From the NCBI RefSeq assembly GCF_947623445.1, contig NC_135248.1, positions 2,598,977 to 2,662,976 of the forward strand: a stretch of DNA of 64,000 nt. The letters are read 5' to 3'. Origin of the DNA: Clavelina lepadiformis (lineage: Eukaryota). Within the stretch, counting starts at the first letter, position 1. The number at the start of each line of letters is the position of its first letter. A program made the position numbers and the translations under genes. Below the pieces are notes generated by a model that ran no database searches, was not told the origin of the DNA, and was given only the letters and a program-made list of their open reading frames with translations. Below, piece after piece: positions 1 through 64,000 of the stretch.

Positions 1-2461
1 TGCCCAACTCCGAATGAAGTATGGATTGTTGGGTACTCAATAGTACATCATGTGTATAGACAGCACGGATCAATATATTTTGTTCCTTTTTCTTCTGCTC
101 TCCCAAACCCACAGTAACCTCCCATCAGGAGAATCCAGAAGTCTAAACCATAGGTCGGCAACCAGCGGCTCTTTCATCTCTGTGCTCTGGTTCCCGCCAC
201 TCAGAGCCAATGAGCTGATTTAGGAAAACTTAATGTGATTAGCTAATGGTGGTTATTAGTGTCACGATGTAATAACTTAATGCGTTTGTCTGATTATTAT
301 TCAGATTGTTTTATGGTGATGTGGAAAATCTTATATAAACACTACCCAGTGGTTTTCGCGGGCATACAACGCATGACTGCTTGCCACTCACGTGATCCTA
401 AGTTTGTTTTTGTTCGAGGTCGCATGACTTGGATATTGGTCTTTGTTTGATGACTCTGCGGATGTTCATCGTTGTAGTGAGAATTTTGTGAGGTTAACTA
501 CTGAAGTTTTTACGTCTAACTGTAAAGCATTGGTTCGAATTATACATATAGCGTTAGGTTTTTTGTTTTAAGTATCCAATTAGGTGTTGTGGATCTGAGT
601 AGGCTTTAGTTTGGCGGAAACGAAACCAAATGGCTCTTTCAATGCTAAAGGTTGCCGACCCGTGACTAAACAATTCGCGTTTGACCACATTTTCTACTTT
701 GTTCTCCGGGATACCCAGATTACTCACCTAAAGTAATTCATGGTCGAACCGTTGATATTTTACCGCTTGGTATAGCAAGCATGACTTGTTTTGCAAGTTT
801 TTTTAGGCATTCTGGTGACTTCATCATACCATCCTAGTTAGTAATGTGACGGTTACGTCACGAGTCACGAGTTGTTTTCGAAATGCTGGAGTTTTATTTT
901 GGCATCTTGCAATTCAGTTGTTGATCGGACTTGAATTCTCTTCTAATGACGTTCAGATAAATTACCTCGCTTGATCTGGTGTGCCATATATATACTGTTG
1001 TCATGTTTGCAATTATTCCTTTACGTATCGATTTCACTGGTTACTACTGCGCAATGTAACATTCAGTCAGCTTTGCCCGAAGGTGAAAGCCTTTGTGTCT
1101 AATAATAAATAAAAATGGGAACTTTATCATTTAGTAATATGCATAGACAGAATTTAAGCAACTAACAGCATAGTCACGCCGTTTGAGAAATGAGAACTCA
1201 TATCGTTGAAGAAGAAGTAAAACAAGTTATTACCATCAACCGTCCTCGCTCATACTATAGTAATAGTCGTCAGTGTACGCGGTCTTTATGGCGAATATGT
1301 TTGTTGTGTAATACTTCACACAAGTAATACAGCAACGAAAATACTTATTTGTCATAGGAAATCGCAATTTGAAGAAGTAAGGGTAAGTTAAGGGCTTTAA
1401 TTTTTAGAGAATGGCGTATTGCAGTGTTGTTCTATTCATCTGGTATAAGTTATACCATGAACACTTTTTAGAAATTCTGATTCTGAAACATCCACTTTCA
1501 AGCGCAATTTATTGGTAAATGTCCAAGCTTCATGACCATAGATGGAAATTGGAAGAAAAACTGATTTAAAAAATGAGAGCTTAGCGGATATTAGAAAGGC
1601 CTCGCTTGTTGAAGTTCACGTATGACTGCACTTGCTTTTAAATTCAATCTTTGGTCGATCATGAGTTGCGTTACCAGGCGTTTGACTCCCACCTGCTTCG
1701 GTGTTTCTCCGCAGACTTGAAAAGAAAACCAATGAAAACCGAGTAAGGGTTTCAAGAGATTAAATTCCTCGGTTTTCTTTACGATTATTTTTATCTCGAA
1801 ATGAACAATCGCAAATAAACAAAGATCTCTGGCAACCACATTCACAGTGGACGGTGACTTGCAACTGTTTAATGTCTATTTTTCAAACAGAAACAACCTT
1901 TAGAACGTTTGTACCGCAGTTTAATGGCTATTATAATACTATTTAATGGTTGCTGTCAATATCATACTTGTGCAACGCTCTCCAAAGTTAAATTCGAAGC
2001 ACTCAATGTTACGTTTTTAGGGTCAGAAAAGCATACGTAGGTATTTTTGCGTATTCCTAAAAAGTTTGCAAATCTGGGAAAAAAATCGTTAAGAATAGAA
2101 CATGTTGTCCAAAAATAGAATAAAAAGCATTCGTTGTTAAATTTAGTAAACTTACCTACCCAAGCATAACTAGGCCAGCACAGAACACGAAAGCAAACAA
2201 TAATATATGTGAGTTTAAACAGTGCATTAAACCTTTAATTTTAAATCCATTTTTCTAATTTCAACTTAGAAAAACGTCTGTTGGTTAAAATGTGATTATC
2301 AGGATCAGCAAAGAAGAAAATAAAGCAAATAAATGACTCAAAATTTATACATATCGAATATTATTACGCAAATGAGTAACTTTTTGGTTACTAGTTACTG
2401 GAATTTTTCGAGTACTGTGTTATATTTTAATTTGGTAAATAAGTTAATTAACGCATGACAG

Positions 2462-2469
2462 TGACGTCA
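2462..2469. promoter_or_regulatory. Perfect CRE palindrome TGACGTCA upstream of the U1 collectin gene. Conserved in all five units (U2 ~10958, U3 ~19459, U4 ~26463, U5 ~32901).
   Basis: Motif reading only. It lies ~390 bp upstream of the ATG in U3-U5, and ~1.2 kb upstream in U1/U2 because of the MITE. A TATA-like ctatttataca sits ~115 bp upstream of the ATG. Confidence 0.3.
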
Positions 2470-2718
2470 GTACGACAAAGCAAATTCACAGTACACTGGT
2501 AGTAGCCGCATAAGATATACGTCACATTTATCTACCTGTCTCAGAGACATAATGTATTTGTTAAAGTCTTCGACCTTTTGAAATTGCTCCAGGGTAATAC
2601 TTTAAATTATTTTACTCGACACTATATCGCTTAACAAAGTGGTCAAGTCTATATGCAATATAGTACTTATATTTTTTAAATATTGCAATGCCTGTTTTTT
2701 AATGTTGCAGTTTAAATA

Positions 2719-3522
2719 AGGTACCTGTACCGAATAAGATCCAGTCCCTAATAAGGCCCATTGCTCATATTTCGCAAACCCGTGCAAATAAATGAAAGAT
2801 TTTGTCCCTACATAAAAACTAGTATAAATTCATGATGGTTTACCAGATTTCATCCTTGTCACGTGATCAACCGATTCGCTAGAGCACAACAAAAATTTGA
2901 TATTTGCAGTTAAGATGGTTTTGTTAATTTAGAAAAAAAAGTAAGTGAGAATTTGGCCGGTTAAATGAACTGTTGTCAGCCGGCTGAAGTTTTCATGTAA
3001 CAACCAACTTAGTATTGAAAAGGATAATGCACTTTTTTTTGCAAAAATTTTTCTGATGATAAAAATGTGACATTTTTTTGGTGGATGCCACATGCGCCTA
3101 ATAAGGCCCATACAAGATGCTTGGCTAATTGATGTCCAGACTTCAAGAGTGGTTCCAGTCATCAGTTGGCAAATTGTTGCAGTTACTTTGATGCGCCCAG
3201 TGGAATCTTTTTAAATGTTTGTACAACTTAAAATGTGAAATTTCTAATAATGTTATATGTTGTCTATTACTTTGTTTTGAATCAAAATACTCACAAAATT
3301 GGTGGGCCTTATTAGGAGCCTATGCTCCTAATAAGGCCCATTTTTTGGAATTTTTAATTTCTTTATAAGAATTTTTTGGAGGGTTGTCAGGTAATGTGGT
3401 TTTAATATGTTGTAGTCCTATACCCTCACTAATAGAATACGATTCTTCAGTCTATTCTCATTTATGGTTCTTGAGTTATTTTCAAAAAAGTGTTAGGTGG
3501 GCCTTATTCGGTACAGGTACCT
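2719..3522. mobile_element. 804-bp Tc1/mariner-type MITE (non-autonomous) with TA target-site duplication. Lies in the proximal promoter of the U1 collectin gene.
   Basis: Terminal inverted repeats AGGTACCTGTACCGAATAAG ... CTTATTCGGTACAGGTACCT. TA on both flanks. Internal palindromes cctaataaggccc/gggccttattagg, including a 42-bp perfect palindrome at ~3301-3342. The empty site gt(t/g)taaaTAataggac is preserved in U3, U4 and U5. No ORF. Confidence 0.8.
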
Positions 3523-3661
3523 TAATAGGACTATTTGTACCAAAAACCACGTCATAAGTGCCCGCAAAAATATCGTTTATGTTGTTTTTATTTTCAATGT
3601 TCAACCTTAAGTCTATTTTCTAATAGATTAAGTCATTGTTCTGAAAAGTAATCACTAAGAC

Positions 3662-3914
3662 ATGATGATGATGATGCTTGTATGCTTCTTATTTGTCACC
3701 GCATCACTTGTAAACGGACAAGATTACTTGACTTGCTTGAGAAACAGTGACGCATTTGCTGGTATCAACCCTCAAGACACAGTATCCAACATTCGGGGCC
3801 CGCCAGGTTACCCTGGTAAACGGGGAAGTCCAGGTGACAGGGGTCTACAAGGTGACAAAGGTTCCAAGGGTGAACCCGGATCATCCGACCGTGAAGAAAT
3901 TAGACGCTTAAGAG
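3662..3914 (+). CDS. collectin-like C-type lectin, exon 1 of 4 (U1): signal peptide plus collagen-like region
   Basis: ORF 3662-3925 encodes MMMMMLVCFLFVTASLVNG (signal peptide) then GPPGYPGKRGSPGDRGLQGDKGSKGEPGSS, which is 10 Gly-X-Y triplets. Donor is AG|GTGTGC at 3915, phase 1. Confidence 0.7.
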
Positions 3915-4073
3915 GTGTGCGTTAGATCATACACTGACGTAGTGAATTGAACTGTTTCAATTTTCTCCTGATTTTATTTGCAATACATTATGTGGTCATA
4001 CTTGTAAGCTTTCAAAAATCATGTGACAATTTTGTTAGTTATGAATGTTTTATGCAGCTGATTTGCTTTTCAG

Positions 4074-4139
4074 AAACCCAAGCTCTTATAAATATCGCCA
4101 TAAGACCACTTCAGGACAAAATATCACGCCTGTGTCAAG
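4074..4139 (+). CDS. collectin-like gene, exon 2 (U1): neck
   Basis: Acceptor ttttcag|, 66 nt, phase 1 to phase 1, encoding ETQALINIAIRPLQDKISRLCQ. Donor AAG|GTTTGG. The acceptor choice is supported because a 1-bp deletion in U3 just upstream of it keeps this frame but breaks the alternative (tatgcag|ctg). Confidence 0.55.
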
Positions 4140-4240
4140 GTTTGGTGCCGTTGTTAATAATAATGTTTTCTTTGATATGATCTTATCGAGTTTTTAGATT
4201 TGTTAAAAAATAACCTGACTTTTTTCATCCTATCAGAAGT
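4091..4240 (+). repeat. 150-bp direct duplication flanking the MULE-like insert, copy A. Contains the 3' 49 nt of exon 2 plus its donor. Copy B is at 5430-5578.
   Basis: Sequence aatatcgccataagaccacttcaggacaaaatatcacgcctgtg(t/c)caaggtttg...cctatcagaagt occurs once in U3, U4 and U5 but twice in U1/U2. The two copies are ~8% diverged. Confidence 0.8.
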
Positions 4241-5429
4241 GGTATACCGACACTTAATCACGCGACACTTAATCACTCGACACTTAATCACCGACACATA
4301 ATCACTAGAACATTTAATCACGCGACACATAATCACTTGGATGCGACAGCACTTGGACAGCGCCTTTGTCTATACTCTATAGCCTGTCTATACCGTCTTT
4401 GTTCTTTCAACTGTACACAGTACATTTTGAACTTGTTCCCGGTCTTATTTCTGCAGCAGTTTACTGCCTCGTTCAAAATAAAACGCGAGCAACCTACGAT
4501 CGCTTCCTTGATGCAATTAAAACAATGATCCCCACTGCTGCACCGGAATGCGTTTTGCTCGATTTTGAGACTGCCGCAGTAAGTGCTTTCCGCACAGCAT
4601 TTCCTACTGCAAATGTTAGGAGTTGTTATTTTCACCTTACACAAAGCGTCCTGCGCAAAGTTAATGAAATTGGCATGAAATGTGACTACGAGTCTGATGA
4701 GTGATGACGAATTAAGAACAGCTGATAGGTGTTTACCAGCCTTAGCCATGGTCCCTTCCTCTGACGTAGTCGAGTCATTTCTGATCTTAGCTGATAGCAT
4801 GCCCGATCACGAGAAGATGCCTGAGCTGCTTTCGTATTTCGAACACACATATATCAGAGGCAGACGACATCCGGGACGTGGTGAAAATTACGGCTCAGCC
4901 ATCTTTCCAATCGAAAGTTGGAATCATTACGAAGCCGGGGCAGGTTGCATTGCAAGAACCACAAATGCAGTCGAAGGTTGGCATTTTGGTCTCGAAGTGC
5001 TTTTTCAATGCCACCACCCGACATTGTGGACTTTCATACAGGGAATTGAAAAAGACATTCAAATGCAACGTGCAAAGTTTCTGCAAGGAATTGCTGGTAC
5101 TCAACCTTCTATTCCAATACGGTACAAGGCACTGAAACTGCGCGTGCAAAACACAGTTGACCGTTATCTGTCAAGAGATTTTAGTTTATCTTCGTGCAGT
5201 TGCTTACATTTCCCATGCATGACATTGTTACCGAGTGTGTACCGTAGCCTTATCTGCGCAAGCAATGTTTAATCATTTTAACAAGTTCTTTTCAGGTTTA
5301 TATTTGTTTTTTCGTGTGTAGACATGCAATTTTCGATACTGTAAATGTGTGATTAAATGTCCGAGTGATTAGGCCTATGTGTCGGTGATTAAGTGTCGCG
5401 TGATTAAGTGTCACCAAACCATCAGAAGT
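4241..5429 (+). mobile_element. MULE (Mutator-like) DNA transposon remnant in intron 2 of the U1 collectin gene
   Basis: Terminal inverted repeats of ~85-95 bp (4241-4336 and 5347-5429) built from tandem 14-bp subrepeats cgacacttaatcac (gtgattaagtgtcg at the other end). Internal ORFs 4366-4704 and 4682-5272 (frameshifted) carry the MULE core motif LLDFETAAVSAFRTAFPTANVRSCYFHLTQSV and the motif TTNAVEGWHFGL. The ~300 aa total is too short to be autonomous. Confidence 0.6.
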
Positions 5430-5578
5430 AATATCGCCATAAGACCACTTCAGGACAAAATATCACGCCTGTGCCAAGGTTTGATGCCGTTGTTAATAAT
5501 GATGTTTCTTTGATATGATCTTATCGAGTTATTAGATTTGTTAAAAAAGAACCCCACTTTTTTCATCCTATCAGAAGT
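5430..5578 (+). repeat. 150-bp flanking duplication, copy B. Carries a second potential donor (CCAAG|GTTTGA) 1.3 kb downstream of exon 2.
   Basis: See copy A. Confidence 0.8.
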
Positions 5579-6004
5579 AACGCCATGCGAGCAAAGTTGT
5601 TTTGTTTGACTGTGTTTTCGCTGTTTTCTGCGCACGTACGAAAATTCTCCTGCTGGTCGGCTACATTCTGCCCTTTCACGCTTTAGATTTAAATTCATTT
5701 AAAATAAATTCAACAGGATGTTATGAAAGCCATTATAACTGGCGTTGAAAAGTACGTAGTTCAGACCGAAAATGCTAGTTCTTGACTATCCCTTGGAAGC
5801 TTGTAGTATCAACCATGCTCAGAAATCAGGAACGTATCTGAAAGTCTTTAGTCGGCCTATACTAAGCTAATAAAAAATTGAAAATTTGTTATTTAACTCG
5901 TTTCTTCTTTGTACTTCTTCCTAAATGATATACTATGCTTATCAATGCTGACACTGGCAGTTTCTTATTGGATTAATTACTTTTTACAACTACTTCTTTC
6001 CAAG

Positions 6005-6152
6005 TTGCTGAAAGTGGTTGGTATACGCCGTTTAACGGATATCAATATCGCCTTACTGAAACTGAACAAAACTGGCAAGAAAGTCGACGTTTGTGCCAAG
6101 CAATGGGCGGTGATCTGGCCGCTGTTGGAATGAGGAACGTCGTCATTCGAAG
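6005..6152 (+). CDS. collectin-like gene, exon 3 (U1): N-terminal half of the C-type lectin domain
   Basis: Acceptor ccaag|, 148 nt, phase 1. Encodes (V)AESGWYTPFNGYQYRLTETEQNWQESRRLCQAMGGDLAAVGMRNVVIR, a typical CTLD start (GW..F.G..Y....T..W..A...C...GG.LA). Donor AG|GTTAGA. Confidence 0.7.
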
Positions 6153-6260
6153 GTTAGAAGTGGAATAAAACTGTCACATAAATGAAATATTACCACAACC
6201 ACGTCCAGAAATGTGCATCACTGTAATGGCAGAAGACAACGAAGTAACGTTTTTTTGCAG

Positions 6261-6525
6261 GAAACTTCTCACCGAAGTATTTAAATTTGTCCAAAATGTG
6301 TGGATAGGACTGAATGACATTTCCCGAGAAGGACAGTGGATGTGGATAGACGGTGTACAAGCGGCTGAAGGAAACGTCAACTGGTTAGCTGGTGAACCAA
6401 ACAATTCAGGAGATGAAGATTGTGCTGTGGTGAATGTGCCTGGCCACAACGGTGCAGTCGATTATCCATGTTCCTGGACCAAAATCGCTTTATGTGAAAA
6501 AATTGTCACAGACACTTGTCAGTAA
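6261..6525 (+). CDS. collectin-like gene, exon 4 (U1): C-terminal half of the CTLD with EPN motif, then stop
   Basis: Acceptor tttttttgcag|. Encodes KLLTEVFKFVQNVWIGLNDISREGQWMWIDG...AGEPNNSGDEDCAVVN...ALCEK. Stop TAA at 6523-6525. AATAAA at ~6654 and ~6666. Confidence 0.75.
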
Positions 6526-8116
6526 GAGTTTGTGCAAAACTTGTGTCGTCTGCTTTTGATTGCAAAATTCCGTTTGCTGTCATCCATCTGAGTATTACGT
6601 CATTACGTATAATCTTCCAGTGAACGCTTTAAAAACACGGATAAACTTGTAAAAATAAAACTATAAATAAACTACCTAACACGAAGCAGAGGTGATTAAT
6701 AGCAGAATGCACGTAAAACATTTTATTCGACTCTGTTTAACTTGCATGTATGTTTTCTACGACGTCCTGCATTCATCAGCAGCGTTAAAGTTGGAATGAT
6801 GTAAATAACGGAAATTAATCAATAAACAACAACAACAATGTTTTAACAAGATAAAGAATATCATTGCTTCTCAGCCGGTGAGTCGCAAAGCTTTTTCAGG
6901 TGGGCCACGTAGATTGCTGAAATGTTTCTTTGCAAAACTGCAATATCTGTACCGCAAATGGGCGCCACCCACCGGCGGACCCAGCAACAACTAATATTGC
7001 ACACAAAAAAAGACAATTGAAGTATGGACAAGTGTTCAGTCGAGTCGTTGCAGTGAACGATAGCGTAATACGCGGACTAATTTGAATGCTGCAGACCCAA
7101 CGGTTCATAAGATTTCACCTACGCATGAAATTGCAGAGATGATTGCAAAATTAACATGAGGTATCATATAAGTATATAATCGTTTTCCCTCAATGCCAAC
7201 ACAGTTACAACAAAAACAAAAAAAGAAAATAAGCATTAATGCTGGTTATGCAAAAGCACATGACGAAGGTGTTAAACTGCTTACTTATCAATAATGCAAT
7301 TCTTTGGGTTGATTTGAACGGTATGACTTCGCTTTACATGTATATTTACTACAGAAATGGCTGCAAGAACAAGAGTTATAATGATGCAACACTGCCCAAT
7401 AAATGCGATCGTAAACATACACCGCAAAGTTAAGATTATTATCATTCCCATAATTTTGTGTGTCATTGTAAACGCTGTACTATTATTTGGTTCAAAAGTA
7501 GTGGATGGTTGTTGTTTTGCACCGACTGGTAATAGGATCGCGGGTTGTTAATACGTCAACAGTAGCAATCGTACACAACAACGCAAGGCTTGAAAGGGAA
7601 CATTGTGAAAGCCGTTTAGAAAAAGGTACAATGTGCTTTGTCCTAAGGTGCAAATCGATTTTTTCCAGAAAACAAAGTAAGTCCTACAGGACAAAAAGCC
7701 AAACTTCGTTATTTCAGTTTGTTTCATTTCAAAGAACGCTATTGAGACTAAAAACTCTGATACTGACAGTGAACGGTTTATCAGCTTACAGAAACAGTGT
7801 AGTTTGAAAAGTTTTCATGCGTGAAATTTGAGAAAACATTTTGCAACATGTTAATTGATTGAAGATCCTGAAAAGTATAGAAAATTAATTAAGATTAAAG
7901 ATAACAAAAATGTAAAAGTAAAACAGCAAGAAAAATGATGACAAGTTGAGGGAAAATCATTTGTTTACTACGCGACTGGTTACAGTTTTCGTGAATCGGT
8001 CACCGACATTTTGCCGTCACACAACACACAAAATTTAAAACCAAAGCTCAGTTAGTGTTATCATAAATACATAAGTAGCCTTTACACAATACACATAAAA
8101 ACAAATATACACAGTA

Positions 8117-8150
8117 TATATATATATATATATATATATATACTGTGTAA
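8117..8150. repeat. (TA)n microsatellite embedded in a palindrome cacagta(ta)n tactgtg. Also at 16613-16646.
   Basis: Direct reading. U3 and U4 have only a few TA units at the orthologous site. Confidence 0.9.
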
Positions 8151-11100
8151 TGTGTATATAAACTACCCGCAATTTGTCTTAACATTTTGTGTGTTATGCA
8201 AAGTGTAGTCGGTTGTGAAATAAATGGTAAGAAAAAAACGAACCGTAGCAGATATGACAGATAAATAAGCGCGTTGGTAGATCTCGTTATTTTAGAATGA
8301 GAGGCAAGTGCCGTAATAAGTTAACTTGAAAGTAATAAAAGGCTTTGTGTAAGTTCACTTGAAAATTTATGTTCATGAGTATTTATAAGAACCAAGCATT
8401 TAGCTCCAAAAGTCTGCCGCAAAATGTCGCAAATTTACCACTCACTGTAAACTGGGTGTTGAGAATTTTGACGCTTCAATGTAAAATCGACTTGCATGCC
8501 CAACTCCGAATGAAGTATGGATTGTTGGGTACTCAATAGTACATCATGTGTATAGACAGCACGGATCAATATATTTTGTTCCTTTTTCTTCTGCTCTCCC
8601 AAACCCACAGTAACCTCCCATCAGGAGAATCCAGAAGTCTAAACCATAGGTCGGCAACCAGCGGCTCTTTCATCTCTGTGCTCTGGTTCCCGCCACTCAG
8701 AGCCAATGAGCTGATTTAGGAAAACTTAATGTGATTAGCTAATGGTGGTTATTAGTGTCACGATGTAATAACTTAATGCGTTTGTCTGATTATTATTCAG
8801 ATTGTTTTATGGTGATGTGGAAAATCTTATATAAACACTACCCAGTGGTTTTCGCGGGCATACAACGCATGACTGCTTGCCACTCACGTGATCCTAAGTT
8901 TGTTTTTGTTCGAGGTCGCATGACTTGGATATTGGTCTTTGTTTGATGACTCTGCGGATGTTCATCGTTGTAGTGAGAATTTTGTGAGGTTAACTACTGA
9001 AGTTTTTACGTCTAACTGTAAAGCATTGGTTCGAATTATACATATAGCGTTAGGTTTTTTGTTTTAAGTATCCAATTAGGTGTTGTGGATCTGAGTAGGC
9101 TTTAGTTTGGCGGAAACGAAACCAAATGGCTCTTTCAATGCTAAAGGTTGCCGACCCGTGACTAAACAATTCGCGTTTGACCACATTTTCTACTTTGTTC
9201 TCCGGGATACCCAGATTACTCACCTAAAGTAATTCATGGTCGAACCGTTGATATTTTACCGCTTGGTATAGCAAGCATGACTTGTTTTGCAAGTTTTTTT
9301 AGGCATTCTGGTGACTTCATCATACCATCCTAGTTAGTAATGTGACGGTTACGTCACGAGTCACGAGTTGTTTTCGAAATGCTGGAGTTTTATTTTGGCA
9401 TCTTGCAATTCAGTTGTTGATCGGACTTGAATTCTCTTCTAATGACGTTCAGATAAATTACCTCGCTTGATCTGGTGTGCCATATATATACTGTTGTCAT
9501 GTTTGCAATTATTCCTTTACGTATCGATTTCACTGGTTACTACTGCGCAATGTAACATTCAGTCAGCTTTGCCCGAAGGTGAAAGCCTTTGTGTCTAATA
9601 ATAAATAAAAATGGGAACTTTATCATTTAGTAATATGCATAGACAGAATTTAAGCAACTAACAGCATAGTCACGCCGTTTGAGAAATGAGAACTCATATC
9701 GTTGAAGAAGAAGTAAAACAAGTTATTACCATCAACCGTCCTCGCTCATACTATAGTAATAGTCGTCAGTGTACGCGGTCTTTATGGCGAATATGTTTGT
9801 TGTGTAATACTTCACACAAGTAATACAGCAACGAAAATACTTATTTGTCATAGGAAATCGCAATTTGAAGAAGTAAGGGTAAGTTAAGGGCTTTAATTTT
9901 TAGAGAATGGCGTATTGCAGTGTTGTTCTATTCATCTGGTATAAGTTATACCATGAACACTTTTTAGAAATTCTGATTCTGAAACATCCACTTTCAAGCG
10001 CAATTTATTGGTAAATGTCCAAGCTTCATGACCATAGATGGAAATTGGAAGAAAAACTGATTTAAAAAATGAGAGCTTAGCGGATATTAGAAAGGCCTCG
10101 CTTGTTGAAGTTCACGTATGACTGCACTTGCTTTTAAATTCAATCTTTGGTCGATCATGAGTTGCGTTACCAGGCGTTTGACTCCCACCTGCTTCGGTGT
10201 TTCTCCGCAGACTTGAAAAGAAAACCAATGAAAACCGAGTAAGGGTTTCAAGAGATTAAATTCCTCGGTTTTCTTTACGATTATTTTTATCTCGAAATGA
10301 ACAATCGCAAATAAACAAAGATCTCTGGCAACCACATTCACAGTGGACGGTGACTTGCAACTGTTTAATGTCTATTTTTCAAACAGAAACAACCTTTAGA
10401 ACGTTTGTACCGCAGTTTAATGGCTATTATAATACTATTTAATGGTTGCTGTCAATATCATACTTGTGCAACGCTCTCCAAAGTTAAATTCGAAGCACTC
10501 AATGTTACGTTTTTAGGGTCAGAAAAGCATACGTAGGTATTTTTGCGTATTCCTAAAAAGTTTGCAAATCTGGGAAAAAAATCGTTAAGAATAGAACATG
10601 TTGTCCAAAAATAGAATAAAAAGCATTCGTTGTTAAATTTAGTAAACTTACCTACCCAAGCATAACTAGGCCAGCACAGAACACGAAAGCAAACAATAAT
10701 ATATGTGAGTTTAAACAGTGCATTAAACCTTTAATTTTAAATCCATTTTTCTAATTTCAACTTAGAAAAACGTCTGTTGGTTAAAATGTGATTATCAGGA
10801 TCAGCAAAGAAGAAAATAAAGCAAATAAATGACTCAAAATTTATACATATCGAATATTATTACGCAAATGAGTAACTTTTTGGTTACTAGTTACTGGAAT
10901 TTTTCGAGTACTGTGTTATATTTTAATTTGGTAAATAAGTTAATTAACGCATGACAGTGACGTCAGTACGACAAAGCAAATTCACAGTACACTGGTAGTA
11001 GCCGCATAAGATATACGTCACATTTATCTACCTGTCTCAGAGACATAATGTATTTGTTAAAGTCTTCGACCTTTTGAAATTGCTCCAGGGTAATACTTTA

Positions 11101-11214
11101 AATTATTTTACTCGACACTATATCGCTTAACAAAGTGGTCAAGTCTATATGCAATATAGTACTTATATTTTTTAAATATTGCAATGCCTGTTTTTTAATG
11201 TTGCAGTTTAAATA

Positions 11215-12018
11215 AGGTACCTGTACCGAATAAGATCCAGTCCCTAATAAGGCCCATTGCTCATATTTCGCAAACCCGTGCAAATAAATGAAAGATTTTG
11301 TCCCTACATAAAAACTAGTATAAATTCATGATGGTTTACCAGATTTCATCCTTGTCACGTGATCAACCGATTCGCTAGAGCACAACAAAAATTTGATATT
11401 TGCAGTTAAGATGGTTTTGTTAATTTAGAAAAAAAAGTAAGTGAGAATTTGGCCGGTTAAATGAACTGTTGTCAGCCGGCTGAAGTTTTCATGTAACAAC
11501 CAACTTAGTATTGAAAAGGATAATGCACTTTTTTTTGCAAAAATTTTTCTGATGATAAAAATGTGACATTTTTTTGGTGGATGCCACATGCGCCTAATAA
11601 GGCCCATACAAGATGCTTGGCTAATTGATGTCCAGACTTCAAGAGTGGTTCCAGTCATCAGTTGGCAAATTGTTGCAGTTACTTTGATGCGCCCAGTGGA
11701 ATCTTTTTAAATGTTTGTACAACTTAAAATGTGAAATTTCTAATAATGTTATATGTTGTCTATTACTTTGTTTTGAATCAAAATACTCACAAAATTGGTG
11801 GGCCTTATTAGGAGCCTATGCTCCTAATAAGGCCCATTTTTTGGAATTTTTAATTTCTTTATAAGAATTTTTTGGAGGGTTGTCAGGTAATGTGGTTTTA
11901 ATATGTTGTAGTCCTATACCCTCACTAATAGAATACGATTCTTCAGTCTATTCTCATTTATGGTTCTTGAGTTATTTTCAAAAAAGTGTTAGGTGGGCCT
12001 TATTCGGTACAGGTACCT
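11215..12018. mobile_element. Same MITE, U2 copy
   Basis: U1 coordinates + 8496. Confidence 0.8.
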
Positions 12019-12157
12019 TAATAGGACTATTTGTACCAAAAACCACGTCATAAGTGCCCGCAAAAATATCGTTTATGTTGTTTTTATTTTCAATGTTCAA
12101 CCTTAAGTCTATTTTCTAATAGATTAAGTCATTGTTCTGAAAAGTAATCACTAAGAC

Positions 12158-12410
12158 ATGATGATGATGATGCTTGTATGCTTCTTATTTGTCACCGCAT
12201 CACTTGTAAACGGACAAGATTACTTGACTTGCTTGAGAAACAGTGACGCATTTGCTGGTATCAACCCTCAAGACACAGTATCCAACATTCGGGGCCCGCC
12301 AGGTTACCCTGGTAAACGGGGAAGTCCAGGTGACAGGGGTCTACAAGGTGACAAAGGTTCCAAGGGTGAACCCGGATCATCCGACCGTGAAGAAATTAGA
12401 CGCTTAAGAG
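12158..12410 (+). CDS. collectin-like gene, exon 1 (U2, identical to U1)
   Basis: ORF 12158-12421 is identical to 3662-3925. Confidence 0.7.
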
Positions 12411-12569
12411 GTGTGCGTTAGATCATACACTGACGTAGTGAATTGAACTGTTTCAATTTTCTCCTGATTTTATTTGCAATACATTATGTGGTCATACTTG
12501 TAAGCTTTCAAAAATCATGTGACAATTTTGTTAGTTATGAATGTTTTATGCAGCTGATTTGCTTTTCAG

Positions 12570-12635
12570 AAACCCAAGCTCTTATAAATATCGCCATAAG
12601 ACCACTTCAGGACAAAATATCACGCCTGTGTCAAG
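12570..12635 (+). CDS. collectin-like gene, exon 2 (U2)
   Basis: U1 coordinates + 8496; identical sequence. Confidence 0.55.
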
Positions 12636-12736
12636 GTTTGGTGCCGTTGTTAATAATAATGTTTTCTTTGATATGATCTTATCGAGTTTTTAGATTTGTT
12701 AAAAAATAACCTGACTTTTTTCATCCTATCAGAAGT

Positions 12737-13925
12737 GGTATACCGACACTTAATCACGCGACACTTAATCACTCGACACTTAATCACCGACACATAATCA
12801 CTAGAACATTTAATCACGCGACACATAATCACTTGGATGCGACAGCACTTGGACAGCGCCTTTGTCTATACTCTATAGCCTGTCTATACCGTCTTTGTTC
12901 TTTCAACTGTACACAGTACATTTTGAACTTGTTCCCGGTCTTATTTCTGCAGCAGTTTACTGCCTCGTTCAAAATAAAACGCGAGCAACCTACGATCGCT
13001 TCCTTGATGCAATTAAAACAATGATCCCCACTGCTGCACCGGAATGCGTTTTGCTCGATTTTGAGACTGCCGCAGTAAGTGCTTTCCGCACAGCATTTCC
13101 TACTGCAAATGTTAGGAGTTGTTATTTTCACCTTACACAAAGCGTCCTGCGCAAAGTTAATGAAATTGGCATGAAATGTGACTACGAGTCTGATGAGTGA
13201 TGACGAATTAAGAACAGCTGATAGGTGTTTACCAGCCTTAGCCATGGTCCCTTCCTCTGACGTAGTCGAGTCATTTCTGATCTTAGCTGATAGCATGCCC
13301 GATCACGAGAAGATGCCTGAGCTGCTTTCGTATTTCGAACACACATATATCAGAGGCAGACGACATCCGGGACGTGGTGAAAATTACGGCTCAGCCATCT
13401 TTCCAATCGAAAGTTGGAATCATTACGAAGCCGGGGCAGGTTGCATTGCAAGAACCACAAATGCAGTCGAAGGTTGGCATTTTGGTCTCGAAGTGCTTTT
13501 TCAATGCCACCACCCGACATTGTGGACTTTCATACAGGGAATTGAAAAAGACATTCAAATGCAACGTGCAAAGTTTCTGCAAGGAATTGCTGGTACTCAA
13601 CCTTCTATTCCAATACGGTACAAGGCACTGAAACTGCGCGTGCAAAACACAGTTGACCGTTATCTGTCAAGAGATTTTAGTTTATCTTCGTGCAGTTGCT
13701 TACATTTCCCATGCATGACATTGTTACCGAGTGTGTACCGTAGCCTTATCTGCGCAAGCAATGTTTAATCATTTTAACAAGTTCTTTTCAGGTTTATATT
13801 TGTTTTTTCGTGTGTAGACATGCAATTTTCGATACTGTAAATGTGTGATTAAATGTCCGAGTGATTAGGCCTATGTGTCGGTGATTAAGTGTCGCGTGAT
13901 TAAGTGTCACCAAACCATCAGAAGT
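12737..13925 (+). mobile_element. MULE-like element, U2 copy
   Basis: U1 coordinates + 8496; identical ORFs 12862-13200 and 13178-13768. Confidence 0.6.
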
Positions 13926-14500
13926 AATATCGCCATAAGACCACTTCAGGACAAAATATCACGCCTGTGCCAAGGTTTGATGCCGTTGTTAATAATGATG
14001 TTTCTTTGATATGATCTTATCGAGTTATTAGATTTGTTAAAAAAGAACCCCACTTTTTTCATCCTATCAGAAGTAACGCCATGCGAGCAAAGTTGTTTTG
14101 TTTGACTGTGTTTTCGCTGTTTTCTGCGCACGTACGAAAATTCTCCTGCTGGTCGGCTACATTCTGCCCTTTCACGCTTTAGATTTAAATTCATTTAAAA
14201 TAAATTCAACAGGATGTTATGAAAGCCATTATAACTGGCGTTGAAAAGTACGTAGTTCAGACCGAAAATGCTAGTTCTTGACTATCCCTTGGAAGCTTGT
14301 AGTATCAACCATGCTCAGAAATCAGGAACGTATCTGAAAGTCTTTAGTCGGCCTATACTAAGCTAATAAAAAATTGAAAATTTGTTATTTAACTCGTTTC
14401 TTCTTTGTACTTCTTCCTAAATGATATACTATGCTTATCAATGCTGACACTGGCAGTTTCTTATTGGATTAATTACTTTTTACAACTACTTCTTTCCAAG

Positions 14501-14648
14501 TTGCTGAAAGTGGTTGGTATACGCCGTTTAACGGATATCAATATCGCCTTACTGAAACTGAACAAAACTGGCAAGAAAGTCGACGTTTGTGCCAAGCAAT
14601 GGGCGGTGATCTGGCCGCTGTTGGAATGAGGAACGTCGTCATTCGAAG
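14501..14648 (+). CDS. collectin-like gene, exon 3 (U2)
   Basis: U1 coordinates + 8496; identical sequence. Confidence 0.7.
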
Positions 14649-14756
14649 GTTAGAAGTGGAATAAAACTGTCACATAAATGAAATATTACCACAACCACGT
14701 CCAGAAATGTGCATCACTGTAATGGCAGAAGACAACGAAGTAACGTTTTTTTGCAG

Positions 14757-15021
14757 GAAACTTCTCACCGAAGTATTTAAATTTGTCCAAAATGTGTGGA
14801 TAGGACTGAATGACATTTCCCGAGAAGGACAGTGGATGTGGATAGACGGTGTACAAGCGGCTGAAGGAAACGTCAACTGGTTAGCTGGTGAACCAAACAA
14901 TTCAGGAGATGAAGATTGTGCTGTGGTGAATGTGCCTGGCCACAACGGTGCAGTCGATTATCCATGTTCCTGGACCAAAATCGCTTTATGTGAAAAAATT
15001 GTCACAGACACTTGTCAGTAA
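14757..15021 (+). CDS. collectin-like gene, exon 4 (U2)
   Basis: ORF 14707-15021 is identical to 6211-6525. Confidence 0.75.
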
Positions 15022-18000
15022 GAGTTTGTGCAAAACTTGTGTCGTCTGCTTTTGATTGCAAAATTCCGTTTGCTGTCATCCATCTGAGTATTACGTCATT
15101 ACGTATAATCTTCCAGTGAACGCTTTAAAAACACGGATAAACTTGTAAAAATAAAACTATAAATAAACTACCTAACACGAAGCAGAGGTGATTAATAGCA
15201 GAATGCACGTAAAACATTTTATTCGACTCTGTTTAACTTGCATGTATGTTTTCTACGACGTCCTGCATTCATCAGCAGCGTTAAAGTTGGAATGATGTAA
15301 ATAACGGAAATTAATCAATAAACAACAACAACAATGTTTTAACAAGATAAAGAATATCATTGCTTCTCAGCCGGTGAGTCGCAAAGCTTTTTCAGGTGGG
15401 CCACGTAGATTGCTGAAATGTTTCTTTGCAAAACTGCAATATCTGTACCGCAAATGGGCGCCACCCACCGGCGGACCCAGCAACAACTAATATTGCACAC
15501 AAAAAAAGACAATTGAAGTATGGACAAGTGTTCAGTCGAGTCGTTGCAGTGAACGATAGCGTAATACGCGGACTAATTTGAATGCTGCAGACCCAACGGT
15601 TCATAAGATTTCACCTACGCATGAAATTGCAGAGATGATTGCAAAATTAACATGAGGTATCATATAAGTATATAATCGTTTTCCCTCAATGCCAACACAG
15701 TTACAACAAAAACAAAAAAAGAAAATAAGCATTAATGCTGGTTATGCAAAAGCACATGACGAAGGTGTTAAACTGCTTACTTATCAATAATGCAATTCTT
15801 TGGGTTGATTTGAACGGTATGACTTCGCTTTACATGTATATTTACTACAGAAATGGCTGCAAGAACAAGAGTTATAATGATGCAACACTGCCCAATAAAT
15901 GCGATCGTAAACATACACCGCAAAGTTAAGATTATTATCATTCCCATAATTTTGTGTGTCATTGTAAACGCTGTACTATTATTTGGTTCAAAAGTAGTGG
16001 ATGGTTGTTGTTTTGCACCGACTGGTAATAGGATCGCGGGTTGTTAATACGTCAACAGTAGCAATCGTACACAACAACGCAAGGCTTGAAAGGGAACATT
16101 GTGAAAGCCGTTTAGAAAAAGGTACAATGTGCTTTGTCCTAAGGTGCAAATCGATTTTTTCCAGAAAACAAAGTAAGTCCTACAGGACAAAAAGCCAAAC
16201 TTCGTTATTTCAGTTTGTTTCATTTCAAAGAACGCTATTGAGACTAAAAACTCTGATACTGACAGTGAACGGTTTATCAGCTTACAGAAACAGTGTAGTT
16301 TGAAAAGTTTTCATGCGTGAAATTTGAGAAAACATTTTGCAACATGTTAATTGATTGAAGATCCTGAAAAGTATAGAAAATTAATTAAGATTAAAGATAA
16401 CAAAAATGTAAAAGTAAAACAGCAAGAAAAATGATGACAAGTTGAGGGAAAATCATTTGTTTACTACGCGACTGGTTACAGTTTTCGTGAATCGGTCACC
16501 GACATTTTGCCGTCACACAACACACAAAATTTAAAACCAAAGCTCAGTTAGTGTTATCATAAATACATAAGTAGCCTTTACACAATACACATAAAAACAA
16601 ATATACACAGTATATATATATATATATATATATATATACTGTGTAATGTGTATATAAACTACCCGCAATTTGTCTTAACATTTTGTGTGTTATGCAAAGT
16701 GTAGTCGGTTGTGAAATAAATGGTAAGAAAAAAACGAACCGTAGCAGATATGACAGATAAATAAGCGCGTTGGTAGATCTCGTTATTTTAGAATGAGAGG
16801 CAAGTGCCGTAATAAGTTAACTTGAAAGTAATAAAAGGCTTTGTGTAAGTTCACTTGAAAATTTATGTTCATGAGTATTTATAAGAACCAAGCATTTAGC
16901 TCCAAAAGTCTGCCGCAAAATGTCGCAAATTTACCACTCACTGTAAACTGGGTGTTGAGAATTTTGACGCTTCAATGTAAAATCGACTTGCATGCCCAAC
17001 TCCGAATGAAGTATGGATTGTTGGGTACTCAATAGTACATCATGTGTATAGACAGCACGGATCAATATATTTTGTTCCTTTTTCTTCTGCTCTCCCAAAC
17101 CCACAGTAACCTCCCATCAGGAGAATCCAGAAGTCTAAACCATAGGTCGGCAACCAGCGGCTCTTTCATCTCTGTGCTCTGGTTCCCGCCACTCAGAGCC
17201 AATGAGCTGATTTAGGAAAACTTAATGTGATTAGCTAATGGTGGTTATTAGTGTCACGATGTAATAACTTAATGCGTTTGTCTGATTATTATTCAGATTG
17301 TTTTATGGTGATGTGGAAAATCTTATATAAACACTACCCAGTGGTTTTCGCGGGCATACAACGCATGACTGCTTGCCACTCACGTGATCCTAAGTTTGTT
17401 TTTGTTCGAGGTCGCATGACTTGGATATTGGTCTTTGTTTGATGACTCTGCGGATGTTCATCGTTGTAGTGAGAATTTTGTGAGGTTAACTACTGAAGTT
17501 TTTACGTCTAACTGTAAAGCATTGGTTCGAATTATACATATAGCGTTAGGTTTTTTGTTTTAAGTATCCAATTAGGTGTTGTGGATCTGAGTAGGCTTTA
17601 GTTTGGCGGAAACGAAACCAAATGGCTCTTTCAATGCTAAAGGTTGCCGACCCGTGACTAAACAATTCGCGTTTGACCACATTTTCTACTTTGTTCTCCG
17701 GGATACCCAGATTACTCACCTAAAGTAATTCATGGTCGAACCGTTGATATTTTACCGCTTGGTATAGCAAGCATGACTTGTTTTGCAAGTTTTTTTAGGC
17801 ATTCTGGTGACTTCATCATACCATCCTAGTTAGTAATGTGACGGTTACGTCACGAGTCACGAGTTGTTTTCGAAATGCTGGAGTTTTATTTTGGCATCTT
17901 GCAATTCAGTTGTTGATCGGACTTGAATTCTCTTCTAATGACGTTCAGATAAATTACCTCGCTTGATCTGGTGTGCCATATATATACTGTTGTCATGTTT

Positions 18001-19856
18001 GCAATTATTCCTTTACGTATCGATTTCACTGGTTACTACTGCGCAATGTAACATTCAGTCAGCTTTGCCCGAAGGTGAAAGCCTTTGTGTCTAATAATAA
18101 ATAAAAATGGGAACTTTATCATTTAGTAATATGCATAGACAGAATTTAAGCAACTAACAGCATAGTCACGCCGTTTGAGAAATGAGAACTCATATCGTTG
18201 AAGAAGAAGTAAAACAAGTTATTACCATCAACCGTCCTCGCTCATACTATAGTAATAGTCGTCAGTGTACGCGGTCTTTATGGCGAATATGTTTGTTGTG
18301 TAATACTTCACACAAGTAATACAGCAACGAAAATACTTATTTGTCATAGGAAATCGCAATTTGAAGAAGTAAGGGTAAGTTAAGGGCTTTAATTTTTAGA
18401 GAATGGCGTATTGCAGTGTTGTTCTATTCATCTGGTATAAGTTATACCATGAACACTTTTTAGAAATTCTGATTCTGAAACATCCACTTTCAAGCGCAAT
18501 TTATTGGTAAATGTCCAAGCTTCATGACCATAGATGGAAATTGGAAGAAAAACTGATTTAAAAAATGAGAGCTTAGCGGATATTAGAAAGGCCTCGCTTG
18601 TTGAAGTTCACGTATGACTGCACTTGCTTTTAAATTCAATCTTTGGTCGATCATGAGTTGCGTTACCAGGCGTTTGACTCCCACCTGCTTCGGTGTTTCT
18701 CCGCAGACTTGAAAAGAAAACCAATGAAAACCGAGTAAGGGTTTCAAGAGATTAAATTCCTCGGTTTTCTTTACGATTATTTTTATCTCGAAATGAACAA
18801 TCGCAAATAAACAAAGATCTCTGGCAACCACATTCACAGTGGACGGTGACTTACGACTGTTTAGTGTTTATTTTTCAAACGGAAACAACTCTTAGAACGT
18901 TTGTACCGCAGTTTAATGGCCACTATAATACTATTTAATGGCTGCTATCAATATCATACTTGTGCAACGCTCTCCAGAGTTAAATTCGAAGCACTCAATG
19001 CTACGTTTTTTTAGGATCAGAAAAGCATACGTAGCCATTTTTGCGTATTCCTAACAAGTTTGCAAATCTGGGAAAAAAATTCGTTAAGTGTAGAACATGT
19101 TGTCCAAAAATAGAATAAAAAGGCATTCGGTGTTAAAATTAGTAAACTTACCTACCCATGCATAACTAGGCCAGCACAGAACACGAAATCAAACAATAAT
19201 ATATGTAAGTTTAAACAGTGCATTAAACCTTTAATTTTAAATCCAATTTTCTAATTTCAACTTAGAAAAACGTCTGTTGGTTAAAATGTGATCATCAGGA
19301 TCAGCAAAAAAGAAAATAAAAGCAAATAAATGACTCAAAATTTATACATATCGAATATTATTACACAAATGAGTAACTTTTTGGTTACTAGTTACTGGAA
19401 TTTTTCGATTACTGTGTTATATATTAATTTGGTAAATAAGTTAATTAACTCATGACAGTGACGTCAGTACGTCTAAGCAAATTCACAGTACACTGGTAGT
19501 AGCCGCATAAGATATACGTCAGATTTATCTACCTGTCTCAGAGACATAATGTATTTGTTAAAGTCTTCGACCTTTTGAAATTGCTCCAGCGTAATACTTT
19601 AAATTATATTACTCGGCATTATATCGCTTGACAGAGTGGTCAAGTCTATATGCATTATAGTACTTATTTTTTAAATATTGCAATGCCTGTTTTTTAATGT
19701 TGCAGTTTAAACAATAGGACTATTTATACAAAAAACAACGTCATAAGTGCCCGTGAAAATATCGTTTATGTTGTTTTTATTTTCAATGTTCAACCTTACG
19801 CCTATTTTCTTATAGATTAAGTCTTTGTTCTGAAAAGTAAACACTAAGACAAAATA

Positions 19857-20103
19857 ATGATGATGCTTGTATGCTTCTTATTTGTCACTGCATCACTTGT
19901 AAACGGACAAGATTACTTGACTTGCTTGAGAAACAGTGACGCATTTGCTGGTATCAACCCCCAAGACACAGCATCCAACATTCGGGGCCCGCCAGGTTAC
20001 CCTGGTAAACGTGGAAGTCCCGGTGACAGGGGTCTACAAGGTGACAAAGGATCCAAAGCTGAACCCGGATCATCCGACCGTGAAGAAATTAGACGCTTAA
20101 GAG
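19857..20103 (+). CDS. collectin-like gene, exon 1 (U3)
   Basis: ORF 19857-20114 encodes MMMLVCF... and a collagen region GSK-AEP-GSS, where one Gly is replaced by Ala and interrupts the Gly-X-Y run. Donor AG|GTATGC. Confidence 0.65.
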
Positions 20104-20261
20104 GTATGCTTTAGATCACACACTGACGTAGTGAATTGAACTGTTTCAATTTTCTCCTGATTTTATCTGCAATACATTATTTGGTCATAAATGAAAGCTT
20201 TCAAAAATCATGTGACAATTTTGTTTGTTGTTAATATTTTTTGCAGCTGATTTGCTGTCAG

Positions 20262-20327
20262 AAACCCAAGCTCTTATAAATGACGCCATAAGACCACTTC
20301 AGGACAAAATATCACGCCTGTGTCAAG
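20262..20327 (+). CDS. collectin-like gene, exon 2 (U3)
   Basis: Acceptor tgtcag|, 66 nt, encoding ETQALINDAIRPLQDKISRLCQ. Confidence 0.55.
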
Positions 20328-20953
20328 GTTTGGTGACGTTGTTAATAATAAAGTTTTTTTGATATGATCTTATCGAGTTATTAGATTTGTTAAAAAAGAA
20401 CCCCACTTTTTTCATCCTATCAGAAGTAACGCCATGCCGGCAAAGTTGTTTTGTTTGACTGTGTTTTCGCTGTTTTCTGCGCACGTACTAAAATTCTCCA
20501 GCTGGTCGGCTACATTCTGCCCTTTCACGCTTTAGATTACAACCTGTCATGGGCATTCAGTTTATTTTTGTTTTACGTAAAATGATAAAATGCATTGAAC
20601 AAAGATGTCGTTCTATCAAAGAATTGGTAATATTAATTAGGCCGAAATAACCAAGAAAGTTCAACAGGATGTTATGAAAGCTATTATAACTGGCGTTGAA
20701 ACGTACGTAGTTCAGACCGAAAATGCTAGTTCTTGACTATATATCCCTTGGAAGCTTGTAGTATCAACTATGCTCAGAAATCAGGAAAGTTTCTGAAAGC
20801 CTTTAGTCGCCCTATACTAAGCTAATAAAACATTGAAAATTTGTAATTTAATTTATTTTTTACTTCTTCCTAAATTATAAACTACGCTTATCAATGTTGA
20901 CATTGGTAGTTTCTTATTGGACTAATTACTTTTTAAAGCTGCTTCTTCCCAAG

Positions 20954-21101
20954 TTGCTGAAAGTGGTTGGTATACGCCGTCTAACGGATATCAATATCGC
21001 CTTACTGAAACTCAACAAAACTGGCAAGAAAGTCGACGTTTGTGCCAAGCAATGGGCGGTGATCTGGCCGCTGTTGGAATGAGGAATGTCGCCATTGAAA
21101 G
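20954..21101 (+). CDS. collectin-like gene, exon 3 (U3)
   Basis: Anchored to ORF 20894-21082. 148 nt, CTLD N-half intact. Confidence 0.65.
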
Positions 21102-21209
21102 GTTAGAAATTGAATAAAAATGTCACATAAATGAAAAATTACCACAACCACGGCCAGAAATGTGCATCACTGTAATGGCAGGAGACAACGAGGTAACGTT
21201 TTTTTGCAG

Positions 21210-21474
21210 GAAACTTCTCACCGAAGTAATTAAATCTGTCCGAAATGTGTGGATAGGACTGAATGACATTTCTCGAGAAGGACAGTGGATGTGGATAGAT
21301 GATGTACGAGCGGCTGAAGGAAACGTCAACTGGTCAGCTGGTGAACCAAACAATTTTGGAAATGAAGATTGTGCTGTGGTGAATCGGCCTAGCTACAACG
21401 GTGCAGTCGATGTTCCGTGTTCCTTGACCAAATTCGCTTTATGTGAAAAAATTATCACAGATAATTGTCAGTAA
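21210..21474 (+). CDS. collectin-like gene, exon 4 (U3)
   Basis: ORF 21160-21474 encodes ...WIGLNDISREGQWMWIDDVRAAEGNVNWSAGEPNNFGNEDCAVVN...CEKIITDNCQ*. Confidence 0.7.
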
Positions 21475-24251
21475 GAGTTTGTGCAAAACTTGTGTCGTCT
21501 GTTTTTGATTGCAAAATTACGTGTGTTGTCATCCTTCTCCGTCTTACGTCATGACGTATAACCTTCTCAGTCTTACGTCATGACTCTGTTTAACTTGCAT
21601 GAATGTTTTCCACGACGTCCTGCAATCATCAGCAGCGTTAGAGTTAGAATGATTTAAAATACGGAAATTTATCAATAAACAACAACAATGTTTTAACAAG
21701 ATAAAAATTATCATTGCTTCACAGCCGGTGACTCGCGATGCTATTTCAGGTGGGCCACGTAGATTGCTGAAATGTTTCTTTGCAAAACTAGAATATCTGT
21801 ACCGCAAAGGGGCGCCACAAATCAGCGGACCCAGAAACAATTAAAATTGAACACAAACAAAGACAATTGAAGCATGGACAAGTGTACAGTTGAGTCATTG
21901 CAGTGAATGATAGCGTTATACGTGGACTAATTTGAATGCAACAGACCCAACGATTTATAAGAATTCACTTACGCATGAAGTTGCAGAGATGCTTGCAAAA
22001 TTAACGTGAGGTATCTTATAAGTATAAAATCATGTTCCCTCAATGCCAACACAGATACAAAAAAAAAACAATCAAACAAAAAAAAGCATTAATGCTGGTT
22101 ATGCAAAAGCACATGACGAAGGTGTTAAACCGCTCACTTATCAATAATGGTCATTTCTTTTCCATAATTCCATAATTCTTTAGGTTATTTTGAATGGTAC
22201 GACTTCTCTTTGCATGTATGTTTACTACAGAAATGGCTGCAAGAACAAGAGTTATAGTGATGCAACACTGCCAACAAAATTCCATCGTAAACATGCACCG
22301 CACAGTTAAGATTATTATCATTACCTTGAATTTGTGTGTCATTGTAAACGCTGTACTATTATTTGGTTCAAATGTAATGCATCGTTGTTGTTTTGCACCG
22401 ACTGGTACTAGGATCACGAGTTATTAATACTTCAACGGAAACAATCGTACACAACAACGCAAGGCTTGAAAGGGCACATTGCCAAAGCCGTTTAGAAAAA
22501 GGTAGAATGTGCTTTGTCCTAAGGTACAATTCGATTTTTTCCAGAAAACAGATAAGTCCTACAAGACAAAAAGGCAAACTTCGTTATTTCAGTTTGTTTC
22601 ATTTCAAAGAACGCTATTGAGACTAAAAACTCTCATACTGACAGTGAACGGTTTATCAGCTTACAGAAACAGTGTAGTTTGAAAGATATTCATGCGTGAA
22701 ATTCGAGAAAAAATTTTGCAACATGATAACTAATTGAAGATCTTGAAAGGTATAGAAAATTAATTAAGATTAAAGATAACAAAAATGTAAAAGTAAAACA
22801 GCAAGAAAACTGATGACAAGTTGAGGGAAAATCATTTGTTTTCTACGCGACTGGTTACAGTTTTCGTGAATCGATTACCGACTTTTTGCTTTCACATAAC
22901 ACACAAAATTTAAAACCAAAGCGCAATTAGTTTTATTATAAATACAAAAGTAGCTTTTATTCATAAAAACATATATACACGATGTAAATATATACTGTGT
23001 ATATAAACTAACTGTAATTTGTCTTAACATTTTGTGTGTTATGCAAAGTGTAGGCGGTAGTGAAATAAATGGTAAGAAAAAAACGAACCGTAGCAGATAT
23101 GACAGTTAAAAAAGCGCATTGGTATCTCTCGTTATTTTAGAAAGAGAGGCAAGTGCCATAATAAGTTAACTTGAAAGTAATAAAAAGCTTTTGGTAAGTT
23201 CACTTGAAAATTCATGTTCATGAGTATTTATAAGAACCAAGCATTTATCTCCAAAACTCACCGCAAAACGTCGCAAATTTACCGCTCACTGTAAGCTGGG
23301 TGTTGGGAATTTTGACGCTTCAATGTAAAATCGACTTGCATGCCCAACTCCGAATGAAGTATGGGTTGTTGGGTACTCAATAGTACATCATGTGCATAGA
23401 CAGCATGGATCAATATATTTTGTTCCTTTTTCTTCTGCTCTCCCAAACCCACAGTAACCTCCCATCAGGAGAATCCAGAAGTCTAAACCATAGGTCGGCA
23501 ACCCGCGGCTCTTTCATCTCTGTGCTCTGGCTCCCGCCACGCAGAGCCAATGAGCTGATTTAGGAAAACTTAATGTGAATAAATAATGGTGGTTATTAGT
23601 GTCACGATGTAATAACTTAATGCGTTTGTCTGATTATTATTCAGATTGTTTTATGCTGATGTGGAAAATCTTATATAAACACTACCCAGTGGTTTTCGCG
23701 GGCATACTACGCATGACTGCTTGTCACTCACGTGATCCTAAGTTTGTTTTTCGTTCGAGGTCGCATGTCTTGGATGTTGGTCTTTGTTTGGTGACTATGC
23801 GGATGTTCATCGTTGTAGTAAGAATTTTGTGAGGGTAACTACTGAAGTTTTACGTCTAACTGTAAAGCATTAGTTCGAATTACATATGTAGCGTTAGGTT
23901 TTTTGTTTGAAGTAGTCAATTAGGAGTTGTGGTTCAGAGTAGGTTTGAGTTTGGAGGAAACGAGACCAAATGGCTCTTTCAATGCTAAAGGTTGTCAACC
24001 CGTGGCTAAACAATTCGCTTTTGACCGCATTTGCCACTTTGTTCTCCGGGATACCCAGATTACTCAACTAAAGTTATTCATGGTCGAACCGTTGACATTT
24101 TACCGCTTGGTATAGCTAGGCTTATCATACGTTCCGTTTTAGCCGGGACAATCCCTGTCTTTAAGGCTTTGTCCCGGCGTCCCGGTCAGTCAACCAAAAA
24201 GTCCCGCTTTGGCATTTAGTCAGCCAGCATTGGCCCTACTCTACACGAATA

Positions 24252-25054
24252 AGGTACCTGTACCGAATAAGGTCCGGTCCCTAATAAGGCCCATTGCTCA
24301 TATTTCGCAAACCCGTGCAAATAAATGAAAGATTTTGTCCCTACATAAAAACTAATATAAATTCATGATGGTTTACCAGATTTCATCCTTGTCACGTGAT
24401 CAACCGATTCGCTAGAGCACAACAAAAATTTGATATTTGCAGTTAAGGTGATTTTGTTAATTTAGAAAAAAAGTAAGTGAGAATTTGGCCGGTTAAATGA
24501 ACTGCTGTCAGCCGGCTGAAGTTTTCATGTAACAACCAACTTAGTATTGAAAAGGATAATGCACTTTTTTTTGCTAAAATTTTTCTGATGATAAAAATGT
24601 GACAATTTTTTCGTGGATGCCACATGCGCCTAATAAGGCCCATACAAGATGCTTGGCTAATTGATGTCCAAACTTCAAGAGTGGTTCCAGTCATCAGTTG
24701 GCAAATTGTTGCAGTTACTTTGATGCGCCTAGTGGAATCTTTTTAAATGTTTGTACAACTTAAAATGTGAAATTTCTAATAATGTTATATGTTGTCTATT
24801 ACTATGTTTTGAATCAAAATACTCACAAAATTGGTGGGCCTTATTAGGAGCCTATGCTCCTAATAAGGCCCATTTATTGGAATTTTTAATTTCTTTATAA
24901 AAAATTTTTGGGGGGCTGTTAGGTATTGTGGTTTTAATATGTTGTAGTCATATACCCTCACTAATAGAATACGATTTTTCAGTCTATACTCATTTATGGT
25001 TCTTGAGTTATTTTCAAAAAAGTGTTAGGTGGGCCTTATTCGGTACAGGTACCT
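24252..25054. mobile_element. Third copy of the same MITE, at a non-orthologous site nested in the U4 insertion
   Basis: Same terminal inverted repeats and TA flanks (cgaaTA|AGGTACC ... GGTACCT|TAttagc). Confidence 0.75.
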
Positions 25055-25441
25055 TATTAGCATGCTGTGATTGATCTGTTTAGCCAACTTGCTGAAGAGT
25101 GATGCCTGATGCGTGTTCCTGTTTCTTTGTAATAAATGTGAAAGTAATTGATACGTTATTGTAGCGGCTAATTGGGCCAGTAGTGGGTTGATTGTGAGCG
25201 CTTTCGCTAATTCAGTAATAGTAGGTTAGTAGGAGGAGGTGTTCTTTTTGCAGCTAGGTTATTGAAAGAACTTATTTCGTACCGGTAGGCTACTTGTTTG
25301 CATTTCATGTGCAAAAATCATTTGAATGTGGAAGCCTTTATCACCTGCAAAATTAATACTGATTTTTCCTGGTGAGATTGTTTTGAGAACATAAAGTCGA
25401 ATAAAGACTTCTTGAAGAAAGTATTGTCTACAGAAAAGTAT

Positions 25442-25673
25442 GATTGGGCGACTATGTAATAATACAAATGCTTAAACATTGTTTTTTTTCATAGTTAAAT
25501 GCATTATTTTAGTTTTTCCTTGTGTCTTACTACTTTAATTGTCCATGACGATAGGAATGCAAATTACTTTCATATACTCCTAGTTAAATATGAACCACAT
25601 TTATCTGATAAGGCTCGTTGTTCTGAAGTGTCCCGGTTTTCAATCACAAAAATATGTTATGCCTAGATATAGC
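25442..25673. repeat. Dispersed ~240-bp repeat, copy 1
   Basis: ~85% identical to 46590-46831 (gggcgac(t/c)atgtaa...atgcattatttta...aggaatgcaaa...tatgaaccac...cccggttttcaatcacaaaaatatg). No ORF. Confidence 0.6.
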
Positions 25674-26858
25674 AAGCATGACTTGTTTTGCAATTTTTTT
25701 AGGCATTTTTAGGCAAAACCAATGAAAATCGAATAAGGGTTTTAAGAGATAGAATACCTCGGTTTTCTTTACGATTATTTTTATCTCGAAATGATCGGAA
25801 ACAATCGCAAATAAACAAACATCCCTGGCAACAACAATCACATTGTTCGGTGACTTACGACTGTTTAGTGTCTATTTTTCAAACGGAAACAACCTTTAGA
25901 ACGTTTGTACCGCAATTTAATGGCCACTATAATACTATTTAATGGCTGCTATCAATATCATGCTTGTGCAACGCTCTCCAAAGTTAAATTCGAAGCACTC
26001 AATGCTACGTTTTTTTAGGATCAGAAAAGCATACGTAGCCATTTTTGCATATTCCTAAAAAGTTTGCATATCTGGGAAAAAAATTCGTCAAGTGTAGAAC
26101 ATGTTGTTCAAAAATAGAAAAAAAGGCATTCGTTGTTAAAATTAGTAAACTTACCTATCCAAGCATAACTAGGCCAGCACAGAACACGAAATCAAACAAT
26201 AATATATGTAAGTTTAAACAGTGCATTAAACCTTTAATTTTAAATCCAATTTTCTAATTTCAACTTAGAAAAACGTCTGTTGGTTAAAATGTGATCATCA
26301 GGATCAGCAAAAAAGAAAATAAAAGCAAATATATGACACAAAATTTATACATATCGAATATTATTACGCAAATGAGTAACTTTTTGGTTACTAGTTACTG
26401 GAATTTTTCGAGTACCGTGTTATATTTTAATTTGGTAAATAAGTTAATTAACGCATGACAGTGACGTCAGTACGTCTAAGCAAATTCACAGTACACTGGT
26501 AGTAGCCGCATAAGATATACGTCAGATTTATCTACCTGTCTCAGAGACATAATGTATTTGCTAAAGTCTTCGACCTTTTGAAATTGCTCCAGGATAATAC
26601 TTTAAATTTAATTATATTACTCGGCACTACATCGCTTAACAGAGTGGTCAAGTCTATATACAAAATAGTACTTATTTTTTAAATCCTGCAATGCCTGTTT
26701 TTTAATGTTGCAGTGTAAATAATAGGACTATTTGTACAAAAAACCACGTCATAAGTGCCCGCAAAAATATCGTTTATTCTGTTTTTATTTTCAATGTTCA
26801 ACCTTAAGTCTATTTTCTTATAGATTAAGTCTTTGTTCTGAAAAGTAAACACTAAGAC

Positions 26859-27111
26859 ATGATGATGATGATGCTTGTATGCTTCTTATTTGTCACCGCA
26901 TCACTTGTAAACGGACAAGATTACTTGACTTGCTTGAGAAACAGTGACGCATTTGCTGGTATCAACCCCCAAGACACAGCATCCAATATTCGGGGCCCGC
27001 CAGGTTACCCCGGTAAACGGGGAAGTCCCGGTGATAGGGGTCTACAAGGTGACAAAGGTTCCAAAGGTGAACCCGGGTCATCCGACCGTGAAGAAATTAG
27101 ACGCTTAAGAG
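26859..27111 (+). CDS. collectin-like gene, exon 1 (U4)
   Basis: ORF 26859-27122; signal peptide and collagen triplets intact. Confidence 0.65.
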
Positions 27112-27269
27112 GTATGCTTTAGATCATACACTGACGTAGTGAATTGAACTGTTTCAATTTTCTCCTGATTTTATTTGCAATACATTATGTGGTCATAAAT
27201 GAAAGCTTTCAAAAATCATGTGACAATTTTGTTTGTTGTTAATATTTTTTGCAGCTGATTTGCTATCAG

Positions 27270-27335
27270 AAACCCAAGCTCTTATAAATGACGCCATAAG
27301 ACCACTTCAGGACAAAATATCACGCCTGAGTCAAG
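27270..27335 (+). CDS. collectin-like gene, exon 2 (U4)
   Basis: Acceptor atcag|, 66 nt, encoding ETQALINDAIRPLQDKISRLSQ. Confidence 0.5.
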
Positions 27336-27958
27336 GTTTGATGCCGTTGTTAATAATAAAGTTTTTTTGATATGATTAAGTTACTAGGTTTGTCAAAAAA
27401 TAACACGACCTTTTTCATCCTATCAGAATTAATAGCATGCGAGCAAAGTTGTTTTGTTTGACTGTGTTTTCGCTGTTTTCTGCGCACGTACTAAAATTCT
27501 CCAGCTGGTCGGCCATATTCTGCCCTTTTACGCTTTAGATTACAACCTGTTATGCGCATTCAGTTTATTTTTGCTTTACGCAAAATGATAAAATGCATTG
27601 AACAAAGATGTCGTTCTGCCAAAGAATTGGTAATATTAGTTAAGCCAAAATAACCAAGAAAATTCAACAGAATGTTATGAAAGCTATTATAACTGGCGTT
27701 GAAACGTACGTAGTTCAGACCGAAAATGCTAGTTATTGACTATCCCTTGGAAGCTTGGAGTATCAACTATGCTCAGAAATCAGGAAAGTTTCTGAAAGCC
27801 TTTAGTCGGCCTATACTAAGCTAATAAAACATTGAAAATTTGTTATTTAATTCGTTTTTTCTATGTATTTCTTCCTAAATTATATACTACGCTTATCAAT
27901 GTTGACATTGGCATTTTTTTATTTGACTAATTACTTTTTAAAGCTGCTTCTTCCCAAG

Positions 27959-28106
27959 TTGCTGAAAGTGGTTGGTATACGCCGTCTAACGGATATCAAT
28001 ATCGCCTTACTGAAACTGAACAAAACTGGCAAGAAAGTCGACGTTTGTGCCAAGCAATGGGCGGTGATCTGGCCGCTGTTGGAATGAGGAACGTCGCCAT
28101 TCGATG
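27959..28106 (+). CDS. collectin-like gene, exon 3 (U4)
   Basis: Anchored to ORF 27863-28087. 148 nt. Donor TG|GTTAGA. Confidence 0.65.
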
Positions 28107-28215
28107 GTTAGAAATGGAATAAAACAGTCACATAAATGAAATATTACCACAACCACGTGCAGAAATGTGCATCACTGTAATGGCAGAAGACAACGAAGTA
28201 ACGTTTTTTTTGCAG

Positions 28216-28480
28216 GAAACTTCTCACCGAAGTAATTAAATCTGTCCGAGGTGTGTGGATAGGACTGAATGACATTTCTCAAGAAGGACAGTGGATGTGG
28301 ATAGATGGTGTACGAGAGGCTGAAGGAAACGACAACTGGGCAGCTGGTGAACCAAACCATGCAGGAAATGAAGATTGTGCTGTGGTGAATGTGCCTCGCC
28401 ACATCGGTGCACACGATGTTTCATGTTCCCGGACCGAATTCGCTATATGTGAAAAAATTATCACAGACATTTCTCAGTAA
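28216..28480 (+). CDS. collectin-like gene, exon 4 (U4)
   Basis: ORF 28253-28480 encodes WIGLNDISQEGQWMWIDGVREAEGNDNWAAGEPNHAGNEDCAVVN...CEKIITDISQ*. Confidence 0.7.
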
Positions 28481-31400
28481 GAGTTTGTGCAAAACTTGTG
28501 TCGTCTGCTTTTGATTGTAAAATTACGTGCGGTGTCATCCATCTGAGTATTACGTCATGACGTATAATCTTCCTGTGAACGCTTTAAAAACACTGATAAA
28601 CTTGTAAAAATAAAGCCATTACTAAACTACCCAACACGAAGCAGAGGTGATTAATAGCAGAATGCACGTAAAACATTTTATTCGACGCTGTTTAACTTGC
28701 ATTGATGTTTTCTACGACGTCCTGCAATCATCAGCAGCGTAAAAGTTGGAATGATGTAAATAACGGAAATTTATCAATAAACAATAACAACAATATTCTA
28801 ACTAGATAAAAATATCATTGCTTCTCAGCCGGTGAGTCGCGAAGCTATTTTAGGTGGGCCACGTAGATTGCTGAACGGTTTTTTTGCAAAACTACAATAT
28901 CTGTACCGCAAATGGGCGCCACCCACCGGCGGACCCACCAACAACTAACATTGCACACAAAAAAAGACAATTGAAGTATGGACAAGTGTTCAATTGAGCC
29001 ATTGCAGTGAACGATAGCGTAATACGCGGACTAATTTGAATGCTACAGACCCAACGGTTTATAAGATTTCACCTACGCATGAAATTGCAGAGATGATTGC
29101 AAAATTAACATGAGGTAACATATAAGTATATAATCGTGTTCCCTCAATGTCAACACAGTTACAACAAAAACAAACAAAGAAAAAAAGCATTAATGTTTGT
29201 TATGCAAAAGCACATGACGAAGGTGTTAACTGCTTACTTATCAATAATGCAATTCTTTGGGTTGATTTGAACGGTATGACTTCGCTTTACATGTATATTT
29301 ACTACAGAAATGGCTGCAAGAACAAGAGTTATAATGATGCAACACTGCCCACAAAATGCGATCGTCAACATACACCGCAAACTTAAGATTATTATCATTC
29401 CCATAATTTTGTGTGTCATTGTAAACGCTGTACTATTATTTGGTTCAAAAGTAGTGAATCGTTGTTGTTTTGCACCGACTGGTAATAGGATCGCGGGTTA
29501 TTAATACGTCAACAGTAGCAATCGTACACAACAACGCAAGGCTTGAAAGGGAACATTGTCAAAGCCGTTTTGAAAAAGGTAGAATGTGCTTTGTCCTAAG
29601 TAGCAAATCGATTTTTTCCAGAAAACAAAGTAAGTCCTACAAGACAAAAAGCTAAACTTCGTTATTTCAGGTTGTTTCATTTCAAAGAACGCTATTGAGA
29701 CTAAAAACTCTCATACTGACAGTGAACGGTTTATCAGCTGACAGAAACAGTGTAGTTTGAAAGGTTTTCATGCGTGAAATTCGAGAAAAAATTTTGCAAC
29801 ATGTTAATTAAATGAAGATCTTGAAAAGTATAGAAAATTAATTAAGATTAAAGCTTAAAAAATGAAAATGTAAAAGTAAAGCAGCAAGAAAAATGAAGAC
29901 AAGTTAAGAGAAAATCATTTGTTTACTACGCGACTGGTCACAGTTTTTGTGAATCGATCACCGACATTTTGCTTTCACATAACACACAAAATTTAAAACC
30001 AAAGCACAATTAGTTTTATTATAAACACATAAGTAGCCTTTATTCATAAAAACGTATACACACAGTGTATATAAACTACCCGCAATTTGTCTTAACATTT
30101 TGTGTGTTATGCAAAGTGTAGGCGGTTGTGAAATAAATGGTAAGAAAAAAACGAACCGTAGCAGATATGACAGTTAAAACAGGCGCGTTGGTAGATCTCG
30201 TTATTTTAGAATGAGAGGCAAGTGTCGTAATAAGTTACCTTGAAAGTAAAAAAAGGCTTTTAGTAAGTTCACTTGAAAATTCATGTTCATGAGTATTTAT
30301 AAGAACCAAGCATTTAGCTCCAAAACTCCACCGCAAAACGTCGCAAATTTACCACTCACTGTAAGCTGAGTGTTGAGAATTTTGACGCTTCAATGTAAAA
30401 TCGACTTGCATGCCCAACTCCGAATGAAGTATGGATTGTTGGGTACTCAATAGTACATCATGTGTATAGACAGCACGGATCAATATATTTTGTTCCTTTT
30501 TCTTCTGCTCTCCCAAACCCACAGTAACCTTCCATCACGAGAATCGAGAAGTCTAAACCATAGGTCGGCAATCCGCGGCTCTTTCATCTCTGTGCTCTGG
30601 CTCCCGCCAGTCAGAGCCAATGAGCTGATTTAGGAAAACTTAATGTGATTAGCTAATGGTGGTTATTAGTGTCACGATGTAATAACTTAATGCGTTTGTC
30701 TGATTATTATTCAGAATGTTTTATGCTGATGTGGAAAATCTTATATAAACACTACCCAGTGGTTTTCGCGGGCATACTACGCATGACTGCTTGTCACTCA
30801 CGTGATCCTAAGTTTGTTTTTGTTCGAGGTCGCATGTCTTGGATATTGGTCTTTGTTTGATGACTCTGCGGATGTTCATCGTTGTAGTGAGAATTTTGTG
30901 AGGTTAACTACTGAAGTTTTTATCTGTAACTGTAAAGCATTAGTTCGAATTATACATGTAGTGTTAGGATTTTTGTTTGAAGTAGTCAATTATGTGTTGT
31001 GGCTCTGAGTAGGTTTGAGTTTGGCGGAAACGAGACCAAATGGTTCTTTCAATGCTAAAGGTTGCCGACCCGTGACTAAACAATTCGCGTTTGACCGCAT
31101 TTGTTACTTTGTTCCCCGGGATACCCAGATTACTCACCTAAAGTAATTCATGGTCGAACCGTTGATATTTTACTGCTTGGTATAGCAAGCATGACTTGTT
31201 TTGCAAGTTTTTTTTAGGCATTCTGGTGACTTCATCATACCATCCTAGTTAGTAATGTGACGGTTACGTCACGAGTCACGTGTTGTTTTCGAAATGCTGG
31301 AGTTTTATTTTGGGATCTTGCGATTCAGTTGTTGATCGGACTTGAATTCTCTTCTAATGACGTTCAGATGAATTACCTCGCTTGAACTGGTGTGCCATAT

Positions 31401-33330
31401 ATATACTGTTGTGATGTTTGCAATTATTCCTTTACGTTATCGATTTCACTGGTTACTACTGCGCAATGTAACATTCAGTCAGCTTTGCCCGAAGGTGAAA
31501 GCCTTTGTGTCTGATAATAAATAAAAATGGGAACTTTATCATTTAGTAATATGCATAGACAGAATTTAAGCAACTAACAGCATAGTCACGCCGTTTGAGA
31601 AATGAGAACTCATATCGTTGAAGAAGAAGTAAAACAAGTTATTACCATCAACCGTCCTCGCTCATATTGTAGCAATAGTCGTCAGTGTACGCGGTCTTTA
31701 TGGCGAATATGTTTGTTGTGTAATACTTCACACAAGTAATACAGCAACGAAAATACTTATTTGTCATAGGAAATCGTAATTTGAAGAAGTAAGGGTAAGT
31801 TAAGGGTTTTAATTTTTAGAGAATGGCGTATTGCAGTGTTGTTCTATTCATCTGGTATAAGTTATACCATGAACACTTTTTAGAAATTCTGATTCTGAAA
31901 CATCCACTTTCAAGCGCAATTTATCGGTAAATATCCAAGCTTCTTGACCATAGATGGAAATTGGAAGAAAAACTGATTTAAAAAATGAGAGCTTAGCGGA
32001 TATTAGAAAGGTCTCGCTTCATGATATTCGGTTGCTGAAGTTCACGCATGACTGCACTTGCTTTTTAAATTCAATCTTTGGTCACGCTTGAGTAGGTTAC
32101 CCGGCGATTGACTTCCACCTGCTTCGGTGTTTCTCCGCAGACTTGAAAAGAAAACCAATGAGAACCGAATAAGAGTTCCAAGAGATAGAACACCTCGGTT
32201 TTCTTTACGATTATTTTTATCTCGAAAGGATCGAAAACAATCGCAAATAAGCAAAGAATCCTGGCAACCACATTCACAGTGGACGGTGACTTGCAACTGT
32301 TTAATGTCTATTTTTCAAACAGAAACAACCTTTAGAACGTTTGTACCGCAGTTTAATGGCTATTATAATACTATTTAATGGTTGCTATCAATATCATACT
32401 TGTGCAACGCTCTCCAGAGTTAAATTCGAAACACTCAATGTTACGTTTTTAGGGTCAAAAAAGCATACGTATCCAATTTTGCGTATTCCTAAAAAGTTTG
32501 CAAATCTGGGGAAAAATCGTCAAGAATAGAAAATTTTGTCCAAAAATAGAATAAAAAGCATTCGCTGTTAAAATTAGTAAACTTACCTACCCAAGCATGA
32601 CCAGGCCAGCACAGAACACGAAAGCAAACAATAATATATGTAAGTTTAAACAGTGCATTAAACCTTTAATTTTAAATCAAATTTTCTAATTTCAACTTAG
32701 AAAAATGTCTGTTGGTTAAAATGTGATCATCAGGATCAGCAAAGAAAAAAATAAAAGCATATGAATGACACAAAATTTATACATATCGAATATTATTACG
32801 CAAATGAGTAAGCTTTTTGTTACTAGTTAAAGGAAATTTTTGAGTACTATGTTATATTTTAATTTTGTAAATACATAAGTTAATTAACGCATGATAGTGA
32901 CGTCAGTGCGACTAAGCAAATTTACAGTTCACTGGTAGCAGTCGCATAAGATATACGTCAGATTTATCTATCTGTCTCAGAGACATAATGTATTTTTGAC
33001 GTCTTCGACCATATGAAAGTACATCAGGCTAATACAGTACTTTAAATTATATTACTCGGCACTATATCGCTTGACGGAGTGGTTAAGTATATATGCAATA
33101 TAGTAGGCCTACTTATTTTTTAAATATTGCCATGCCTGAGTTTTAATATTGCAGTTAAGGGCAGATAAGTTTTTTAATATTGCAGTTTAAACGATAGGAC
33201 TATTTGTACAAAAAACAACGTCATAAGGGCCCGCGAAAATATCGTTTATGTTGTTTTTATTTTCAATGCTCAACCTTACGTCCATTTTCTTATAGATTAA
33301 GTCTTTGTTTTGAAAAGTAAACACTAAAAC

Positions 33331-33583
33331 ATGATGATGATGATATTTGTATGCTTCTTATTTGTCACCGCATCACTTGTAAACGGACAAGAATACTTGA
33401 CTTGCTTGAGAAATAGTGACGCATTTACTGGTATCAACCCCCAAGACACAGCATCCAACATTCGGGGCCCAACAGGTTACCCCGGTAAACGGGGAAGTCC
33501 CGGTGACAGGGGTGTACAAGGTGACAAAGGATCCAAAGGTGAACCCGGGTCATCCGACCGTGAAGAAATTAGACGCTTAAGAG
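33331..33583 (+). CDS. collectin-like gene, exon 1 (U5)
   Basis: ORF 33331-33594 encodes MMMMIFVCF... Donor AG|GTGTGC. Confidence 0.65.
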
Positions 33584-33743
33584 GTGTGCTTTAGATCACA
33601 CACTGACGTAGTAAATTGAACTGTTGCAATTTTCTCCTGATTTTATTTGCAATACATTGTGTGGTCATAAATGTAAGATTTTCAAAATCATGCGACAATT
33701 TTGTTTGTTATGGATGTTTTTTTTGCAGCTGATTTGCTATCAG

Positions 33744-33809
33744 AAACCCAAGCTCTCATAAATGACGCCATAAGACCACTTCAGGACAAAATATCACGCC
33801 TTTGCCAAG
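33744..33809 (+). CDS. collectin-like gene, exon 2 (U5)
   Basis: Acceptor tatcag|, 66 nt. Confidence 0.5.
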
Positions 33810-34424
33810 GTTTGGTGCCGTTGTTAATAATAATGTTTTCTTTCATATGATATTATCGAGTTATTAGATTTATTAAAAAGTAACCCGACTTTTTTCATCC
33901 TATCAGAAGTAACGCCGTGCGAGCAAATAGGTTTTGTTTGACTGTGTTTTCACTTTTTTCTGCGCACGTACAAAAATTCTCCTGTTGGTCGGCTACATTC
34001 TGCCCTTTCACGCTTTAGATTTAAACCTGTCATGGGCATTCAGTTTATTTTTGCTTCACGTAAAATGATAAAATGCATTGAACAAAGATGTCGTTCTATC
34101 AAAGAATTGGTAATATTAATTAGGCCGAAATAACCAAGAAAGTTCAACAGGATGTTATGAAAGCCATTATAACTGGCGTTGAAACGTACGTAGTTCAGAC
34201 CGAAAATGCTAGTTCTTGACTATCCCTTGGAAGCTTGTAGTATCAACTATGCTCAGGTATCAGGAAAGTTTCTGAAAGCCTTTAGTCGGCCTATACTAAG
34301 CTAATAAAACATTGAAAATTTGTTATTTAATTTACTTTTTTCTATGTACTTCTTCCTAAATTATATACTATGCTTATCAATGTTGATATTGGCAGTTTCT
34401 TATTTGACTAATTACTTTTTAAAG

Positions 34425-34584
34425 CTACTTCCCAATTGGCTGAAAGTGGTTGGTATACGCCGTCTAACGGATATCAATATCGCCTTACTGAAACTCAACA
34501 AAACTGGCAAGAAAGTCGACGTTTGTGCCAAGCAATGGGCGGTGATCTGGCCGCTGTTGGAATGAGGAATGTCGCCATTGAAAG
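34425..34584 (+). CDS. collectin-like gene, exon 3 (U5). The canonical acceptor is mutated (ccaag|ttg has become ccaat|tgg). The coordinates assume use of an in-frame cryptic acceptor taaag| 12 nt upstream.
   Basis: Anchored to ORF 34320-34565. Using aaag| at 34423-34424 keeps the frame and adds 4 aa (V becomes ATSQL). Confidence 0.35.
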
Positions 34585-34692
34585 GTTAGAAATAGAATAA
34601 AACTGTCACATAAATAAAATATTACCACAACCACGGCCAGAAATGTGCATTACCGTAATGGCAGAAGACAACGAAGTAACGTTTTTTTGCAG

Positions 34693-34957
34693 GAAACTTC
34701 TCACCGAAGTAATTAAATCTTCCCAAAATGTGTGGATAGGATTGAATGACATTTCTCGAGAAGGACAGTGGATGTGGATAGACGGCGTACGAGCGGCTGA
34801 AGGAAACGTCAACTGGGTAGCTGGTGAACCAAACAATTCAGGAGATGAAGATTGTGCTGTGGTGAATCGGCCTGGCTACAACGGAGCACTCGATTATCGG
34901 TGTTCCTTGACCCAATTCGCTTTATGTGAAAAAAATGTCACAGACACTTGTCAGTAA
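34693..34957 (+). CDS. collectin-like gene, exon 4 (U5)
   Basis: ORF 34643-34957; EPNNSGDEDCAVVN motif intact. Confidence 0.65.
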
Positions 34958-36883
34958 GAGTTTGTGCAAAACTTGTGTGGTCTGCTTTTGATTGCAAAGT
35001 TATGTGTGCTGTCATACTTCTCAGTCTTACGTCATGACTCTGTTTAACGTGCATGGATGTTTTCTACGACGTCAGCAGCGTTAAAGTTGGAATGATGTAA
35101 AATACGGAAATTTTAACAATAAACAACAACAACAACAATGTTTTAACAAGATAAAAATTATCATTGCATCTCAGCCGGTGAGTCGCGAAGCTATTTCAGG
35201 TGGGCCACATAGATTGCTGAAATGTTTCTGTGCAAAACTACAATATCTGTACCGCAAAGCGGCGGCATTGTGAACATTATAGAGCTGATTGTGATCATAC
35301 CCTATTGTTTTTGAAAAAAATTAATTTTATTCGACTCGTCTGTGTTATGCGAATTATTATAATATTTCATTTCTTCATGCAATATAAATATAAAAATGTA
35401 TAACGTCATTGTACTTTACGAATTAAAATTGCTGACGCGCCATACTGCAGTCCAAACACCAAGTCCGCACAGTGCAATAGGATGAACGACTTTGGTCGGG
35501 AAGAAAATGAAACGATGGTGCGCTTGTGGCTGCTTCAAGTCGGTGTGATGGCGATCCAACAGGAGAAAAAAATTGCACGGCCTTTAGCTAGGGTAGCGAT
35601 CCTATTATTTGCGTTCATGACGTCATCGACGGTGTCAGGGTTGTATGAAAAACCGGTCACTTGTACGTAAATGAAAATTATATATGTATTGTGCTTCAAT
35701 CGGTATGAATGACTATGTGTAAGTGTATCATCCACTAAATTATTCATATTTATGGCTATGAGTGATTGCATTCGCATACTTAAGATGACTTGGTGTTACA
35801 TAACTTTGTGTTGTGTAACACAAATCAAAAGGTGGAAAAGATTTAAAACATCCACTACAGATTTTATCACATACCGAGTGTTGTAATTCTGCATTTCCTC
35901 AAAGAATCGGTATGAAGTGACAAAGTACATAAAAAAGTATGTTTATCATAGCAGATACTTTTTGAATCTTTCTGGACAACTCAAAACAAGTCTAAAAGGT
36001 TGCTTAACGTTTCTGGCTTCCAGGTGTTGTCTTTTTGCCTTTTCGTCAATAGAGTGAGCGCCAAGCATCCAAGTTTATATGATTTTATTTCTTTACTTCG
36101 TTTCGTCATAGCTATAGCAATCTGGGTCAGGTTGCTGATTTGGTGTCGTTAACTCTTACGTTACTTAGCCCAATATACACCATACAGTACCCATCTGTAT
36201 GATGAATCAACGTTATGCATTTAAATTGAACCACAGCTTATACGACTATTTATACTTTTATAGTAACGATAAATTACTATGCGTGGTTTCATAACATGAC
36301 GTCATAACACATACTAATCTACCGCTTGTAACTCCATTAGTTTTACTCAACGTATGCACCATATTAAGAAAACCCAAACATATTAATAATAATTTTTCGT
36401 CACCTTCCCTGACGTACAGATAAATCACCAGCGTTTTGTATTGATTTTACATAACACAATTTGACGCCGTGCGAATAATGCAAGTCAGTACATCTCAACT
36501 GGTGGGTTGTCAAATTTTTTCAGGCCGCTAAGAAAGCCGAAAAGGTTCAGTACTAAATTTTGCATGAACGCGTGTTAGTGTAATTGAGCGGCTCCGTTTG
36601 TGTCGTATTAGGTATGAGGCTGAGTTTTGGAAGAGCTCTTCGCGAATATCTAAATGGTTTCGAAAAAAGAAGGGAGCTAGTTTTTATTACTTTGCATTGC
36701 AAAGCATTGTATATTGCGCTTAGTTGGAAGGTAAAAATTTGCAGAATGATCTTTAAACCTTGCAGGACTTAATAAAAGACAAAGGTGGTTTTGCGACATA
36801 AACTGCAAAGAGTCTAATTTGTTTTGATCTTTTGTCCGCCAACCTTGTGATATTTCTTGAAACATCTTTACTGCAAGGTTGAT

Positions 36884-36956
36884 ATGAGAGTAACCAGAAC
36901 CCTACTTCTAGTTCTTGTATCCTCTGCATATGGGCAACCATCCTTTTATGATTTAC
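36884..36956 (+). CDS. LDLa-repeat LGR-like GPCR, exon 1: signal peptide
   Basis: ATG at 36884 encodes MRVTRTLLLVLVSSAYGQPSFYDL. Donor AC|GTAAGT, phase 1. Confidence 0.55.
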
Positions 36957-37176
36957 GTAAGTAAAAGTAAATTTTTACAAATTTGTCGTGTCATGTACAC
37001 AATATCAAGAAGTGTACTGTGCACATGTTGTATTGCCTTTGCTTTCGAGCATTATCATTTATGAACCAAAAATATTTTGATGGAATGTGACACATCTCCG
37101 GTTGGCCATTACAGGAATGAGCTTTGTAGCTATTCTGTTTACTTGATGTCCAACTTATATTTCTTGGTATACTTAG

Positions 37177-37683
37177 GTGATTGCCATTACCACAGACCGC
37201 GTTGTGGGTCTGATGAATTCAACTGCAAATGTGGAGATGAAGGATCTGATCACGAACCAGAATGCATTCCATGGTCGTCCGTGTGTAACGCCTTCAAAGA
37301 TTGCTCCAACGGGGCTGACGAAATCGATTGCCAGTGTCCTTCCGGCAGGTTTCAATGCAGCGTTTGTGAGCGCGGTGGCCTGGAAGATTGCCGCTCGGTG
37401 TTCCAGTGCGTCGATGAAAGCTTGTTGTGTGATTACGAAGAGCAATGCGTGACGTCAAGGGACGAATATGGCGGACAATGCGTAGAGGATCAAGGTTTTC
37501 AATGTGGGGACGGTCTTTTTATAACATCATGGTGGGAATGTGACGGATTTGATGACTGCATTAATGGAACTGATGAAAAGAATTGCCCGGATTGTTTGTT
37601 TTCTCACCAGCCCTATGCATGTAAATGCAATAGAAATGGCACAGAAGGCTGTGAAACGATTAACGCGTGTTTTGGAGTTTCAG
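37177..37683 (+). CDS. LDLa-GPCR exon 2: several LDLa-like cysteine modules
   Basis: Acceptor tacttag|. Anchored to ORF 37077-37733. 507 nt, phase 1 to phase 1. Motifs CGSDEFNC, CSNGADEIDC, CDGFDDCINGTDEKNC. Candidate GC donor CAG|GCAAGT at 37684. Confidence 0.55.
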
Positions 37684-38051
37684 GCAAGTTTAAATTATTT
37701 TTGTTCAAACTAATTACTAAATTAACATTTTAAAGACAAAAAAGTTGTTCTTATTTCTCTGCATAACGTTGCACACTTCCTTGAGCTGAAGATGCTACGC
37801 TACAAACTTTCAACGATTTTTTATGAAATGGTTGCGGAGTAAAAGATTATTTTCTTAACAACTTTTAGCCGCCAATTGTGCGAATACTGTTAAGTTAAAA
37901 CTTCAAGCTTGTGTGGATACGTGACTGCGCATTATGCATTGTATTGTGTGGACAAAATTTGTTTGTTGTACATCCAAGTTGGAGGATGTTTCATTTCGTT
38001 GGAAAATGCTTTTTCACCTTAAAATAATACAAAATGTAAACAATGTATTAG

Positions 38052-38192
38052 ATGCATGTGATGGATACGACTATTGCGAAGATGGCTCAGACGAACAAAT
38101 TTGCGACACATGTTCATCTGATCAATTAGTATGTGCCTGTAACCAAAACGGCAACAATACATGCGAAGGAAGGGCGTGCTATGACAACAACT
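38052..38192 (+). CDS. LDLa-GPCR exon 3
   Basis: Acceptor tattag|, donor ACT|GTAAGT. Encodes (D)ACDGYDYCEDGSDEQICDTCSSDQLVCACNQNGNNTCEGRACYDNNC. Anchored to ORF 37934-38266. Confidence 0.6.
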
Positions 38193-38288
38193 GTAAGTCA
38201 TTGTATGTTTGTCACCGAGTGCTTGATATCAGTATAATCGGATTATTCAAAGATAACAATAAGTAAACAAATATTTTTCATTTCGTAG

Positions 38289-38435
38289 TAAAGTGCAATG
38301 GGCACGCAGACTGCGAGGATGGAAGCGATGAATGGAATTGTGATTGTCCATCGTCGAGACCTGTTCGTTGTGAATGTAACCAGGAAAATAATTACACGTG
38401 CCAAGGACATGGATGGAAGTGCTTCAAAGAAACTG
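38289..38435 (+). CDS. LDLa-GPCR exon 4
   Basis: Acceptor ttcgtag|. Encodes KCNGHADCEDGSDEWNCDCPSSRPVRCECNQENNYTCQGHGWKCFKET. The only in-phase donor is CTG|GCAAGT, a GC-AG candidate. Confidence 0.5.
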
Positions 38436-39092
38436 GCAAGTGCATGCGTTACCAGAAAGTAGATTTAATGACAGCTTACAATTTGTATTGTATCGTGTTT
38501 TCGCCATTCTCTGCGGAGAAAAATCACAACCGCTATAGCACAATAAAGAACAGACTTACAAACAGTTAGGGAACAAGAAATCAGAGGCAAAGCTGAAAGG
38601 GCAAATATGCAAGATGGCAATAATGCAAATGTACTACAAAAGGTCAGGTTATCAGGAACAAACACAGCAACAGCAAGAACAACGAGTTTCCGAAGCTGTT
38701 AGCAAATAATAAGAAGTTCATAAGTTTAACATTTTCAAGATATCATTTCATTCCGTTCTGGCATTGGCCCCGGTTTTGCTTATGCGAATTATATATATTT
38801 GCTATGTTGTAGGATATATTAAGGATACTAACATAATGATATCAAAAAAACATATATAAGCGTATATAGTTTGCTTGGTTTTAGTTTGAATTAAGATTTT
38901 TGCTGTAATAGTTTATTTGACTACTGCTGCTATACTAATAACATAATTGCTGTCCACTGGATTTATTACACTATCACAGCTGTATTAATATATTCACAGA
39001 TTTTGACTTTTTAACGTCGTAGCTGTTGCACGATTTTTAGCTCAATTTCTACCTGTAACTACATAAATTGTATAAATGTTTGTGATTTGCAG

Positions 39093-39233
39093 ACTTATGC
39101 GATGGATACGTAGACTGCGAAGACGGGAGTGACGAAGGATATTGCTTCCCGTGTCCATCAACAAGACCGCTCAACTGTGCTTGCAATCAAGAAGACAGCA
39201 CATGCCATGACTTGCCATGTTATACGGAAAGTT
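39093..39233 (+). CDS. LDLa-GPCR exon 5
   Basis: Acceptor tttgcag|, donor GTT|GTAAGT. Encodes (D)LCDGYVDCEDGSDEGYCFPCPSTRPLNCACNQEDSTCHDLPCYTES. Confidence 0.6.
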
Positions 39234-39333
39234 GTAAGTCAAAACATAAATAATTACCAAATTGTCTCAAGCAGGCGTTGTATTATCAGCACACTTTGTT
39301 GGTTCGTGTGACTTATCTATTATTTGCATGTAG

Positions 39334-39483
39334 GGAAATGCGATGGTTTCGTTGATTGCGAAGATCACAGCGATGAGGAAAATTGCGACACTTGCAGCTG
39401 GTGGGCACCGGAACGTTGTGCCTGCAACCAAGCTGGTAACAATACGTGTGAAGGATTCGGCGAGCATTGCTTTCATGAGGAAT
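39334..39483 (+). CDS. LDLa-GPCR exon 6
   Basis: Anchored to ORF 39324-39641. Encodes (W)KCDGFVDCEDHSDEENCDTCSWWAPERCACNQAGNNTCEGFGEHCFHEE. Donor AAT|GTGAGC. Confidence 0.6.
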
Positions 39484-39787
39484 GTGAGCATTATCATATA
39501 TATGCTTTGCAAGCATTGCGTAATCGTAATATGTTTGGTTTGAAAATAGTTCTTTTGGTAAAAGTGAAAAATCTTAAAAGTTTTAAATCTCTTCAAAGGT
39601 CTCTTAGAATTTATACCCTTGCAGCTGCAACAGAAAGTTAGCTGTTTTTCCTTAAAAGTTGCGGTCCCTTAAGATTTCTATTAATTCTATTAACTATTCT
39701 ATTAATATTGCCATCGCCAAAATCAAACCTTGCAAAAACTCCTGTCTACGACATTTCACATAATTTTCTACGACGTTTAATTGACAG

Positions 39788-39934
39788 ACATGTGCGATGG
39801 ATACCACGACTGCGCAGATGGAAGCGATGAATGGAATTGCCACATTTGTCCGGAAACTAGACCTCTCAATTGTGGTTGTAACAATGCAGATGGAAACAAC
39901 ACATGTGAATACTTGTCGTGTTACCAAGAAAGCT
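39788..39934 (+). CDS. LDLa-GPCR exon 7
   Basis: Acceptor ttgacag|, donor GCT|GTAAGT. Encodes (Y)MCDGYHDCADGSDEWNCHICPETRPLNCGCNNADGNNTCEYLSCYQES. Confidence 0.6.
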
Positions 39935-40036
39935 GTAAGTAGGGCTTGCTTTGTGTAAAATCCTGGTGTAATGAAATATTAGTTTTTCTCTTGTTAATTG
40001 TGACACGATGAAATGGTTTTTAATCATTTTTCATAG

Positions 40037-40186
40037 GGAAATGCGATGGAATACTGGACTGTGAAGACCACAGCGACGAATTGGGTTGCGAGGTTTGCAC
40101 GTCGTCGCGACAACATCGATGTGCTTGCAACCAAGTTACCAACAACACGTGCGAGGAACATGATCCACCATGTTTCAGTGAAGACG
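40037..40186 (+). CDS. LDLa-GPCR exon 8
   Basis: Acceptor tttcatag|, donor ACG|GTAAAA. Encodes (W)KCDGILDCEDHSDELGCEVCTSSRQHRCACNQVTNNTCEEHDPPCFSED. Confidence 0.6.
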
Positions 40187-40317
40187 GTAAAATTGTCTCT
40201 TAACAAACTAATCTTGGTGTAAGAAATATGACGACTTAGACTGCTGTTTACAAACAAAGGTTTGCAAACTAATTCTTCTAATTCAAATATTTAATAAAAA
40301 TAATTCTGTCATAATAG

Positions 40318-40467
40318 CTTTCTGTGATGGTTTCTATGACTGCACTGACGGCAGTGATGAACTTAATTGCAATTCCTGTCCATCGTGGAAACCTCGCACT
40401 TGCGCCTGCGCCCAACATGACAATAAAAGCTGTCAAAATTATGGCTTACAATGTTATTCTGATGAAG
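40318..40467 (+). CDS. LDLa-GPCR exon 9
   Basis: Acceptor ataatag|, donor AAG|GTGAGC. Encodes (A)FCDGFYDCTDGSDELNCNSCPSWKPRTCACAQHDNKSCQNYGLQCYSDE. Confidence 0.6.
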
Positions 40468-40645
40468 GTGAGCTTAATTTTGTCGGCTTTCCATGAATAA
40501 AAATTAACTCAATAATTGAAAAATTTTAACTCCCTTTAAAAACTTTGAAAGCATTCAAGTGATTTTTGTCAACAATAAACCATAAAATAGATAGTCAATT
40601 AATACATGCACGAAATTTATGTCATAAATTAATTATGATTTGCAG

Positions 40646-43131
40646 AAAGATGCGATGCTAAATCGGATTGCGACGATTCATCCGACGAACTCAATTGCAC
40701 CTGTCCAGTGAATACATTCAAATGTTTATGCTTTCTAGAGGATTATCCTACTTGTGGTGTCAGTCAGGGCTGCCTCTCAATGCAACACGTGAATGATGGC
40801 AAATGTGACTGCGACAGCTGTAACGACGAAGACCAAGTGATAACAATTCACAAACGGAAATGCGGTTCTTGCGATTTGAACATTTTTCGGCTGAAAAATA
40901 TAACAGTTTGTATTTCGCCTTGGTGTGACGTCGCAACTTGTTTCAAAGTTCCTTCTCTAAAACGCCTGGACCATGATCGTCCAAGTCATGAGTACATTTG
41001 CACTTCATTTTGTTCCAACGATACTGATTCAAGCCATTGCACTGTCATGCAATGCGCAGATGGAACTCCTATTCTGGGCGAGATGGATTTCTGCAATTAC
41101 AGGAAGGATTGTGAAGACGGAAGTGACGAAATAACAGCCGACTTCGGTTTCAAATGTTCTTCAGTATTCTCTCCTCGCGCATGCGCACTTCCTCAAGTGA
41201 ACTTGTACGACAACAAAGCAGATTGCTATGATGGGTCTGATTTATGTTTTGACGAAAGTGGAGCATTTCATTGCTTCAGATGCCTGGACAGCAAATTAAT
41301 CATCGCTTCGCAACAAGTGTGTGACGGTAAATTAGATTGCTATGACTCATCTGATGAGTGCCTTTGTGAGGATGTCGCTGCAACGCAATGTGTAACGACC
41401 GAGCATTGCAACGTAAATACAATCATAGGAGATGAAAGCGCGGCTGGTATTAATTCATCTAAACCATGTATTGGTGATACTTGCCAAAGCTTTCTTGAAG
41501 CGGCTACGATCGAGTGTCAAACCAAGCAGGCCGTGGTTGTAGCGACCCTGTGCGACGGTAGACCGGAGTGTAAAGATTTTTCGGACGAGTGCAAGTCGTG
41601 CCCTAGCCCTCCACCATTCTGTTCTGACGTATGCGCCACATTCTACCTCATAGGAGATCGTTATTGCGATGGCGAGATTGACGAGGCTTGGAAGTTCCTC
41701 AATAACTCCAATTGTCCTCAAGGATTTGATGAACGCCTGTGTTCGAAGAGATTCGATTGTAAAGCTGGGACTAAGGTCAGTGTAGACATTTTACAGCGAT
41801 GCGACGGGAGATTGGATTGCGACGATGGAAGTGATGAGAATGATTGTCCTCATCGACACAAATGTGAAGTTAAAGGAGGATTAATATCAATTCCTGAAGC
41901 TCTTGTCTTAGATGGACAGCGGGATTGTATCGATGGGTCGGATGAGTTTAGGTCTGGAATATTTTCATCACGTTTAAATTTGATCAGCGACAAGCACTTA
42001 GAAGGGTGGTTTTGGATGGCTTCATTACTCATTATGTTGGGTAACGGCCACGTCATTATATCGACCATCAAGCGGCTACGAAGAAAGCATGTTGGGCTTG
42101 AGGCTAAATCTAACCATATTCTACTCCTTAACCTTTCCATTTCTGACTTCCTTATGGGAGTATATTTGTTAATAATCTTGGGAAAAGGAGTGGAATACGC
42201 TGGTAGCTATTCTGAATTCGACTATGAATGGAGAACAAGTTCAGTTTGTTCATTTGCCGGAGTCATCTGCATGATTTCCAGCGAAACGTCTTGCTTTGTG
42301 ATGCTACTCCTCACTGCTTTCCGATTTTCGTCCGTGCTATGGCCGTTTAATGGTCATGTGAGGTCGCCAAAACTTTGGACAGCAGCGGTCACTTTTGCGT
42401 GGTTGGTTTCAATTTTACTTGCCACATTGCCCACATTTCTTCCTCATTTTAGTCGAGGAATTGTCTTCGTCAGTCAATTTGCGACATCTGATACAGTTAC
42501 TGAAGAGTTCCTCATATCGTTTGCTTGTAGGTTGTCGGGTATCACCAACACGACAATGGAGGAATCTGGGGATCCCTTGACAACTGCTAAAGCATTTCTA
42601 AAGAATTCTTTTTCTCAGTTTGCTCCACAAGGGGTGATTGGGTATTACGGAACGACCAGCGTGTGTCTGCCGACATTCTTTGCGACTCGTAACGACAGGT
42701 TCTGGATCTACTCTGTCGTTATCATCACATTTAATCTTCTATCATTTTTATCTGTCTGTGCTGGTTACATCACGATTTGGAGAAAGGCATCCAAGACGCC
42801 TGGTCAAAGCCCACGATCCAAAAAGCAAAGTGGAACGTTGCAGAGACGCATCACCTTGCTCATAGTTACAGATATGTTGTGTTGGATTCCCGTTTGCATC
42901 ATGACTTACGTGAGTGTGGGAGGCGTTGACCTTCCTCCAGGCATTGAAATCTTTACAGCTGGTGTACTTTTGCCGATCAACAGCCTCTTAAATCCATTTA
43001 TTTACTCCACATTTGTTGAAAAGCAAGTAAAGTTGGTCCTACACAAACTAGGTGCACGACCAGCACTATCGACAAGTTCACCAGGAACTGAAATGCGAGA
43101 TCTTTCACAACGAGGTTCAACGGTTAATTGA
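40646..43131 (+). CDS. LDLa-GPCR terminal exon: about 8 more LDLa-like modules, then a rhodopsin-type 7TM domain of LGR (glycoprotein-hormone/relaxin receptor) type and a C-terminal tail
   Basis: Acceptor tgatttgcag|. ORF 40708-43131. LDLa signatures CDGRLDCDDGSDENDC and CDGKLDCYDSSDEC. 7TM at ~42007-43020: TM1 WFWMASLLIMLGNGHVIISTI, TM2 LNLSISDFLMGVYLLIIL (compare NLAFADFCMG.YLLLIA of LH/TSH receptors), TM3 followed by FRF, TM7 NSLLNPFIYSTF. No LRR region. Confidence 0.85.
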
Positions 43132-44207
43132 TTTCTGACATAGGCTATTGTTGCTTTTTATTCGACTCTGTTTAAGGAGCTTTGCTTTAATATTGTGTAT
43201 ATAATTTGCCACCGTGTCAGACCCGATTTTTACGAAGCGACGTTGTCATTACAGCACAATCGTGAGCGTGTTGCCTGTTATTAAATACAGGAACAACCAT
43301 TAGATAAATAATCATCTTAAATGGTTTCTTACAGCACTCTTCGTTTTTATGTCACTAGCGTCAGTCTGAAGAAGTTTTTGGGGCATGAATGGTTTATCTA
43401 GTAAAAGAAGCTAAGTCTATAGTTCTTGCGTTCAACATATCGTTTACAAGTGAAAGTGTTTATTTGATGTTGTATACACGTTATTATGCGATTACAGGTA
43501 TTAAGCGAGTCGCATCTTGAAAACTGCCTATCTACAAGTTTTAAAAATGCTCCTATTCACCGAATCGGACAGAGATTTGGTCAGCAATCTCTCTCTTCTA
43601 GTCACTGATAAAAGTTTGCGCTTTTATATTGCGTAGAATGTGGATGGGACGTTGAAACGTGCGACCTGATAAACAAAGGCGTCAGGTGCATGGCAAGTTG
43701 AAAAAACCTTTTTCCAAAAAACATGTTCATAAATGTTAATCACAAGTTGGAAAACACATTTCAACAGATGATGCAATGTTATTAGAAAATACCACACGAG
43801 CCGCTGCAATTCTACAAGGGTTTATATTCACTTTCATTGCAAAAATAGACCTGTACGTGATGCCTAGATAAGTGTAGATGGATATCGCTACAAAGCAGTT
43901 GAGAGAAATAGGATTGTTGTAAGTTTTTTTTTCTAAATTAGCCTTTTCTCTCAGCAGAAAGCCCACAACGTTGAATCCCGGAGTGCATGTTGATATAGCA
44001 CAGACATATCATTCTCTATTATTGTAATCTGCACAGACGAAGCTCACCCGCATGGGTTTGCGAAACGTTTGTTTCACTAAAGAATTCGATAACCAGTTGC
44101 TCAACTTTTTGTCATTGTTGTTGCAACTGCTGATTGAATATGATTAAATATTCAATCACATTTTGTTGTTAAAATTATGCCTAGACGTAAACATAGTATT
44201 AACAGAG

Positions 44208-44884
44208 GTGGCAGTCGGTACTATGAACGTACGGTCGATGGTTTTGGTACTATTTTTGAAAAGTAGTTCGGTACTTTGTTGGTACTCGGTACTGTATTAG
44301 TGTGAAAGATGCTGCTGCAAATGCAATGTTTACCGCTATTCAATGTTCCCTCTAATTTTTCACGAGTCTGAGCAAACACACTAACTCCCTGAGCGGTCCC
44401 TTGGACCACTGTGAGCAACATCAGACGAGCCACGTGCGCACTGTGGCCATTATTATGCGTTTATTTTATTTTCAATGCAGGTTGGATTTTTTTCTTGTGC
44501 GCAGCACAGATTTTCTGTGCGCGGAGACCGTGTCAGCAGCGCGTATTTGCGCACGCGCGCAGCTTAGAGGGAACATTGCCGCTATTATACCGCCGGTAGA
44601 GGTTACTCCAGGTCAAAACATATGAGACGTTAATCGCTTGCAATTTTACTTGACATTTCTAGATGTATTAAGGATTAATTGACATGTATTTTTAAAAACA
44701 TACTTGTTAAAATTATGAAATAATCACGTGAAAAGTACCGAGTACCGGGACCGACTGAAATTTCTTGAAAAAATAATTAGGTAGCCTACAGAGATTGGGT
44801 AGTTTTTCAAAAGTACCGACGGTACCGGTATCAATTTTGAAAAAGTACCGCAATAAAGTAATTTGGTACTATAGTACTGCTCAC
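44208..44884. mobile_element. Foldback/MITE-like element (~680 bp) with long inverted arms rich in GGTACT/AGTACC
   Basis: Left arm 44208-44300 (ggtactatgaacg...ttggtactcggtactg) is the reverse complement of the right arm 44730-44884 (aaagtaccgagtaccgg...agtaccgacggtaccgg...ggtactatagtactgc). A nested inverted pair caatgttccctctaa / ttagagggaacattg sits at ~44340 and ~44565. No ORF. Confidence 0.5.
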
Positions 44885-46589
44885 CTATGAGTAGGCTATT
44901 ACATTGGCTAAGCCTGTAGCCTACCAATTCTTGTTGCCATGCAAAATACAGCAAGTTTGTTCCTACTCTTCAATGATTTCATCTTCGGGAACAAAAAATC
45001 CTGCCATGTGTTAACAGTATTAATAAATAATATTGCAATTTACCTTAATCTGCACTCTTGACAGCTATTTTACATAGCTATATAGTTAGCTCACGGCTAA
45101 CTCCGGCTTTAGCTCACCGTAACATTCAATAACCAGCACAGCAGGGTCAAAGCAACTTTTAAGCTTATTTAAATTAATTCAAACTAAAATAATGTATGTA
45201 GCTATAGGAATATCTAAGAAATAACTTACTTATCGGGCATCACAAACTATTGCCTTGTCCATGTGTGAAGCTTGAAGTCGCATACCTGGAGGCCAGTCTA
45301 GCCTCGGGGAAAAATCCCTACCCAAGTTGCAGCAAAAAAGTAGAAACTCCATAAACTGCTGTTTAGGTCAAAAAATTGGAAGCCTTCAAGCTTAGATCAT
45401 GTTTAAGCGATGTCTTCTACCAGTGGCTAGTAACTAGTCCATTAAGTAATAACAATGCACTAACCTGTCTCAATAGTCTGAAACATAACAGCGATCTTAG
45501 GCGCCGTATATGCTTGTAAAACCTTATAGAATCGAATAGAGTTATAGAAAATAGAATGTTAAAGTCAAGACTGCAATTTTGGGCCAAAAAGTCAAAGTTC
45601 ATCAATTTTCACCTGCTATTTAGGCTAAGGTCTAACACACGTTTTTAGCCGATACGTGGAACGTCGAAAAACATCATCGAAATCGCAAAACTTTAGGACA
45701 TACGGCGACTTATAGTAAATCTAAATCTATAGTAAAGCTTGTTTAAAACTGGTTTAACAACGTCTTTTTTGCTATTAGCGCTATGTCTGCGAGGTATTTA
45801 AAAAAGGATTGTATCTCTTTCTGAGACACACCTGTTTTTGTTCTCCAGTTAGCCTAACTCAAGATGTAGTACTCGTCTTGGCCACGTTTAAAATGTCAAA
45901 CTTTTTCTATACTTCGACAGTTGAACTAATTAAATAACTACAAAACTGATACATGTTTATCTGGCCATATGCAAGTCGTTCCTAGAACAACTACTAGGCC
46001 TAATCAGCAATAGGCAAATTACAACTTGAGATGAGATTCGTAAACGTCACGGTTCATCTCGCTCGAACACAGGAATGACAAAAGCCGCCAAACCGGCATT
46101 TGGAGACTTAGAAGGATGTTATTGTAATACGTCTAATAGTGAAGTACACATTCCGAAGTGTTACACGCCAAACAGTCAGATTGGTTGTTCTGCTGATCTT
46201 ACTTAAAATCAAAGCAGATTCAGTCACTCACACCGATTCAAAGCACTGCAAAGTAAAAACTAGGTAACTTTTTTCCAAAATATTTTCTATACTGCGTAGA
46301 AAAATTCATATGATACCAAAATAAGCAAAATCTTTACAAACCGATGCTCATCAATAGAAAATGTAGAATGTAGATTGCAAAACACTTCACTTCACTACTA
46401 GGCCTACGTGTGCAGTAGTTTTCGCGCCGCTAATTTTGCACAACAAACACAAAAACGTGGGAAACTTGTGTACCACTGTGCCTTATCTTCCCCTACTACC
46501 ACACCATTGCTTACTAGTGAGGAATCTGCTCGTAGCCCCCGTAGAACGACCCCATGATCCCCAGCTAAGAAACCCTGGTATATATAGGT

Positions 46590-46831
46590 GATTGGGCGTA
46601 TAAATGGGCGACCATGTAAATTTACAAATGCTTGAACAGTGTTTTGTTTCCTAGTAAAATGCATTATTTTATTTTTTCTTGGTGTCTTACTATTTTAGTT
46701 GTCCCTGACAATAGGAATGCAAAATAGTTTCATACTCCTAGTAAAATATGAACCACGTTGATCTCAGAAGGCGCGTTGTGCTGAAGAGTCCCGGTTTTCA
46801 ATCACAAAAATATGGTATGACTAGCTACAGC
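46590..46831. repeat. Dispersed ~240-bp repeat, copy 2
   Basis: See 25442-25673. Confidence 0.6.
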
Positions 46832-48510
46832 GCCTATCTACGAGCTGCCCCTGCAGAAAAGTGTTTTGTAGGTACGATCAATTTATTACTCGGTTATCCC
46901 TTCTGCACGTGTTACTGCAGTTTACTTGTATCATTTACAATTCTACTTCTACCATGCACTGTGGAGCGCTGTGGAGTTATCGTAAATCTAGATGTTGATG
47001 GCATGTAAATATCGACGCTAGTGCACATTTGGTCCCTGACTAGGTGACTGCCAGGATTTACACTAAGAGAAAAAAAGCGCAAAACATAATTTCAAGATTG
47101 CTAACTTTTGTAATTTGTGCAGAATGCATGCATTCCACACGCTCTTTGCAAACTTAGCTGTCTATTTCTACATCAGAGTATGTCTACTGTGACCTACTAT
47201 ATTACCTAGCATAGGCCTAGCAATTGTGAACTCCATTCTGACACTGTCAAAGTATTTTGGATATGGGAATGGGAGTGACTATTGCACCGCAAGTAGGTTA
47301 CGCAGCTTGTTGTTAAAGATAAGTGGTTAGGTAAGGAGAAGGTAATACAAAAAGTTGATTTTAGGTTTTATTGGAATTAAAGTTAAATTAGGAGGTAGAT
47401 TTAGGTTACTCTGTTATAACATTTAAGTTAGGATGGCAAGAAACTGAAAAATAGCTTTGAACGCACGATTTTTTTCTGGTGAAATAGTGACAGTCCATAG
47501 GGATTGGAGTTCAGGGGTCCAGTTCACATGCAATTGCAAAATCCCACGTGGTTCACTTGTTCTCTTAACCAAAGTTCAAAGAAATCACTAGAGATTAAAA
47601 GATACCTCCATTGAGGTTAATATAGAGGAACTTAGTTGTAAACAAGACTATGCTGGGCTAGCGGATACCCAATTATGCCGTCACCATTCAAACATGTTAT
47701 GGACTGACCAAACTAGATGGTAACTTAACGGACATTTTTAAGGGTTAGGTTAATCAGGCTGAGGAAATGTATCATGTTATATCACGACGTGATTTCTTAT
47801 GATCTTAGAAGAGTGCTCGTGGGCTGTTAATGCATGTGTAAGTGTTTGCAATGTTGGCTACACTTGTTTCATAGAAAGTTACTGTTTCACTGTAACTATA
47901 GTGATGCAAGTCGTTGTTAAAGAATAGGCTGTTAAATTAGAAAAACAGAGAATGTTACATGCAAAAAGTTGATTTTATATAGACCATAGCTATTTAGGGT
48001 TTAATGAAAGTTTAATAAAGGCTTGATATTGCACTAAGTTGTGAATGGCTTCAAGTCTAGGTAATACTTGTACATGCTGTGTAGGCTATATTGATCAAAG
48101 TTAAAACCTGAGCATCCAAAGGTTTATTGTGATTTTTTTTATTTAGCGCAACAAGTGTAGTAATAAACACATTATACTTATTAAACGTACTACACTTTAG
48201 TCCCCCTATGGACAGTCAAAGCAAGAATAAACGGATTTGAAATTGAATAACGATATTGGTGGTAAAGAATGGGAAAAAAGTGGCTTTGTTTAATAAATTT
48301 AGTTAACTTGATAATGTTAGTTTTAATAATGTTATTACTAATTCTATTTGATCTTTACGCAGCTTTTATTTTTTTCTGGACTTGCAAAATGTAAATCGCA
48401 GCCAAAATTATTAACATTAAATATATCATATATCTGACATTTGCAAGTTTGTAATTTGTTATTAAAGTGATACTGGTTGCCATACTGTCATTGGTCATCT
48501 AAAAAGTAAC

Positions 48511-48637
48511 ATGTCGGACAAGCCTGTAAGTGGTTTGAAACGAAACCATAACTCCAGTATCAAGGATAAATTTCTTTGGAATAGGAATAGAAGAGGTGCT
48601 CAAAGTTTGAAATCACGGCCATCCACAAAAGATGCTG
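48511..48637 (+). CDS. CMIP: Possible first coding exon of the CMIP-like gene (uncertain)
   Basis: ATG at 48511 encodes MSDKPVSGLKRNHNSSIKDKFLWNRNRRGAQSLKSRPSTKDA. Donor CTG|GTATGT is phase 1 and fits the next exon. Weak Kozak context and no homology support. Confidence 0.25.
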
Positions 48638-51202
48638 GTATGTATCTCATTCTCAGTGTTGTTATAGTATAAAGAATGGTACACTTTATTTTCTCTGATA
48701 TAACATAATTTTTTTATAGTATATTGATTTACTTTATGCAACTTTGGTAATTATGTTTTTAGTAAAACACAACCCAACACTAAATTACAGAATTATCATT
48801 TTGAAGGGTTTGAATCAGTTTAAATTGATTCAAATCCTAAAAATGTACTGTATAATGTGTGAGCCATACATCTTTTCAAACCAAATTTGTGACTTTTTAC
48901 TTGGTACAACTTGGATAAATATTAATGATCTTATAAACACCTGGTAGCAGTAAACAAAACAATTTACAGCCAGATTATGTCACAAAAATAAAAGTAAATG
49001 GTAGCATAGATGTTTTACCGTTTTTTATTTAGCATTAATAGTTCTTGTACAATTCTCTTCAAACTGAAACATGCTCATCTGCAGTTTCTTTAAATTTTCA
49101 CAATTTTTATGAGGAAATGTGTGTGCATTTTACTGATGATAAATACTGTCATTCATGGCTTTGTGACTTCATAACCAAATTATTAGACAGGACAGTGCAA
49201 TAGGATATATTCTGGTTAAATATCTTGGATTTGTACAAGTTTGAAAAGTTGGCTCTATACGTATAGTTCCTCGCCATACTTCAATAATTCACCTAAGAAT
49301 TTTGTGCTTCATCACGCTGATGCAGACACCTCATTACACTGTTTGAATGGTTGTAACTTGCAAAATCTATTTTTCGTGTTGTGTGTGTTTTCTTGCTTTG
49401 CCTGAAATAGTTCTATCAAGGTTTTAATTGTGATGGAAAGATCACAAACAGGCTCAGCTTCTGTGATGTGGATTGTAGAGTATTTTGATTATACATTTCA
49501 TCACCTTAGTGCTTTTGCTGTTTTCTATTCAGCTGAATTTTTTATAATTTTTTGCAAACTTTTTACATTTAATTTTTCTATTTATATGAATTTTCATATT
49601 ATTTTTTTTATACATACATATATCTATCTAATACTGTCACTGCTTATACTGAAAGATTCACATTAACCAGATGGCCTTTGAAAGATACATATTAGAAATT
49701 CAAATAATCTGATGTGAATTGCATCTTGCACACAGATGTATAAAATAAAAGCAACAGGGGATTCCCATAGATTTAATTTAGGTTTTTATTTTGATCTATT
49801 TGGTATTTGGCTACGTTAAAGCTGAATATGTCACTCCAGAGTTTTGCCTAATTTCAGTTTTTATTTCGGAATTGAAAATACACCTGTGGTTATATTAGAT
49901 ATGTTTAGTATTAGGATTTATATAGTCCACATATACCGTGATTATGGTCAAGTAACCTATGATATTATGTTGTTATGTATATAATACTTGAATTAGTCTT
50001 GAATTTGTAAACTCTTCTCTGTTACGGTAACTTTGAAATTATATATCAAATAAAATTATATGGTTGCTTTTTTACTGTAAAAACTATATATATGTATAAT
50101 ACTATAAAAACCGACTATATGTAACGAAATGAAATATGGCATGCAGTTGATGTGGATAAGGTAACATTAAGTATCCTGTATTTTTAAAATAACGAGTCCT
50201 AAATTAAATTGTGTTCGAATGACTCATCATGCTTTGCAAGTTGAAGCTGTTTCCTTAAATATTTTTAGACTTTGTTTAAAATAGATGTTGATCTGTATTT
50301 TGTCAACGCAGTTTGGTTTGTGAAAAAATATTTCCAGTCAAAACCTGTCAACATTTTATGGTGAACTGCTAGTGGTGACACACTTCCTGTTCAAGAATTA
50401 GTGGAGCATCCCATGATGACTATTTTCAGTTATCATTTTGGCACTAATTAAAATAACGTATTTTTTGCCTAGCCTATATAAGCATGTTGATGATAGTGAA
50501 AGGTTCATAGCGAAGATTTAGTTATGCTTGAGTTAGTTAGTTTTTCAACAAAGCACGGTGCTTAATGTGTGCTATGCTTGTAGGAAGTGAATTGCACTTG
50601 CTTGTTCTTTAAAGTGCTGTTGTAAACAAGGTTCAGGTATTCTTTGTATGCAAGGTAAAGAATTATTTTTGTGGTTTTATAAAATTTTGCACGACTTGGC
50701 ACATTTTGAATACAAACAACATAAAACCCCAATTTTTGCAATTAAATTAAATGTTAGTATTGCTTTGAATCGAGTTAATAGAACTCTAGAAATTTAGAAA
50801 AGCAATTCACTTACCAAGTTTTGATTGCGTGTATATTATATAGTATTTGCGAACTTGGCCTGGTCATGCTAGTGTGTGACTGTGAGTGGTTTTTAAATAT
50901 TGTTATATATTGTTTTACCTCACTAGCTAACTGAAGAGAATGTATATAACTACACAAATTTTCTTAAACTATATTTTCAAATTAGATGTTTTTTTATTTT
51001 TACATGTAATTTGATTTTAAAAATTTTGGCTTAAATATATACGTTTAGATAAAATTTACATAATTATAGATGACAGTTTTTGTGGAAGTGAGTAGATAAT
51101 TTATTTCATTCGTATTAGCAAAATTGGCATGTGTATATTATAGTTATTAAAAGAGCATACATAGTTTTAATTTATTTTTTTCAACTGTTCATTGTGTTTC
51201 AG

Positions 51203-51456
51203 ATTTAATGATCATATTCTTAAATGTTACAGACAAGCAAATCTCCAAGTTCAATGCCAGTTCACCAGATTTATTCTCCCTCAATGCAATGAGCAACAAA
51301 TACAATGTATTTTCTGGTGGATATGTCAAAGTTCATGTTTTATCTGAAATGTCTAACATGAACATTTTCGAAAAGCTGCTACACCACACCAGATCTCTCA
51401 AACAGTGGGAGATTCATGACATTAGTCTTGAGCAAGATGAAATCGTATCAAAAATG
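51203..51456 (+). CDS. CMIP: CMIP-like (PH + LRR protein) exon
   Basis: Acceptor gtgtttcag|. Anchored to ORF 51208-51474. Encodes ...NIFEKLLHHTRSLKQWEIHDISLEQDEIVSKM. Donor ATG|GTGTGT. Confidence 0.55.
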
Positions 51457-51628
51457 GTGTGTAATATTTGCTAGGCTGCTTAAAAATTTTTCTTCTTGTC
51501 ACACTAATTTTCGATTTGTTATAAATACTCGTTGTGATGTGTAATCGGTTTACGTTCTTGGTAACATAATAAAACTTACTATGGCTTGATTATCTATTTA
51601 TTTTAAAGCGTTTTTTTCCTTCTTATAG

Positions 51629-51754
51629 CCAACTGGGATTTTTAGCACACCGTTGCCTTATTCTTCAATATTAGGTGTTATGTCTGTGGACTTAACAAGA
51701 GAACCCATCAACTGTGTAAAAATCGTAACAAGCTCTTGTACCTATCTGCTTCAG
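51629..51754 (+). CDS. CMIP: CMIP-like exon
   Basis: cttatag| PTGIFSTPLPYSSILGVMSVDLTREPINCVKIVTSSCTYLLQ |GTAATA. Only this frame is open; phase 0. Confidence 0.6.
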
Positions 51755-51870
51755 GTAATAATTACCTCGTAAATTTTTGTTGTTAATTAAAGCTCCCAGT
51801 TTGTCTGTTTTAAGAAATTGCAGTTTAAGTCGTGATAAATTTTCAGTAACTTTTTCCAATTCACATCCAG

Positions 51871-51921
51871 GCACCAAATGCTTATCAAAGAGACCGTTGG
51901 TTTTACACAATTGAGTGGAAG
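51871..51921 (+). CDS. CMIP: CMIP-like exon
   Basis: catccag| APNAYQRDRWFYTIEWK |GTACTT. Confidence 0.55.
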
Positions 51922-52006
51922 GTACTTGAGAATAATACACATCTTGTGCTGTATTTTTATTACTCTATTCAACCGACAGTATATAAATCCGACTTTGTTC
52001 ATTTAG

Positions 52007-52078
52007 ATGAACGTGCACAAATACAGAATGAAGTTGTATAACTCTGTAAAGCCTGAAGCGTTACTCTATGAACTGAAG
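52007..52078 (+). CDS. CMIP: CMIP-like exon
   Basis: catttag| MNVHKYRMKLYNSVKPEALLYELK |GTAAAT. Confidence 0.55.
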
Positions 52079-52212
52079 GTAAATTCAACATTCTTAGGTT
52101 TGTCATCATTAACTTCAGATTTGGATCTTTAAAATCGTGCATAGTTTTCACATCGTAAATTTTAACACAAATCAGTTTGTTCTCATACACCTTGTGAATT
52201 TCCAAATTTCAG

Positions 52213-52302
52213 GTCCTGGTCTCTTTGACCGTAGATTGCCCTCTGTACATTGATGACACGCACCAAGTTCTCTTGGATATTGTTTCCTGCCTATTGTCAC
52301 AG
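52213..52302 (+). CDS. CMIP: CMIP-like exon
   Basis: aatttcag| VLVSLTVDCPLYIDDTHQVLLDIVSCLLSQ |GTAGTC. Confidence 0.55.
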
Positions 52303-52645
52303 GTAGTCCAATATTCTGAAGAGAAATGCATTATGACAGGCTGAAATGCTTGCCAAGCGGCTTTCGGCCAATTTCTGGTTCAGTGATTTATTAAAAATTT
52401 AACTATTTTAAATTTCTTACTGTATGTTGTTCTGAGTGACGTTAATGAGCTGGGGGCTACATGTTATTAGGTATTGAAAGATTGCCTGTAGAGAGTTAAT
52501 TATAAACGGGTGTCCAAAAATAGGCACAGTTGTTTTTGATAGCTTTACTTCTTATTCTATAGCCATGGGCTGTTGTACTATTTTTCTAAATAATGGTTAG
52601 AAGGTTGTTGTGTGTGCTATTTCAAGTTTACTTTAACTTTCATAG

Positions 52646-52690
52646 AAATCTGAAGCCATGAGCAATGTCTCGCATGAGGAACTTATCACG
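52646..52690 (+). CDS. CMIP: CMIP-like exon
   Basis: tttcatag| KSEAMSNVSHEELIT |GTAAGC. Confidence 0.5.
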
Positions 52691-52959
52691 GTAAGCTTTT
52701 GAATTGAAGTAACACTTTGCATATTTATGTGTGATATACATGTACAGGCTACCCATCTTAGAAAAGGTTTATTACACTATTAAAAACTTTTTCGTAGCAA
52801 TATATCTAGATAATGTTTAATGTCCCATGATAAGCTACAGTTGATACTCTTAAATTTTCAAGATACCACCATTAAATATGTCTGCTAACCTTAAAATGAA
52901 ACAAAAATTGAAAATGCATTTTACCAAACGTTTTATGAAGCAACGTTTTGTTTTTGTAG

Positions 52960-53022
52960 GCGCTTGCTCCTTTAGTTGACCAGAACCAACCGTCCCTGGA
53001 AATATGCAATTTTTTCTCAAAG
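52960..53022 (+). CDS. CMIP: CMIP-like exon
   Basis: tttttgtag| ALAPLVDQNQPSLEICNFFSK |GTGACC. Confidence 0.5.
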
Positions 53023-54267
53023 GTGACCGCTTTTTCTGAATGTTGTTTATACTAAAGCCTAGATATGTTTTATGCATTTCCATGCATCGGTACCTAGGGT
53101 TATGTGTTTGTGTGTAATAAGGTAGTCGGCAACAACCTGAGAGAAAACGTTTGTGTATCATAAATTAATCCGTAAAACCTCAGAAGACCAGTCCGTGTTT
53201 TCGAAAGAATCGAAATGGAATGGAGTATTATGTCTACTGTGTATAATAAACTGGTATTTGGGGGTCTTTTCTAAACAGCGAATCGTTGACGTATTTATGG
53301 CTAACTCAAATGACGCATGTTCATGGATGTCTCATTTCGTACACGCTTTCACACGTCATACATGCCGCAAGGGTTGTGTATGTTAATGTGATATCATTGC
53401 CCTTAGCGAATTTGCAGCTTTGTCTGCAGCTGTTTGGGGTTTGACTAAATCGTTTACTTGGTGCGGAATTACACGTTGCCGATTAGCATTACGGTTATTA
53501 GCAATTTAAAACTACATTTTTCTTCCCTAATTAAATTTCATCCCTAAAGGACGCGTTTTGTGGACTGTTTCCATAGCTGTTGATTTCTGCGCTAGTCATG
53601 TAGCAACAGACACATTACACACAGTGGAAATCCTAAAAACCTGTTGAAGTGCGTTTGTGCTCGAACCTAACTAAAAACAATCCTTGCCCACACAATTCGT
53701 TTTCGCCTATCTGCCGCCGTTACAATATAGTTGATCAGTCTGCTAATTATGTTTACATTTATTTTTGTTTGTTTTTTGTATAAGTAGCGTTTAAAAGAAA
53801 CACCCCCGTTTTAGGTCGTTGTAGCGATAACAGACTAGTCATACGCGTGACGTCAATATGACGATTTTGTCACGTCACTAAAGTCTAAAAAAGCTGCCAT
53901 GTACGCATTTTAAAATAGCTTTTTATTGGTCTTTTTCCTTTGGCCAAGGACTCGCAGTATACGTTTATGAAGTTCCCCCGAACTTTGCTTGGTATCAAGT
54001 TGCACCAACAGCAGTTTCTCAAAAGCCCAGACGGGGCTCAGATGTTATGGCTGAGGCCCTTTTTGCAATTACCCAAGGTCACTGAAATGTCAAACCGAAA
54101 TTAGAGGAAACCTATTTTTGGCAACTTCGAGCCCCTGCTCTTTTCTATGCCGATATAGATCTTTGTTGAACCATATCAAATGCCATCTAGTACTGTACAT
54201 TCTTACATTTACAATAGACCTACTGTGCTGTGTTAAGTTCCCGTGCCGCACTTCCGCATGTGTTTGA

Positions 54268-54423
<156 letters not shown>

Positions 54424-56191
54424 TAACATCAGTTTGAAATACTGTAGTACAGCTAGCATAGCATGTTATGTCTATATTAAGTATCTGTATTAGAATAACA
54501 CCGTTGTCGAGTGACCGCAGACACTAATTTCGTTGTTTTGTGAGTTGTATCCGTTTGTCTACTGCGTGTTGTTTTGACTTGTCAGGGCGCGGTTTCTCCT
54601 TGATCGTTTCAAAGATGAACTCTGTAATTTATTTTGTCCAAAAAATAAACATCTGTTTGGTTAGATAATTATTATCTGTTCATTTCCTTGATTACCAATT
54701 TCAAGCGCATTTTCAACCAAGTATGTGATATTACGTGTAACTGCATAACACAAAAAAATGTTTGCGTCATTTTTAAACTCTCCGAATCTGCCAAAATGTC
54801 CCCGTGTTTCACACGTCAGATCATCGTGACGTCACACTAAGAAGAATCAGTGAGTAATAAAATGTTGGTTCGCTTCCTGTTGGACTGATCTGTTACAAAC
54901 GAGCGGGCATGCTCTGGTCTGCTGGTTAACACAAGCCAAGCAAAAACCGATAGTGTTCTGAGAAAGTCATCACTGTCAACACGCGTTTTTTCACTCCCTT
55001 GTGCTATTTGGCACTTTATGCTCTCAACCTTCGGAAACCGGGTATCAATTGGAACATAATCTTGTATGTAACGATTTCATTTCGCTATTTCACTGCGTGT
55101 GAATTACTCTGCGCAATACGGTGTCTCCATCGTTATGTTATTTATGTACCCCCAAGATTTTACACCAATGGCTTATTGCAATCGGTAGCCCCGTTTCTTT
55201 GACTTTCTTATTTTCTTATGTAGAACTTTGCTCTGCTTGGTTTGTTTTTCTATCACCGATGGAATGGTTTCATAACATGCATAGTAGGCGTTTACTTTTA
55301 GACCTAACTCCCCCTTTTTACTCTTTGTGATATAAAATCATGTAACTGTGCGTATAACATAGATCATTTCCTACGTTAATTTAGCGGTAACTGCTACCGA
55401 CTTCGATGAAGTTATTTTCGCTCGTTGCTTTTGAGCTATTCATGACCGTAGTTTTTTAAATCGATGCCATGGAAATAGCGTGGATGGAAGCGAAATAAGC
55501 CGAAAGGTGGAAATAGCTTGTTGTAGTTTGAAAGTTCTATAAAGTCGTCCGCACTGAAGACGTGTCTGCCTTGATACAACGTTGTATGCCTCGGAATCTA
55601 TGCTGAAATAGCCTCATCTTCGAGACGGTAATCGGTAACCACTTTACATGTAATACTCGAATATAGGTAGTATTTTTTTAAATGTGTTCCACATATTACG
55701 CTAATAATGCCACAATTATTACCATAATCAACACATTCCAAATTCTGAACAACGCATTCGAAAAACCAAAGTCGAGTCGAGTATTTTGCATTTAGTAAAG
55801 GCTTTTTCCGGTGAACCGATCGTTTTTAAACCTTCGTGATCTCCTTGGTCCGGTAGTTGGTTGGTCTTGCCACATTTACCTTTGTATCGTGGAGTCGTCT
55901 TTTTGTGAAACTTTCCGGACTTTCACAATTTTCTTGGCATTAAGACCGATGGCATGCATTGACCATATCCGGTCAGTGCACTGGTTGTGTAATGACTCGG
56001 TGTATTGTTTAACCGTTACAAAGCATAAAACGTTTAGGTGAAAATTGCATGTTATGTAACCAAAATCTTTTCGAAAAAGTTTACAGTAGAAAATTAGTGC
56101 CATCACCAAAATCGAAAGGTTTTTGTGAACTCAAATAACCGCATCAGTTGTGCAGTCCTTGCATTAGTTGTAATAAATGTCAAATGTGTGA

Positions 56192-56404
<213 letters not shown>

Positions 56405-56686
56405 TAAGTGTGTTATGCTACACGGAATTTTAATTCCAACGATTGCGTTCGATATTGCTCATTACGATTTTCCCGGATTAACAACCATGCGAACGGCCCG
56501 CAATATACCGTCCGCTATAGGCTCGGCATTCTTTCGTTTCCTGTTTGGATTTCACGTCACACCAGTTACTTGAGAGTTCTATTTTTACATTTTTAACACA
56601 GCTGCATATCACGTTTCGCAAAGTCAAAAGCTAGCGACCATGCAATCGCTCATGCACCATCTTAGTTATATTATCGTTATATTCAG

Positions 56687-56919
56687 CGGCGAAAAGTTCA
56701 TCGCCCTAAAGCACAAACGGACGAAGACTCCAGTTGCAACTGCAGTGTCGCCTGTCAACGAACACACAAAAAACAACCTGAATAACCGCGTTCAAGCGAT
56801 TGCAACCGATGTCAAAAACACAAAAAATTCGTTGCAAGAAAATTTAAACAAACAACTGCAGCAGAAGGAACAGCAAAACAGCGACGCTAAACCTCTAAAC
56901 AACAGCAAGCAGAATCGAG
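56687..56919 (+). CDS. CMIP: CMIP-like exon (low-complexity linker)
   Basis: Acceptor ttatattcag| lies inside ORF 56640-56957. Encodes SGEKFIALKHKRTKTPVATAVSPVNEH...QQNSDAKPLNNSKQNR. Donor GAG|GTAAAA, phase 1. Confidence 0.45.
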
Positions 56920-57029
56920 GTAAAACAGGATGCTGTACATTTAAAAATAGATTTTGAAGCCTAACTATTTGAACGGTTGATACGACATTTGCTCGTAATG
57001 CATTTTATTCTGTCATCGTCTCTTAACAG

Positions 57030-57153
57030 CCGACCTTAACCTAAAGGAGTCGTACACCGCTAAACTCAACAAATTGGATGAAGGCAACAAGCATGAAATG
57101 GCTGATGAGAATTATCAGGTCGTCGTGCTTTTTGTCGAAGTTCTTAAGGAAAT
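57030..57153 (+). CDS. CMIP: CMIP-like exon
   Basis: ttaacag| (A)DLNLKESYTAKLNKLDEGNKHEMADENYQVVVLFVEVLKEM |GTGAGC. Phase 2 out. Confidence 0.45.
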
Positions 57154-57369
57154 GTGAGCAAACATCTTCTATACATTAGTTTAAATAATTGTGGGCTATG
57201 TGTTTTTTATAGATTGGTTACGATGATACAACACTGTGATATTTCATTGTGTATTATGAATCAAGATGGTCAAATTATTTTCAATAAGCCTGTTACAGTT
57301 AGCTCAGTTATATGACGAATTTGATATTTTGTTTTATTTTTCCTCCGTAACAAACACGTATTTATTTAG

Positions 57370-57435
57370 ATCGAAAATACTTGACTGGTGTCCTGGACTG
57401 GCAAGCCTGCTGCAACCTTTACCCTTTCCTGATGA
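57370..57435 (+). CDS. CMIP: CMIP-like exon
   Basis: Acceptor tatttag|, inside ORF 57266-57457. Encodes (I)SKILDWCPGLASLLQPLPFPD. Donor GA|GTATGT. Phase 2 to phase 2. Confidence 0.55.
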
Positions 57436-57786
57436 GTATGTGCTTATTCATTTATGACGCCACATAGAATCATAATACCCATTGTATACAAACTCGAATT
57501 TGCGAACAACAATTCAAATTTCCTCTTCACGTACAGTCACTTACGTCATAAAAACTATTTTTAAGTGGCTATGCACATGTGAGAAAATTAATCCCATGAC
57601 AATAACAGCAAGCTAAAATCCTTGCTGCTTGTACTGTCTTACTGACGGGCAGAAGACTTCTGAAACGAAAGTAGCACTCGATATAATTTTGAAAGCCCAG
57701 TTACTGCGTAGTGTTTAGAGCTTGGTGTTAACACCTATTGTTTTTTAAGTGTTGTCGTTTTTCACCAGTGCGTTTTATTTTCGCAG

Positions 57787-57813
57787 ATCCATGACCAATC
57801 TACAGTTTACAAG
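57787..57813 (+). CDS. CMIP: CMIP-like micro-exon (27 nt)
   Basis: tttcgcag| (E)SMTNLQFT |GTAAGT. Phase 2 to phase 2. It links the flanking exons in frame. Confidence 0.45.
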
Positions 57814-57985
57814 GTAAGTTTCATCCTTTCGAAATACCCGGGTCCTTCTTTTTAATTGAACGTCTCGAAAACTATAACTTACTGATTCTATTACAACTCT
57901 ATATGCGTCAAGTTGATTAAATTACTCATGTTATTGTTTATGTTGCTATTTCACTTCAAACAAATTTCCACCGCCCAAAAAATAA

Positions 57986-58222
<237 letters not shown>

Positions 58223-58647
58223 TAAGTTCTTTATCGGCGGATGTGCTTGTCGAAAAGATACGTTATCAAATTTCAATAACTATCATTATCCATTTGAACT
58301 TTGAAATTAAATATTAATAATAGTAAGAGTTCCCAACGTTTCGCGTTCACGTCTCAGTGTTTTTAAAGCACCTTTGCTCTTTAAACGGCTTTTTGCTTGT
58401 ATTGTATTCGGTGAAGTTTGCCATCGCTTTCCCAGCCTACTTTCTTTTCGCCTTTAACACAATATATTTAGCCTAGAATCAAGCGTATACGCTTTGATCT
58501 TATGTTCCTTAATTAGTGTGATATCGCCTTCTTTCCTCTGATTATAAGCTTCTTTCAACATGATTTCACTGCTTTGACGTCATTGCTTTTGCGTGACGAT
58601 TGCGTTTAATACCAGCAAAGCCCATTATCAATTTTTTTAATCTTTAG

Positions 58648-58773
58648 ACGGAAGCCCTGCTGAAACCGGGCATGCAAACTGGAAAGTTAAAGAAATTTCT
58701 GGCAACACTGGCCAAAACCCATTTACAAGTAGTAGTTATGCTTGCTCTGAGAGAGAACGAAGTGATGATTAAG
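58648..58773 (+). CDS. CMIP: CMIP-like exon
   Basis: tctttag| TEALLKPGMQTGKLKKFLATLAKTHLQVVVMLALRENEVMIK |GTAAGT. Confidence 0.55.
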
Positions 58774-60351
58774 GTAAGTAATTTGCATATCCCGCACGCC
58801 TGACCACCACTCAACCCACTTAAAACAACCGCGATTTACGTAAGTTAGCCTCTCCATGTAGCTTTTACTTTGGATAATAGAGGGTTGTAAATAGCTTTTG
58901 GAAGTACTTACCAAGTTAATACCGGCATTGACAAATTTCTAAGTATTATTTTTATGAAAATCATCTCAACGTTTTCCGTTTAACCGACCCAAACGCAATA
59001 ACAATAGCCTTAGATGTGGATTGGCATGACATTCGTTCGGCGTTATCAAGAAGTACAATTCTTACAGCACACTTGGTTTAATCCCTCACCTAATTGCTTA
59101 GAATGAGTCCTGGGCCCAATTGTGCCTGGTTATAAATTCTTTGAACACTATAACACACGAACGTTACTATTTTTGAAATGTAAATATAGGATGTCCGTCC
59201 CGACATGAATAATTTAAGCGCTCGCTGCATATTACACCTCTTCGACAAAGACGGGTCATGCGGGTGCGGGGCGTGAGCCTTTGTGTTTGATTTGTAATTA
59301 TGTTTCGTCGCTCGCTTGTCTGCTTTATTGACAAATGCGCTCCATTGTTGATTGCCGTGATGTCAACCTGTAATTACATTTACGTGGTTTTGTCTCGGCG
59401 TCTGTACCCAACCTACAGCTGTATTGCGTTCCCTGCGGTGTAATATGTCGGTTATTATTTTCTTTGAACTAACTAACTGGATGCTTCTTAGATGTGTTTA
59501 ATCATCAAATTGAATGAAATTTAACCAGAGCAGAATTTTGAGATTGTTCGGTTCGTTTCTGTTAGATGAAGATGGTAAATTATCTCTACACATCATAACA
59601 ACTAAGAAAAAGTTTTTAAAGTGCTCAAACTTTTGCCAAATTAACTCCCAGTTTATCAGCGGATCCTTATGTCTATGCCAAGCTCTATCTGTAACATTTC
59701 ATCAAAATCCGTGACTCTCTTTTTAAGTAATTTAGCTAACAGACCAATTAGCCAACAACCAAACGATGTTGGAAACATAACCTTCTAGACGGGAGTAATT
59801 AAACGCAGCATACGCATCATATCGAATTTGATTTCCAGAAACGATTTTGATATCGGAACCAAATTAAACTCTGGTTCATTTAGGCTGAGTACACACTTAA
59901 GATGAACTTCATATGAAACACAAATGGGCCTATGCCGCTTCAATTTGCTCAGAGCATTGATTGGATGAGCGCTGAATACAGTCGTACCCTTGTCTAAGTT
60001 AACACATTGTGACGTGACTAACTCATTGTGTAATGTTGTTGAAATGGGTAAAGATCCCCTACCATTGGTATCAAAGTTGACGGTGGCTGAACCGTGTTGG
60101 CCCGGTATACAGTAAAATAAAAAAAAATATATATATATGATAGCATTCTAGGCTCCTAGTACACCCGATGAAGCAAACAGATGCTAACAAAAGCTCGTGC
60201 AAAGAAATTAAAAATAAAAGTTAACCATAGATTGCCATCCTATATTCTACTTCTTTATTCTGCCCTTGTTGGTAAGATTTCTAGCCAGGTTTTCTGTACG
60301 TCACAAACAAACCTCTTGACGTTAATATTAAACACATAAATTTCATCAAAG

Positions 60352-60531
60352 GTCTTGAGGGATATGCTCCAGATGGGAATCTTAACCGATGAGCAAGAGC
60401 AGCTTCGTGTCGTGTCCGCACTTCGTTGCACCCCCAGCGGAAAGGAGATGTACGAAGAACTGAAATCTCTTCTCATGGTTTTGACTCAGAAAAAGGGTCC
60501 GAAAGCATTCACTTTGGCGCCGAATTCGACG
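60352..60531 (+). CDS. CMIP: CMIP-like exon
   Basis: Anchored to ORF 60355-60594. catcaaag| VLRDMLQMGILTDEQEQLRVVSALRCTPSGKEMYEELKSLLMVLTQKKGPKAFTLAPNST |GTAAGT. Confidence 0.65.
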
Positions 60532-61920
60532 GTAAGTGCACAACTTAGCGTACTGCATGCGCAAAAGCGTAAGTCGTTTAGACTGACTTTGTAGGTTTTG
60601 GGTGAAGGAACGCAATAATTTTACCAAAACAGTCGCTCTCTTCGTAAAGCTATGAAGGCTGTTATAGTCGCTCAAAAACACACCCAACTTACTGTATGAA
60701 ACGTACAGCAAACAATTTTTAGTGGATCTAGGGCATAGTAAAAACCAAAGGGGTTACACGAAGGACAGGCAGTGTTGTGATTTTCTCCTTGCTACAACAA
60801 TCCGCTCATTCCTATTAGACGTCGATTTTAGGTGCATATAAACTTGATGGAAAGCGCTTGAAGTAGCCCACAATTTGTACAAGCCATCTACCAACAGCAA
60901 CTTCCGGCGTCGTCCATAAATAGATTCATTATTTTCAATTTAACTCATTCATGGGACCATGGCTACTTATGGCAGAGTTTTGCGCGTTTTTTTACCTCAG
61001 CTGCAATATTTGCCAACTCACAAAACTTCGTCTAAGGTAGTTGTGCCAACTGTTGTGTGATTCAGGCCTATTTATACATCACAATAGTCTCAATGCTTTA
61101 CATATTGCACCCTGTCGCATAATATCAAACGTCACTGTACTATTTTAGCATAGTGTATGCCACTGACGCTTACCCTCAAGTCAGGCAAGTAACTTAGTCA
61201 AGTCATGTGATAACGAGAATAAACTCAGTATATTTGCAAGTAGCGTGCATACATCTTTTCCACACGAGATATAATATGGTTGTATGGGTTTAGAATTTCT
61301 TTGATTTCTATAATCTATAAAATAACAATCTATAAATACACAAAAACGTAATGTTAAGTCTGTCGTAATATTTTATTGGTAGAGTAAAACTCGCTATAAA
61401 TCTTATTGCCCGCCGTAAAAATGTATACAACTCGGCATTGTGTCGAGTGGTTTTTAATGATTTTCCGCTATTTGCCCTAGGTTTAAAAATGCTGAACTAG
61501 GCTCGCTTGGGTCAACGGCTGCAGATATATTTAGATAAATAGCGCGTGTGTGTATTTTAAAAGTTACAAGAGCACGGTTTAACCCGTACGCTTGCACATG
61601 CTTAAAAACTACTTTCGACGTTCACTTTGTGTTAAAAGCGACGCTGAAAACACTTTGTTGCAAGAGCATTATCCAGCTATTTTGACAACATGTCGGCCGC
61701 ATGCACGTTTTTATCTAAATCTGTCCGTGGCAAAGACGTGAAATTTCCTGTGTCACGTGCAGTTATTTGTACGTTCGCTCGTGCGTCATTTCCTTCTATG
61801 CCGGAAGTAGGCAGTTTAGTTGAATTTATTAACCTACAGTTACTGACGTACAGACGTACGGCCAATACTTTTTGACGTCTACATATACGTTATATTCGTG
61901 CTACTTGTACTTTGCTTCAG

Positions 61921-62067
61921 GATAGCGACCTACGTACACTCTTCGGAACCGGTTCTTGGGGTAGTTTGGAGCATTTGGATCTTTCCTTCACCCATGTGAC
62001 GTCAGCATCGGTCGATGTCTTACGTTATCTCCCTAACCTACGTCATCTCAACTTGTGGGCAACTCAG
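61921..62067 (+). CDS. CMIP: CMIP-like exon (start of the LRR region)
   Basis: Anchored to ORF 61912-62154. ttgcttcag| DSDLRTLFGTGSWGSLEHLDLSFTHVTSASVDVLRYLPNLRHLNLWATQ |GTAATT. Confidence 0.65.
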
Positions 62068-63819
62068 GTAATTTTATTTCCTAGAATTTATTTTCGATAC
62101 ATCTGGTTTGTGCTTGAAATAACAGCCACGTATGGTTGTGTAGTGTGGTACTGACCAAGTCCCGCTACTACTACAGTTGCTGCAACGATCTCGCCATAGT
62201 TTGTTTTGTTAATATTCAAGTTTAAACGCACAGTGCACTAGAGTTTGTCATTAAGGGCCGGGGTAGGTCACAGAAACATTTAATTTCAGACTCTGTTGGG
62301 CACAACGGGTAATTTATTGTTCCTGAGATAAACAAAGCTTCACATCACATGATGCTCATTGCTCATTTCACGCGGTTAAAGCAGACCATTTTGACGGCCA
62401 AACAAAGGGAATAAAGCTGAATTAAAATCAAAGCATGGTTCAAATTTAACTCGACGATTTGGACTAATTCTTACCTTGATTTGATTGCAATTTTGCTCCT
62501 TTCGTTTGCAGCGCGATTAAAATCTGCTTCCATCGTTTCATTCAGTTATAACCAGGGTTTCCACCGGTCTGGACTCGAAATTAAGGACGACTGGGAAACG
62601 AAAGAAGAATACTTCCTTAAACAGTGCACAACAGGAGAAGGCAATCAATGTTCTTAAAAAAAAAGAAAAACGAGACACTATTTGCATGTTCTTAATTTTG
62701 GGATCTTTTTTGTACAAAATGGTATACTAAAGGTGTCGACATGCCCAAAACTGAAACCTCTGCCCCAAAAATACGACAAAAGTAAGGACGCAAGTGAACA
62801 TAAGGACAAATCTTAGAAATAAGGACGATATGGCAACCCGGGTTATTAGAGTATATGGGATTATAGGTGCTTGAATATTTATGCCAGTCGACGCCATTAT
62901 TATCTTCCAGGCTTTTAAGCCGGTTAATTATCGATTGCTTAGTTTTTGTTTTCTACATAAGCTCCCAGAGATTAGTGTTTTTATAAATAATGTATAAGCG
63001 AGAAAGTCAGACAAATAGACTTTTCATTCTGCGCTGCTGCTTTTAAACTAGCTAAATAATGATGATTCAAGGTGAAGCGAGAAAAGCGACCAACATCTTT
63101 CAATTATGGATTCCTTGTACTGTGCGTATAGAAAGTTGACGTCATTGTTTGTTGTTTAGCATTGTGACGCAGGTTTCGCCATTGTTGATAATTTTTTCGG
63201 TCAACTTTTTTACAACGAACGGCAGCTGCTGTTTTTAGCCAAATTTATTTTTATTCATTTTTCTTAAAGTTTCGTACCAGAATTTATTTCCCCAATTTTT
63301 CATGTTCTTAAAAAGTTTATAAATATTTTCGCGGTCAAAAGCGATGGAGTCGTCTATTTATTAAATGCAAATTGGAAGTCGTTTAAATTTAGAACGCGCG
63401 AAAGCAAAACGCAGATAAATTGTTTAAAAGATGTTTATCGTAAAATATCGTCAAGTGCTGAAACTTTCAGTTTGTTTAGAAGCTTTCAAAGTCTGACGCT
63501 TGTGAGTCTTTATTTACGGAATTAATAATACAAAGGCTTGGGTAAAAGCACTCAACTTCTTTATTTAGAATATGTAAATTTTTTCTCGTTTCCCATTTTG
63601 AAAGACAAAACAGTTCTATTTTCATCGACAAGCAAAAATCCATTATGCGAGTTTACACACCAAACGATATATGATACTACACGCAAGAAATCTGGCTGTT
63701 GTAGACCTATAATGAACCCCAACACCTAAAACAACTTGCACCAGTATGAACTTAAATGCTGAAAGGTGTGTAAAGCTAACAACCTGCCTAATTGCAACTA
63801 TTTTGTTCATACTTGACAG

Positions 63820-63922
63820 ATTGATGACAAAGGCTTGCGCGCTATCTGTGACTATCTAGATCTTGAGTCGCTCAACTTATGCGAGACAAGAGTCACCAAC
63901 GAAGGAATACTTTGTCTGGAAG
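63820..63922 (+). CDS. CMIP: CMIP-like exon (LRR); the gene continues beyond the window
   Basis: cttgacag| IDDKGLRAICDYLDLESLNLCETRVTNEGILCLE |GTCAGT. Phase 1 out. Confidence 0.6.
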
Positions 63923-64000
63923 GTCAGTTTTATCTTTATACGTTCACTGGAAATTTGTAAATATATGAAATTCCAAAGATTAGAGTTTGGGTTGGGTTAA

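What the first reader, a model, noticed from the sequence alone, without database searches (positions are those of the whole stretch)
1..35260. Five-copy tandem array of secreted collectin-like lectin genes (collagen triplets + neck + EPN C-type lectin domain)
Every unit encodes the same 4-exon gene: a signal peptide, 10 Gly-X-Y triplets, a short helical neck and a C-type lectin domain. The lectin domain retains the EPN motif, which in established CTLD biology gives mannose/GlcNAc-type Ca-dependent binding. This is the architecture of soluble pattern-recognition collectins (MBL/SP-D-like). All five copies keep open reading frames and splice sites, apart from the U5 exon-3 acceptor. Copy-to-copy amino-acid differences cluster in the sugar-binding half of the lectin domain (positions around EPN and the WND-equivalent). 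That pattern suggests diversifying selection, as is typical of immune lectin families.
Basis: partly seen in the sequence, partly recalled or inferred. Interest (0 to 1): 0.6.

Follow-up and report, generated by a model that had tools for sequence, protein, structure and literature searches.

The report
Tandem collectin-like lectin genes, sea squirt
The window holds a tandem array of five sea-squirt (Clavelina lepadiformis) genes for small secreted lectins built like vertebrate collectins. This is a real, already annotated and fairly ordinary immune-type gene family, and one copy shows signs of adaptive change in its sugar-binding half.

Summary
Five head-to-tail copies of a 4-exon gene lie at 3662-34957 (+). 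Each encodes a signal peptide, an N-terminal Cys, about 10 Gly-X-Y triplets, a 30-residue helical neck and a C-type lectin domain with EPN.

Pfam Lectin_C is significant (E 1e-14 to 1e-16). Collagen scores 23-26 bits, just under the 27.2-bit cut-off.

The DNA is from the ascidian Clavelina lepadiformis. RefSeq already models these genes as "CD209 antigen-like protein C", and every model can be rebuilt exactly from window exons.

- U1 and U2 lie in a 10,356-bp block repeated with zero differences, so there are four distinct proteins.
- U3-U5 are annotated with acceptors 12-15 nt upstream. This rescues U5's dead exon-3 acceptor.
- The WND-equivalent is AVD/AHD/ALD, so one of five Ca2+-site-2 ligands is missing and mannose-type binding is not assured.
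- The lectin domain resembles DC-SIGN, Endo180 and mannose-receptor domains more than collectin CRDs, and it is split by an intron.

Variation clusters in exon 4 (30 of 87 residues variable). Replacement divergence there is about twice the non-coding divergence, but only in pairs involving U4.

Collagenous lectins are known in tunicates, so this is a new member of a known kind.

The parts
3662..6525 (+). U1 gene. Exons 3662-3914 (signal peptide, N-terminal Cys25, 10 Gly-X-Y, start of neck), 4074-4139 (neck), 6005-6152 (CTLD N-half), 6261-6525 (CTLD C-half with EPN 201-203, stop).
   Evidence: The product is identical to RefSeq XP_076824189/192/193. Pfam result. AATAAA at 6654.
12158..15021 (+). 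U2 gene. Exons 12158-12410, 12570-12635, 14501-14648, 14757-15021. 100% identical to U1, introns included.
19857..21474 (+). U3 gene.
   Evidence: RefSeq isoforms X4 and X7 are rebuilt exactly from these exons.
26859..28480 (+). U4 gene. Exons 26859-27111, 27255-27335, 27944 or 27959-28106, 28216-28480. It is the most divergent CTLD C-half and has lost both extra cysteines (C105S, C242S).
   Evidence: RefSeq isoforms X1 and X5 are rebuilt exactly.
33331..34957 (+). U5 gene. Exons 33331-33583, 33729-33809, 34425-34584 (an upstream AG acceptor replaces the mutated aat at 34434-34436), 34693-34957.
   Evidence: XP_076824190 is rebuilt exactly.
1..18852 (.). Perfect tandem repeat with a period of 8496 bp, about 2.2 copies. 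Window 1-10356 equals 8497-18852 with no difference. All 48 differences of the 11.2-kb alignment lie in 10357-11212 versus 18853-19711.
4241..5429 (+). Decayed MULE-type DNA transposon in intron 2 of U1, with the same element at 12737-13925 in U2. It has 15-bp subterminal repeats (CGACACTTAATCAC) in inverted orientation at both ends. It is flanked by a 150-bp direct duplication (4091-4240 / 5430-5578, 95-96% identical) that includes the last 49 nt of exon 2 and its donor. It is absent from U3-U5.
   Evidence: Pfam MULE PF10551, E 2.8e-11.

Best explanation
This is a tandem array of paralogous genes in the ascidian Clavelina lepadiformis. The genes encode small secreted collagenous C-type lectins, that is, collectin-like proteins.

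**Proposed mechanism**
1. The signal peptide is cut after VNG19 (inferred).
2. Three chains are brought into register by the 30-residue helical neck and zip up the short 10-triplet collagen helix (inferred from architecture; the neck helix is predicted).
3. Cys25 links chains or subunits, as the N-terminal cysteines of collectins do (inferred).
4. Cys105 at the end of the neck and Cys242 in the C-terminal tail form a disulfide. This staples the neck to the CTLD and functionally replaces the missing C0-C0' bond of long-form CTLDs (inferred from perfect co-occurrence across the family).
5. Each CTLD carries a complete auxiliary Ca2+ site 1. It carries four of the five ligands of Ca2+ site 2 (E201, N203, E208, D223), with the Asn of WND missing. 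It would present a trimeric sugar-binding face towards microbial or particulate glycans.
6. The collagen stalk carries a Lys in the Xaa position after Pro-Gly (YP-G-K-R-G-S). [quoted passage not shown] The stalk could therefore recruit a MASP and feed the ascidian lectin complement pathway (inferred, untested).

**How the array evolves**
- It evolves by unequal crossing-over and gene conversion, seen in the perfect 8.5-kb repeats and in mosaic nearest-neighbour relations between units.
- The stalk-encoding exon 1 is under purifying selection.
- The ligand-binding half in exon 4 changes fast, at a rate above neutral in U4.
For: **Array and gene models**
- Five copies with open frames.
- Exact identity with RefSeq models of C. 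lepadiformis.

**Domains and fold**
- Lectin_C E 1e-14 to 1e-16. Collagen E about 1e-5.
- AlphaFold2: mean pLDDT 79.5, helix 75-104, CTLD pLDDT above 90.
- Foldseek top hits are neck+CRD structures of DC-SIGNR, langerin trimer and CL-K1 trimer, plus Endo180 CTLD2 and mincle, all at probability 1.00.
- Heptad a/d positions in the neck are hydrophobic at 7 of 8 core positions.

**Ca2+ sites**
- Ca2+ site residues were read from the alignments and from the sequences.

**Cysteine pairing**
- The neck Cys and the tail Cys are present together in 12 and absent together in 9 of 21 full-length family members, including U4.

**Stalk motif**
- The PGKRG motif is present in 20 of the 22 family members examined. 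It is also present in Styela clava "collectin-46-like" P0053, which is 38% identical over collagen+neck+CTLD.
- Motif definition, and the finding that only the Lys is essential: PMC2856262.

**Selection**
-.

**Background**
- Collectin/MBL, MASP and C3 components are known in ascidians (PMC5465252). Nine collectin genes were reported in Ciona (PMC514892).
Against: - No expression, protein or binding data were available here.
- Ten triplets make a short collagen helix, and the Pfam Collagen score is below the gathering cut-off.
- The Asn of WND, a direct Ca2+ ligand (PMC12842671), is Val, His or Leu in all copies. Canonical Ca2+-dependent sugar binding may therefore be weakened or altered.
- The residues after the motif Lys are Arg and Ser, not aliphatic and Pro. 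An Arg at that position has not been tested, according to PMC2856262.
- U3 has a Gly->Ala break in the helix, and U4 has lost two cysteines. Some copies may be functionally impaired.
- Positive selection rests on one lineage and small counts: 2-6 synonymous differences in exon 4.
Confidence: 0.7

Rival explanations
1. The proteins are collagenous lectins, but their canonical Ca2+/sugar site is degenerate. They would bind ligands in a non-canonical way: Ca2+-independent, a different sugar, or a protein or lipid ligand. In that case EPN says little about specificity.
For: - The WND-equivalent is AVD/AHD/ALD in all copies. That position has three states among five sequences.
- The alignment to Endo180 CTLD2 places Val opposite the Ca2+-ligand Asn.
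- Reviews document CTLs whose specificity departs from EPN/QPD predictions, and Ca2+-independent CTLs (PMC12842671).
- Paralogues vary the tripeptide itself: EPQ, EPS, QPD, QPS.
Against: - Four of the five site-2 ligands and all site-1 ligands are retained in every copy, including U4.
- EPN, the following Glu-Asp and the Asp before the Cys are nearly invariant in the family. This argues for a still-functional metal site.
- A clam lectin with WSD (Asn->Ser) still binds mannose, though weakly (PMC12842671).
Confidence: 0.3
2. The excess of amino-acid changes in exon 4 reflects relaxed constraint or incipient pseudogenisation of redundant copies, U4 above all, rather than diversifying selection.
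For: - U4 lost two conserved cysteines, U3 has a Gly->Ala break, and U5 lost its exon-3 acceptor.
- Exon-4 replacement divergence equals the non-coding divergence (ratio 0.8-1.25) in pairs without U4.
- Omega above 1 is nominally significant in one pair only (p = 0.034).
Against: - Relaxation cannot push the replacement rate above neutral. U4 pairs show 1.9-2.15 times the non-coding divergence (p 0.003-0.004) with low dS (2-5.5 synonymous differences).
- All frames stay open. All four canonical cysteines, WIGL, EPN and the Ca2+ ligands are kept.
- The two cysteines were lost together, as expected for a pair, and the same cysteine-less state occurs in 8 other family members.
- A U4-type allele with an open frame occurs in an independent ENA contig (P0049).
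Confidence: 0.25
3. The main role is not immune recognition but another extracellular lectin job: tunic or matrix assembly, mucus-based particle sorting during filter feeding, or metamorphosis.
For: - No expression data exist here.
- Immune-type genes, including MASPs, are active in ascidian metamorphosis (PMC5465252).
- Bivalve mucus CTLs sort food particles (PMC12842671).
- The collagen stalk is very short compared with complement-activating collectins.
Against: - Tandem amplification with fast evolution confined to the binding half is the usual signature of host-microbe interaction genes.
- A Lys-containing stalk motif of the MASP-binding type is conserved (PMC2856262).
- Ascidian collectin-like proteins are induced in inflammation (PMC5465252).
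Confidence: 0.2
4. The perfectly identical U1/U2 block is an assembly artefact, a mis-resolved repeat, so the true copy number differs from five.
For: - There are zero differences over 10,356 bp, while all other units differ by 5-9%.
- Long perfect tandem repeats are hard to assemble.
Against: - RefSeq lists five separate accessions for the U1-type protein: three of 243 aa and two of 242 aa with one Met fewer. This suggests several near-identical units exist, some outside the window.
- The repeat boundary is clean, and it is followed by an 850-bp diverged stretch that leads into U3.
Confidence: 0.15

Closest known systems
Vertebrate collectins (CTLD group III: MBL, SP-A, SP-D, CL-L1, CL-K1)
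   Same: - The order of parts is the same: signal peptide, Cys-containing N-terminal segment, Gly-X-Y collagen stretch, alpha-helical neck, C-terminal Ca2+-type CTLD with EPN (definition in PMC7432537).
- SP-D neck+CRD aligns over residues 34-216 of the mature query sequence (signal peptide removed) (E 7.6e-11).
- The CL-K1 and SP-D trimers are structural hits.
- A Lys lies in the Xaa position after Pro-Gly, as in the MASP-binding motif (PMC2856262).
   Different: - There are only 10 triplets.
- The CTLD is more similar to group II/VI domains than to collectin CRDs: 60-105 bits against 38-45 bits.
- The CTLD keeps a long-form N-terminal hairpin (GWYTPFNGYQY) but without its cysteines.
- WND is replaced by AVD/AHD/ALD.
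- There is an extra neck-to-tail cysteine pair.
- The CTLD is split by a phase-2 intron and the whole collagen stretch sits in exon 1. In COLEC10 the collagen is spread over exons 1-5 and the CRD is one exon (PMC7432537).
Tunicate collectin-like / MBL-like lectins (Ciona MBL-like collectins, Styela collectin-like proteins, Styela clava 'collectin-46-like' XP model P0053)
   Same: - P0053 is 38% identical to U1 over collagen+neck+CTLD (E 3e-36).
- P0053 shares the RPGKRG stalk motif, the cysteine-less hairpin, EPN, and a WND-equivalent without Trp-Asn.
- Reviews place such lectins in the ascidian lectin complement pathway (PMC5465252). Nine collectin genes were reported in Ciona (PMC514892).
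   Different: - The Styela protein has about 18 triplets and lacks the neck/tail cysteine pair.
- No Ciona protein appeared in either database search, so the relation to the characterised Ciona MBLs is untested.
- The Clavelina array, its perfect repeats and its splice-acceptor shifts have not been described. The genome paper PMC10950049 does not mention lectins.
DC-SIGN / CD209 family (CTLD group II), the name RefSeq gives these genes
   Same: - This is among the best matches by sequence and fold to the neck+CRD: DC-SIGNR 67.6 bits and Foldseek rank 1.
- It has EPN.
- Collagen-less paralogues P0012 and P0014 in the same species carry an N-terminal hydrophobic anchor, like type II receptors.
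   Different: - The array genes have a cleavable signal peptide and a collagen stalk instead of a cytoplasmic tail, transmembrane anchor and 23-residue neck repeats.
- They are predicted to be soluble.
- The RefSeq name reflects CTLD similarity only.

Membership tests
C-type lectin-like domain (Pfam PF00059) | Significant match to the Lectin_C profile over the whole domain | tested here: met
   E 2.6e-16 to 2.1e-14, 54.6-60.7 bits against a cut-off of 22.6, profile positions 2-107 of 107.
C-type lectin-like domain (Pfam PF00059) | Four canonical cysteines (C1-C4, C2-C3) and the WIGL motif | tested here: met
   C137, C210, C226 and C234, plus WIGL, are present in all five copies. The CTLD fold is predicted with pLDDT above 90 and matches solved CTLDs at rmsd about 2 A.
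Collectins (CTLD group III) | N-terminal segment with cysteine, after a signal peptide | tested here: met
   Hydrophobic N-terminus MMMMMLVCFLFVTASLVNG, then QDYLTC25LR. The LTCLR motif is conserved in the family. The cleavage site itself is inferred.
Collectins (CTLD group III) | Collagen-like Gly-Xaa-Yaa repeats | tested here: met
   GPP GYP GKR GSP GDR GLQ GDK GSK GEP GSS gives 10 uninterrupted triplets in U1, U2, U4 and U5. U3 has Gly->Ala in triplet 9. Pfam Collagen E 6e-6 but 26.3 bits, below the 27.2 cut-off.
Collectins (CTLD group III) | Alpha-helical coiled-coil neck between collagen and CRD | tested here: met
   AlphaFold2 predicts a helix at 75-104, pLDDT 74-87. The heptad pattern is hydrophobic at 7 of 8 a/d positions in U1. 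Neck+CRD structures are top fold hits. Trimer formation itself was not tested.
Collectins (CTLD group III) | Complete Ca2+ site 2 (E-P-N, downstream Glu, Asn-Asp of WND) | tested here: not met
   E201, N203, E208 and D223 are present. The Asn is replaced by Val (U1-U3), His (U4) or Leu (U5), and the Trp by Ala. Role of Asn/Asp as Ca2+ ligands: PMC12842671.
Collectins (CTLD group III) | CRD most similar to collectin CRDs and encoded by a single exon | tested here: not met
   Best solved relatives are DEC-205, Endo180, mannose receptor and DC-SIGN(R). SP-D scores 45 bits and CL-11 38 bits. The CTLD is split between exons 3 and 4, whereas the COLEC10 CRD is exon 6 alone (PMC7432537). This is a similarity ranking only; no phylogeny was built.
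Complement-activating collectins/ficolins (MBL type) | [quoted passage not shown] | tested here: inconclusive
   The sequence is Y-P-G-K53-R-G-S-P. The Lys is in the Xaa position after Pro-Gly, and the other lysines are in Yaa positions, as described for MBL (PMC2856262). The next residues are Arg and Ser instead of aliphatic and Pro. The motif is conserved in 20 of 22 family members and in Styela. Binding was not tested.
Collectins (CTLD group III) | Oligomers of trimeric subunits; Ca2+-dependent sugar binding | not testable with these tools
   This needs protein biochemistry.
DC-SIGN/CD209 (CTLD group II, type II membrane receptors) | N-terminal cytoplasmic tail and transmembrane anchor, no collagen | tested here: not met
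   The only hydrophobic segment is the 19-residue N-terminal signal-like peptide, and it is followed by a collagen stretch. Paralogues P0012 and P0014 do have an internal anchor and no collagen.

The most novel reading that the evidence does not exclude
The array may work as a combinatorial unit. RefSeq isoforms X2 and X6 join exon 1 of U1/U2 to exons 2-4 of U3. Isoform X3 joins exon 1 of U1/U2, exon 2 of U3 and exons 3-4 of U4. If these read-through, inter-unit splices are real, and not mapping artefacts among near-identical paralogues, one stalk exon could be combined with several different binding domains. Together with the alternative acceptors (+ADLLS, +AASSQ), this would multiply the lectin repertoire beyond the gene count. 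It would also bypass U3's Gly->Ala stalk defect.
Probability: 0.08. Interest if true: 0.6.

Novelty: new member of a known kind. Interest (0 to 1): 0.3.

Why it matters
Tunicates are the sister group of vertebrates, and their lectin complement pathway is used to reconstruct how vertebrate innate immunity arose.

This locus shows a collectin-type architecture built on a CTLD that looks more like DC-SIGN and mannose-receptor domains. The same species has membrane-anchored, collagen-less paralogues. That is relevant to whether "collectins" arose once or repeatedly by domain shuffling.

The conserved stalk Lys gives a direct, testable prediction for MASP binding. The locus is also a compact example of birth-and-death evolution: perfect recent duplicates sit next to diverged copies, splice-acceptor shifts compensate a lost site, and one copy evolves above the neutral rate in its binding half.

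None of this is surprising for an invertebrate immune lectin family, and the genes are already in RefSeq.

Tried and rejected
- **Tandem Repeats Finder** found nothing. Its longest period is 500 bp and the units are 6.5-8.5 kb. Self-BLAST was used instead.
- **First exon coordinates.** My first set was one base off and gave frameshifts. It was corrected.
- **The look-up of encoding contigs** for P0001, P0002, P0040 and P0042 returned no record. The chromosome context left of the window could therefore not be read, and extension of the array is inferred only from accession counts.
- **afdb50 fold library** is not installed.
- **Rfam and tRNA scans** of the window gave no hits.
- **Spacers.** No ORF of 75 aa or more in the spacers was recognisable as a known coding sequence; of the intronic ORFs only the MULE fragment was confirmed by Pfam, and the spacer ORFs were not scanned.
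- **Gene conversion as an explanation for low divergence of exons 1-3** was considered and rejected. dS in exon 1 (0.09-0.15) is as high as non-coding divergence, so the low dN there is purifying selection.
- **Conversion from a distant paralogue as an explanation for U4's divergent exon 4** was considered and rejected, because dS there is low.
- **The duplicated 49-nt piece of exon 2 (5430-5478) as an alternative exon** was considered. No in-frame use was found and RefSeq does not use it.
- **Per-site dN/dS** was not attempted. Four distinct sequences give no power, and PAML is not available.
Nothing rests on them.

Full report
**1. What is in the sequence**

The window is AT-rich (GC about 0.30-0.42) eukaryotic DNA.

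BLASTN of the four exons proposed for the first unit finds five co-linear sets on the + strand and nothing else in the 64 kb. Self-megablast shows head-to-tail units of 8496 bp (U1 to U2), about 7.7 kb, 7.0 kb and 6.5 kb.

The homologous junctions give open 241-243-aa products for U3-U5.

All donors are GT. All acceptors are AG except U5 exon 3, which reads aat. My first coordinates were one base off and were corrected.

Each unit also has a conserved upstream region of about 130 bp. Each has an AATAAA or ATTAAA signal 129-200 nt after the stop.

**2. Identity**

The U1 protein is 100% identical to RefSeq proteins of the ascidian Clavelina lepadiformis, named "CD209 antigen-like protein C".

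I enumerated exon combinations and nearby AG acceptors. Every RefSeq model of the cluster could be rebuilt exactly from window exons.

- U3, U4 and U5 use an exon-2 acceptor 15 nt upstream (20247, 27255, 33729), which adds ADLLS.
  - In U1 and U2 an extra T puts that upstream site out of frame and lengthens the polypyrimidine tract of the downstream site.
- For exon 3, U3 and U4 have two annotated acceptors: 20939 or 20954, and 27944 or 27959. The upstream one adds AASSQ.
- U5 uses only the upstream acceptor (34425, adding ATSQL).

Three RefSeq isoforms are chimeras.

- Isoforms X2 and X6 are exon 1 of U1/U2 joined to exons 2-4 of U3.
- Isoform X3 is exon 1 of U1/U2, exon 2 of U3 and exons 3-4 of U4.
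- These are Gnomon predictions. I cannot tell real read-through splicing from mis-mapping among paralogues.

A sixth distinct copy (XP_076824897, P0042) is not in the window.

Five separate accessions carry the U1-type protein, two of them with one Met fewer. The window begins inside a spacer, so the array very probably continues to the left. This is inferred.

**3. Domains**

| Test | Result |
|---|---|
| Pfam Lectin_C | E 2.6e-16 to 2.1e-14, full-length match |
| Pfam Collagen | E 6e-6 to 7e-5, 22.9-26.3 bits, cut-off 27.2 |
| AlphaFold2 (24-sequence alignment) | mean pLDDT 79.5; helix at residues 75-104; CTLD pLDDT above 90; collagen part disordered in the monomer, as expected |
| Foldseek against the PDB | top hits DC-SIGNR neck+CRD, Endo180 CTLD2, DC-SIGN, mincle, langerin trimer, CL-K1 trimer, SP-D |

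The collagen stretch is GPP GYP GKR GSP GDR GLQ GDK GSK GEP GSS. That is ten triplets, except in U3, which has Gly->Ala in the ninth.

The neck of U1 has hydrophobic residues at 7 of 8 consecutive a/d heptad positions. The 5-residue ADLLS insertion of U3-U5 breaks that register.

**4. The binding site**

Alignment to solved CTLDs and the family alignment show the following.

- WIGL and the four canonical cysteines are present.
- The auxiliary Ca2+ site 1 is complete: D175, E179, N204, D209.
- EPN (201-203) and E208 are present.
- The WND motif is replaced by AVD (U1-U3), AHD (U4) or ALD (U5).
  - The Asn and Asp of WND are direct ligands of the Ca2+ at site 2, the ion that holds the sugar hydroxyls (PMC12842671).
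  - So one of five ligands is missing in every copy, and that position is itself variable.

The same review notes that motif-based predictions often fail in invertebrate lectins, and that a WSD lectin still binds mannose weakly.

Paralogues elsewhere in the Clavelina genome, and in unnamed ENA assemblies, carry EPQ, EPS, QPD or QPS. The family as a whole has diversified at this site.

**5. Two further structural inferences**

*First, the extra cysteine pair.* The N-terminal hairpin of long-form CTLDs is present (GWYTPFNGYQY aligns with C-x-x-W-x-P-F-x-x-x-C-Y of Endo180). Both hairpin cysteines are replaced. Instead there is a Cys at the end of the neck (C105) and one in a C-terminal tail (C242).

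Across 21 full-length family members these two cysteines are present together in 12 and absent together in 9, including U4. There are no exceptions. They are most likely partners in a disulfide.

*Second, the stalk motif.* The stalk contains Y-P-G-K-R-G-S. [quoted passage not shown] Only the Lys, in the Xaa position, is essential, and other lysines lie in Yaa positions (PMC2856262).

- Here K53 is in the Xaa position after Pro-Gly, and the other two lysines are in Yaa positions.
- PGKRG is conserved in 20 of the 22 family members examined (the two without it are the collagen-less paralogues P0012 and P0014) and in Styela clava "collectin-46-like", while the rest of the stalk varies.
- This is good circumstantial evidence for a conserved protein-binding site. 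MASP is the obvious candidate. It is not tested.

**6. Selection**

*Nei-Gojobori estimates.*

- Exon 1 has omega 0.04-0.35. This is significantly below 1 (Fisher p 0.0002-0.0095).
- Exon 4 has omega 0.82-4.2.
- Only U1-U4 is nominally above 1 (28 replacement against 2 synonymous differences, p = 0.034).

*Larger neutral reference.* I used about 770 aligned non-coding sites per pair: upstream region, intron 1, the 3' end of intron 2, intron 3 and the 3' flank.

- Replacement divergence in exon 4 is 1.9-2.15 times the non-coding divergence for U1-U4, U3-U4 and U4-U5 (p 0.003-0.004).
- It is 0.8-1.25 times in the other three pairs.
- The three significant tests share the U4 branch and are not independent.

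Relaxed constraint cannot exceed the neutral rate. Conversion from a distant paralogue would raise dS, which is low. Positive selection on U4's binding half is therefore the best reading, but on small numbers.

*Where the variation lies.*

- 30 of 87 residues vary in exon 4, against 10-23% elsewhere.
- 17 of the 30 lie in the 41 residues from the loop before EPN to the Cys after the WND-equivalent.
- The rest lie at the end of helix alpha2 and in strand beta5 and the tail.

Nearest-neighbour relations are mosaic. Intron 1 is closest between U3 and U4 (2.5%), and intron 3 between U1 and U4 (2.8%). This points to exchange between units.

**7. The perfect repeat and the transposon**

Window 1-10356 equals 8497-18852 with no difference at all. 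All 48 differences of the 11.2-kb alignment lie in its last 850 bp. This is either a very recent duplication or an assembly problem, and reads are needed to decide.

U1 and U2 carry a decayed MULE-type transposon in intron 2 (Pfam MULE E 2.8e-11).

- The element spans 1189 bp (4241-5429) and has inverted 15-bp subterminal repeats.
- It is flanked by a 150-bp direct duplication (95-96% identical) that includes the 3' 49 nt of exon 2 and its donor.
- The flanks have diverged by 4-5% while U1 and U2 are identical. So the insertion is old and the U1/U2 duplication is young.

**8. Comparison with what is known**

The polypeptide fits the textbook description of a collectin: N-terminal Cys region, Gly-Xaa-Yaa, neck and CRD (PMC7432537).

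Collectin-like or MBL-like lectins, MASPs and C3 are established in ascidians (PMC5465252). Nine collectin genes were reported in Ciona (PMC514892). A Styela clava model, 38% identical over collagen+neck+CTLD, is annotated collectin-46-like.

Membership in the vertebrate collectin group is not supported on three counts.

- The CTLD ranks closer to DEC-205, Endo180, mannose receptor and DC-SIGN than to SP-D or CL-11.
- It is split by an intron.
- It has a long-form hairpin.

The same species also has collagen-less, membrane-anchored paralogues with the same neck and CTLD (P0012 and P0014). So it works like a collectin and belongs to a tunicate collagenous-lectin family. Whether that family shares the collagen-CTLD fusion with vertebrate collectins by descent is open.

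The RefSeq name CD209-like reflects CTLD similarity only. There is no membrane anchor.

The Clavelina genome-annotation paper does not mention lectins.

**9. Verdict**

This is a new, already annotated member of a known kind. The useful details are the non-canonical Ca2+ site, the co-varying cysteine pair, the conserved stalk Lys, the acceptor shifts, U4's above-neutral replacement rate and the perfect 10.4-kb repeat. Interest is modest.

Noticed in passing
window 37077-43131 (+): A large gene with many LDL-receptor class A repeats (Pfam Ldl_recept_a E 6.7e-18 and 4.4e-9), spread over several exons from about 37.0 to 41.9 kb. It ends in a rhodopsin-type 7TM domain (7tm_1, E 3.4e-20) within an 807-aa open frame at 40708-43131. 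This is an LDLa-repeat GPCR lying directly downstream of the lectin array.
   Followed up: partly
window 1-10356 vs 8497-18852: A tandem repeat identical to the base over 10,356 bp, while neighbouring units differ by 5-9%. It is either a very recent duplication or a possible assembly artefact.
   Followed up: partly
window 4091-5578 (and 12587-14074): A decayed MULE transposon (4241-5429) with inverted 15-bp subterminal repeats. It is flanked by an unusually long 150-bp direct duplication that copies the 3' end of exon 2 and its splice donor. This is far longer than a normal target-site duplication.
   Followed up: partly
RefSeq isoforms mapped to window exons 12158-12410 + 20247-21474, and 12158-12410 + 20247-20327 + 27944-28480: Predicted isoforms X2, X6 and X3 combine exons of different units (U1/U2 exon 1 with U3 or U3+U4 exons). 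They are either inter-unit read-through splicing or an annotation artefact.
   Followed up: partly
L001 10001-10804 (ENA ERZ22157276, contig ctg12930l): A 36%-identical collagen+CTLD homologue (P0015) is encoded by one uninterrupted ORF. It sits between retrotransposon genes (integrase, RT, gag-protease) in an unnamed assembly. It may be an intronless retrocopy of the family in another organism.
   Followed up: no
Clavelina paralogues P0012 and P0014 (not in the window): These members of the same CTLD/neck family lack the collagen stretch. They have an internal hydrophobic anchor instead, so they look like type II membrane receptors. Soluble collagenous forms and membrane forms therefore share one CTLD lineage in this species.
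   Followed up: no
window 61876-62151 (+): An open frame with a leucine-rich-repeat-like sequence (LEHLDLSFTHVTSASVDVLRYLPNLRHLNLWATQV). It is probably an exon of another gene near the right end of the window.
   Followed up: no

Follow-up and report, generated by a model that had tools for sequence, protein, structure and literature searches.

A probable, very young tandem amplification within an older collectin-like lectin array of Clavelina lepadiformis

Copy number in tandem gene arrays changes by misaligned homologous exchange (NAHR), as in the Drosophila Bar duplication and the human opsin and amylase arrays. A lectin gene array in the colonial ascidian Clavelina lepadiformis shares with such systems head-to-tail copies, a period equal to the unit length and a homologous junction without filler bases. 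Like them, it holds identical new copies within an older, diverged array and differs in copy number between individuals. However, the identical block in Clavelina covers at least 2.22 periods and not 2.0, which points to more than one event, and the locus is known from the array product alone, without the reciprocal deletion product. The other close comparison is concerted evolution by gene conversion, the usual tracts of which measure hundreds of bp to ~2 kb. Here too the remaining units are mosaics of short exchanged segments and an identity boundary falls sharply within a unit, but identity here extends far beyond the length of a typical conversion tract.

Collectins are known from ascidians, namely the Ciona MBL-like collectin and the collectin-like protein of Styela plicata (reviewed in PMC5465252). 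The Clavelina proteins resemble these collectin-like and MBL-like lectins in their Gly-X-Y collagen, neck, C-type lectin domain with an EPN (mannose-type) motif and predicted secretion, although their collagen stretch comprises only ~9-10 triplets and the RefSeq name is 'CD209 antigen-like' rather than collectin. In basal chordates, presence-absence variation of defense genes has been described as a 'gene accordion' (PMC12373286). The Clavelina locus shows the same kind of intraspecific copy-number difference in an immune-type family (at least five copies against one); however, the comparison is of two individuals only.

The lectin array and its products

The window (the whole 64-kb stretch of DNA analyzed) lies on chromosome 9 and contains an array of five four-exon genes for secreted proteins with collagen and C-type lectin domains, located upstream of an LDLa-repeat GPCR gene. 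Its units, U1-U5, are 88-97% identical outside the identical block.

1-8496, + strand: U1, with a head (1-1860) and a tail (1861-8496) in which the entire lectin gene and the two transposons lie
8497-16992, + strand: U2, base-identical to U1
16993-23340, + strand: U3, 6348 bp; head (16993-18852) as in U1 and U2, remainder 89-97% identical, both transposons lacking
23341-30410, + strand: U4, 7070 bp; unit positions ~811-1725 replaced by an insertion cluster (24120-25707) that includes a MITE copy
30411-35267, + strand: U5, the last unit, ending at unit position ~6967, the right edge of the array
3662-6525, + strand: U1 lectin gene, 243 aa; CDS exons 3662-3914, 4074-4139, 6005-6152 and 6261-6525
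12158-15021, + strand: U2 lectin gene, identical to that of U1 (U1 coordinates + 8496)
19857-21474, + strand: U3 lectin gene, 251 aa (P0145, XP_076824185)
26859-28480, + strand: U4 lectin gene, 253 aa (P0130, XP_076824182)
33331-34957, + strand: U5 lectin gene, 252 aa (P0129, XP_076824190)
36884-43131, + strand: LOC143471153, single-copy flanking GPCR with many LDLa repeats, 1313-1363 aa

The U1 product corresponds to RefSeq XP_076824189/192/193, 'CD209 antigen-like protein C', and is laid out as a signal peptide (called by eye only), a short collagen stretch and a neck, followed by an EPN-bearing C-type lectin domain. The collagen repeats, GPPGYPGKRGSPGDRGLQGDKGSKGEPG, follow the hydrophobic N-terminus and match Pfam Collagen at E = 2e-6, just above the cut-off. 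The lectin domain is recognized by Pfam Lectin_C (E = 2.1e-10). U1, U3 and U5 have its EPN motif, and the second sugar-binding motif, WND, is altered to AVD/ALD/AHD. By sequence, its best PDB matches are members of the mannose-receptor family (Lymphocyte antigen 75 and C-type mannose receptor 2), followed by DC-SIGN/CD209; the collectins SP-D and collectin-11 match the lectin domain more weakly than DC-SIGN/CD209. The start codon lies in a run of ATGs that numbers 5, 5, 3, 5 and 4 across U1-U5. On domain content, the array genes are predicted to be collectin-like C-type lectins of immune type, with putative sugar binding.

The 4.2-kb spacer between genes (unit positions 6968-8496 plus 1-2680) has no match in the corresponding locus of a second assembly (Banyuls) or in the rest of the window; no terminal repeats were found in it, and its longest ORF has no Pfam match. 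An array of rRNA, tRNA or other RNA genes was rejected, since neither Rfam (gathering threshold) nor ARAGORN returned anything. A prokaryotic or viral origin was likewise set aside: long ORFs are few, GT-AG introns interrupt the genes, and at the protein level C. lepadiformis matches at 100%.

The identical block and its boundary

Three features define the identical part of the array:

1-18852, + strand: block of exact 8496-bp periodicity, at least 2.22 periods (lag-8496 comparison and blastn)
18852-18853, unstranded: recombination breakpoint at the right end of the block, unit position 1860/1861, placed by a switch in informative sites
8115-8142, unstranded: (TA)14 microsatellite of U1 and U2 only, with a second copy of equal length at 16611-16638

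When the window was compared with itself at a lag of 8496, positions 1-10356 and 8497-18852 showed 0 mismatches; the first falls at 10357 versus 18853, unit position 1861. With U1 as query against the window, blastn matched U2 at 100% over 8496/8496 positions without gaps. An exact comparison of 1-8496 with 8497-16992 had been asked for in the earlier note, and both observations made there are upheld: U1, U2 and the head of U3 are base-identical, and identity drops abruptly at ~18853. To the right of that position U1 and U3 differ at 49 of 859 bp, 22 of these differences lying within the first 240 bp (~9%). The copies lie head to tail on the same strand, at the exact 8496-bp spacing of the unit length. 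Leftward of 18852, identity extends across U2 and U1 as far as the edge of the window, and the right boundary is the only one in view. As the unit phase is set by the start of the window and the left end of the block lies outside it, the block measures at least 18852 bp. No N occurs in the window, so the block is internal to one contig; 45 kb of unique sequence without a break comes after it.

In 500-bp bins of the head, other unit pairs are 84-98% identical (U1/U5 94-98%). At 3-5% divergence, the chance probability of 1860 bases without a mismatch between U1/U2 and U3 is roughly e^-60 or lower, and for the 8496 bases that U1 and U2 share without a mismatch, chance is a still poorer explanation. 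Divergence between U1 and U2 is at most ~3e-4 per site (95% upper bound from 0 differences over 10356 positions). Against 3-12% between the other units and 5.2% in the flank of the allelic locus of the second assembly, this makes the block at least ~100-fold younger. The fast-mutating (TA)14 tract, equal in U1 and U2, also counts for very young copies.

Informative sites change allegiance at the boundary. Up to unit position 1828 there are 28 consecutive '13|45' sites, and 11 of the next 13 are '15|34'; that is, U1=U3 gives way to U3=U4 and U1=U5. Around 18852/18853 and 1860/1861 all units are colinear, and the switch is marked by substitutions only, with no inserted or deleted bases. Position 18852/18853 is a genuine recombination breakpoint; the clean switch fits a junction of two pre-existing sequence lineages and resembles the end-point of an unequal crossover or a conversion. 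Other parts of the unit contain runs of '14|35' and '15|34' sites, which show that the units of this array exchange sequence habitually; the older patches span no more than tens to a few hundred bp.

The boundary had previously been read as the signature of a recent unequal crossover or gene-conversion tract. The lineage switch bears this out; a single crossover, however, is too few. Diverged units that undergo one unequal crossover leave exactly 2 identical periods (16992 bp), and at least 18852 bp (at least 2.22 periods) are identical here, which calls for at least two events or for a block of at least three copies cut by the window. Either there are at least three copies and the block extends to the left, or the unit heads were identical beforehand. 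RefSeq lists the U1-type protein in three separate accession runs (XP_076824189; 192 and 193; 194 and 195) with no isoform label, and 194 and 195 have one Met fewer. The window holds only two U1-type genes, both with five ATGs. This grouping of accessions and names, as distinct from sequence, hints at a third or further U1-type copy left of the window. The assembled copy number is not guaranteed, the block (at least 18.85 kb) being about as long as the longest HiFi fragments or longer.

Transposon marks and a second individual

U1 and U2 carry insertions that are shared in every detail; the positions below are those of U1, with one additional element in U4.

2719-3522, unstranded: non-autonomous MITE, 804 bp, with 27-nt terminal inverted repeats AGGTACCTGTACCGAATAAG... 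and a TA duplication (2717-2718 and 3523-3524)
24252-25054, unstranded: second, independent MITE copy in U4 at another unit position, TA-flanked, 97% identical to the U1 copy
4241-5420, + strand: MULE-type remnant, 1180 bp, in intron 2 of the U1 gene; ends of 15-bp subrepeats CGACACTTAATCAC, broken ORFs with the Pfam MULE domain
4091-5578, + strand: direct duplication of 149/150 bp bracketing the MULE remnant; copies at 4091-4240 and 5430-5578, ~95% identical

The MITE sits 139 bp upstream of the U1 start codon and has its U2 counterpart at 11215-12018. Its 27-nt inverted repeats are 93% complementary, TA flanks both sides in 3/3 copies, and no transposase ORF was found within it. The empty site TAAA-TA-ATAGG is present in U4, with variants in U3 and U5. 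The TA duplication, the sole basis for naming a superfamily, suggests a Tc1/mariner-type element. The MULE remnant (U2 counterpart at 12737-13916) matches PF10551 on a broken ORF (E = 2.8e-11) and is flanked by a 9-bp target-site duplication, ATCAGAAGT, at 4232-4240 and 5421-5429. It has the domain, inverted repeats and a ~9-bp duplication of a Mutator-like element, and is a deleted, non-autonomous remnant. The second copy of the surrounding direct duplication repeats most of exon 2; U3-U5 hold one copy.

Both transposons are absent from U3-U5, where the empty sites stay intact. Since MITE and MULE occupy identical sites in U1 and U2, copying came after both insertions, and sharing them with proper target-site duplications makes U1 and U2 copies of one already-marked unit. 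The same order of events had been proposed from nested insertions common to the two units; the common sites and the timing stand, but the elements are separate and not nested. A Pack-MULE-like, transposon-mediated duplication of the unit was considered and rejected, the period being the whole array unit and the block ends matching no element end.

The flanking LOC143471153 was used to find the allelic locus in a second HiFi assembly of the species, from Banyuls. There, a single lectin gene lies between the same two GPCR genes. With five units in one assembly and one gene in the other, copy number at the locus varies. The flanks of the two alleles differ by 5.2%, and the mitogenomes of the two assemblies are 99.7% identical (PMC10950049). 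The one-copy state may be the ancestral allele; it has no direct bearing on U1 versus U2.

Origin of the block and its meaning

How did the block arise? We regard as probable a real, very young tandem amplification inside the older collectin-like lectin array, by unequal homologous exchange. An ancestral unit A would have gained the TA-targeting MITE upstream of its gene and the MULE in intron 2. A misaligned exchange between A and its right neighbor B (today's U3) at unit position ~1860, through unequal sister-chromatid or meiotic crossover, would then have set in tandem a segment S, consisting of the tail of A and the head of B. Exchange between the perfectly identical copies would have added at least one further S. 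The resulting array could be written as head-A [tail-A head-B]n tail-B with n of at least 3, the window starting inside the block and 18852/18853 being the original crossover point. We infer the mechanism of exchange, an n of at least 3, and that the copies are not a product of assembly.

Everything inside the window would be accounted for equally well by two events, duplication of a whole unit and then a distinct, short conversion of the U3 head, leaving two U1-type copies and a block that ends shortly left of the window; the 1.9-kb tract this entails is of normal conversion length. However, such a sequence involves as many events as the amplification, leaves the junction position of the first duplication unexplained and does not predict extra U1-type genes, of which the RefSeq accession groups suggest at least three in all. 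We consider it unlikely.

An error of assembly, in which the exact repeat was traversed the wrong number of times, has a lower probability still. The true identical copies would then be fewer (in the extreme, one) or more. In mis-traversed repeats, collapse of copies is commoner than addition. The source assembly was made with hifiasm from 117x HiFi reads of DNA sheared to 12-20 kb, and the published version is 'not fully phased' (PMC10884593). At 18852 bp or more, the block matches or exceeds these 12-20 kb fragments, so that few or no reads would be anchored on both sides, and exact identity, (TA)14 included, is also expected from one consensus written twice. Against this, the window has no gap, the block is internal to its contig, and reads running from tail-A through the head into tail-A would exist only if two tails adjoin. 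With a head of 1.86 kb, much shorter than the HiFi fragments, this adjacency should be read-supported, which leaves the number of copies, and not their existence, exposed to assembly error. RefSeq has several separate genes for the U1-type protein, though these merely restate the assembly. A single unit duplicated by the assembler would therefore be a weaker option than the earlier note held. Two further sources of identity were rejected: retention of both haplotypes in tandem, as alleles are ~5% apart and U1/U2 differ by 0, and short-read polishing, which is unlikely because the HiFi/hifiasm assembly is described without such a step (PMC10884593).

Homogenization without new copies, in which U1, U2 and the U3 head are old members overwritten by long or repeated gene conversion, would suit a mosaic array in which identity stops within a unit and not at its boundary, and conversion is able to carry insertions along with their flanks, but it is very improbable: the tract would need at least 10.4 kb of perfect continuity where older exchanged patches are short, two insertions and the 150-bp duplication would have to be installed at identical sites, and length would have to be equalized to exactly 8496 bp among neighbors of 6348, 7070 and >4857 bp (U3-U5). 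Because the identical stretch carries unit-length changes in the form of the two insertions, duplication is favored over overwriting.

On the favored reading of a young amplification, the locus is ordinary biology, a normal and very young copy-number change that involves no new kind of element or mechanism. It is tempting, if doubtful, to go further and see the transposon-marked U1-type unit as part of an ongoing, possibly selected 'gene accordion' amplification, in which the Plymouth animal would have 3-5 or more identical copies against the one-gene locus of the Banyuls animal (same mitochondrial clade), the MITE may alter expression, and the sugar-binding exon has more amino-acid than silent change. 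The copy number of the reference assembly in the array region warrants checking against reads. The locus offers a clean, datable example of copy gain by an innate-immune lectin family in the sister lineage of vertebrates, made up of an old mosaic array, a fresh identical amplification tagged by two transposons and a single-gene allele elsewhere, and it is a candidate locus for defense-gene copy-number variation in tunicates.

A tandem array of lectin genes

The array lies on chromosome 9 (OX392447.1) of assembly kaClaLepa1.1 (PMC10884593), in a window of ~37% G+C with few long ORFs; tRNA and Rfam searches of the window gave no match. By blastn coordinates it comprises five tandem units, each holding one four-exon gene, and a receptor gene lies downstream.

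Array units and associated features (window coordinates)
1-8496: U1, 8496 bp
8497-16992: U2, 8496 bp
16993-23340: U3, 6348 bp
23341-30410: U4, 7070 bp
30411 to about 35267: U5, truncated, at the end of the array
3662-3676, 19857-19865, 26859-26873, 33331-33342: start-codon ATG runs of U1, U3, U4 and U5
6261-6525, 21210-21474, 28216-28480, 34693-34957: last exon (L001 7956-8216 in the Banyuls assembly)
36884-43131: GPCR gene with many LDLa repeats, downstream of the array

Exact GT-AG models of these genes equal RefSeq proteins of 243-253 aa, which run from a hydrophobic N-terminus through ~9 Gly-X-Y triplets (Pfam Collagen) and a neck to a C-type lectin domain with an EPN motif, an architecture already reported for ascidian collectin-like or MBL-like lectins (PMC5465252). 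By sequence, the closest solved domains are those of the mannose-receptor family followed by DC-SIGN/CD209, with SP-D and collectin-11 weaker. The trinucleotide run at the start codon has 5, 5, 3, 5 and 4 ATG repeats across the units, so the lectins start with three to five methionines. Three RefSeq isoforms, X2, X3 and X6 (protein products P0144, P0149 and P0146), have an exon 1 that matches U1/U2 exon 1 exactly, joined to U3 exons 2-4 or to U3 exon 2 plus U4 exons 3-4 (window 12158-28480); they are either inter-unit read-through splicing models or the product of RNA-seq reads mis-assigned among near-identical units.

Protein-level change is faster in the last exon, which encodes the C-terminal half of the lectin domain with the EPN loop, than elsewhere in the gene. 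Between units, dN/dS by the Nei-Gojobori method is 0.8-4.2 there vs 0.19-0.40 in exons 1-3, and amino-acid identity to the allele of a second individual (Banyuls) is 73-78% vs 87-96%, with small counts in both comparisons. These values hint that selection on the predicted sugar-binding face is diversifying or relaxed.

In the GPCR a long LDLa run precedes a rhodopsin-type 7TM domain, and an 807-aa ORF (40708-43131) matches part of C. lepadiformis XP_076825647.1 at 100% identity. The receptor belongs to a large expansion in this species (at least 20 paralogues, 44-63% identity) and has 434 database relatives at E <= 1e-10. Further downstream, 48001-52000 is AT-rich (G+C ~0.30 vs ~0.37-0.41 around it) and falls inside a region aligning to a PH/LRR-domain gene of the Banyuls locus.

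The identical block and its right edge

U1 and U2 align gap-free at 100% identity (blastn), and the alignment of U3 to U1 starts at 16993. When the window, which contains no N, is aligned to itself with an offset of 8496 bases, positions 1-10356 and 8497-18852 show no mismatch; the first is 10357 vs 18853. Right of this boundary, 49 of 859 bp distinguish U1 from U3, 22 of them within the first 240 bp. The coordinates of the block and the abrupt drop described in the earlier note are thus exact. Over the first 1.8 kb the remaining unit pairs are 84-98% identical (500-bp bins); chance cannot account for 1860 identical bases at such identities, and still less for 8496. The unit phase is set merely by the window start and the left end of the block lies beyond it, so 18852 bp is a minimum length.

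Among parsimony-informative sites taken from U1, U3, U4 and U5, all 28 at unit positions 164-1828 (counted within U1) pair U1 with U3, and from position 1861 11 of the next 13 pair U3 with U4 and U1 with U5. The junction of two sequence lineages therefore falls at 1860/1861, and this boundary is, by the site pattern, a recombination breakpoint. Runs of other partitions at 3523-3610, 3917-4164, 5651-5696, 6064-6204 and 6586-6959 indicate a long history of inter-unit exchange in the array.

Two insertions account for the greater length of U1 and U2 relative to U3-U5.

Insertions in U1 (also present at +8496 in U2)
2719-3522: element A, 804 bp, with 27-nt terminal inverted repeats and TA on either side
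4241-5420: element B, in intron 2, with ends of 15-bp subrepeats and a 9-bp target-site duplication ATCAGAAGT
4091-4240 and 5430-5578: 150-bp direct duplication flanking the MULE remnant

Element A is a Tc1/mariner-style MITE situated 139 bp upstream of the start codon; its empty site is visible in U4 (TAAA-TA-ATAGG), which carries a second, 97% identical and also TA-flanked copy at a different site (24252-25054). That copy is one member of an insertion cluster (24120-25707) replacing U4 unit positions ~811-1725, another repeat of which (25078-25673) recurs in Banyuls sequence L001 (21189-21770, 86% identity). Element B has a Pfam MULE domain on its broken ORFs and is bracketed by two ~95%-identical copies of a 150-bp segment, single-copy in U3-U5, which holds most of exon 2. 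Both copies share a derived start, AATATCGCC vs AAATGACGCC in U3-U5, and outside it resemble different units; exon 2 is shortened in the U1-type protein (22 vs 27 aa). Elements A and B have the same sites and sequence in U1 and U2, and copying therefore came after insertion, as the earlier note proposed; they are two separate insertions and not nested as it described.

The absence of differences over 10356 positions bounds divergence at ~3e-4 per site (95%), at least 100-fold under the inter-unit (3-12%) and allelic (5%) values. A (TA)14 tract found only in U1 and U2 is of equal length in both.

Recent amplification or a wrong repeat count

The block probably results from a real, very recent amplification in which unequal homologous exchange multiplied the transposon-marked unit with its lectin gene. 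An unequal crossover of diverged neighbours A and B at point c would give head-A, (tail-A head-B), (tail-A head-B), tail-B, where head denotes unit positions 1-1860 and tail 1861-8496. A single such event would yield exactly two identical periods (16992 bp), whereas identity extends over at least 18852 bp. Either (a) tail-A head-B is present at least three times and the window start falls inside the block, which would be easy once two perfect copies exist, or (b) neighbouring heads had already become identical by earlier conversion. Under the first option the block should begin, on its left, at window coordinate 1861 - 8496k. The U1-type protein appears in RefSeq under three distinct series of accessions (XP_076824189; 192 and 193; 194 and 195), all lacking isoform labels, with one Met fewer in 194 and 195; the window holds only two U1-type genes, each with five ATGs. 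This accession bookkeeping, as distinct from sequence, hints at (a).

The chief alternative is that the assembly contains the wrong number of repeats. It was built from 117x HiFi reads of DNA sheared to 12-20 kb using hifiasm and purge_dups, with no polishing step described in the genome note (PMC10884593). The block is at least as long as the reads, so copy number would not be guaranteed. With a shared head of just 1.86 kb, contig building should require tail-A, head, tail-A reads, which makes it very probable that two or more adjacent U1-type tails exist. Retention of both haplotypes is excluded, as allelic sequence in the Banyuls assembly is ~5% different and U1 and U2 differ at no position. 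A giant conversion tract is unlikely.

Copy number in a second individual

The Banyuls assembly (GCA_961645235.1, HiFi/hifiasm) is of the same mitochondrial clade, with mitogenomes 99.7% identical (PMC10950049), and its orthologous GPCR is 94.8% identical in DNA across 9 kb. A single lectin gene precedes this receptor gene, followed further upstream by a paralogous GPCR (at least 90% identical), which faces the first head-to-head across the lectin gene, and then by HAUS5. Comparison of window 1-35267 with Banyuls sequences L001 (6431-8744) and L002 gave no counterpart in that locus of the 4.2-kb inter-gene spacer (unit positions 6968-8496 plus 1-2680). With at least five lectin genes in the window vs one in Banyuls, the two animals differ at least fivefold in copy number. 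The event is of a well-known kind, in a gene family of known kind; in practice it serves to flag the reference assembly and to mark a candidate copy-number-variable immune locus.

Follow-up and report, generated by a model that had tools for sequence, protein, structure and literature searches.

The promoter of a collectin-like gene in the ascidian Clavelina lepadiformis harbors a non-autonomous DNA transposon, an element of 804 bp without coding capacity. We consider it likely that this non-coding element is a cut-and-paste transposon of C. lepadiformis that is mobilized in trans, most probably by a transposase of the IS630/Tc1/mariner type. In the window, i.e., the complete stretch of 64,000 nucleotides analysed here, the element is present in three copies, which lie in the units U1, U2 and U4 of an array of five collectin units (U1-U5, with three distinct units besides U1/U2). 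Only two independent insertions are visible among these copies. One of them is located in the proximal promoter of the U1/U2 lineage, where the corresponding sites of the three remaining units are empty, and the other one is located within a different transposon in U4.

Termini, size and internal motifs of the element

The element is delimited by short, perfect terminal inverted repeats (Table 1). At a tolerance of as many as three mismatches, the repeat AGGTACCTGTACCGAATAAG has six matches in the 64-kb window, which form three inverted pairs, and dinucleotide-preserving shuffles of the sequence yielded no match at all. No further copy and no solo terminus of the element was found in the window beyond the three copies. 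These align end to end, and their homology ends exactly at the termini. The initial annotation of this region had described terminal inverted repeats that are perfect over 20 bp, as well as a target-site duplication of TA. Both are present in the exactly realigned sequences: the repeats are perfect in all three copies, and TA stands on both sides of every copy.

Table 1. Positions of the transposon copies, their insertion sites and associated features in the window. Positions labeled "element" are counted from the first base of the element.
Feature	Position	Strand	Remarks
Copy 1, non-autonomous DNA transposon	2719-3522	+	804 bp; in the promoter of collectin unit U1
Left terminal inverted repeat, AGGTACCTGTACCGAATAAG	2719-2738	+	20 bp, 0 mismatches, 0 expected by chance
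Right terminal inverted repeat	3503-3522	-	20 bp; perfect reverse complement of the left repeat
Inverted pairs of AGGTACCTGTACCGAATAAG	2719-2738/3503-3522; 11215-11234/11999-12018; 24252-24271/25035-25054		
Motif copy 1, CCGAATAAGATCC (CCGAATAAGGTCC in element copy 3)	2730-2742 (element 12-24)	+	Within left terminal repeat
Motif, CCTAATAAGGCCC	2747-2759 (element 29-41)	+	Left subterminal
Motif, CCTAATAAGGCCC	3097-3109 (element 379-391)	+	Internal
Palindrome of two head-to-head motifs, GGGCCTTATTAGGAGC ctat GCTCCTAATAAGGCCC	3304-3339		Internal
Motif, left arm of palindrome	element 586-598	-	Internal; partner 609-621
Motif, right arm of palindrome	element 609-621	+	Internal; partner 586-598
Motif, GGGCCTTATTCGG	3499-3511 (element 781-793)	-	Within right terminal repeat
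Left TA of target-site duplication, copy 1	2717-2718		
Right TA of target-site duplication, copy 1	3523-3524		
Copy 2	11215-12018	+	100% identical to copy 1
TA flanks of copy 2	11213-11214 and 12019-12020		
Copy 3	24252-25054	+	803 bp; independent insertion within U4-specific element X
TA flanks of copy 3	24250-24251 and 25055-25056		
Element X, host of copy 3	24117-25665		U4-specific; termini TAGGC...GCCTA
Empty orthologous site, U3	19712-19713		CA in tttaaaCAatagg
Empty orthologous site, U4	26720-26721		Single TA in gtgtaaaTAatagg
Empty orthologous site, U5	33192-33193		CG in tttaaaCGatagg
TGACGTCA (CRE)	2462-2469		Conserved upstream of all units
U1 collectin-like gene	3662-6527	+	NCBI protein P0001 of C. 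lepadiformis

The element has a GC content of 34.7%, compared with 37.2% for the window, and its longest stop-free stretch comprises 93 codons. None of the four open reading frames of the element that were tested has a match in Pfam at E<=1, and no relatives of the 93-codon frame were found in a large protein collection. A search of the whole window against Rfam likewise gave no match, which implies that the element contains no part derived from a tRNA or snRNA. MITEs usually measure ~80-600 bp, with a customary upper limit at ~600-800 bp. The copies described here have 804 or 803 bp and are therefore at or just over this limit, so that "non-autonomous DNA transposon" is a safer label for them than MITE. 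If the element is folded as single-stranded DNA, the termini pair with each other and the internal palindrome forms a second paired region (z = -7.2).

A 13-nt motif, CCKAATAAGGCCC, occurs six times in each copy of the element and is absent elsewhere in the window. The outermost motif copies at the two ends of the element are in mirror orientation, as is expected of transposase binding sites, and we interpret the motif copies as probable, putative sites of this kind. The two copies at the left end resemble a tandem duplication, 17 bp in size, of the inner portion of the terminal repeat. In the interior, the palindrome formed by two head-to-head motifs has a perfect stem of 16 bp. Smaller nested elements delimited by the internal motif pairs (2747-3316 and 3327-3511) were considered as well and rejected, as neither pair is bordered by flanking duplications.

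Insertion sites and history of the collectin array

The filled site, gtttaaaTA-(804 bp)-TAatagg, is 806 bases longer than the corresponding sites in U3, U4 and U5, which are all of equal length and display no footprint. The filled site and the 14-base empty site have a common prefix of 10 bases and a common suffix of 7 bases, and this overlap restricts the duplication at copy 1 to at most 3 bp, i.e., TA, AA or TAA. The site of copy 3 reads gaaTA-(element)-TAttagc. TA is the sole option that fits both insertions, and we therefore regard it as the target-site duplication; with TA duplicated, the termini of the element are symmetric. Other duplications (TAA, AA, AAT, AT and TTAA) are excluded by the length arithmetic and the flanks of copy 3 taken together.

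The empty site was previously described as intact in U3-U5. It is indeed unoccupied in all three units, but the string quoted for it, tttaaaTAatagg, is found in exact form in none of them. In view of their equal length and the lack of footprints, one insertion into the U1/U2 lineage is a more parsimonious explanation than precise excision from all three units. The target dinucleotide is CG in U5, CA in U3, and TA in U4 and in U1/U2. This pattern is as expected if an ancestral CpG decayed to TA, which later would have served as the integration target. U5 additionally possesses a 31-bp tandem duplication (...TTTTAATATTGCAGTT..., approximately at 33150-33191), which is specific to this unit and abuts the empty target site exactly.

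The second copy of the element originated in a different way. Positions 1-10356 of the window are the same as positions 8497-18852, and the comparison of these 10,356 positions revealed no mismatch. The window thus begins with a perfect tract with a period of 8,496 bp, which covers positions 1-18852 (at least 2.2 periods) and has a sharp end at 18852, ~860 bp upstream of the empty site in U3. The tract overruns the left edge of the window, which implies the presence of at least three identical collectin units. Beyond position 18852, U3 is ~94% identical to U1, a value calculated from the identity over the whole alignment and from where the first mismatch occurs. Copy 2 lies within the perfect tract and was consequently made by tandem duplication of the element-bearing unit, not by transposition. 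The earlier observation that the element is found in the promoters of both U1 and U2 is thus correct with regard to the number of copies, while both copies together represent one insertion event. We also have to consider that the 100% identity of the U1 and U2 tract could be an assembly artefact instead of the result of recent amplification. C. lepadiformis is reported to have the highest tandem-repeat content among 30 animal genomes analysed in one study (bioRxiv 10.64898/2026.07.01.735963); for this species a 210-Mb assembly has been published, and a second assembly consists of ~44% repeats (PMC10884593, PMC10950049).

Copy 3 is 97.1% identical to copy 1, from which it differs by 22 substitutions (13 transitions and 9 transversions) and one 1-base indel. 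Apart from the TA on each side, its flanks are unrelated to those of copy 1. With different flanks and a TA pair of its own, the copy in U4 stems from a further insertion of this family that was independent of the first, as initially proposed. The homology of U4 to the other units stops at 24116, and in silico removal of copy 3 resolves this break as the insertion of element X. The latter is flanked by an 8-bp duplication, GGTATAGC (24109-24116) and GATATAGC (25666-25673), which is single in U1. Part of X has a relative of 85.6% identity at 46598-46831, and X is followed by a U4-specific deletion of the sequence corresponding to U1 812-1724. Since copy 3 is nested inside another transposon that is itself confined to U4, the window contains no empty site for this copy.

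Copy 1 and copy 3 differ by 2.9%, compared to 6.1-7.4% for the sequence surrounding them in U1 and U4 (92.6-93.9% identity). The copies are closer to each other than the flanks of their units, which suggests that both insertions postdate the divergence of the old units, in agreement with the evidence from the empty sites. The zero differences in the newest duplication in turn indicate that the insertion of copy 1 predates this duplication, although gene conversion among the units could blur all of these timing figures. The proposed polarity of the insertion, i.e., an entry of the element into the U1/U2 lineage after divergence of the units, is supported by the empty sites and the divergence figures alike. 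The further claim that the family was active during the expansion of the array has to be narrowed: the insertions followed the divergence of the old units and preceded the newest perfect duplication.

We propose that one integration would have struck a single collectin paralogue in its proximal promoter, at a distance of 139 bp from the ATG, and that the element-bearing unit would subsequently have been copied at least two times by perfect 8,496-bp tandem duplication, from which copy 2 would be derived. A separate integration would have struck the different transposon within U4. The order of events (divergence of the old units, insertion of the transposon, perfect tandem duplication) is readable from the array, and the element provides a clean, dated insertion marker in a young and still-expanding immune-lectin array of a colonial ascidian.

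Promoter context and collectin genes

The product of the U1 gene comprises a signal peptide, Gly-X-Y repeats, a neck and a C-type lectin domain with an EPN motif. Our spliced open-frame model of U1 encodes 221 aa and leaves out the neck exon of P0001. A search with this model retrieved matches annotated as C. lepadiformis "CD209 antigen-like protein", which are all located on one chromosome-scale record of 15.7 Mb, and these NCBI protein matches, with an identity of 91-100%, identify C. lepadiformis as the host. P0001 corresponds residue for residue to the exons of U1/U2 where the model overlaps and has one extra neck exon; P0003 matches U4, and the best match of P0002 is U5. The annotated protein has 242 aa in U1/U2 and 252-253 aa in U5 and U4, i.e., it is 10-11 residues shorter in the former. 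No NCBI protein matching U3 was present among the search hits. The series of start codons in U3 (19849-19872) reads ACAAAATAATGATGATG in place of ACATGATGATGATGATG and thereby lacks the first two ATGs. A neighboring gene on the plus strand (37065-43128) has a single open frame of 830 codons with several repeats of the LDL-receptor class A type and a 7TM domain of the rhodopsin type (PF00057, PF00001), and is predicted to encode an LDLa-containing GPCR.

The units had been regarded as near-identical paralogues apart from the transposon, a description that does not hold. They are 92-94% identical and display several indels, and U1/U2 differ from the other units by 6-8%. In particular, an intron insertion of ~1.2 kb (at about 4240-5430 and again at 12736-13926) is found only in U1/U2 and is absent from U3-U5. 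A MULE transposase domain (PF10551, E = 3.6e-11) lies within this insertion, which is flanked by a duplicated block of ~150 bp (4091-4240 versus 5430-5578, 94.7%), and this block holds the neck exon.

Between the end of copy 1 (3522) and the first ATG (3662), 139 bp were measured, so that the distance of ~140 bp given initially is accurate. Across the four distinct units, the proximal block of 140 bp between the element and the ATG has a mean column identity of 94%, and a CACGTCA motif is located within it. Upstream of the insertion point, a TACGTCA at 2520-2526 is conserved in all units. The insertion had been placed between a CRE and a TATA-like element, of which only the former is recovered: a conserved CRE is present at a distance of ~250 bp upstream from the insertion point, but the promoter possesses no canonical TATA box. 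The predicted shift of upstream elements by ~0.8 kb in U1/U2 is confirmed, as TGACGTCA and TACGTCA are both 806 bp further from the gene. This displacement, which affects all sequence beyond -139 and with it two conserved motifs of the ACGTCA type, is the only demonstrable consequence of the insertion.

The insertion may also have changed the transcription of the U1/U2 collectin genes, which we regard as conceivable but doubtful. The position of the element only 139 bp upstream of the ATG is consistent with such an effect, as is the separation of the conserved 140-bp proximal block from the conserved TGACGTCA and TACGTCA upstream of it. However, NCBI models intact genes for U1/U2, and one ACGTCA motif (3550-3556) together with the whole conserved proximal block still adjoins the gene. 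Moreover, the palindrome TGACGTCA is 14-fold over-represented in the window, with 13 occurrences versus 0.9 expected. Besides one occurrence per collectin unit, eight with unrelated flanks are found outside the array (at 35618, 36297, 37450, 53848, 54827, 58575, 61997 and 63137). Owing to this enrichment across the region, its presence upstream of the genes is weak evidence for a specific enhancer. A difference in expression between U1/U2 and the other units would furthermore not be assignable to the element, because the MULE-derived intron insertion and the 6-8% substitutions also distinguish them.

It is common for promoters in tandem families of immune genes to harbor transposon insertions. 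The present case implies no new mechanism, but represents an ordinary mobile-element insertion, by a known kind of element, into a repeat-rich tunicate genome. The array nevertheless offers a natural comparison of promoters with and without the element for studies of innate immunity in tunicates or of cis-regulation. Very recent amplification is seen only in the unit with the element and the MULE fragment, of which there are at least three base-identical copies of 8,496 bp. It is a long shot that this very recent amplification of the element-bearing unit alone would reflect altered expression followed by selection for dosage, or a promotion of amplification by mobile elements, and that, separately, the element would be mobilized through the 13-nt motif by a TA-targeting transposase that does not belong to the classical groups of Tc1/mariner.

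Superfamily assignment and comparison with known elements

The initial annotation classified the element as a Tc1/mariner-type MITE. Its nature as a non-autonomous terminal-inverted-repeat transposon with TA duplication is corroborated here, while its size is borderline for a MITE and its superfamily is deduced indirectly. Membership in Tc1/mariner is probable, judged by two characters, the TA duplication and the terminal repeats. In the mechanism that we propose, a transposase whose gene lies at another locus, and which most probably belongs to the IS630/Tc1/mariner superfamily, would bind to the 20-bp terminal repeats and to the reiterated CCKAATAAGGCCC. It would then excise the element and integrate it at TA with a 2-nt staggered cut, the repair of which would yield the flanking TA duplication. 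No Tc1/mariner transposase is encoded in the 64-kb window, where the large open reading frames are those of the MULE fragment, the lectin exons and the neighboring LDLa/7TM receptor gene. The preference for TA is deduced from two independent insertions (n=2).

Alternatively, the element could belong to another or undescribed lineage of TA-targeting transposases, whose TA duplication would be convergent with that of Tc1/mariner, but we consider this unlikely. Canonical elements start with NNAGGT in mariner and with CAGT in Tc1. The element described here starts with AGGTACC straight after the TA, in which the AGGT resembles that of mariner but is displaced by two bases with respect to NNAGGT. 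Such termini, which are canonical for neither Tc1 nor mariner, would suit a separate lineage, and the same applies to the internal head-to-head palindrome and the unusual number of internal motif copies (three, in a motif count of five to six). It would likewise agree with the lack of relatives in the searched collections and in the literature: an exact scan of metagenome, prokaryote-genome and viral contigs for the 20-bp terminus and a degenerate double-motif scan of metagenomes both yielded no match, and the literature provided only one unrelated chance match to the terminal and motif strings. However, these collections do not contain tunicate genomes, so that the empty scans say nothing on copy number and carry no weight in favor of a separate lineage. 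In addition, a strict TA duplication is the hallmark of Tc1/mariner among the described eukaryotic superfamilies.

An origin as a non-autonomous, "Tourist-like" PIF/Harbinger element (PHIS) with a 3-bp duplication of TAA/TTA is very improbable. A TAA duplication with an element of 803 bp is arithmetically allowed for copy 1, and TAA-GGTACC...GGTACC-TTA can be read at both insertions. The targets are AT-rich, and the motif GGGCCTTATTMGG loosely resembles the GC-rich termini of PIF/Tourist elements. Copy 3, however, is flanked by TAA on the left versus TAT on the right, which is not a 3-bp direct repeat, and a TAA duplication renders the termini asymmetric by one base. PIF/Harbinger duplicates TWA, and the related ISL2EU duplicates AT in A/AT/T (PMC4482050). 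The latter duplication suits neither flank: the sequence reads ...AAATA up to the left junction and TAATAGG from the right junction, and no placement of the element ends puts AT on both sides.

That all three copies arose by segmental duplication or recombination instead of transposition applies to copy 2, but is practically untenable for the remainder, as copy 1 and copy 3 share nothing past their exact termini, both have inverted repeats and TA at their borders, and each of the three empty paralogous sites holds exactly one dinucleotide. Other superfamilies were rejected from their duplications. PiggyBac and Kolobok duplicate TTAA, which is missing at the left junction of both insertions, and hAT, Mutator and P duplicate 7-10 bp, which exceeds the maximum of 3 bp obtained from the comparison of filled and empty sites.

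The probable assignment to IS630/Tc1/mariner finds its closest parallels in non-autonomous elements and MITEs derived from Tc1/mariner, e.g., Stowaway in plants, MADE1 (derived from Hsmar1) in humans and "submariner" in pandoravirus. The element of C. lepadiformis shares with them the terminal inverted repeats, the TA duplication and the lack of coding sequence, as well as clean paralogous empty sites and an insertion close to a gene. It differs from them in several respects. Its 804 bp exceed the ~80-600 bp of typical MITEs, it starts with AGGT right after the TA and not with NNAGGT or CAGT, and it carries six 13-nt motifs, including an internal head-to-head pair. ISL2EU and PIF/Harbinger (PHIS) have AT-rich targets and short duplications in common with it, but duplicate AT in A/AT/T or TWA, respectively, in contrast to the TA observed here.

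A different kind of similarity exists to Tc1-like elements of the IR/DR type, such as Sleeping Beauty, Tc3 and Minos, in which repeats resembling the putative transposase sites are likewise located in the terminal repeat and further inside. As in these elements, the outer and the inner motif of the right arm are in the same orientation, 195 bp apart. By contrast, the motifs of the left arm are only 17 bp apart, and extra copies are present in the middle of the element. IR/DR elements have inverted repeats of ~200 bp with two motifs per end, compared to the perfect repeat of 20 bp in the element described here.

Among ascidians, a comparison by description is offered by Cimi-1, a MITE known from Ciona, which at ~0.2 kb is much shorter than the 804-bp element. 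Cimi-1 resembles the element of C. lepadiformis in being a non-autonomous inverted-repeat element of an ascidian genome that is found in and near genes (Simmen & Bird 2000, cited in PMC12865960).

Follow-up and report, generated by a model that had tools for sequence, protein, structure and literature searches.

Mutator-like elements (MULEs) duplicate 8-11 bp of their target upon insertion, and the target-site duplications (TSDs) of the Phantom group, Tunicata included, measure 8-10 bp (PMC6446971). Alternative transposition, as in the reversed-ends and sister-chromatid reactions of Ac/Ds and the hybrid element insertion of P elements (RET, SCT and HEI), is known to leave two tandem direct copies of a segment with one DNA transposon where they meet. 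For Ac/Ds, the endpoints of such duplications lie at the transposon termini, and the matching TSD of the seam element is one-sided (PMC3744419). Host fragments also come to be associated with elements that have terminal inverted repeats (TIRs) through Pack-MULE or Pack-TIR gap filling or FoSTeST (PMC8277862), in which the captured DNA is enclosed by the TIRs and travels along with the element. Finally, slippage, FoSTeS and MMEJ give rise to short head-to-tail tandem duplications with microhomology.

We compared with these systems a locus of Clavelina lepadiformis at which two copies of a host segment of about 150 bp flank a transposon. The window, by which we mean the whole stretch of DNA analyzed, is 64,000 nt long (GCF_947623445.1, NC_135248.1, positions 2,598,977 to 2,662,976, forward strand). 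What we found is an ordinary dead MULE, with a TSD of 9 bp, that lies within an intron of a recently amplified lectin gene and beside a small tandem duplication; the locus contains no 150-bp target duplication.

A MULE and a short tandem duplication in a lectin-gene intron

The host gene is collectin-like (collagen plus C-type lectin) and carries the RefSeq name "CD209 antigen-like protein C". A spliced model (3662-3914 / 4074-4139 / 6005-6152 / 6261-6526) translates into a protein identical at 243/243 residues to RefSeq product P0133, with Pfam matches to Lectin_C (E = 2.1e-14) and to Collagen (E = 6.3e-06; its 26.3 bits fall slightly under the Pfam cut-off of 27.2 bits). Positions 1-10356 of the window are base-for-base identical to positions 8497-18852 (offset 8,496), and the structure described here is thus present twice, in array units 1 and 2 (U1 and U2). 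In units 3, 4 and 5 (U3, U4 and U5) the 150-bp segment is single-copy and holds no insert, and an independent metagenome contig (L003) likewise has a single copy and an empty site.

Table 1. Positions of the features in the window
Feature	Position	Strand	Description
Exon 2, collectin-like gene	4074..4139	+	66 nt, phase 1; donor GT 4140-4141
Copy A	4091..4240	+	Final 49 nt of exon 2 and first 101 nt of intron 2; 3' end is ATCAGAAGT
Left TSD copy ATCAGAAGT	4232..4240	.	Final 9 bases of copy A
Non-autonomous MULE (Mutator-like) deletion derivative	4241..5420	+	1,180 bp; termini GGTATACCGACACTTAATCAC... and ...GTGATTAAGTGTCACCAAACC
Left TIR and six 15-bp subterminal repeats	4241..4337	+	GACACTTAATCAC core
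Transposase remnant	4426..5200	+	Two reading frames, frameshift near 4700; CYFH and NAVEGWH motifs
Right TIR and three subterminal repeats	5349..5420	-	
Right TSD copy ATCAGAAGT	5421..5429	.	Between element and copy B
Copy B	5430..5578	+	149 bp; exon-2-like 49 nt, peptide NIAIRPLQDKISRLCQ identical to that of A; GT 5479-5480
Second instance, array unit 2	12587..14074	+	A 12587-12736, element 12737-13916, TSD 13917-13925, B 13926-14074

The direct repeat that an earlier, sequence-only reading of this DNA had described is real (BLAST E = 1e-63). Its copies, A and B, are separated by 1,189 bp that contain the MULE element, so that the locus has the order X-A-TE-tsd-B-Y, where Y is the sequence 3' of copy B (Table 1). 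The same reading had put the divergence of the copies at ~8% and had half of exon 2 duplicated; we count 7 substitutions and one 1-nt indel in 150 columns (5.3% divergence, 94.67% identity), and the duplicated part is about three quarters of the exon (the 3' 49 of 66 nt).

The assignment of the insert to the MULEs held up, as its transposase remnant matches PF10551 (E = 2.6e-10, 41.1 bits against a Pfam gathering cut-off of 27.6). We recovered 111 homologues; the majority contain PF10551, and several also the FLYWCH finger PF04500. The remnant spans only residues 182-426 of a 444-aa FLYWCH+MULE relative, and the N-terminal ~180 residues, FLYWCH finger included, are missing. With this span alone retained and a frameshift within it, this copy contains no complete DDE catalytic core and is a dead, non-autonomous member of its family. 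Self-BLAST detected no host-unit sequence inside the element, whose interior consists of the transposase remnant only.

The inverted-repeat arms are about 36-37 nt long with a complementarity of 89-97%, and the subterminal repeat motif occurs 16 times in the window, where 0.17 matches are expected. Two further members of the family from C. lepadiformis (L001 and L002) are 90-97% identical to the window element. The asymmetric termini GGTRTACC... and ...ACCAAACC are common to all three copies. The three copies are differing internal-deletion derivatives, and with its 6 and 3 subterminal repeats the window copy falls short of the 11-15 in the other two. With metazoan Phantom/FLYWCH MULEs the element shares the MULE domain, the FLYWCH finger of its full-length relatives, TIRs with subterminal repeats, an 8-9-bp TSD and the presence of internally deleted copies; beside MULEs of this type, nothing about the element itself is unusual.

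An exact 9-bp direct repeat, ATCAGAAGT, abuts both termini of the element, which are fixed by the three-copy comparison. This repeat had been overlooked; a 9/9 match at a fixed position is expected by chance with a probability of 4^-9, or about 4e-6. The TSDs of the other family copies are of similar length, with 9 bp at L001 (AATGGACGC) and 8 bp at L002 (CTTTGTTT). The premise that the 150-bp copies take the place of a TSD was therefore wrong, as the element has a normal one, but the accompanying statement that they are not a fresh TSD was correct, since a separate 9-bp TSD intervenes. Copy B does not abut the element, as the right-hand TSD separates the two. A staggered long cut yielding a 150-bp TSD is ruled out by the exact 9-bp TSD here and the 8-9-bp TSDs of the other copies. 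In the 400-bp flanks of L001 and L002 (two copies only) we found no direct match longer than 11 bp besides the TSD, which speaks against long diverged flank duplications as a property of this family.

Order of the duplication and the insertion

When positions 4241-5429 are removed, the remaining sequence is a clean tandem repeat, to which TRF assigned a period of 149, 2.0 copies, 94% matches and a score of 546. Directly 3' of copy B stands an unaltered empty site, ...ATCAGAAGT|AACGCC. At the boundaries of the duplication there is a microhomology of 2 bp, in that the segment and Y both begin with AA. In these respects, the locus is like a simple microhomology-mediated short tandem duplication made by slippage, FoSTeS or MMEJ: the two copies stand head to tail, the AA microhomology is short, and the segment is single-copy in the paralogous units U3, U4 and U5 and in L003. 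What sets it apart from a plain duplication of that kind is the transposon with its TSD that fills the seam.

Like the products of alternative transposition, the locus is a two-copy tandem direct duplication whose seam holds one DNA transposon; here, however, the 9-bp TSD is present on both sides, and the endpoint of the duplication (5429|5430) lies 9 bp outside the right terminus of the element (5420). We rejected RET, SCT and HEI, whose predicted junctions have the duplication begin at the element terminus, beside a flank that does not match, and have a footprint or a doubled TSD at B|Y; none of this was observed. No unit has a second copy of the element, and there is no excision footprint at the outer breakpoint, where the B|Y junction equals the empty site of U3, U5 and L003. 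With Pack-MULE and Pack-TIR capture the locus has in common a cis-derived host fragment of about 150 bp beside a TIR element and a 2-bp microhomology at the breakpoint. Capture itself is ruled out, as the host copy lies outside the TIRs and also outside the TSD.

We favor a history, to which we give a probability of roughly 0.55, in which a tandem duplication on the lineage of array unit 1 was followed by an ordinary MULE insertion at its seam. The anatomy of the locus, the TSD lengths here and elsewhere in the family, the empty single-copy state of the paralogous units and the derived bases common to A and B are read directly from sequence; the order of the two events is inferred. A 150-bp segment across the boundary of exon 2 and intron 2 would first have been duplicated head to tail by replication slippage, template switching or end-joining, any of which fits the AA microhomology. 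A MULE would then have integrated by cut-and-paste into the final 9 bp of copy A, giving the TSD ATCAGAAGT; an insertion in these last 9 bp places the element exactly at the seam. The element would subsequently have decayed into its internally deleted, frameshifted remnant, copies A and B would have diverged through point mutation and through short tracts of gene conversion by other lectin-array units, and the entire 8.5-kb unit would have been amplified to give identical U1 and U2, with splicing continuing from the copy-A donor over the element and copy B. As U1 and U2 have both the duplication and the insertion and U3-U5 and L003 have neither, the two events fall after the split of U1 from the other units and before the amplification of the unit. 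A normal insertion leaves the arrangement "left flank-tsd-TE-tsd-right flank", and thus every junction of the locus is covered by standard steps.

Sequence divergence is compatible with this history. Based on the 97.1% identity of the element to its nearest copy, 4.3-8.6 substitutions are expected between A and B, and the 7 observed fit this age (P(>=7) = 0.15-0.76); the divergence of the copies and the age of the element overlap within error, so that they do not tell the two orders of events apart. Two observations count against a duplication that came first. The probability that a random insertion abuts this single seam is about 3 in 54,000, and none of the units and contigs compared showed the duplication with an element-free seam. 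As a cause of the coincidence, target-site preference was not adopted: no common motif is obvious among the three target sites of the family, which are too few to judge such a preference. The base-exact placement at the seam is unexplained by the favored history; the rest of the structure is mostly ordinary.

The strongest competitor reverses the order of events, and we regard it as unlikely, although well ahead of the alternatives that follow. Here the MULE would have inserted into a single-copy site, and the duplication would have been made later by a FoSTeS/MMBIR-type or aberrant gap-repair event. In this model, a fork or repair synthesis would stall at the inverted and subterminal repeats near the right end of the element, the nascent strand would move to an element-free homologue or sister and copy the empty site together with 150 nt of upstream sequence, and it would return to the original template at the AA immediately outside the right TSD. 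This route accounts for an endpoint of the duplication within 9 bp of the element, for the pristine empty site at B|Y and the 2-bp microhomology, and, if B came from a diverged allele, for the differences between A and B. It is also in keeping with a TRF search of the window (about 54 kb once redundancy is removed), which returned no further short tandem duplications, and with the internal deletions that differ among the three family copies, the usual product of interrupted gap repair. Template switching at TIR elements is documented in animals, with a median microhomology of 2 bp, a cis bias and small copied segments, but in the documented cases the copied DNA lies inside the element and not outside the TSD (PMC8277862).

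Other points weaken the template-switch route. It requires two switches and is ad hoc, and since it gives no reason for a return exactly at the outer TSD edge instead of at the terminus, it removes the coincidence only in part. U4 and a short, U4-like metagenome contig (L004) form the one likely allelic pair available, and their divergence of 1.3% is well below the value for A and B. Aberrant gap repair, as the sequence-only reading had suggested, does not in its standard versions predict the order TE-tsd-B or the pristine empty site at B|Y. Excision with two-template gap repair and a single-end cut with filler DNA, which predict TE|B without a TSD or a clipped extra flap, were not adopted.

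Should the element have provoked the duplication by such a template switch, the locus would define a class of flank duplications that lie next to transposons but beyond the TIR and TSD, an external counterpart of Pack-TIR gap filling, and exon ends with their splice donors could be duplicated beside intronic DNA transposons. That the element sits to the base at the seam of the window's sole short tandem duplication may be a hint that TIR elements induce local duplications by template switching beyond their own ends.

Array units and the remaining alternatives

Substitution distances from copy A are 4.7% to B, 5.4% to U3, 6.7% to U5 and 10.4% to U4. The earlier proposal that A resembles U5 and B resembles U3 thus fails for A, which is nearest to B and then to U3, while B is equidistant from A and U3 (4.7% each). 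At offsets 4-5 of the segment, A and B alone carry a derived AT where U3, U4, U5 and L003 have GA, and therefore B was copied from the lineage of this same unit. At 4 of the 7 substitutions between A and B, both states occur in other units (P about 0.001). The inter-unit signal that the sequence-only reading had detected is thus real, and its source is better sought elsewhere than in a junction of two units: the pattern of shared states points to short gene-conversion tracts from other array units, which would have shaped the differences between A and B.

The reading as a two-unit junction, in which A came from a U5-like and B from a U3-like unit and a transposon was fixed where recombination joined them, is largely contradicted, and we consider it improbable. 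Besides the shared states just described, it draws on offsets 121 and 127, at which B has the state of U3 and L003 and A that of U4 and U5, and on offset 126, at which B and all other units have C and a T is unique to A. Against it stand the shared derived AT and the closeness of A to B and U3 rather than to U5. Moreover, the affinities are flipped at offsets 45 and 55, where B is like U5 and U4, and Y, immediately after B, starts with bases typical of U4/U5 and not of U3. The U3-like patch in B is therefore shorter than about 40 bp, as a short conversion tract predicts. Unequal exchange, furthermore, would duplicate the 8.5-kb unit and not 150 bp. To revive this reading, a unit outside the window would have to carry AATATCGCC and the other states of B in a single copy. 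Recombination between two insertions and TSD-mediated exchange were likewise rejected, as the flanking 9-mers that they need are absent.

Where short direct repeats flank long inverted repeats, precise deletion between the direct repeats is promoted, as is known mainly from bacterial transposons. A history that draws on this process duplicates copy A, element and TSD in tandem as a 1,339-bp block and then loses the second element precisely through slippage between its 9-bp TSDs, which would yield the observed order. We hold it to be very unlikely, since it adds a rare step of which no unit keeps a trace in the form of a second element, and its breakpoint must still hit the outer edge of the TSD exactly.

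Least probable of all is a haplotype mis-assembly that would have produced copy B or the entire unit, even with U1 and U2 100% identical across 10.4 kb and with haplotypic duplications removed in curation (PMC10884593), which we counted in its favor: on a single contig, A and B are 1.3 kb from each other, a distance well covered by individual HiFi reads (12-20 kb, 117x coverage), the junctions are clean with a self-consistent TSD logic, and the RefSeq products of 242 and 243 aa that both exist for these lectin genes argue for several real units.

An exact 19-mer scan of metagenome contigs gave 13 matches, all by chance and without homology to the window, and no contigs were found that encode the RefSeq lectin proteins P0112, P0113 and P0114 or the 243-aa model. 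The very recent amplification of the 8.5-kb unit and the gene conversion between units bear on the evolution of lectin families in tunicate innate immunity.

Splicing past copy B

The second exon-2-like 3' end with its own GT donor, which had been noted before as a potential source of aberrant splicing, is present 1.34 kb downstream of the first (Table 1). RefSeq products P0133 and P0112 fit the splice from 4139 to 6005, and neither includes an isoform with extra sequence. Copy B is thus skipped in the annotated mRNA, and the donor of copy A is the sole one used by the RefSeq protein. The donor of copy B could still give rise to aberrant splicing, of which the annotation shows no sign. If a transcript took up copy B by way of the nearest AG upstream of it (5424-5425), the resulting exon would, by our reckoning, be 53 nt long and shift the reading frame.

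The lectin array and the repeated exon 2 segment

The DNA is eukaryotic and contains a tandem array of collectin-like genes, each encoding a signal peptide, a short collagen stretch, a neck and a C-type lectin domain with an EPN motif. The spliced model of unit 1 matched Pfam Lectin_C (E = 2.1e-14) and, weakly, Collagen (E = 6.3e-06; 26.3 bits, just missing the cut-off of 27.2 bits), and was identical at 243/243 residues to P0133, which RefSeq lists for the tunicate Clavelina lepadiformis as 'CD209 antigen-like protein C'. Self-comparison of the window identified five units (U1-U5), with U3, U4 and U5 diverging from U1 by 4-10%. Positions 1-10356 recur at 8497-18852 without a single mismatch in 10,356 bp, an exact tandem repeat with a period of 8,496 bp, so U1 and U2 are the same, transposon and both 150-bp copies included; this identity reflects either very recent amplification or assembly over-expansion. 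As identical 243-aa and 242-aa products occur under five RefSeq accessions, our analysis suggests that at least five near-identical lectin units exist, some upstream of the window.

The lectin start codon lies within an (ATG)5 run (3662-3676), and the two RefSeq products differ by one N-terminal Met, so this (ATG)n microsatellite varies between units. A perfect 17-nt palindrome at 3303-3340 (TGGGCCTTATTAGGAGC / GCTCCTAATAAGGCCCA) and related GGGCCTTATTAGG motifs at 3089-3111 and 3496-3518 are found 150-570 bp upstream of the start codon; the palindrome may derive from a MITE-like element or serve as a regulatory motif. Relative to U1, U4 has ~1.66 kb of extra sequence (25061-26719) between the conserved upstream block and exon 1, in which we found no terminal inverted repeats and no obvious target-site duplication (TSD). 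The intergenic spacer contains a (TA)n microsatellite inside a perfect palindrome (CACAGTATATAT...ATATACTGTG) at ~8113-8150.

Features of the locus and other copies of the element family
Feature	Position	Length	Source or remark
U1	about 3400-7400
U1 spliced model	exons 3662-3914, 4074-4139, 6005-6152, 6261-6526
U2	U1 + 8,496 bp		base-for-base identical to U1
U3	about 19.7-22.3 kb
U4	about 26.7-29.4 kb
U5	about 33.2-35.3 kb
Copy A	4091-4240	150 bp	BLAST
Mutator-like element	4241-5420	1,180 bp
Copy B	5430-5578	149 bp	BLAST
Family copy L001	5758-6844 of L001		C. lepadiformis GCA_961645235.1, non-autonomous
Family copy L002	5571-6938 of L002		C. lepadiformis GCA_961645235.1, non-autonomous

The direct repeat reported around the insert in intron 2 of U1 is real (94.67% identity between A and B, BLAST E = 1e-63), and its divergence is 5.3% (7 substitutions and one 1-nt indel) rather than the ~8% given in the sequence-only reading. 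Copy A takes in the final 49 nt of exon 2 (66 nt in all) and 101 nt of intron 2, and both copies encode the same 16 residues followed by a GT, at 4140 in A and 5479 in B. The segment is single-copy and the insert absent in U3, U4 and U5, as well as in L003, an independent genomic contig (1.2 kb) of marine metagenome origin, where CCTATCAGAAGT is followed directly by AACGCCATG.

We aligned A, B, U3, U4, U5 and L003. At offsets 4-5 of the segment, AT is unique to A and B, the other four having GA. Substitution distances from A were 4.7% (B), 5.4% (U3), 6.7% (U5) and 10.4% (U4), and B was 4.7% from both A and U3; the proposed resemblance of A to U5 therefore fails, since A is closest to B and then U3, while that of B to U3 holds weakly. 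At four of the seven A/B substitutions (offsets 45, 55, 121 and 127) both states occur among the other units, with conflicting affinities (P ~0.001 for at least 4 shared-state sites under a simple null model of new mutations, computed with 8 differences, the indel being split by the multiple alignment; slightly smaller with 7). Immediately after B the first bases match the U4/U5 type, which limits the U3-like patch in B to less than about 40 bp. Conflicting affinities of this kind are what short gene-conversion tracts leave behind in a tandem array, rather than a junction between two whole units.

Clavelina-like host DNA occurs in marine metagenome assembly ERZ909262 (run ERR771006) as two contigs. 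One (L004), probably an allele of U4, matches that unit at 98.7% identity over 708 bp; L003 differs by at least 7.6% from every window unit and is thus probably a unit outside the window. Exact-protein lookups of the RefSeq lectins returned no match, and a 19-mer scan of metagenome contigs gave 13 chance matches, none homologous.

The Mutator-like element and its target-site duplication

Identification of the insert as a Mutator-like element (MULE) is borne out by its inverted termini (GGTATACCGACACTTAATCAC... at the left and, in reverse complement, GGTTTGGTGACACTTAATCAC... at the right), by arrays of a 15-bp subterminal repeat (16 motif matches in the window vs 0.17 expected, all within the two identical element copies in U1 and U2) and by two ORF fragments in different frames that jointly match the MULE transposase domain PF10551 (E = 2.6e-10, above the gathering score). 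We found 111 transposase homologues, most with PF10551 and several also with a FLYWCH finger; the nearest named ones, at 92-95% identity, come from C. lepadiformis. As the window copy covers only residues 182-426 of a 444-aa relative and contains a frameshift near 4700, it is a non-autonomous remnant.

The nine bases that end copy A (4232-4240, ATCAGAAGT) occur again at 5421-5429, directly after the right terminus of the element, and copy B begins only after this second occurrence, which the sequence-only reading missed. To test this repeat as a TSD, we examined the two C. lepadiformis loci that code for our closest protein matches. At each we found a further internal-deletion derivative of this family whose termini are those of the window copy, with an asymmetric terminal 8 nt common to all three copies; the deletions differ from one another, and the two further copies have 11-15 subterminal repeats per end vs 6 and 3 in the window copy. 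Their TSDs are AATGGACGC (9 bp) and CTTTGTTT (8 bp), and comparison of 400 bp of left flank with 400 bp of right flank gave no direct match >11 bp at either. TSDs of MULEs are generally 8-11 bp, and 8-10 bp in the Phantom group, which includes tunicate elements (PMC6446971). Together, these data indicate that the TSD of the window element is perfectly normal and that the 150-bp copies are no substitute for it. In agreement with the sequence-only reading, the copies are thus not a fresh TSD. Nor are long flank repeats a property of the family, the condition which that reading had set for its own refutation, both other copies (n=2) lacking them.

Order of events at the locus

With X and Y the host sequence left of A and right of B, the order along the locus is X - A(...tsd) - TE - tsd - B(...tsd) - Y. 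Ordinary insertion leaves left flank, TSD, element, TSD and right flank, so the simplest reading is that X-A-B-Y was already present and that the element would have taken the final 9 bp of copy A as its target. Removing 4241-5429 yields a clean head-to-tail two-copy duplication (TRF period 149, 2.0 copies, score 546), and the junction of B with Y equals the empty site of U3, U5 and L003, with no excision footprint. The segment opens with AATATC... and is followed by AACGCC..., the two having AA alone in common. We favor two independent ordinary events, tandem duplication and then MULE insertion (probability about 0.55): the tandem duplication behind the 150-bp repeats is separate from the element, specific to this lineage and since blurred by gene conversion, and the dead MULE itself is ordinary, its 9-bp TSD standard.

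From the 97.1% identity of the element with its nearest copy, 4.3-8.6 A/B substitutions are expected vs 7 observed; the A/B divergence fits a duplication of about the insertion's age and does not give the relative order of the two. As TRF found no other short tandem duplication in the ~54 kb of non-redundant sequence in the window, duplication first implies a base-exact landing on the sole such seam (~3 in 54,000 per insertion in the window). The C. lepadiformis genome is 210 Mb with 43.9% repeats (PMC10884593, PMC10950049); a few such coincidences are expected genome-wide, and this case was noticed precisely through its coincidence. The exactness of the element's fit to the seam is the one unexplained feature.

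We derived the junctions expected under each other model and compared them with the locus. The only causal model matching all junctions is a template switch, in which fork or repair synthesis stalls at the element's right end, moves to an element-free homologue, copies 150 nt back past the empty site and returns at the AA just outside the TSD. This model is kin to documented template switching at TIR (terminal inverted repeat) elements in animals (PMC8277862), but it is ad hoc and does not of itself dictate a return at the TSD edge; we consider it possible but clearly less likely than two independent ordinary events. If A, element and TSD had been duplicated together (1,339 bp) and the second element then lost precisely, the observed order would result, but this requires an extra rare step and still needs the breakpoint coincidence. 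Had excision been followed by gap repair, or a single-end cut been repaired with filler DNA, the element would directly abut B, where the TSD in fact intervenes; a long staggered cut would give no inner 9-bp TSD. In Pack-TIR/Pack-MULE capture host DNA lies between the TIRs (PMC8277862), whereas the copy here is external to both TIR and TSD. Under alternative transposition (reversed-ends or sister-chromatid in Ac/Ds, hybrid-element insertion in P), the duplication should end precisely at the transposon termini, the element at the seam should have a TSD match on just one of its sides, and an outer breakpoint should show a footprint or a second element (PMC3744419); all three expectations are contradicted here, the TSD being present on both sides.

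A candidate splice donor in copy B

Copy B does contain a second exon 2-like 3' end with a candidate donor, CAAG/GTTTGA compared with CAAG/GTTTGG in copy A. The RefSeq products fit a splice that joins 4139 to 6005 and skips both the element and copy B, and no isoform with extra sequence is present among their five accessions. If the copy B donor were used with the closest AG upstream of it, which lies within the right TSD (5424-5425), the result would be a 53-nt frameshifting exon.

Follow-up and report, generated by a model that had tools for sequence, protein, structure and literature searches.

Evidence for a dead, internally deleted FLYWCH-type Mutator-like element with Foldback-like ends in a collectin-like gene

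We analyzed a 64-kb stretch of DNA (referred to here as the window) and, with high confidence, identify positions 4241-5420 as a dead, internally deleted, nonautonomous Mutator-like element (MULE) of the FLYWCH type. The element is Phantom/Muta-like, carries Foldback-like ends, and lies in sense orientation in a collectin-like gene. A MULE had already been proposed in a preliminary description of this DNA, and that interpretation was borne out by a match to the Pfam MULE profile (PF10551), by homologues that combine FLYWCH and MULE domains, and by the presence of the same ends elsewhere. The element is an ordinary FLYWCH-type MULE relic of an already known architecture.

The element proper measures 1180 bp (4241-5420), as determined by a reading of positions 3900-5800 together with alignment to empty paralogous units of the same gene array. 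These limits, and the perfect 9-bp target-site duplication that accompanies them, follow from the fact that ATCAGAAGT abuts both ends and that the empty units run straight through the site. The features concerned are as follows.

4232-4240, unstranded: target-site duplication, left copy, 9 bp, ATCAGAAGT; the same 9-mer recurs at 5421-5429 and is single-copy in the empty units.
5421-5429, unstranded: target-site duplication, right copy, 9 bp, ATCAGAAGT; perfect 9/9 match to the left copy.
20419-20427, unstranded: empty target site in unit 3, ATCAGAAGT.
27422-27430, unstranded: empty target site in unit 4, ATCAGAATT.
33902-33910, unstranded: equivalent empty site in unit 5.

Both copies of ATCAGAAGT directly adjoin the two terminal motifs of the element. 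When units 3, 4, and 5 were aligned to the flanks of unit 1, their host DNA was found to be uninterrupted through ...CATCCTATCAGAAGT|AACGCCATGCGAG..., and none of these three paralogous units contains an insertion at the precise position that the element occupies in unit 1. The insertion made a 9-bp target-site duplication and was of the cut-and-paste type with a 9-bp stagger; a duplication matching at 9 of 9 positions falls within the range of the MULE superfamily (8 to 11 bp, typically 9). The element had earlier been taken to span 4241-5429. Its start stands, but its end moves inward, since 5421-5429 is the right-hand target-site duplication.

The two ends are inverted with respect to each other and are built largely of short tandem subrepeats.

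4241-4337, plus strand: left terminal inverted repeat, consisting of the terminal motif GGTATACC followed by six tandem subrepeats of 14 to 16 bp with the core GACAYWTAATCAC.
5349-5420, minus strand: right terminal inverted repeat, consisting of four subrepeats and the terminal motif GGTTTGGT (read on the minus strand).

Overall, the terminal inverted repeats amount to about 97 bp on the left and about 72 bp on the right, and in this respect the element conforms to the MULE superfamily. An inverted-repeat search returned arms of at most 37 nt at 97% complementarity. Parsing by hand revealed that one of the right-hand subrepeats is broken by a 6-bp insertion, and the right end of the window copy is already eroded. 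The nonrandom character of the arrays is evident from a search for CGACACTTAATCAC (allowing up to 2 mismatches), which has 16 matches in the 64 kb compared with 0.42 expected, a count reached in none of 100 shuffles. All of these matches fall into two inverted clusters per element copy, namely 4248-4336(+) and 5349-5413(-) in the first copy and 12744-12832(+) and 13845-13909(-) in the second. Tandem Repeats Finder described the left array as 5.9 copies with a period of 15 (4248-4336) and recovered 2.3 clean copies in the right array (5379-5412). The preliminary description had given the ends as four to six tandem copies of a 14-bp unit. Arrays are indeed present at both ends, with six and four units, but the spacing varies from 14 to 16 bp (most commonly 15) rather than being a strict 14. 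Across 38 units from the window element and its Clavelina relative (see below), the subrepeat consensus is (C/G)GACA(C/T)(T/A)TAATCAC, with 9 invariant positions. The 8-bp terminal motifs lie outside the arrays and differ from one another (GGTATACC on the left and GGTTTGGT on the right, read inward). A terminal motif followed by a variable number of tandem subrepeats is the arrangement of Foldback-like (type 2) ends, and the element displays it.

Between these ends lies the remnant of a transposase gene. The two open reading frames originally listed (4366-4704 and 4682-5272) both exist as stated. A search for the MULE domain had been set beforehand as a possible refutation of the MULE assignment; the frame at 4366-4701 matched PF10551 above the Pfam curated threshold (E=2.8e-11, 44.1 bits against a cutoff of 27.6 bits). 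This match covers only positions 27-98 of the 99 in the profile, because the N-terminal part of the protein has been deleted. Upon repair of the reading frame, the conceptual translation matched 160 database proteins at E values down to 2.9e-123. Full-length homologues are 455 to 468 amino acids long and contain FLYWCH (PF04500) and MULE (PF10551) domains, and the remnant shares about 70% identity with their residues 181-454. The best full-length relative (P0002, 455 amino acids) was used as the tblastn reference against the element, yielding the following map.

4390-4713, plus strand: homology to P0002 residues 181-288 (tblastn, 70% identity).
4700-5167, plus strand: homology to P0002 residues 282-437 (tblastn, 71% identity).
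5175-5216, plus strand: homology to P0002 residues 441-454 (tblastn, 71% identity).
4338-4389, plus strand: noncoding stretch after an internal deletion of the 5' 40% of the transposase gene; no P0002 homology upstream of residue 181.
4390-4695, plus strand: remnant piece 1, frame 1 (P0002 residues 181 to about 282), with the MULE core, the second catalytic Asp (LLDFE), and CYFH.
4696-4702, plus strand: 7-bp insertion gatgagt, a near-duplicate of the gatgacg that follows it, causing frameshift 1 (by comparison with the Clavelina copy and P0002).
4703-5175, plus strand: remnant piece 2, frame 2 (P0002 residues about 282-437), with the catalytic-Glu motif TTNAVEGWH.
5175-5222, plus strand: remnant piece 3, frame 3 (P0002 residues 441-454), with the C-terminal EILVYLRAVAYISHA and the original stop codon tga.

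The remnant reads in three frames because it has suffered two frameshifts, not the one claimed previously. At the first (the insertion at 4696-4702), the Clavelina copy reads gagtct-aatgacgaa and P0002 reads YESDDNLR; the second, at 5175/5176, is a deletion of 2 bp that the Clavelina copy retains. The original stop codon is found at 5220-5222. When the remnant was aligned with nine full-length relatives, the DFE, CYFH, and TTNxxEGWH blocks proved to be kept, and the invariant columns in piece 2 are N198, E201, G202, W203, and H204. What has been lost is residues 1-180, including the FLYWCH finger and the ADGTFKV block that holds the first catalytic Asp. All nine full-length relatives possess the DDE triad and the C-x2-H motif, and the window copy is without the first Asp. 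No uninterrupted full-length transposase ORF is present in the window copy. The suspicion that it is nonautonomous was thus well founded, and its condition is worse than had been supposed, with 180 N-terminal residues lost in addition to the two frameshifts. We infer that the window copy cannot make transposase and is at best a passive substrate. As an aside, bacterial insertion sequence relatives (or contamination) were considered and rejected; the DDE_Tnp_ISL3 and Transposase_mut matches are below threshold and reflect a shared superfamily fold.

An independent copy of the element is present in Clavelina lepadiformis (GCA_961645235.1, CAUIVY010000066.1; positions 5758-6844 of locus L002, 1,087 bp), where it is situated between genes for a connexin and a PLAT-domain protein. 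Over 526 internal bp the two elements share 97.1% identity, which suggests that the window derives from this species or one closely related to it; an exact-match search with the second frame, translated from its first ATG (4697-5269), returned no protein record. The Clavelina copy differs in its internal deletion and bears its own perfect 9-bp target-site duplication (AATGGACGC). Its terminal motifs (GGTGTACC and GGTTTGGT) are shared with the window element, and its arrays comprise 15 and 14 subrepeats, versus 6 and 4 in the window element. The preliminary description had made recurrence of the inverted ends in other genomic copies a check on its reading; they were found in this copy and also in the full-length loci L001, L014, and L006. 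In Clavelina lepadiformis, a fragment of the family bears the annotation “unnamed protein product.”

The full-length relatives are single-ORF elements of about 2.0 kb with ends of about 100 bp constructed in the same way. One of them (L001 5588-7589) is 2,002 bp long and encodes a 455-amino-acid protein in an intronless ORF; its ends are inverted over 103 nt with 94% complementarity, are made of ATCAC-core units (about 10 subrepeats), and are bounded by a target-site duplication that matches at 8 of 9 positions. P0002 itself matches the FLYWCH profile at E=3.8e-09 (37 bits versus a 23.6-bit cutoff) and positions 2-98 of the MULE profile, and full-length relatives at 52 to 71% identity carry PF04500 together with PF10551, so that a FLYWCH finger is present in the family. 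We found no autonomous copy with more than 90% identity to the window remnant; the best full-length match reached 71%. A metagenome scan yielded 38 contigs with the subrepeat dimer, one of which (L014) contains a full-length ORF, 60% identical to the window remnant. The same core and termini occur in metagenome-derived elements whose transposases are only 60 to 79% identical. Other metagenome copies are MITE-like (372 to 709 bp, with 4 to 6 subrepeats and the same termini), and one of these, L025, has a clean 8/8-bp duplication (AGTTCAGA). Both termini were recovered in only three metagenome loci, where the duplications comprise one clean 8-bp example and two that are decayed or rearranged (6/9 and 4/9), giving slight further support. 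More distant elements (L003, L004, and L005, at about 54% amino acid identity) have arrays with the same period and cores of their own (GTTCACCGC, CAAYTGAACGC, and GGTTCATATC). Across the family, then, the array layout is conserved, the core varies by lineage, and the repeat number varies among copies. Lineage-specific cores are the pattern expected if transposase and binding site coevolve.

Five collectin-like gene units, arranged in tandem and each with a collagen exon and a C-type-lectin exon, make up the window. The collagen exon (3662-3925) precedes the element and the lectin exon (6211-6525) follows it, all three on one strand, and the element presumably occupies an intron of the collectin-like lectin gene. 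A second copy is also present.

12737-13916, plus strand: second copy of the element, base-for-base identical to the first, inside unit 2 of a segmental duplicate.

Bases 1-8496 equal bases 8497-16992 at every position (8,496 bp, 100% identical), and the first 1,860 bases of unit 3 match those of unit 1 exactly. The second copy is carried by a very recent segmental duplication or by an assembly artifact. The insertion is older than the 8.5-kb duplication that yielded this second copy. Apart from the two identical copies, a search of the 64-kb window with three full-length transposases revealed no further remnants of the family.

Several other readings of this locus deserve consideration. Two copies with intact-looking ends, 8.5 kb apart, might be taken as separate transposition events and hence as a sign of recent activity, yet the identity of the two 8,496-bp segments extends throughout, including the flanks, the target-site duplication, and the 149-bp repeats described below. 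The sequence at 12737-13916 is for that reason not a separate insertion, and the probability that we are wrong on this point is, in our judgment, negligible. Foldback-like ends have arisen in several superfamilies (PMC3169594), and it could be argued that the element belongs to one of those others (P/Galileo-like or hAT, for instance) and that its similarity to MULEs is incidental. We give this argument next to no weight, however, as MULE was the only Pfam family above threshold, the homologues down to E=2.9e-123 all contain PF10551 (with or without PF04500), and a target-site duplication of 9 bp is what MULEs typically produce. It is also very improbable, if marginally less so, that the remnant is a domesticated, MULE-derived host gene (of the FLYWCH, ZSWIM, or FHY3 kind) or an exon of the lectin gene. 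MULE transposases have been domesticated repeatedly, and we did observe a weak, subthreshold match to ZSWIM1-3_RNaseH-like (E=0.0023, 18.3 bits versus a cutoff of 27.2). Difficult to reconcile with a host function, however, are the two frameshifts and the loss of 180 N-terminal residues, a catalytic Asp among them. Moreover, inverted ends and a 9-bp target-site duplication enclose the remnant, three paralogous units that can otherwise be aligned across the site lack it, and it has a counterpart at an unrelated locus, between the connexin and PLAT-domain genes. We therefore favor a dead FLYWCH-type MULE.

One aspect of the insertion falls outside ordinary MULE integration, namely, a duplication of 149 bp of host flank.

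4091-4240, unstranded: host flank of 150 bp that recurs beyond the element; 142 of 150 columns match 5430-5578, and the sequence is single in the empty units.
5430-5578, unstranded: second copy of the host flank, 149 bp, starting directly after the right target-site duplication.

The resulting layout is A-T9-[element]-T9-A-T9, where T9 is the ATCAGAAGT that ends the flank and A is the remaining 141 bp. The sole novel junction, 5429|5430, coincides with the outer edge of the right target-site duplication, subject to a 2-bp ambiguity due to a shared AA. Both 150-bp flank copies are 95 to 96% identical to unit 3, and comparison of 300-bp segments with units 3 to 5, aimed at unequal exchange between units at the transposon, disclosed no switch of the closest paralogue across the element, a result that is uninformative as to the origin of the flank. 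The Clavelina copy lacks a flank repeat of this kind.

How this duplication arose is a matter on which we can be only tentative. One possibility, which we regard as a minority prospect, is that it was produced by the insertion itself or by its immediate repair. The junction at 5429|5430 would be where the free 3' end of the target strand lies while the gap left by MULE strand transfer is being filled, and the duplication might then have been generated if this end switched template to an intact copy or was joined at that nick. Alternatively, the element could have inserted by chance into a preexisting tandem duplication of 2 × 150 bp, although by our rough estimate the junction would be struck so precisely only about 1 to 2% of the time. 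The repeats might also be regarded as LTR-like parts of a larger mobile unit, with the “empty” units being solo repeats left by recombination; formally, repeat-element-repeat at one locus and a single repeat at another is the outcome expected of solo-LTR formation. We nevertheless consider this most improbable. The 150-bp sequence is found within the 64 kb only at the orthologous position of each gene unit, the Clavelina and metagenome copies of the family have unrelated flanks without any such repeat, and the inverted ends and the 9-bp duplication are located inside the repeats. Furthermore, the three empty units have AATGACGCC at a position that reads AATATCGCC in both repeats of the filled unit, which fits duplication within the filled lineage.

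The preliminary description called the subrepeat-built ends unusual. We cannot agree, as the same layout is common among animal FLYWCH-MULEs (PMC5225508, PMC3169594). In Aedes aegypti, 12 of 14 MULE families have terminal inverted repeats longer than 100 bp, 10 of those 12 have subterminal tandem repeats of 9 to 15 bp, FLYWCH transposases occur in 13 of the 14 families, and the repeat number varies among derivatives (PMC5225508). Two members of this group lend themselves to direct comparison. Muta1 has a 10-bp terminal motif and nine 12-bp repeats with 3- to 4-bp spacers, encodes a FLYWCH transposase, generates 8- to 9-bp duplications, and transposes in yeast (PMC5225508); in Muta5, the terminal motif is 8 bp long and is accompanied by nine 15-bp repeats (PMC5225508). 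Like them, the present family encodes one transposase, in which an N-terminal FLYWCH finger is combined with a DDE/MULE core (416 to 554 amino acids there, 455 to 468 in the relatives studied here). Also shared are inverted ends of about 100 to 150 bp made of a terminal motif and some nine subrepeats of 12 to 15 bp (with spacers, the period in Muta1 is 15 to 16 bp), target-site duplications of 8 to 9 bp, and many nonautonomous derivatives with variable subrepeat number. However, neither the subrepeats nor the terminal motifs are related in sequence; the relatives described here are about 2.0 kb long with an intronless ORF, compared with 3.2 to 3.5 kb and two to three exons; the terminal motifs here are unlike at the two ends; and the host is tunicate-like rather than an insect. 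Muta1 is the only one of the compared elements with demonstrated activity.

A further comparison is with Tm1, a Mutator/Foldback family of root-knot nematodes (Meloidogyne), whose terminal inverted repeats contain variable numbers of tandem repeats of about 14 bp (PMC3169594). Tm1 has asymmetric 7-bp terminal motifs, 9-bp duplications, and a 496-amino-acid FLYWCH+MULE transposase, and it is assigned to the Phantom subclass (PMC3169594). Common to both are composite ends made mostly of 13- to 15-bp tandem repeats in variable number, terminal motifs of about 7 bp that lie beyond the inverted repeat and differ between the ends, target-site duplications of 9 bp, a transposase of about 500 amino acids with FLYWCH and MULE domains, MITE-like and other noncoding derivatives, and a family that is largely decayed. 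The Tm1 motifs A1 (CGGTTAA), A2 (CCTACCC), B (GGA), C (CGATTCAGTATCCGC), and the purine-rich D are absent from the parsed ends of the window element, and the histone-hairpin cargo of Tm1 is likewise absent here. The window element is thus an analogue and a probable clade-mate of Tm1 and not a member of Tm1 itself. According to PMC3169594 and PMC6446971, the Phantom subclass of Marquez and Pritham (2010) is characterized by FLYWCH and MULE domains, target-site duplications of 8 to 10 bp, and terminal inverted repeats of 18 to 613 bp. Its recorded hosts already include Tunicata (PMC6446971), and in one survey chordate examples were scarce, being represented by a single Ciona savignyi sequence (PMC6446971). 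The family shares the FLYWCH+MULE architecture of Phantom, and its placement in this clade is suggested by that domain architecture.

Foldback (FB) and Galileo of Drosophila have long inverted ends composed of short tandem repeats whose number varies among copies and between ends. A study of THAP binding in Galileo reportedly showed that its repeat-built ends carry multiple sites for the transposase. Multiple transposase-binding repeats are the functional model that we would apply to the window family, although the FB and Galileo ends are much longer (hundreds of base pairs to kilobases) and the Galileo transposase belongs to the P superfamily.

With these parallels in mind, we suggest that the 13-bp core GACAYWTAATCAC, which recurs about every 15 bp, is a candidate binding site of the family transposase. 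This proposal rests on architecture, conservation, and analogy, that is, on the pattern of conservation across the family, on the same design in Muta1 together with its transposition in yeast, and on the multiple binding sites of Galileo. The core would probably be read by the N-terminal FLYWCH zinc finger of the transposase. A full-length member of the family, acting in trans, may bind the arrays and pair the two ends; cleavage would then fall at the two unlike terminal motifs, GGTRTAC and GGTTTGG, and integration would proceed across a 9-bp stagger, a series of steps reportedly demonstrated by experiment for Muta1, a relative from mosquitoes.

For annotation, the frames at 4366-4704 and 4682-5272 should be masked as a transposon relic and not be counted as genes. 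The flank duplication is a small footnote on insertion repair; if it was indeed made by the insertion, it would represent a natural case in which a DNA transposon duplicated its flank over a length more than 10 times that of the canonical target-site duplication. With this element, the FLYWCH/Phantom MULEs gain a well-delimited family from a tunicate, with empty sites, exact termini, a target-site duplication, and a 13-bp core. Together with its lineage variants, the core GACAYWTAATCAC provides a concrete candidate binding site for a FLYWCH-type DNA-binding domain.

The transposon lies within positions 1-37500 of the window, where five collectin-like gene units are arrayed in tandem. Each of the units carries a collagen-repeat exon and a C-type-lectin exon, the units range from 6.3 to 8.5 kb in size, and identity among the paralogues is 90-96%. 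The unit starts, with one example of each exon type, are as follows.

Position 1: start of unit 1
3662-3925: collagen-repeat exon, example (Pfam Collagen)
6211-6525: C-type-lectin exon, example (Pfam Lectin_C)
Position 8497: start of unit 2
Position 16993: start of unit 3
Position 23341: start of unit 4
Position 30411: start of unit 5

For the segment of unit 1 at 2900-3499, a counterpart exists in unit 4 alone, and its relative position there is different.

When positions 1-8496 were compared with 8497-16992, no base was found to differ between these two whole 8,496-bp gene units. Unit 3 is identical to unit 1 over its first 1,860 bases (16993-18852) and is divergent thereafter. This identity either arose by a very recent tandem duplication accompanied by conversion or results from misassembly of a repeat array.

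Host sequence of about 150 bp was observed on both sides of the transposon (4091-4240 and 5430-5578), the two copies being identical at 142 of 150 columns. This flank is single-copy in all three of the paralogous units that are empty at the insertion site (3/3), and the novel junction of its duplication falls on the outer edge of the right 9-bp target-site duplication.

The subrepeat dimer and termini of the window element were found in 38 metagenome contigs from a few samples (L010-L047, comprising JGI contigs Ga0081606, Ga0056123, Ga0056124 and others); the metagenome set also includes L006-L009. The proteins of these elements share 60-79% identity with the transposase remnant in the window, and MITE-like copies are present among the contigs. 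Presumably, the elements derive from the DNA of a eukaryotic host within those samples. In Clavelina lepadiformis itself, a 164-aa “unnamed protein product” (P0101) in the public annotation of CAUIVY010000066.1 (L002, 6001-6495) proved to be a frameshifted transposase fragment of the same family, located within a 1,087-bp nonautonomous element, and is likely a false positive of gene annotation.

Elements from different hosts retain the asymmetric terminal motifs (GGTTTGG and GGTRTAC), but the reading direction of the ORF between these motifs is reversed in some copies relative to others. In the two Clavelina-type copies (window 4241-5420 and L002 5758-6844), the order is GGTRTAC, ORF, GGTTTGG; in the full-length relative L001 (5588-7589) and in the metagenome-derived L006, L025, and L028, the ORF reads from GGTTTGG toward GGTRTAC. 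Opposite orientation of the ORF between the same terminal motifs suggests that the internal segment was inverted via recombination between the inverted subrepeat arrays.

Follow-up and report, generated by a model that had tools for sequence, protein, structure and literature searches.

Among the receptors of Ciona, Kamesh, Aradhyam and Manoj described in 2008 a set of 14 "LDLRR-GPCRs", which carry 1-10 tandem LDL-A repeats (LDLa modules), lack leucine-rich repeats (LRRs) and have a transmembrane region resembling that of the INSL3/relaxin receptors (PMC2396169). The family was presented as tunicate-specific (BMC Evol Biol 8:129), and the same study already discussed a different ligand-binding mode for it. 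In the relaxin receptor RXFP1, the LRRs hold a switch formed by the second extracellular loop (ECL2) and the hinge in its off-state, and hinge residues control receptor activation. True receptors of the RXFP/LGR3 type are reported to be lost in urochordates (PMC11863921). In the literature searched, no expression, ligand or signalling results were found for any LDLRR-GPCR or for the gene described here.

The window analysed is a stretch of 64,000 nucleotides from Clavelina lepadiformis, an ascidian (Tunicata, Ascidiacea); all coordinates below are positions within it. An intact protein-coding gene, LOC143471153, occupies positions 36884-43131 of the + strand and matches RefSeq isoforms X1 and X2 of that species at 100%. 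The 1,363-aa translation of the first-pass annotation is exactly XP_076825646.1 (isoform X1), whereas isoform X2 (1,313 aa) leaves out a cassette exon of 150 bp, which came to light in the translated intron; exact mapping of the RefSeq protein gives 9 exons for X2 and 10 for X1. The open reading frame is unbroken over the 10 exons, with GT/GC-AG junctions that are all in phase 1. A putative signal peptide opens the encoded protein and is followed by 15-16 LDLa-type modules, a short hinge and, last, a 7TM domain of the rhodopsin type. The best overall explanation, with a probability of roughly 90%, is that LOC143471153 is an intact LDLRR-GPCR gene derived from a type C LGR, in which the LRRs have been lost and the LDLa modules multiplied, and whose product would be activated through the switch mechanism proposed below.

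Table 1. Features of LOC143471153, in window coordinates.
Feature	Position	Strand	Description
Exon 1	36884..36956	+	Start codon and putative signal peptide (MRVTRTLLLVLVSSAYGQ...), as read from the sequence; GT-AG
Exon 2	37177..37683	+	Cysteine-rich N-terminal region, first LDLa modules; GC donor (GC-AG intron)
Exon 3	38052..38192	+	Repeat-register, 141 bp, phase 1-1
Exon 4	38289..38435	+	Repeat-register, 147 bp, phase 1-1, GC donor
Exon 5	39093..39233	+	Repeat-register, 141 bp
Exon 6	39334..39483	+	Repeat-register, 150 bp
Exon 7	39788..39934	+	Repeat-register, 147 bp
Exon 8	40037..40186	+	Repeat-register, 150 bp
Cassette exon	40318..40467	+	150 bp, AG...GT, phase 1-1, in-frame; one extra LDLa unit; in X1, not X2
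Terminal exon	40646..43131	+	Last ~6 LDLa-type modules, hinge, whole 7TM, C-tail and stop in one ORF
Juxtamembrane degenerate LDLa-like module DGQRDCIDGSDEF	41911..41949	+	Kept in Ciona members
Hinge remnant FSSRLNLI	41962..41985	+	Alignment to RXFP1 and GRL101-like proteins
7TM domain, TM1 to NPFIY	42007..43005	+	Pfam 7tm_1, PDB matches, AlphaFold model, motif table
TM2 motif NLSISDFLMGVYLL	42130-42171	+	
FRF at E/DRY position	42319-42327	+	
ECL2 insert, family-specific, ~60-70 residues	42436..42651	+	Not aligned to RXFP1; predicted strand-helix-helix-strand
ECL2 Cys motif CLPTF, after ECL2 insert	42664-42678	+	
CWIP	42880-42891	+	
NPFIY	42991-43005	+	

In isoform X2, Pfam recognises 13 stretches of Ldl_recept_a (E = 6e-46) and the 7tm_1 domain (E = 1e-19); E-values of this size exclude chance. 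By the number of acidic C-x-D-x-SDE motifs, X1 has 16 modules and X2 has 15, in agreement with the earlier estimate of about 16. The cysteine patterns of the modules are all intact, and units 3-11 have an additional two-cysteine linker loop. Exon 3 encodes the C-terminal half of one module and the N-terminal half of the next. The terminal exon holds the family-conserved core GFKC...CVLPQ.NLY...CFRCLD.

No match to LRR families was obtained at E <= 10, either with the protein (Pfam) or with the three + frames of 34960-40710, which cover the upstream region and all introns. A single uninterrupted exon encodes the final LDLa-type modules together with the hinge and TM1, which rules out the splicing of an LRR exon into that stretch. 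The first-pass annotation's claim that the array runs into TM1 with no LRR in between is thus borne out, and LRR exons between exon 9 and the 7TM exon, whose discovery it had named as grounds for refutation, are absent. The relatives are alike in this respect: no LRR was found by Pfam scan in one Clavelina paralog and one Phallusia family protein, none is listed among the precomputed Pfam domains of the approximately 23 Clavelina family entries, and none was seen in the named Ciona and Styela members. The LRRs are genuinely missing, and not through a gap in the gene model.

The 7TM region (7tm_1, E = 1e-19 in isoform X2) is of LGR type and closest to the relaxin-type receptors, as had been proposed from its motifs, and the sequence elements then quoted were all recovered where they had been placed. 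A phmmer search of PDB gave RXFP1 as the best match (7e-26), followed by TSHR (1e-19), LHCGR (1.5e-18), FSHR (4e-16) and LGR4 (8e-9), with GPCRs other than LGRs at 2.6e-7 or weaker. As a control, a Ciona LGR5-like protein preferred LHCGR and LGR4 over RXFP1 in the PDB search. The best 34 Foldseek matches are all LGRs. In a neighbour-joining tree (distance-based, 297 columns, 200 bootstraps), the protein and the published Ciona LDLRR-GPCRs formed a clade of LDLa-only ascidian receptors (87%), itself nested in type C (relaxin/GRL101; 75%) and in the LGRs (84%); support is moderate and the tree makes no placement between C1 and C2. A 7TM domain grouping outside the LGR clade, which the first-pass annotation had also named as grounds for refutation, was not observed. 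The protein fell outside the sampled GRL101-like group and was not sister to human RXFP1. It has no LRR ectodomain for binding a ligand, as an LRR-containing receptor does, and is LGR-derived by homology of its 7TM domain and hinge.

By blastp, residues 389-1286 align colinearly with residues 23-911 of the 918 of the Ciona LDLRR-GPCR ci0100151225 (E = 6e-110), and six other Ciona members match at E <= 1e-46. LOC143471153 therefore combines the features that define the family, namely LDL-A modules, absence of LRRs, a type C transmembrane region, homology to the Ciona proteins and tunicate origin. "Tunicate-restricted" rests here on the named members only, which come from Ciona, Styela, Phallusia and Clavelina. 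It had been suggested that known LGRs all keep an LRR domain and that an LDLa-only LGR would be an unusual new architecture with its own mode of ligand engagement. The combination itself, an LDLa-only ectodomain on an LGR 7TM domain, is real; its novelty is not, because the same design was described in 2008 in Ciona proteins to which the Clavelina gene is directly homologous. The gene thus adds a new member to an orphan family that was already known.

The hinge FSSRLNLI is homologous by alignment to I396-S397-S398-L-E-N-L402-L403 of RXFP1 and to FSSC[ED]DL[ML] of GRL101-like proteins. The family pattern is F-S-S-x-x-E/N-M/L-I, whose F, S, S and I are kept in 78-79 of the 79 members. ECL2 retains the C-phi-P core, but at its fourth position this receptor has Thr and 70 of 79 relatives have Arg, not a hydrophobic residue, so the ECL2 plug may work differently from that of RXFP1. 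R3.50, CWxP and NPxxY are conserved across the family together with the hinge and C-phi-P, while the acidic E/DRY residue is lost family-wide and replaced by Phe or Tyr; such a loss may point to coupling that is altered or constitutive. The ECL2 insert has conserved residues in the family alignment and is predicted with confidence to be folded (pLDDT about 86-94; 84.8 for the whole AlphaFold model, pTM 0.78). It co-occurs with LRR loss, being long in 80 of 86 LDLa-only representatives and in none of 7 LRR-bearing ones. ci0100151225 was modelled in 2008 with this segment spliced out. The insert, the RXFP1-like hinge switch and the loss of the E/DRY acid are possibly undescribed details of the LDLRR-GPCRs.

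By analogy with LDLR/LRP and RXFP1, and from sequence conservation, we propose that a protein or lipoprotein ligand would be held through its basic residues in acidic, Ca2+-dependent pockets of the LDLa array. Once bound, the ligand would shift the modules close to the membrane against the hinge and enlarged ECL2, and the ECL2/hinge switch would then flip and activate the LGR-type 7TM domain. In the off-state, the part played by the LRRs in RXFP1 may fall to the ECL2 insert together with the proximal LDLa-like modules. Coupling might be to Gs, again by analogy.

It is possible, though we would bet against it, that the family is instead a diversifying tunicate recognition repertoire, immune or chemosensory, whose variable LDLa arrays, alternatively spliced cassettes included, sense many foreign or environmental proteins and not one hormone. 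Such a role would suit the lineage-specific expansions (263 representative clusters related at E <= 1e-30, about 23 Clavelina entries and 14-28 in Ciona), the differences in LDLa number among paralogs and isoforms, the Ciona ESTs from haemocytes, the lack of olfactory-type GPCRs in Ciona (PMC2396169) and the tandem array of C-type lectin genes adjoining LOC143471153. It fits less well with the membrane-proximal half of the ectodomain, which is well conserved between orders, as would be expected if that half had a common ligand or co-factor.

It seems distinctly unlikely that the protein is mainly a receptor for endocytosis or scavenging, as LDLR/LRP are, with the 7TM domain serving mostly as an anchor or for arrestin-driven internalisation and with little G-protein signalling. 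The array does resemble LRP ligand-binding clusters, several family members are named "LRP1/LRP1B-like" in sources, the E/DRY acid is gone, and the main source of the Ciona ESTs is blood and haemocytes, cells with phagocytic or scavenging activity. However, the retention of R3.50, CWxP, NPxxY, the hinge and the ECL2 C-phi-P core would not be expected of a mere anchor, and no LDLR-type FxNPxY is evident in the C-tail. That LOC143471153 is a decaying, non-functional paralog is highly improbable: large families commonly hold pseudogenes, and FSSRLNLI and CLPT depart somewhat from the consensus FSS..EMI and CMPR, but the frame and splice junctions are intact, the cysteine patterns and all 7TM microswitch motifs are present, and RefSeq models two isoforms. 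The closest paralogs carry identical hinge and ECL2 variants, which are thus subfamily traits and not signs of decay. An ordinary GRL101/relaxin-type LGR whose LRR exons escaped both reader and annotation is effectively refuted by the uninterrupted terminal exon, the empty searches of the upstream and intronic DNA and the LRR-free relatives, even though the nearest LRR-bearing relatives in an exhaustive search, GRL101-like proteins such as that of Patiria miniata, do join many LDLa modules to LRRs and one LRR-like ORF lies at 61912-62154, some 19 kb downstream of the stop codon.

Taken as an LDLRR-GPCR, the Clavelina receptor can be set against four known systems. With the LDLR/LRP clusters it shares arrays of Ca2+-binding LDLa modules with D-x-SDE, a likeness also seen in the automatic naming of family members, but it lacks YWTD beta-propellers, EGF modules and a single-pass transmembrane segment with an FxNPxY tail. 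It does not belong to that class, since of its domains Pfam finds only LDLa, in addition to the 7TM domain.

RXFP1 and RXFP2 (C1) are similar in the 7TM sequence, in the hinge (aligned to I396/S397 and L402/L403), in the ECL2 C-phi-P core, CWxP and NPxxY, and in having an LDLa module, which in RXFP1 is needed for activation. They have one such module and about 10 LRRs, which bind relaxin and autoinhibit the 7TM domain, whereas the Clavelina receptor has 15-16 modules, an enlarged ECL2 and Arg/Thr in place of a hydrophobic residue at the fourth ECL2 position. Identity with the C1 receptors (RXFP1/2-LGR3) was rejected on this architecture, on the tree and on the reported urochordate loss. The GRL101-type receptors (C2; Lymnaea GRL101 and the Patiria miniata protein) likewise have multiple LDLa modules, a type C 7TM domain and a hinge of the same motif family. 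By contrast, they keep an LRR block between array and hinge, a short ECL2 of 17-23 residues, counted from the TM4 Pro to its Cys, the hinge Cys and, in most cases, the acidic E/DRY residue; the Clavelina receptor lacks all four. The lack of LRRs and the position in the tree speak against C2 identity.

The Ciona LDLRR-GPCRs are the closest: tandem LDL-A repeats directly precede a relaxin/INSL3-receptor-like 7TM domain without LRRs, homology is colinear over ectodomain and 7TM, and the family has undergone a tunicate lineage-specific expansion. The differences are those of order (Phlebobranchia versus Aplousobranchia for Clavelina), of module number (1-10 reported versus 15-16) and of the alternatively spliced LDLa cassette of the Clavelina gene, while the ECL2 insert of about 60 residues, missing from the 2008 models, is present in the current NCBI models of Ciona.

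The window DNA is eukaryotic and contains introns. In a large forward-strand ORF at 40708-43131, Pfam matches LDLa five times and, after these, a rhodopsin-type 7TM domain (7tm_1, E = 3e-20); more LDLa signatures are found in short ORFs upstream of it. In a protein search, the match at 100% was 'uncharacterized protein LOC143471153 isoform X2 [Clavelina lepadiformis]', a protein of 1,313 aa from a species that taxonomy look-up places among the aplousobranch ascidians. Nine X2 exons were placed by exact mapping of this protein onto the window. All eight introns are in phase 1; six are GT-AG and two are GC-AG (37684-38051 and 38436-39092, following exons 2 and 4, both with GCAAGT as donor). The last intron (40187-40645) contains an in-frame cassette exon, and its inclusion yields the 1,363 aa of isoform X1 (XP_076825646.1). 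The 1,363-aa gene model proposed in the first-pass annotation was thus correct, and had already been annotated. No further receptor copy is present in the window, since tblastn with the protein gave no HSP beyond 36.8-43.2 kb.

Features located in the window, with the basis of each assignment
Feature	Position	Strand	Basis
Receptor exon 1	36884-36956	+	exact mapping
Receptor exon 2	37177-37683	+	exact mapping
Receptor exon 3	38052-38192	+	exact mapping
Receptor exon 4	38289-38435	+	exact mapping
Receptor exon 5	39093-39233	+	exact mapping
Receptor exon 6	39334-39483	+	exact mapping
Receptor exon 7	39788-39934	+	exact mapping
Receptor exon 8	40037-40186	+	exact mapping
Cassette exon, 150 bp, in frame	40318-40467	+	inside last receptor intron
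Receptor terminal exon	40646-43131	+	exact mapping
C-type lectin gene copies, five in tandem	6004-6522, 14500-15018, 20953-21471, 27958-28477, 34436-34954	+	Pfam Lectin_C 1.3e-10
8,496-bp tandem repeat, first two units	1-8496, 8497-16992		
MULE-transposase-like ORF pairs	4366-5272, 12862-13768	+	Pfam MULE 2.8e-11

The receptor gene has directly upstream, on its own strand, an array of C-type lectin genes whose CTLD exon pairs share 74-100% protein identity. The lectin ORFs were rejected as 5' exons of the receptor: they terminate with a stop codon, they make up a five-copy array, and the receptor begins with a start codon and putative signal peptide of its own, a secreted-type N-terminus that appears intact. 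They are separate genes. Lectin_C is fused at the N-terminus of P0232, a distant LDLa+LRR relative. The first two units of the 8,496-bp repeat are 100% identical in all compared segments, which points to a duplication that is very recent or else to an artefact of assembly; a third unit, from 16993, has diverged (89-96% identity, with deletions). Each of the two identical units carries one pair of MULE-transposase-like ORFs, and the third has no matching ORF of that size. These ORFs look like a transposon remnant within the lectin repeat.

Pfam analysis of the full X2 protein identified LDLa in 13 stretches (E = 6e-46), together with 7tm_1. Counts of the acidic C-x-D-x-SDE motif give 15 modules in X2 and 16 in X1, in line with the estimate of about 16 in the first-pass annotation, and the motifs quoted there are all present (NLSISDFLMGVYLL, NPFIY, CDGRLDCDDGSDENDC, DCIDGSDEF and WFWMASLLIML). 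By its sequence, the array is of the calcium-binding type. Read across exons, units 3-11 (46-51 residues, eight cysteines each) consist of a two-cysteine linker loop (C-P-x-x-R-P-x-x-C) and then a complete six-cysteine LDLa. Introns fall inside the modules, so that queries with single exons match the Pfam profile in its second half alone; apparent 'half LDLa' repeats, for which single-exon ORFs matched profile positions 21-37 only, are therefore an artefact.

No LRR family was detected in the full X2 protein by Pfam, even at E <= 10, and no LRR repeat was found at the same threshold in the three forward frames of 34960-40710, which covers 1.9 kb upstream and all introns. Only one match in that scan bears an LRR name, LRRC37AB_C (E = 0.12, with no stretch above threshold), and this family is not a leucine-rich repeat. 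The lack of an LRR ectodomain, as first claimed from the sequence, holds for the protein, the introns and the upstream DNA, and missed LRR exons were rejected on this basis. In addition, a single unbroken exon encodes the last modules, hinge and complete 7TM, so no exon could be spliced between them. An LRR-like short ORF (...LEHLDLSFTHVTSASVDVLRYLPNLRHLNLWATQV...) is located at 61912-62154 (+), about 19 kb downstream of the receptor stop codon; it presumably belongs to a separate gene and is unable to add to the receptor ectodomain.

The 7TM domain is LGR-type. Its best match among all PDB sequences (phmmer) is RXFP1 (7e-26), followed by TSHR (1e-19), LHCGR (1.5e-18), FSHR (4e-16) and LGR4 (8e-9), while the top non-LGR match is GPR119 (2.6e-7). 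The preference for RXFP1 is specific: the Ciona LGR5-like receptor with LRRs, run as a control, matched LHCGR and LGR4 better and reached just 2.6e-7 with RXFP1. An AlphaFold2 model spanning the last two LDLa-like modules and the 7TM was confident (pLDDT 84.8, pTM 0.78), and the top 34 Foldseek matches to it in the PDB were all LGRs. A neighbour-joining tree (Kimura distance in numpy, 297 columns, 200 bootstraps) was built from Clavelina, Ciona, Phallusia and Styela proteins, GRL101-like LDLa+LRR proteins and the TM regions of human RXFP1, TSHR and LHCGR, with five non-LGR Ciona GPCRs as outgroup. Here, the receptor groups within an LGR clade (84% bootstrap), as the first-pass annotation had proposed; type C receptors form a clade at 75%, and the ascidian LDLa-only proteins are monophyletic at 87%.

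As architecture this is little news, since LDLa-only LGR-derived GPCRs have been published since 2008 and the Clavelina gene is in RefSeq. The first-pass annotation was right about what the protein is, and its claim of novelty does not stand. Kamesh, Aradhyam & Manoj 2008 (PMC2396169) described in Ciona intestinalis an 'LDLRR-GPCR' cluster of 14 confirmed members with 1-10 tandem LDL-A and no LRRs, whose TM regions resemble INSL3/relaxin receptors, and explicitly set this architecture against LGR7/8 and snail GRL101. They also listed 14 'unclassified LGR-like' models with short N-termini, and observed that matching ESTs came mostly from blood and haemocytes (PMC2396169). In comparisons with their supplementary sequences, Clavelina residues 389-1286 are colinear with 23-911 of the 918 residues of the Ciona member ci0100151225 (31% identity, E = 6e-110), and six other Ciona LDLRR-GPCRs align at E <= 1e-46. 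No later paper with the family name or a function for it was found in the searchable literature. True RXFP/LGR3-type receptors were, according to a 2025 study (PMC11863921), lost in urochordates.

When only the 7TM was searched exhaustively with HMMER against 1.84 billion representatives, 263 clusters were obtained at E <= 1e-30. The closest 110 or so have LDLa motifs without LRR motifs, apart from an LRR-only scallop protein at rank 48 (P0162), and the named proteins looked up among them are all from Ciona, Styela or Phallusia. Pfam-confirmed LDLa+LRR+7TM proteins, for example a GRL101-like protein of the starfish Patiria miniata, begin at about rank 110. About 23 Clavelina entries appear in the protein search listing. 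Many close relatives (36-40% identity) are found in ENA assembly ERZ25067582 (L001, L002), called as single ORFs of about 750-900 aa that correspond to the large terminal exon with the last LDLa modules and the 7TM; a reverse-transcriptase ORF adjoins one of them. The receptor adds a new member, one already annotated, to a known family that is still orphan, tunicate-specific among its named members, large, and spread over three ascidian orders.

What can be added to the 2008 description, as a useful residue, is the alternative LDLa cassette together with an observation on ECL2 and the hinge. Between TM4 and the conserved ECL2 cysteine, about 65 residues could not be aligned to RXFP1 by phmmer. 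The distance from the TM4 proline to this cysteine is 75-91 residues in all current ascidian LDLa-only models, versus 12-23 in LRR-bearing LGRs. Among the best 150 representatives, it reaches at least 55 residues in 80 of 86 LDLa-only proteins and in none of 7 LRR-bearing ones; of the six short 'LDLa-only' cases, at least one (P0232) is LDLa+LRR by Pfam. The insert contains near-invariant residues across 79 family members, is predicted by AlphaFold2 to fold as strand-helix-helix-strand (pLDDT about 86-94), and has no sequence relative in the PDB (best E = 0.67). The 2008 Ciona models have just 15-27 residues at this site. In ci0100151225 the sequence jumps from '...MGKTGYF' to 'FGYFSATSVCM', flanks that are separated by about 60 residues in P0170, the current model at NCBI; the older prediction had evidently spliced the insert away, so that it was hidden at the time of the family's description. 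An alignment gap of 48 columns between ci0100147431 and its current counterpart P0129 (loop of 27 versus 75 residues) suggests that this model likewise lacks the segment. Of the 'unclassified LGR-like' Ciona models, at least one (ci0100147271) does have an insert-like stretch at ECL2.

When RXFP1 is deprived of its LRRs, its 7TM becomes constitutively active via ECL2 and the hinge. A natural LRR-less receptor should thus be constitutively active or otherwise braked, and the ECL2 insert, which appears with LRR loss, is a hypothetical candidate for such a brake. By analogy with LDLR/LRP, the LDLa array would bind basic residues on the surface of a ligand, either a protein or a lipoprotein; binding would be relayed to ECL2 by way of the degenerate module next to the membrane (DGQRDCIDGSDEF) and of the hinge, and ECL2 would activate the helical bundle. 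The ascidian family might be a natural experiment in LGR activation, in which a conserved, folded ECL2 mini-domain of about 60 residues was gained with the loss of the autoinhibitory LRRs and, with proximal LDLa-like modules, replaced their control of an RXFP1-type switch; expanded, isoform-variable LDLa arrays would allow direct signalling by haemocyte-expressed receptors on binding (lipo)protein or protease-inhibitor-type ligands. We give this full reading a chance of roughly one in five. To our knowledge, direct signalling on LDLa-array capture of such ligands has been shown for no GPCR.

Alternatively, the receptor may have a mainly endocytic or scavenger role, or the family may be a recognition repertoire that diversified for immune or chemosensory use. 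That the gene is a pseudogene or a mis-annotated LGR is effectively excluded, because the gene structure is intact and LRRs are absent across the family. The family bears on the question of whether LDLR-type ligand capture can signal directly through a GPCR, and an insert that tracks LRR loss offers a testable handle on how an LGR 7TM is regulated without LRRs.

The family appears to keep the hinge and ECL2 elements that activate RXFP1 without the LRRs that restrain them. In the Clavelina receptor the LGR switch is, as far as its residues indicate, retained and the class-A 7TM intact. R3.50, CWxP and NPxxY are kept in ascidian LDLa-only members, whereas the acid of E/DRY, usually Asp or Glu in GRL101-like proteins, is replaced by Phe or Tyr in nearly all those sampled and by Val in one. 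The LGR-wide ECL2 motif C-phi-P-phi is kept as C-[M/L]-P, but its fourth residue, phi across LGRs, is Arg in 70 of 79 family members and Thr in the Clavelina receptor. Before TM1, the hinge reads F-S-S-x-x-[E/N]-[M/L]-I, and its F, S, S and I are invariant in 78-79 of 79 members. This segment aligns with FSSC[ED]DL[ML] of GRL101-like proteins and with I396-S397-S398-L-E-N-L402-L403 of RXFP1, where I396 and S397 are autoinhibitory and L402 and L403 are needed for activation.
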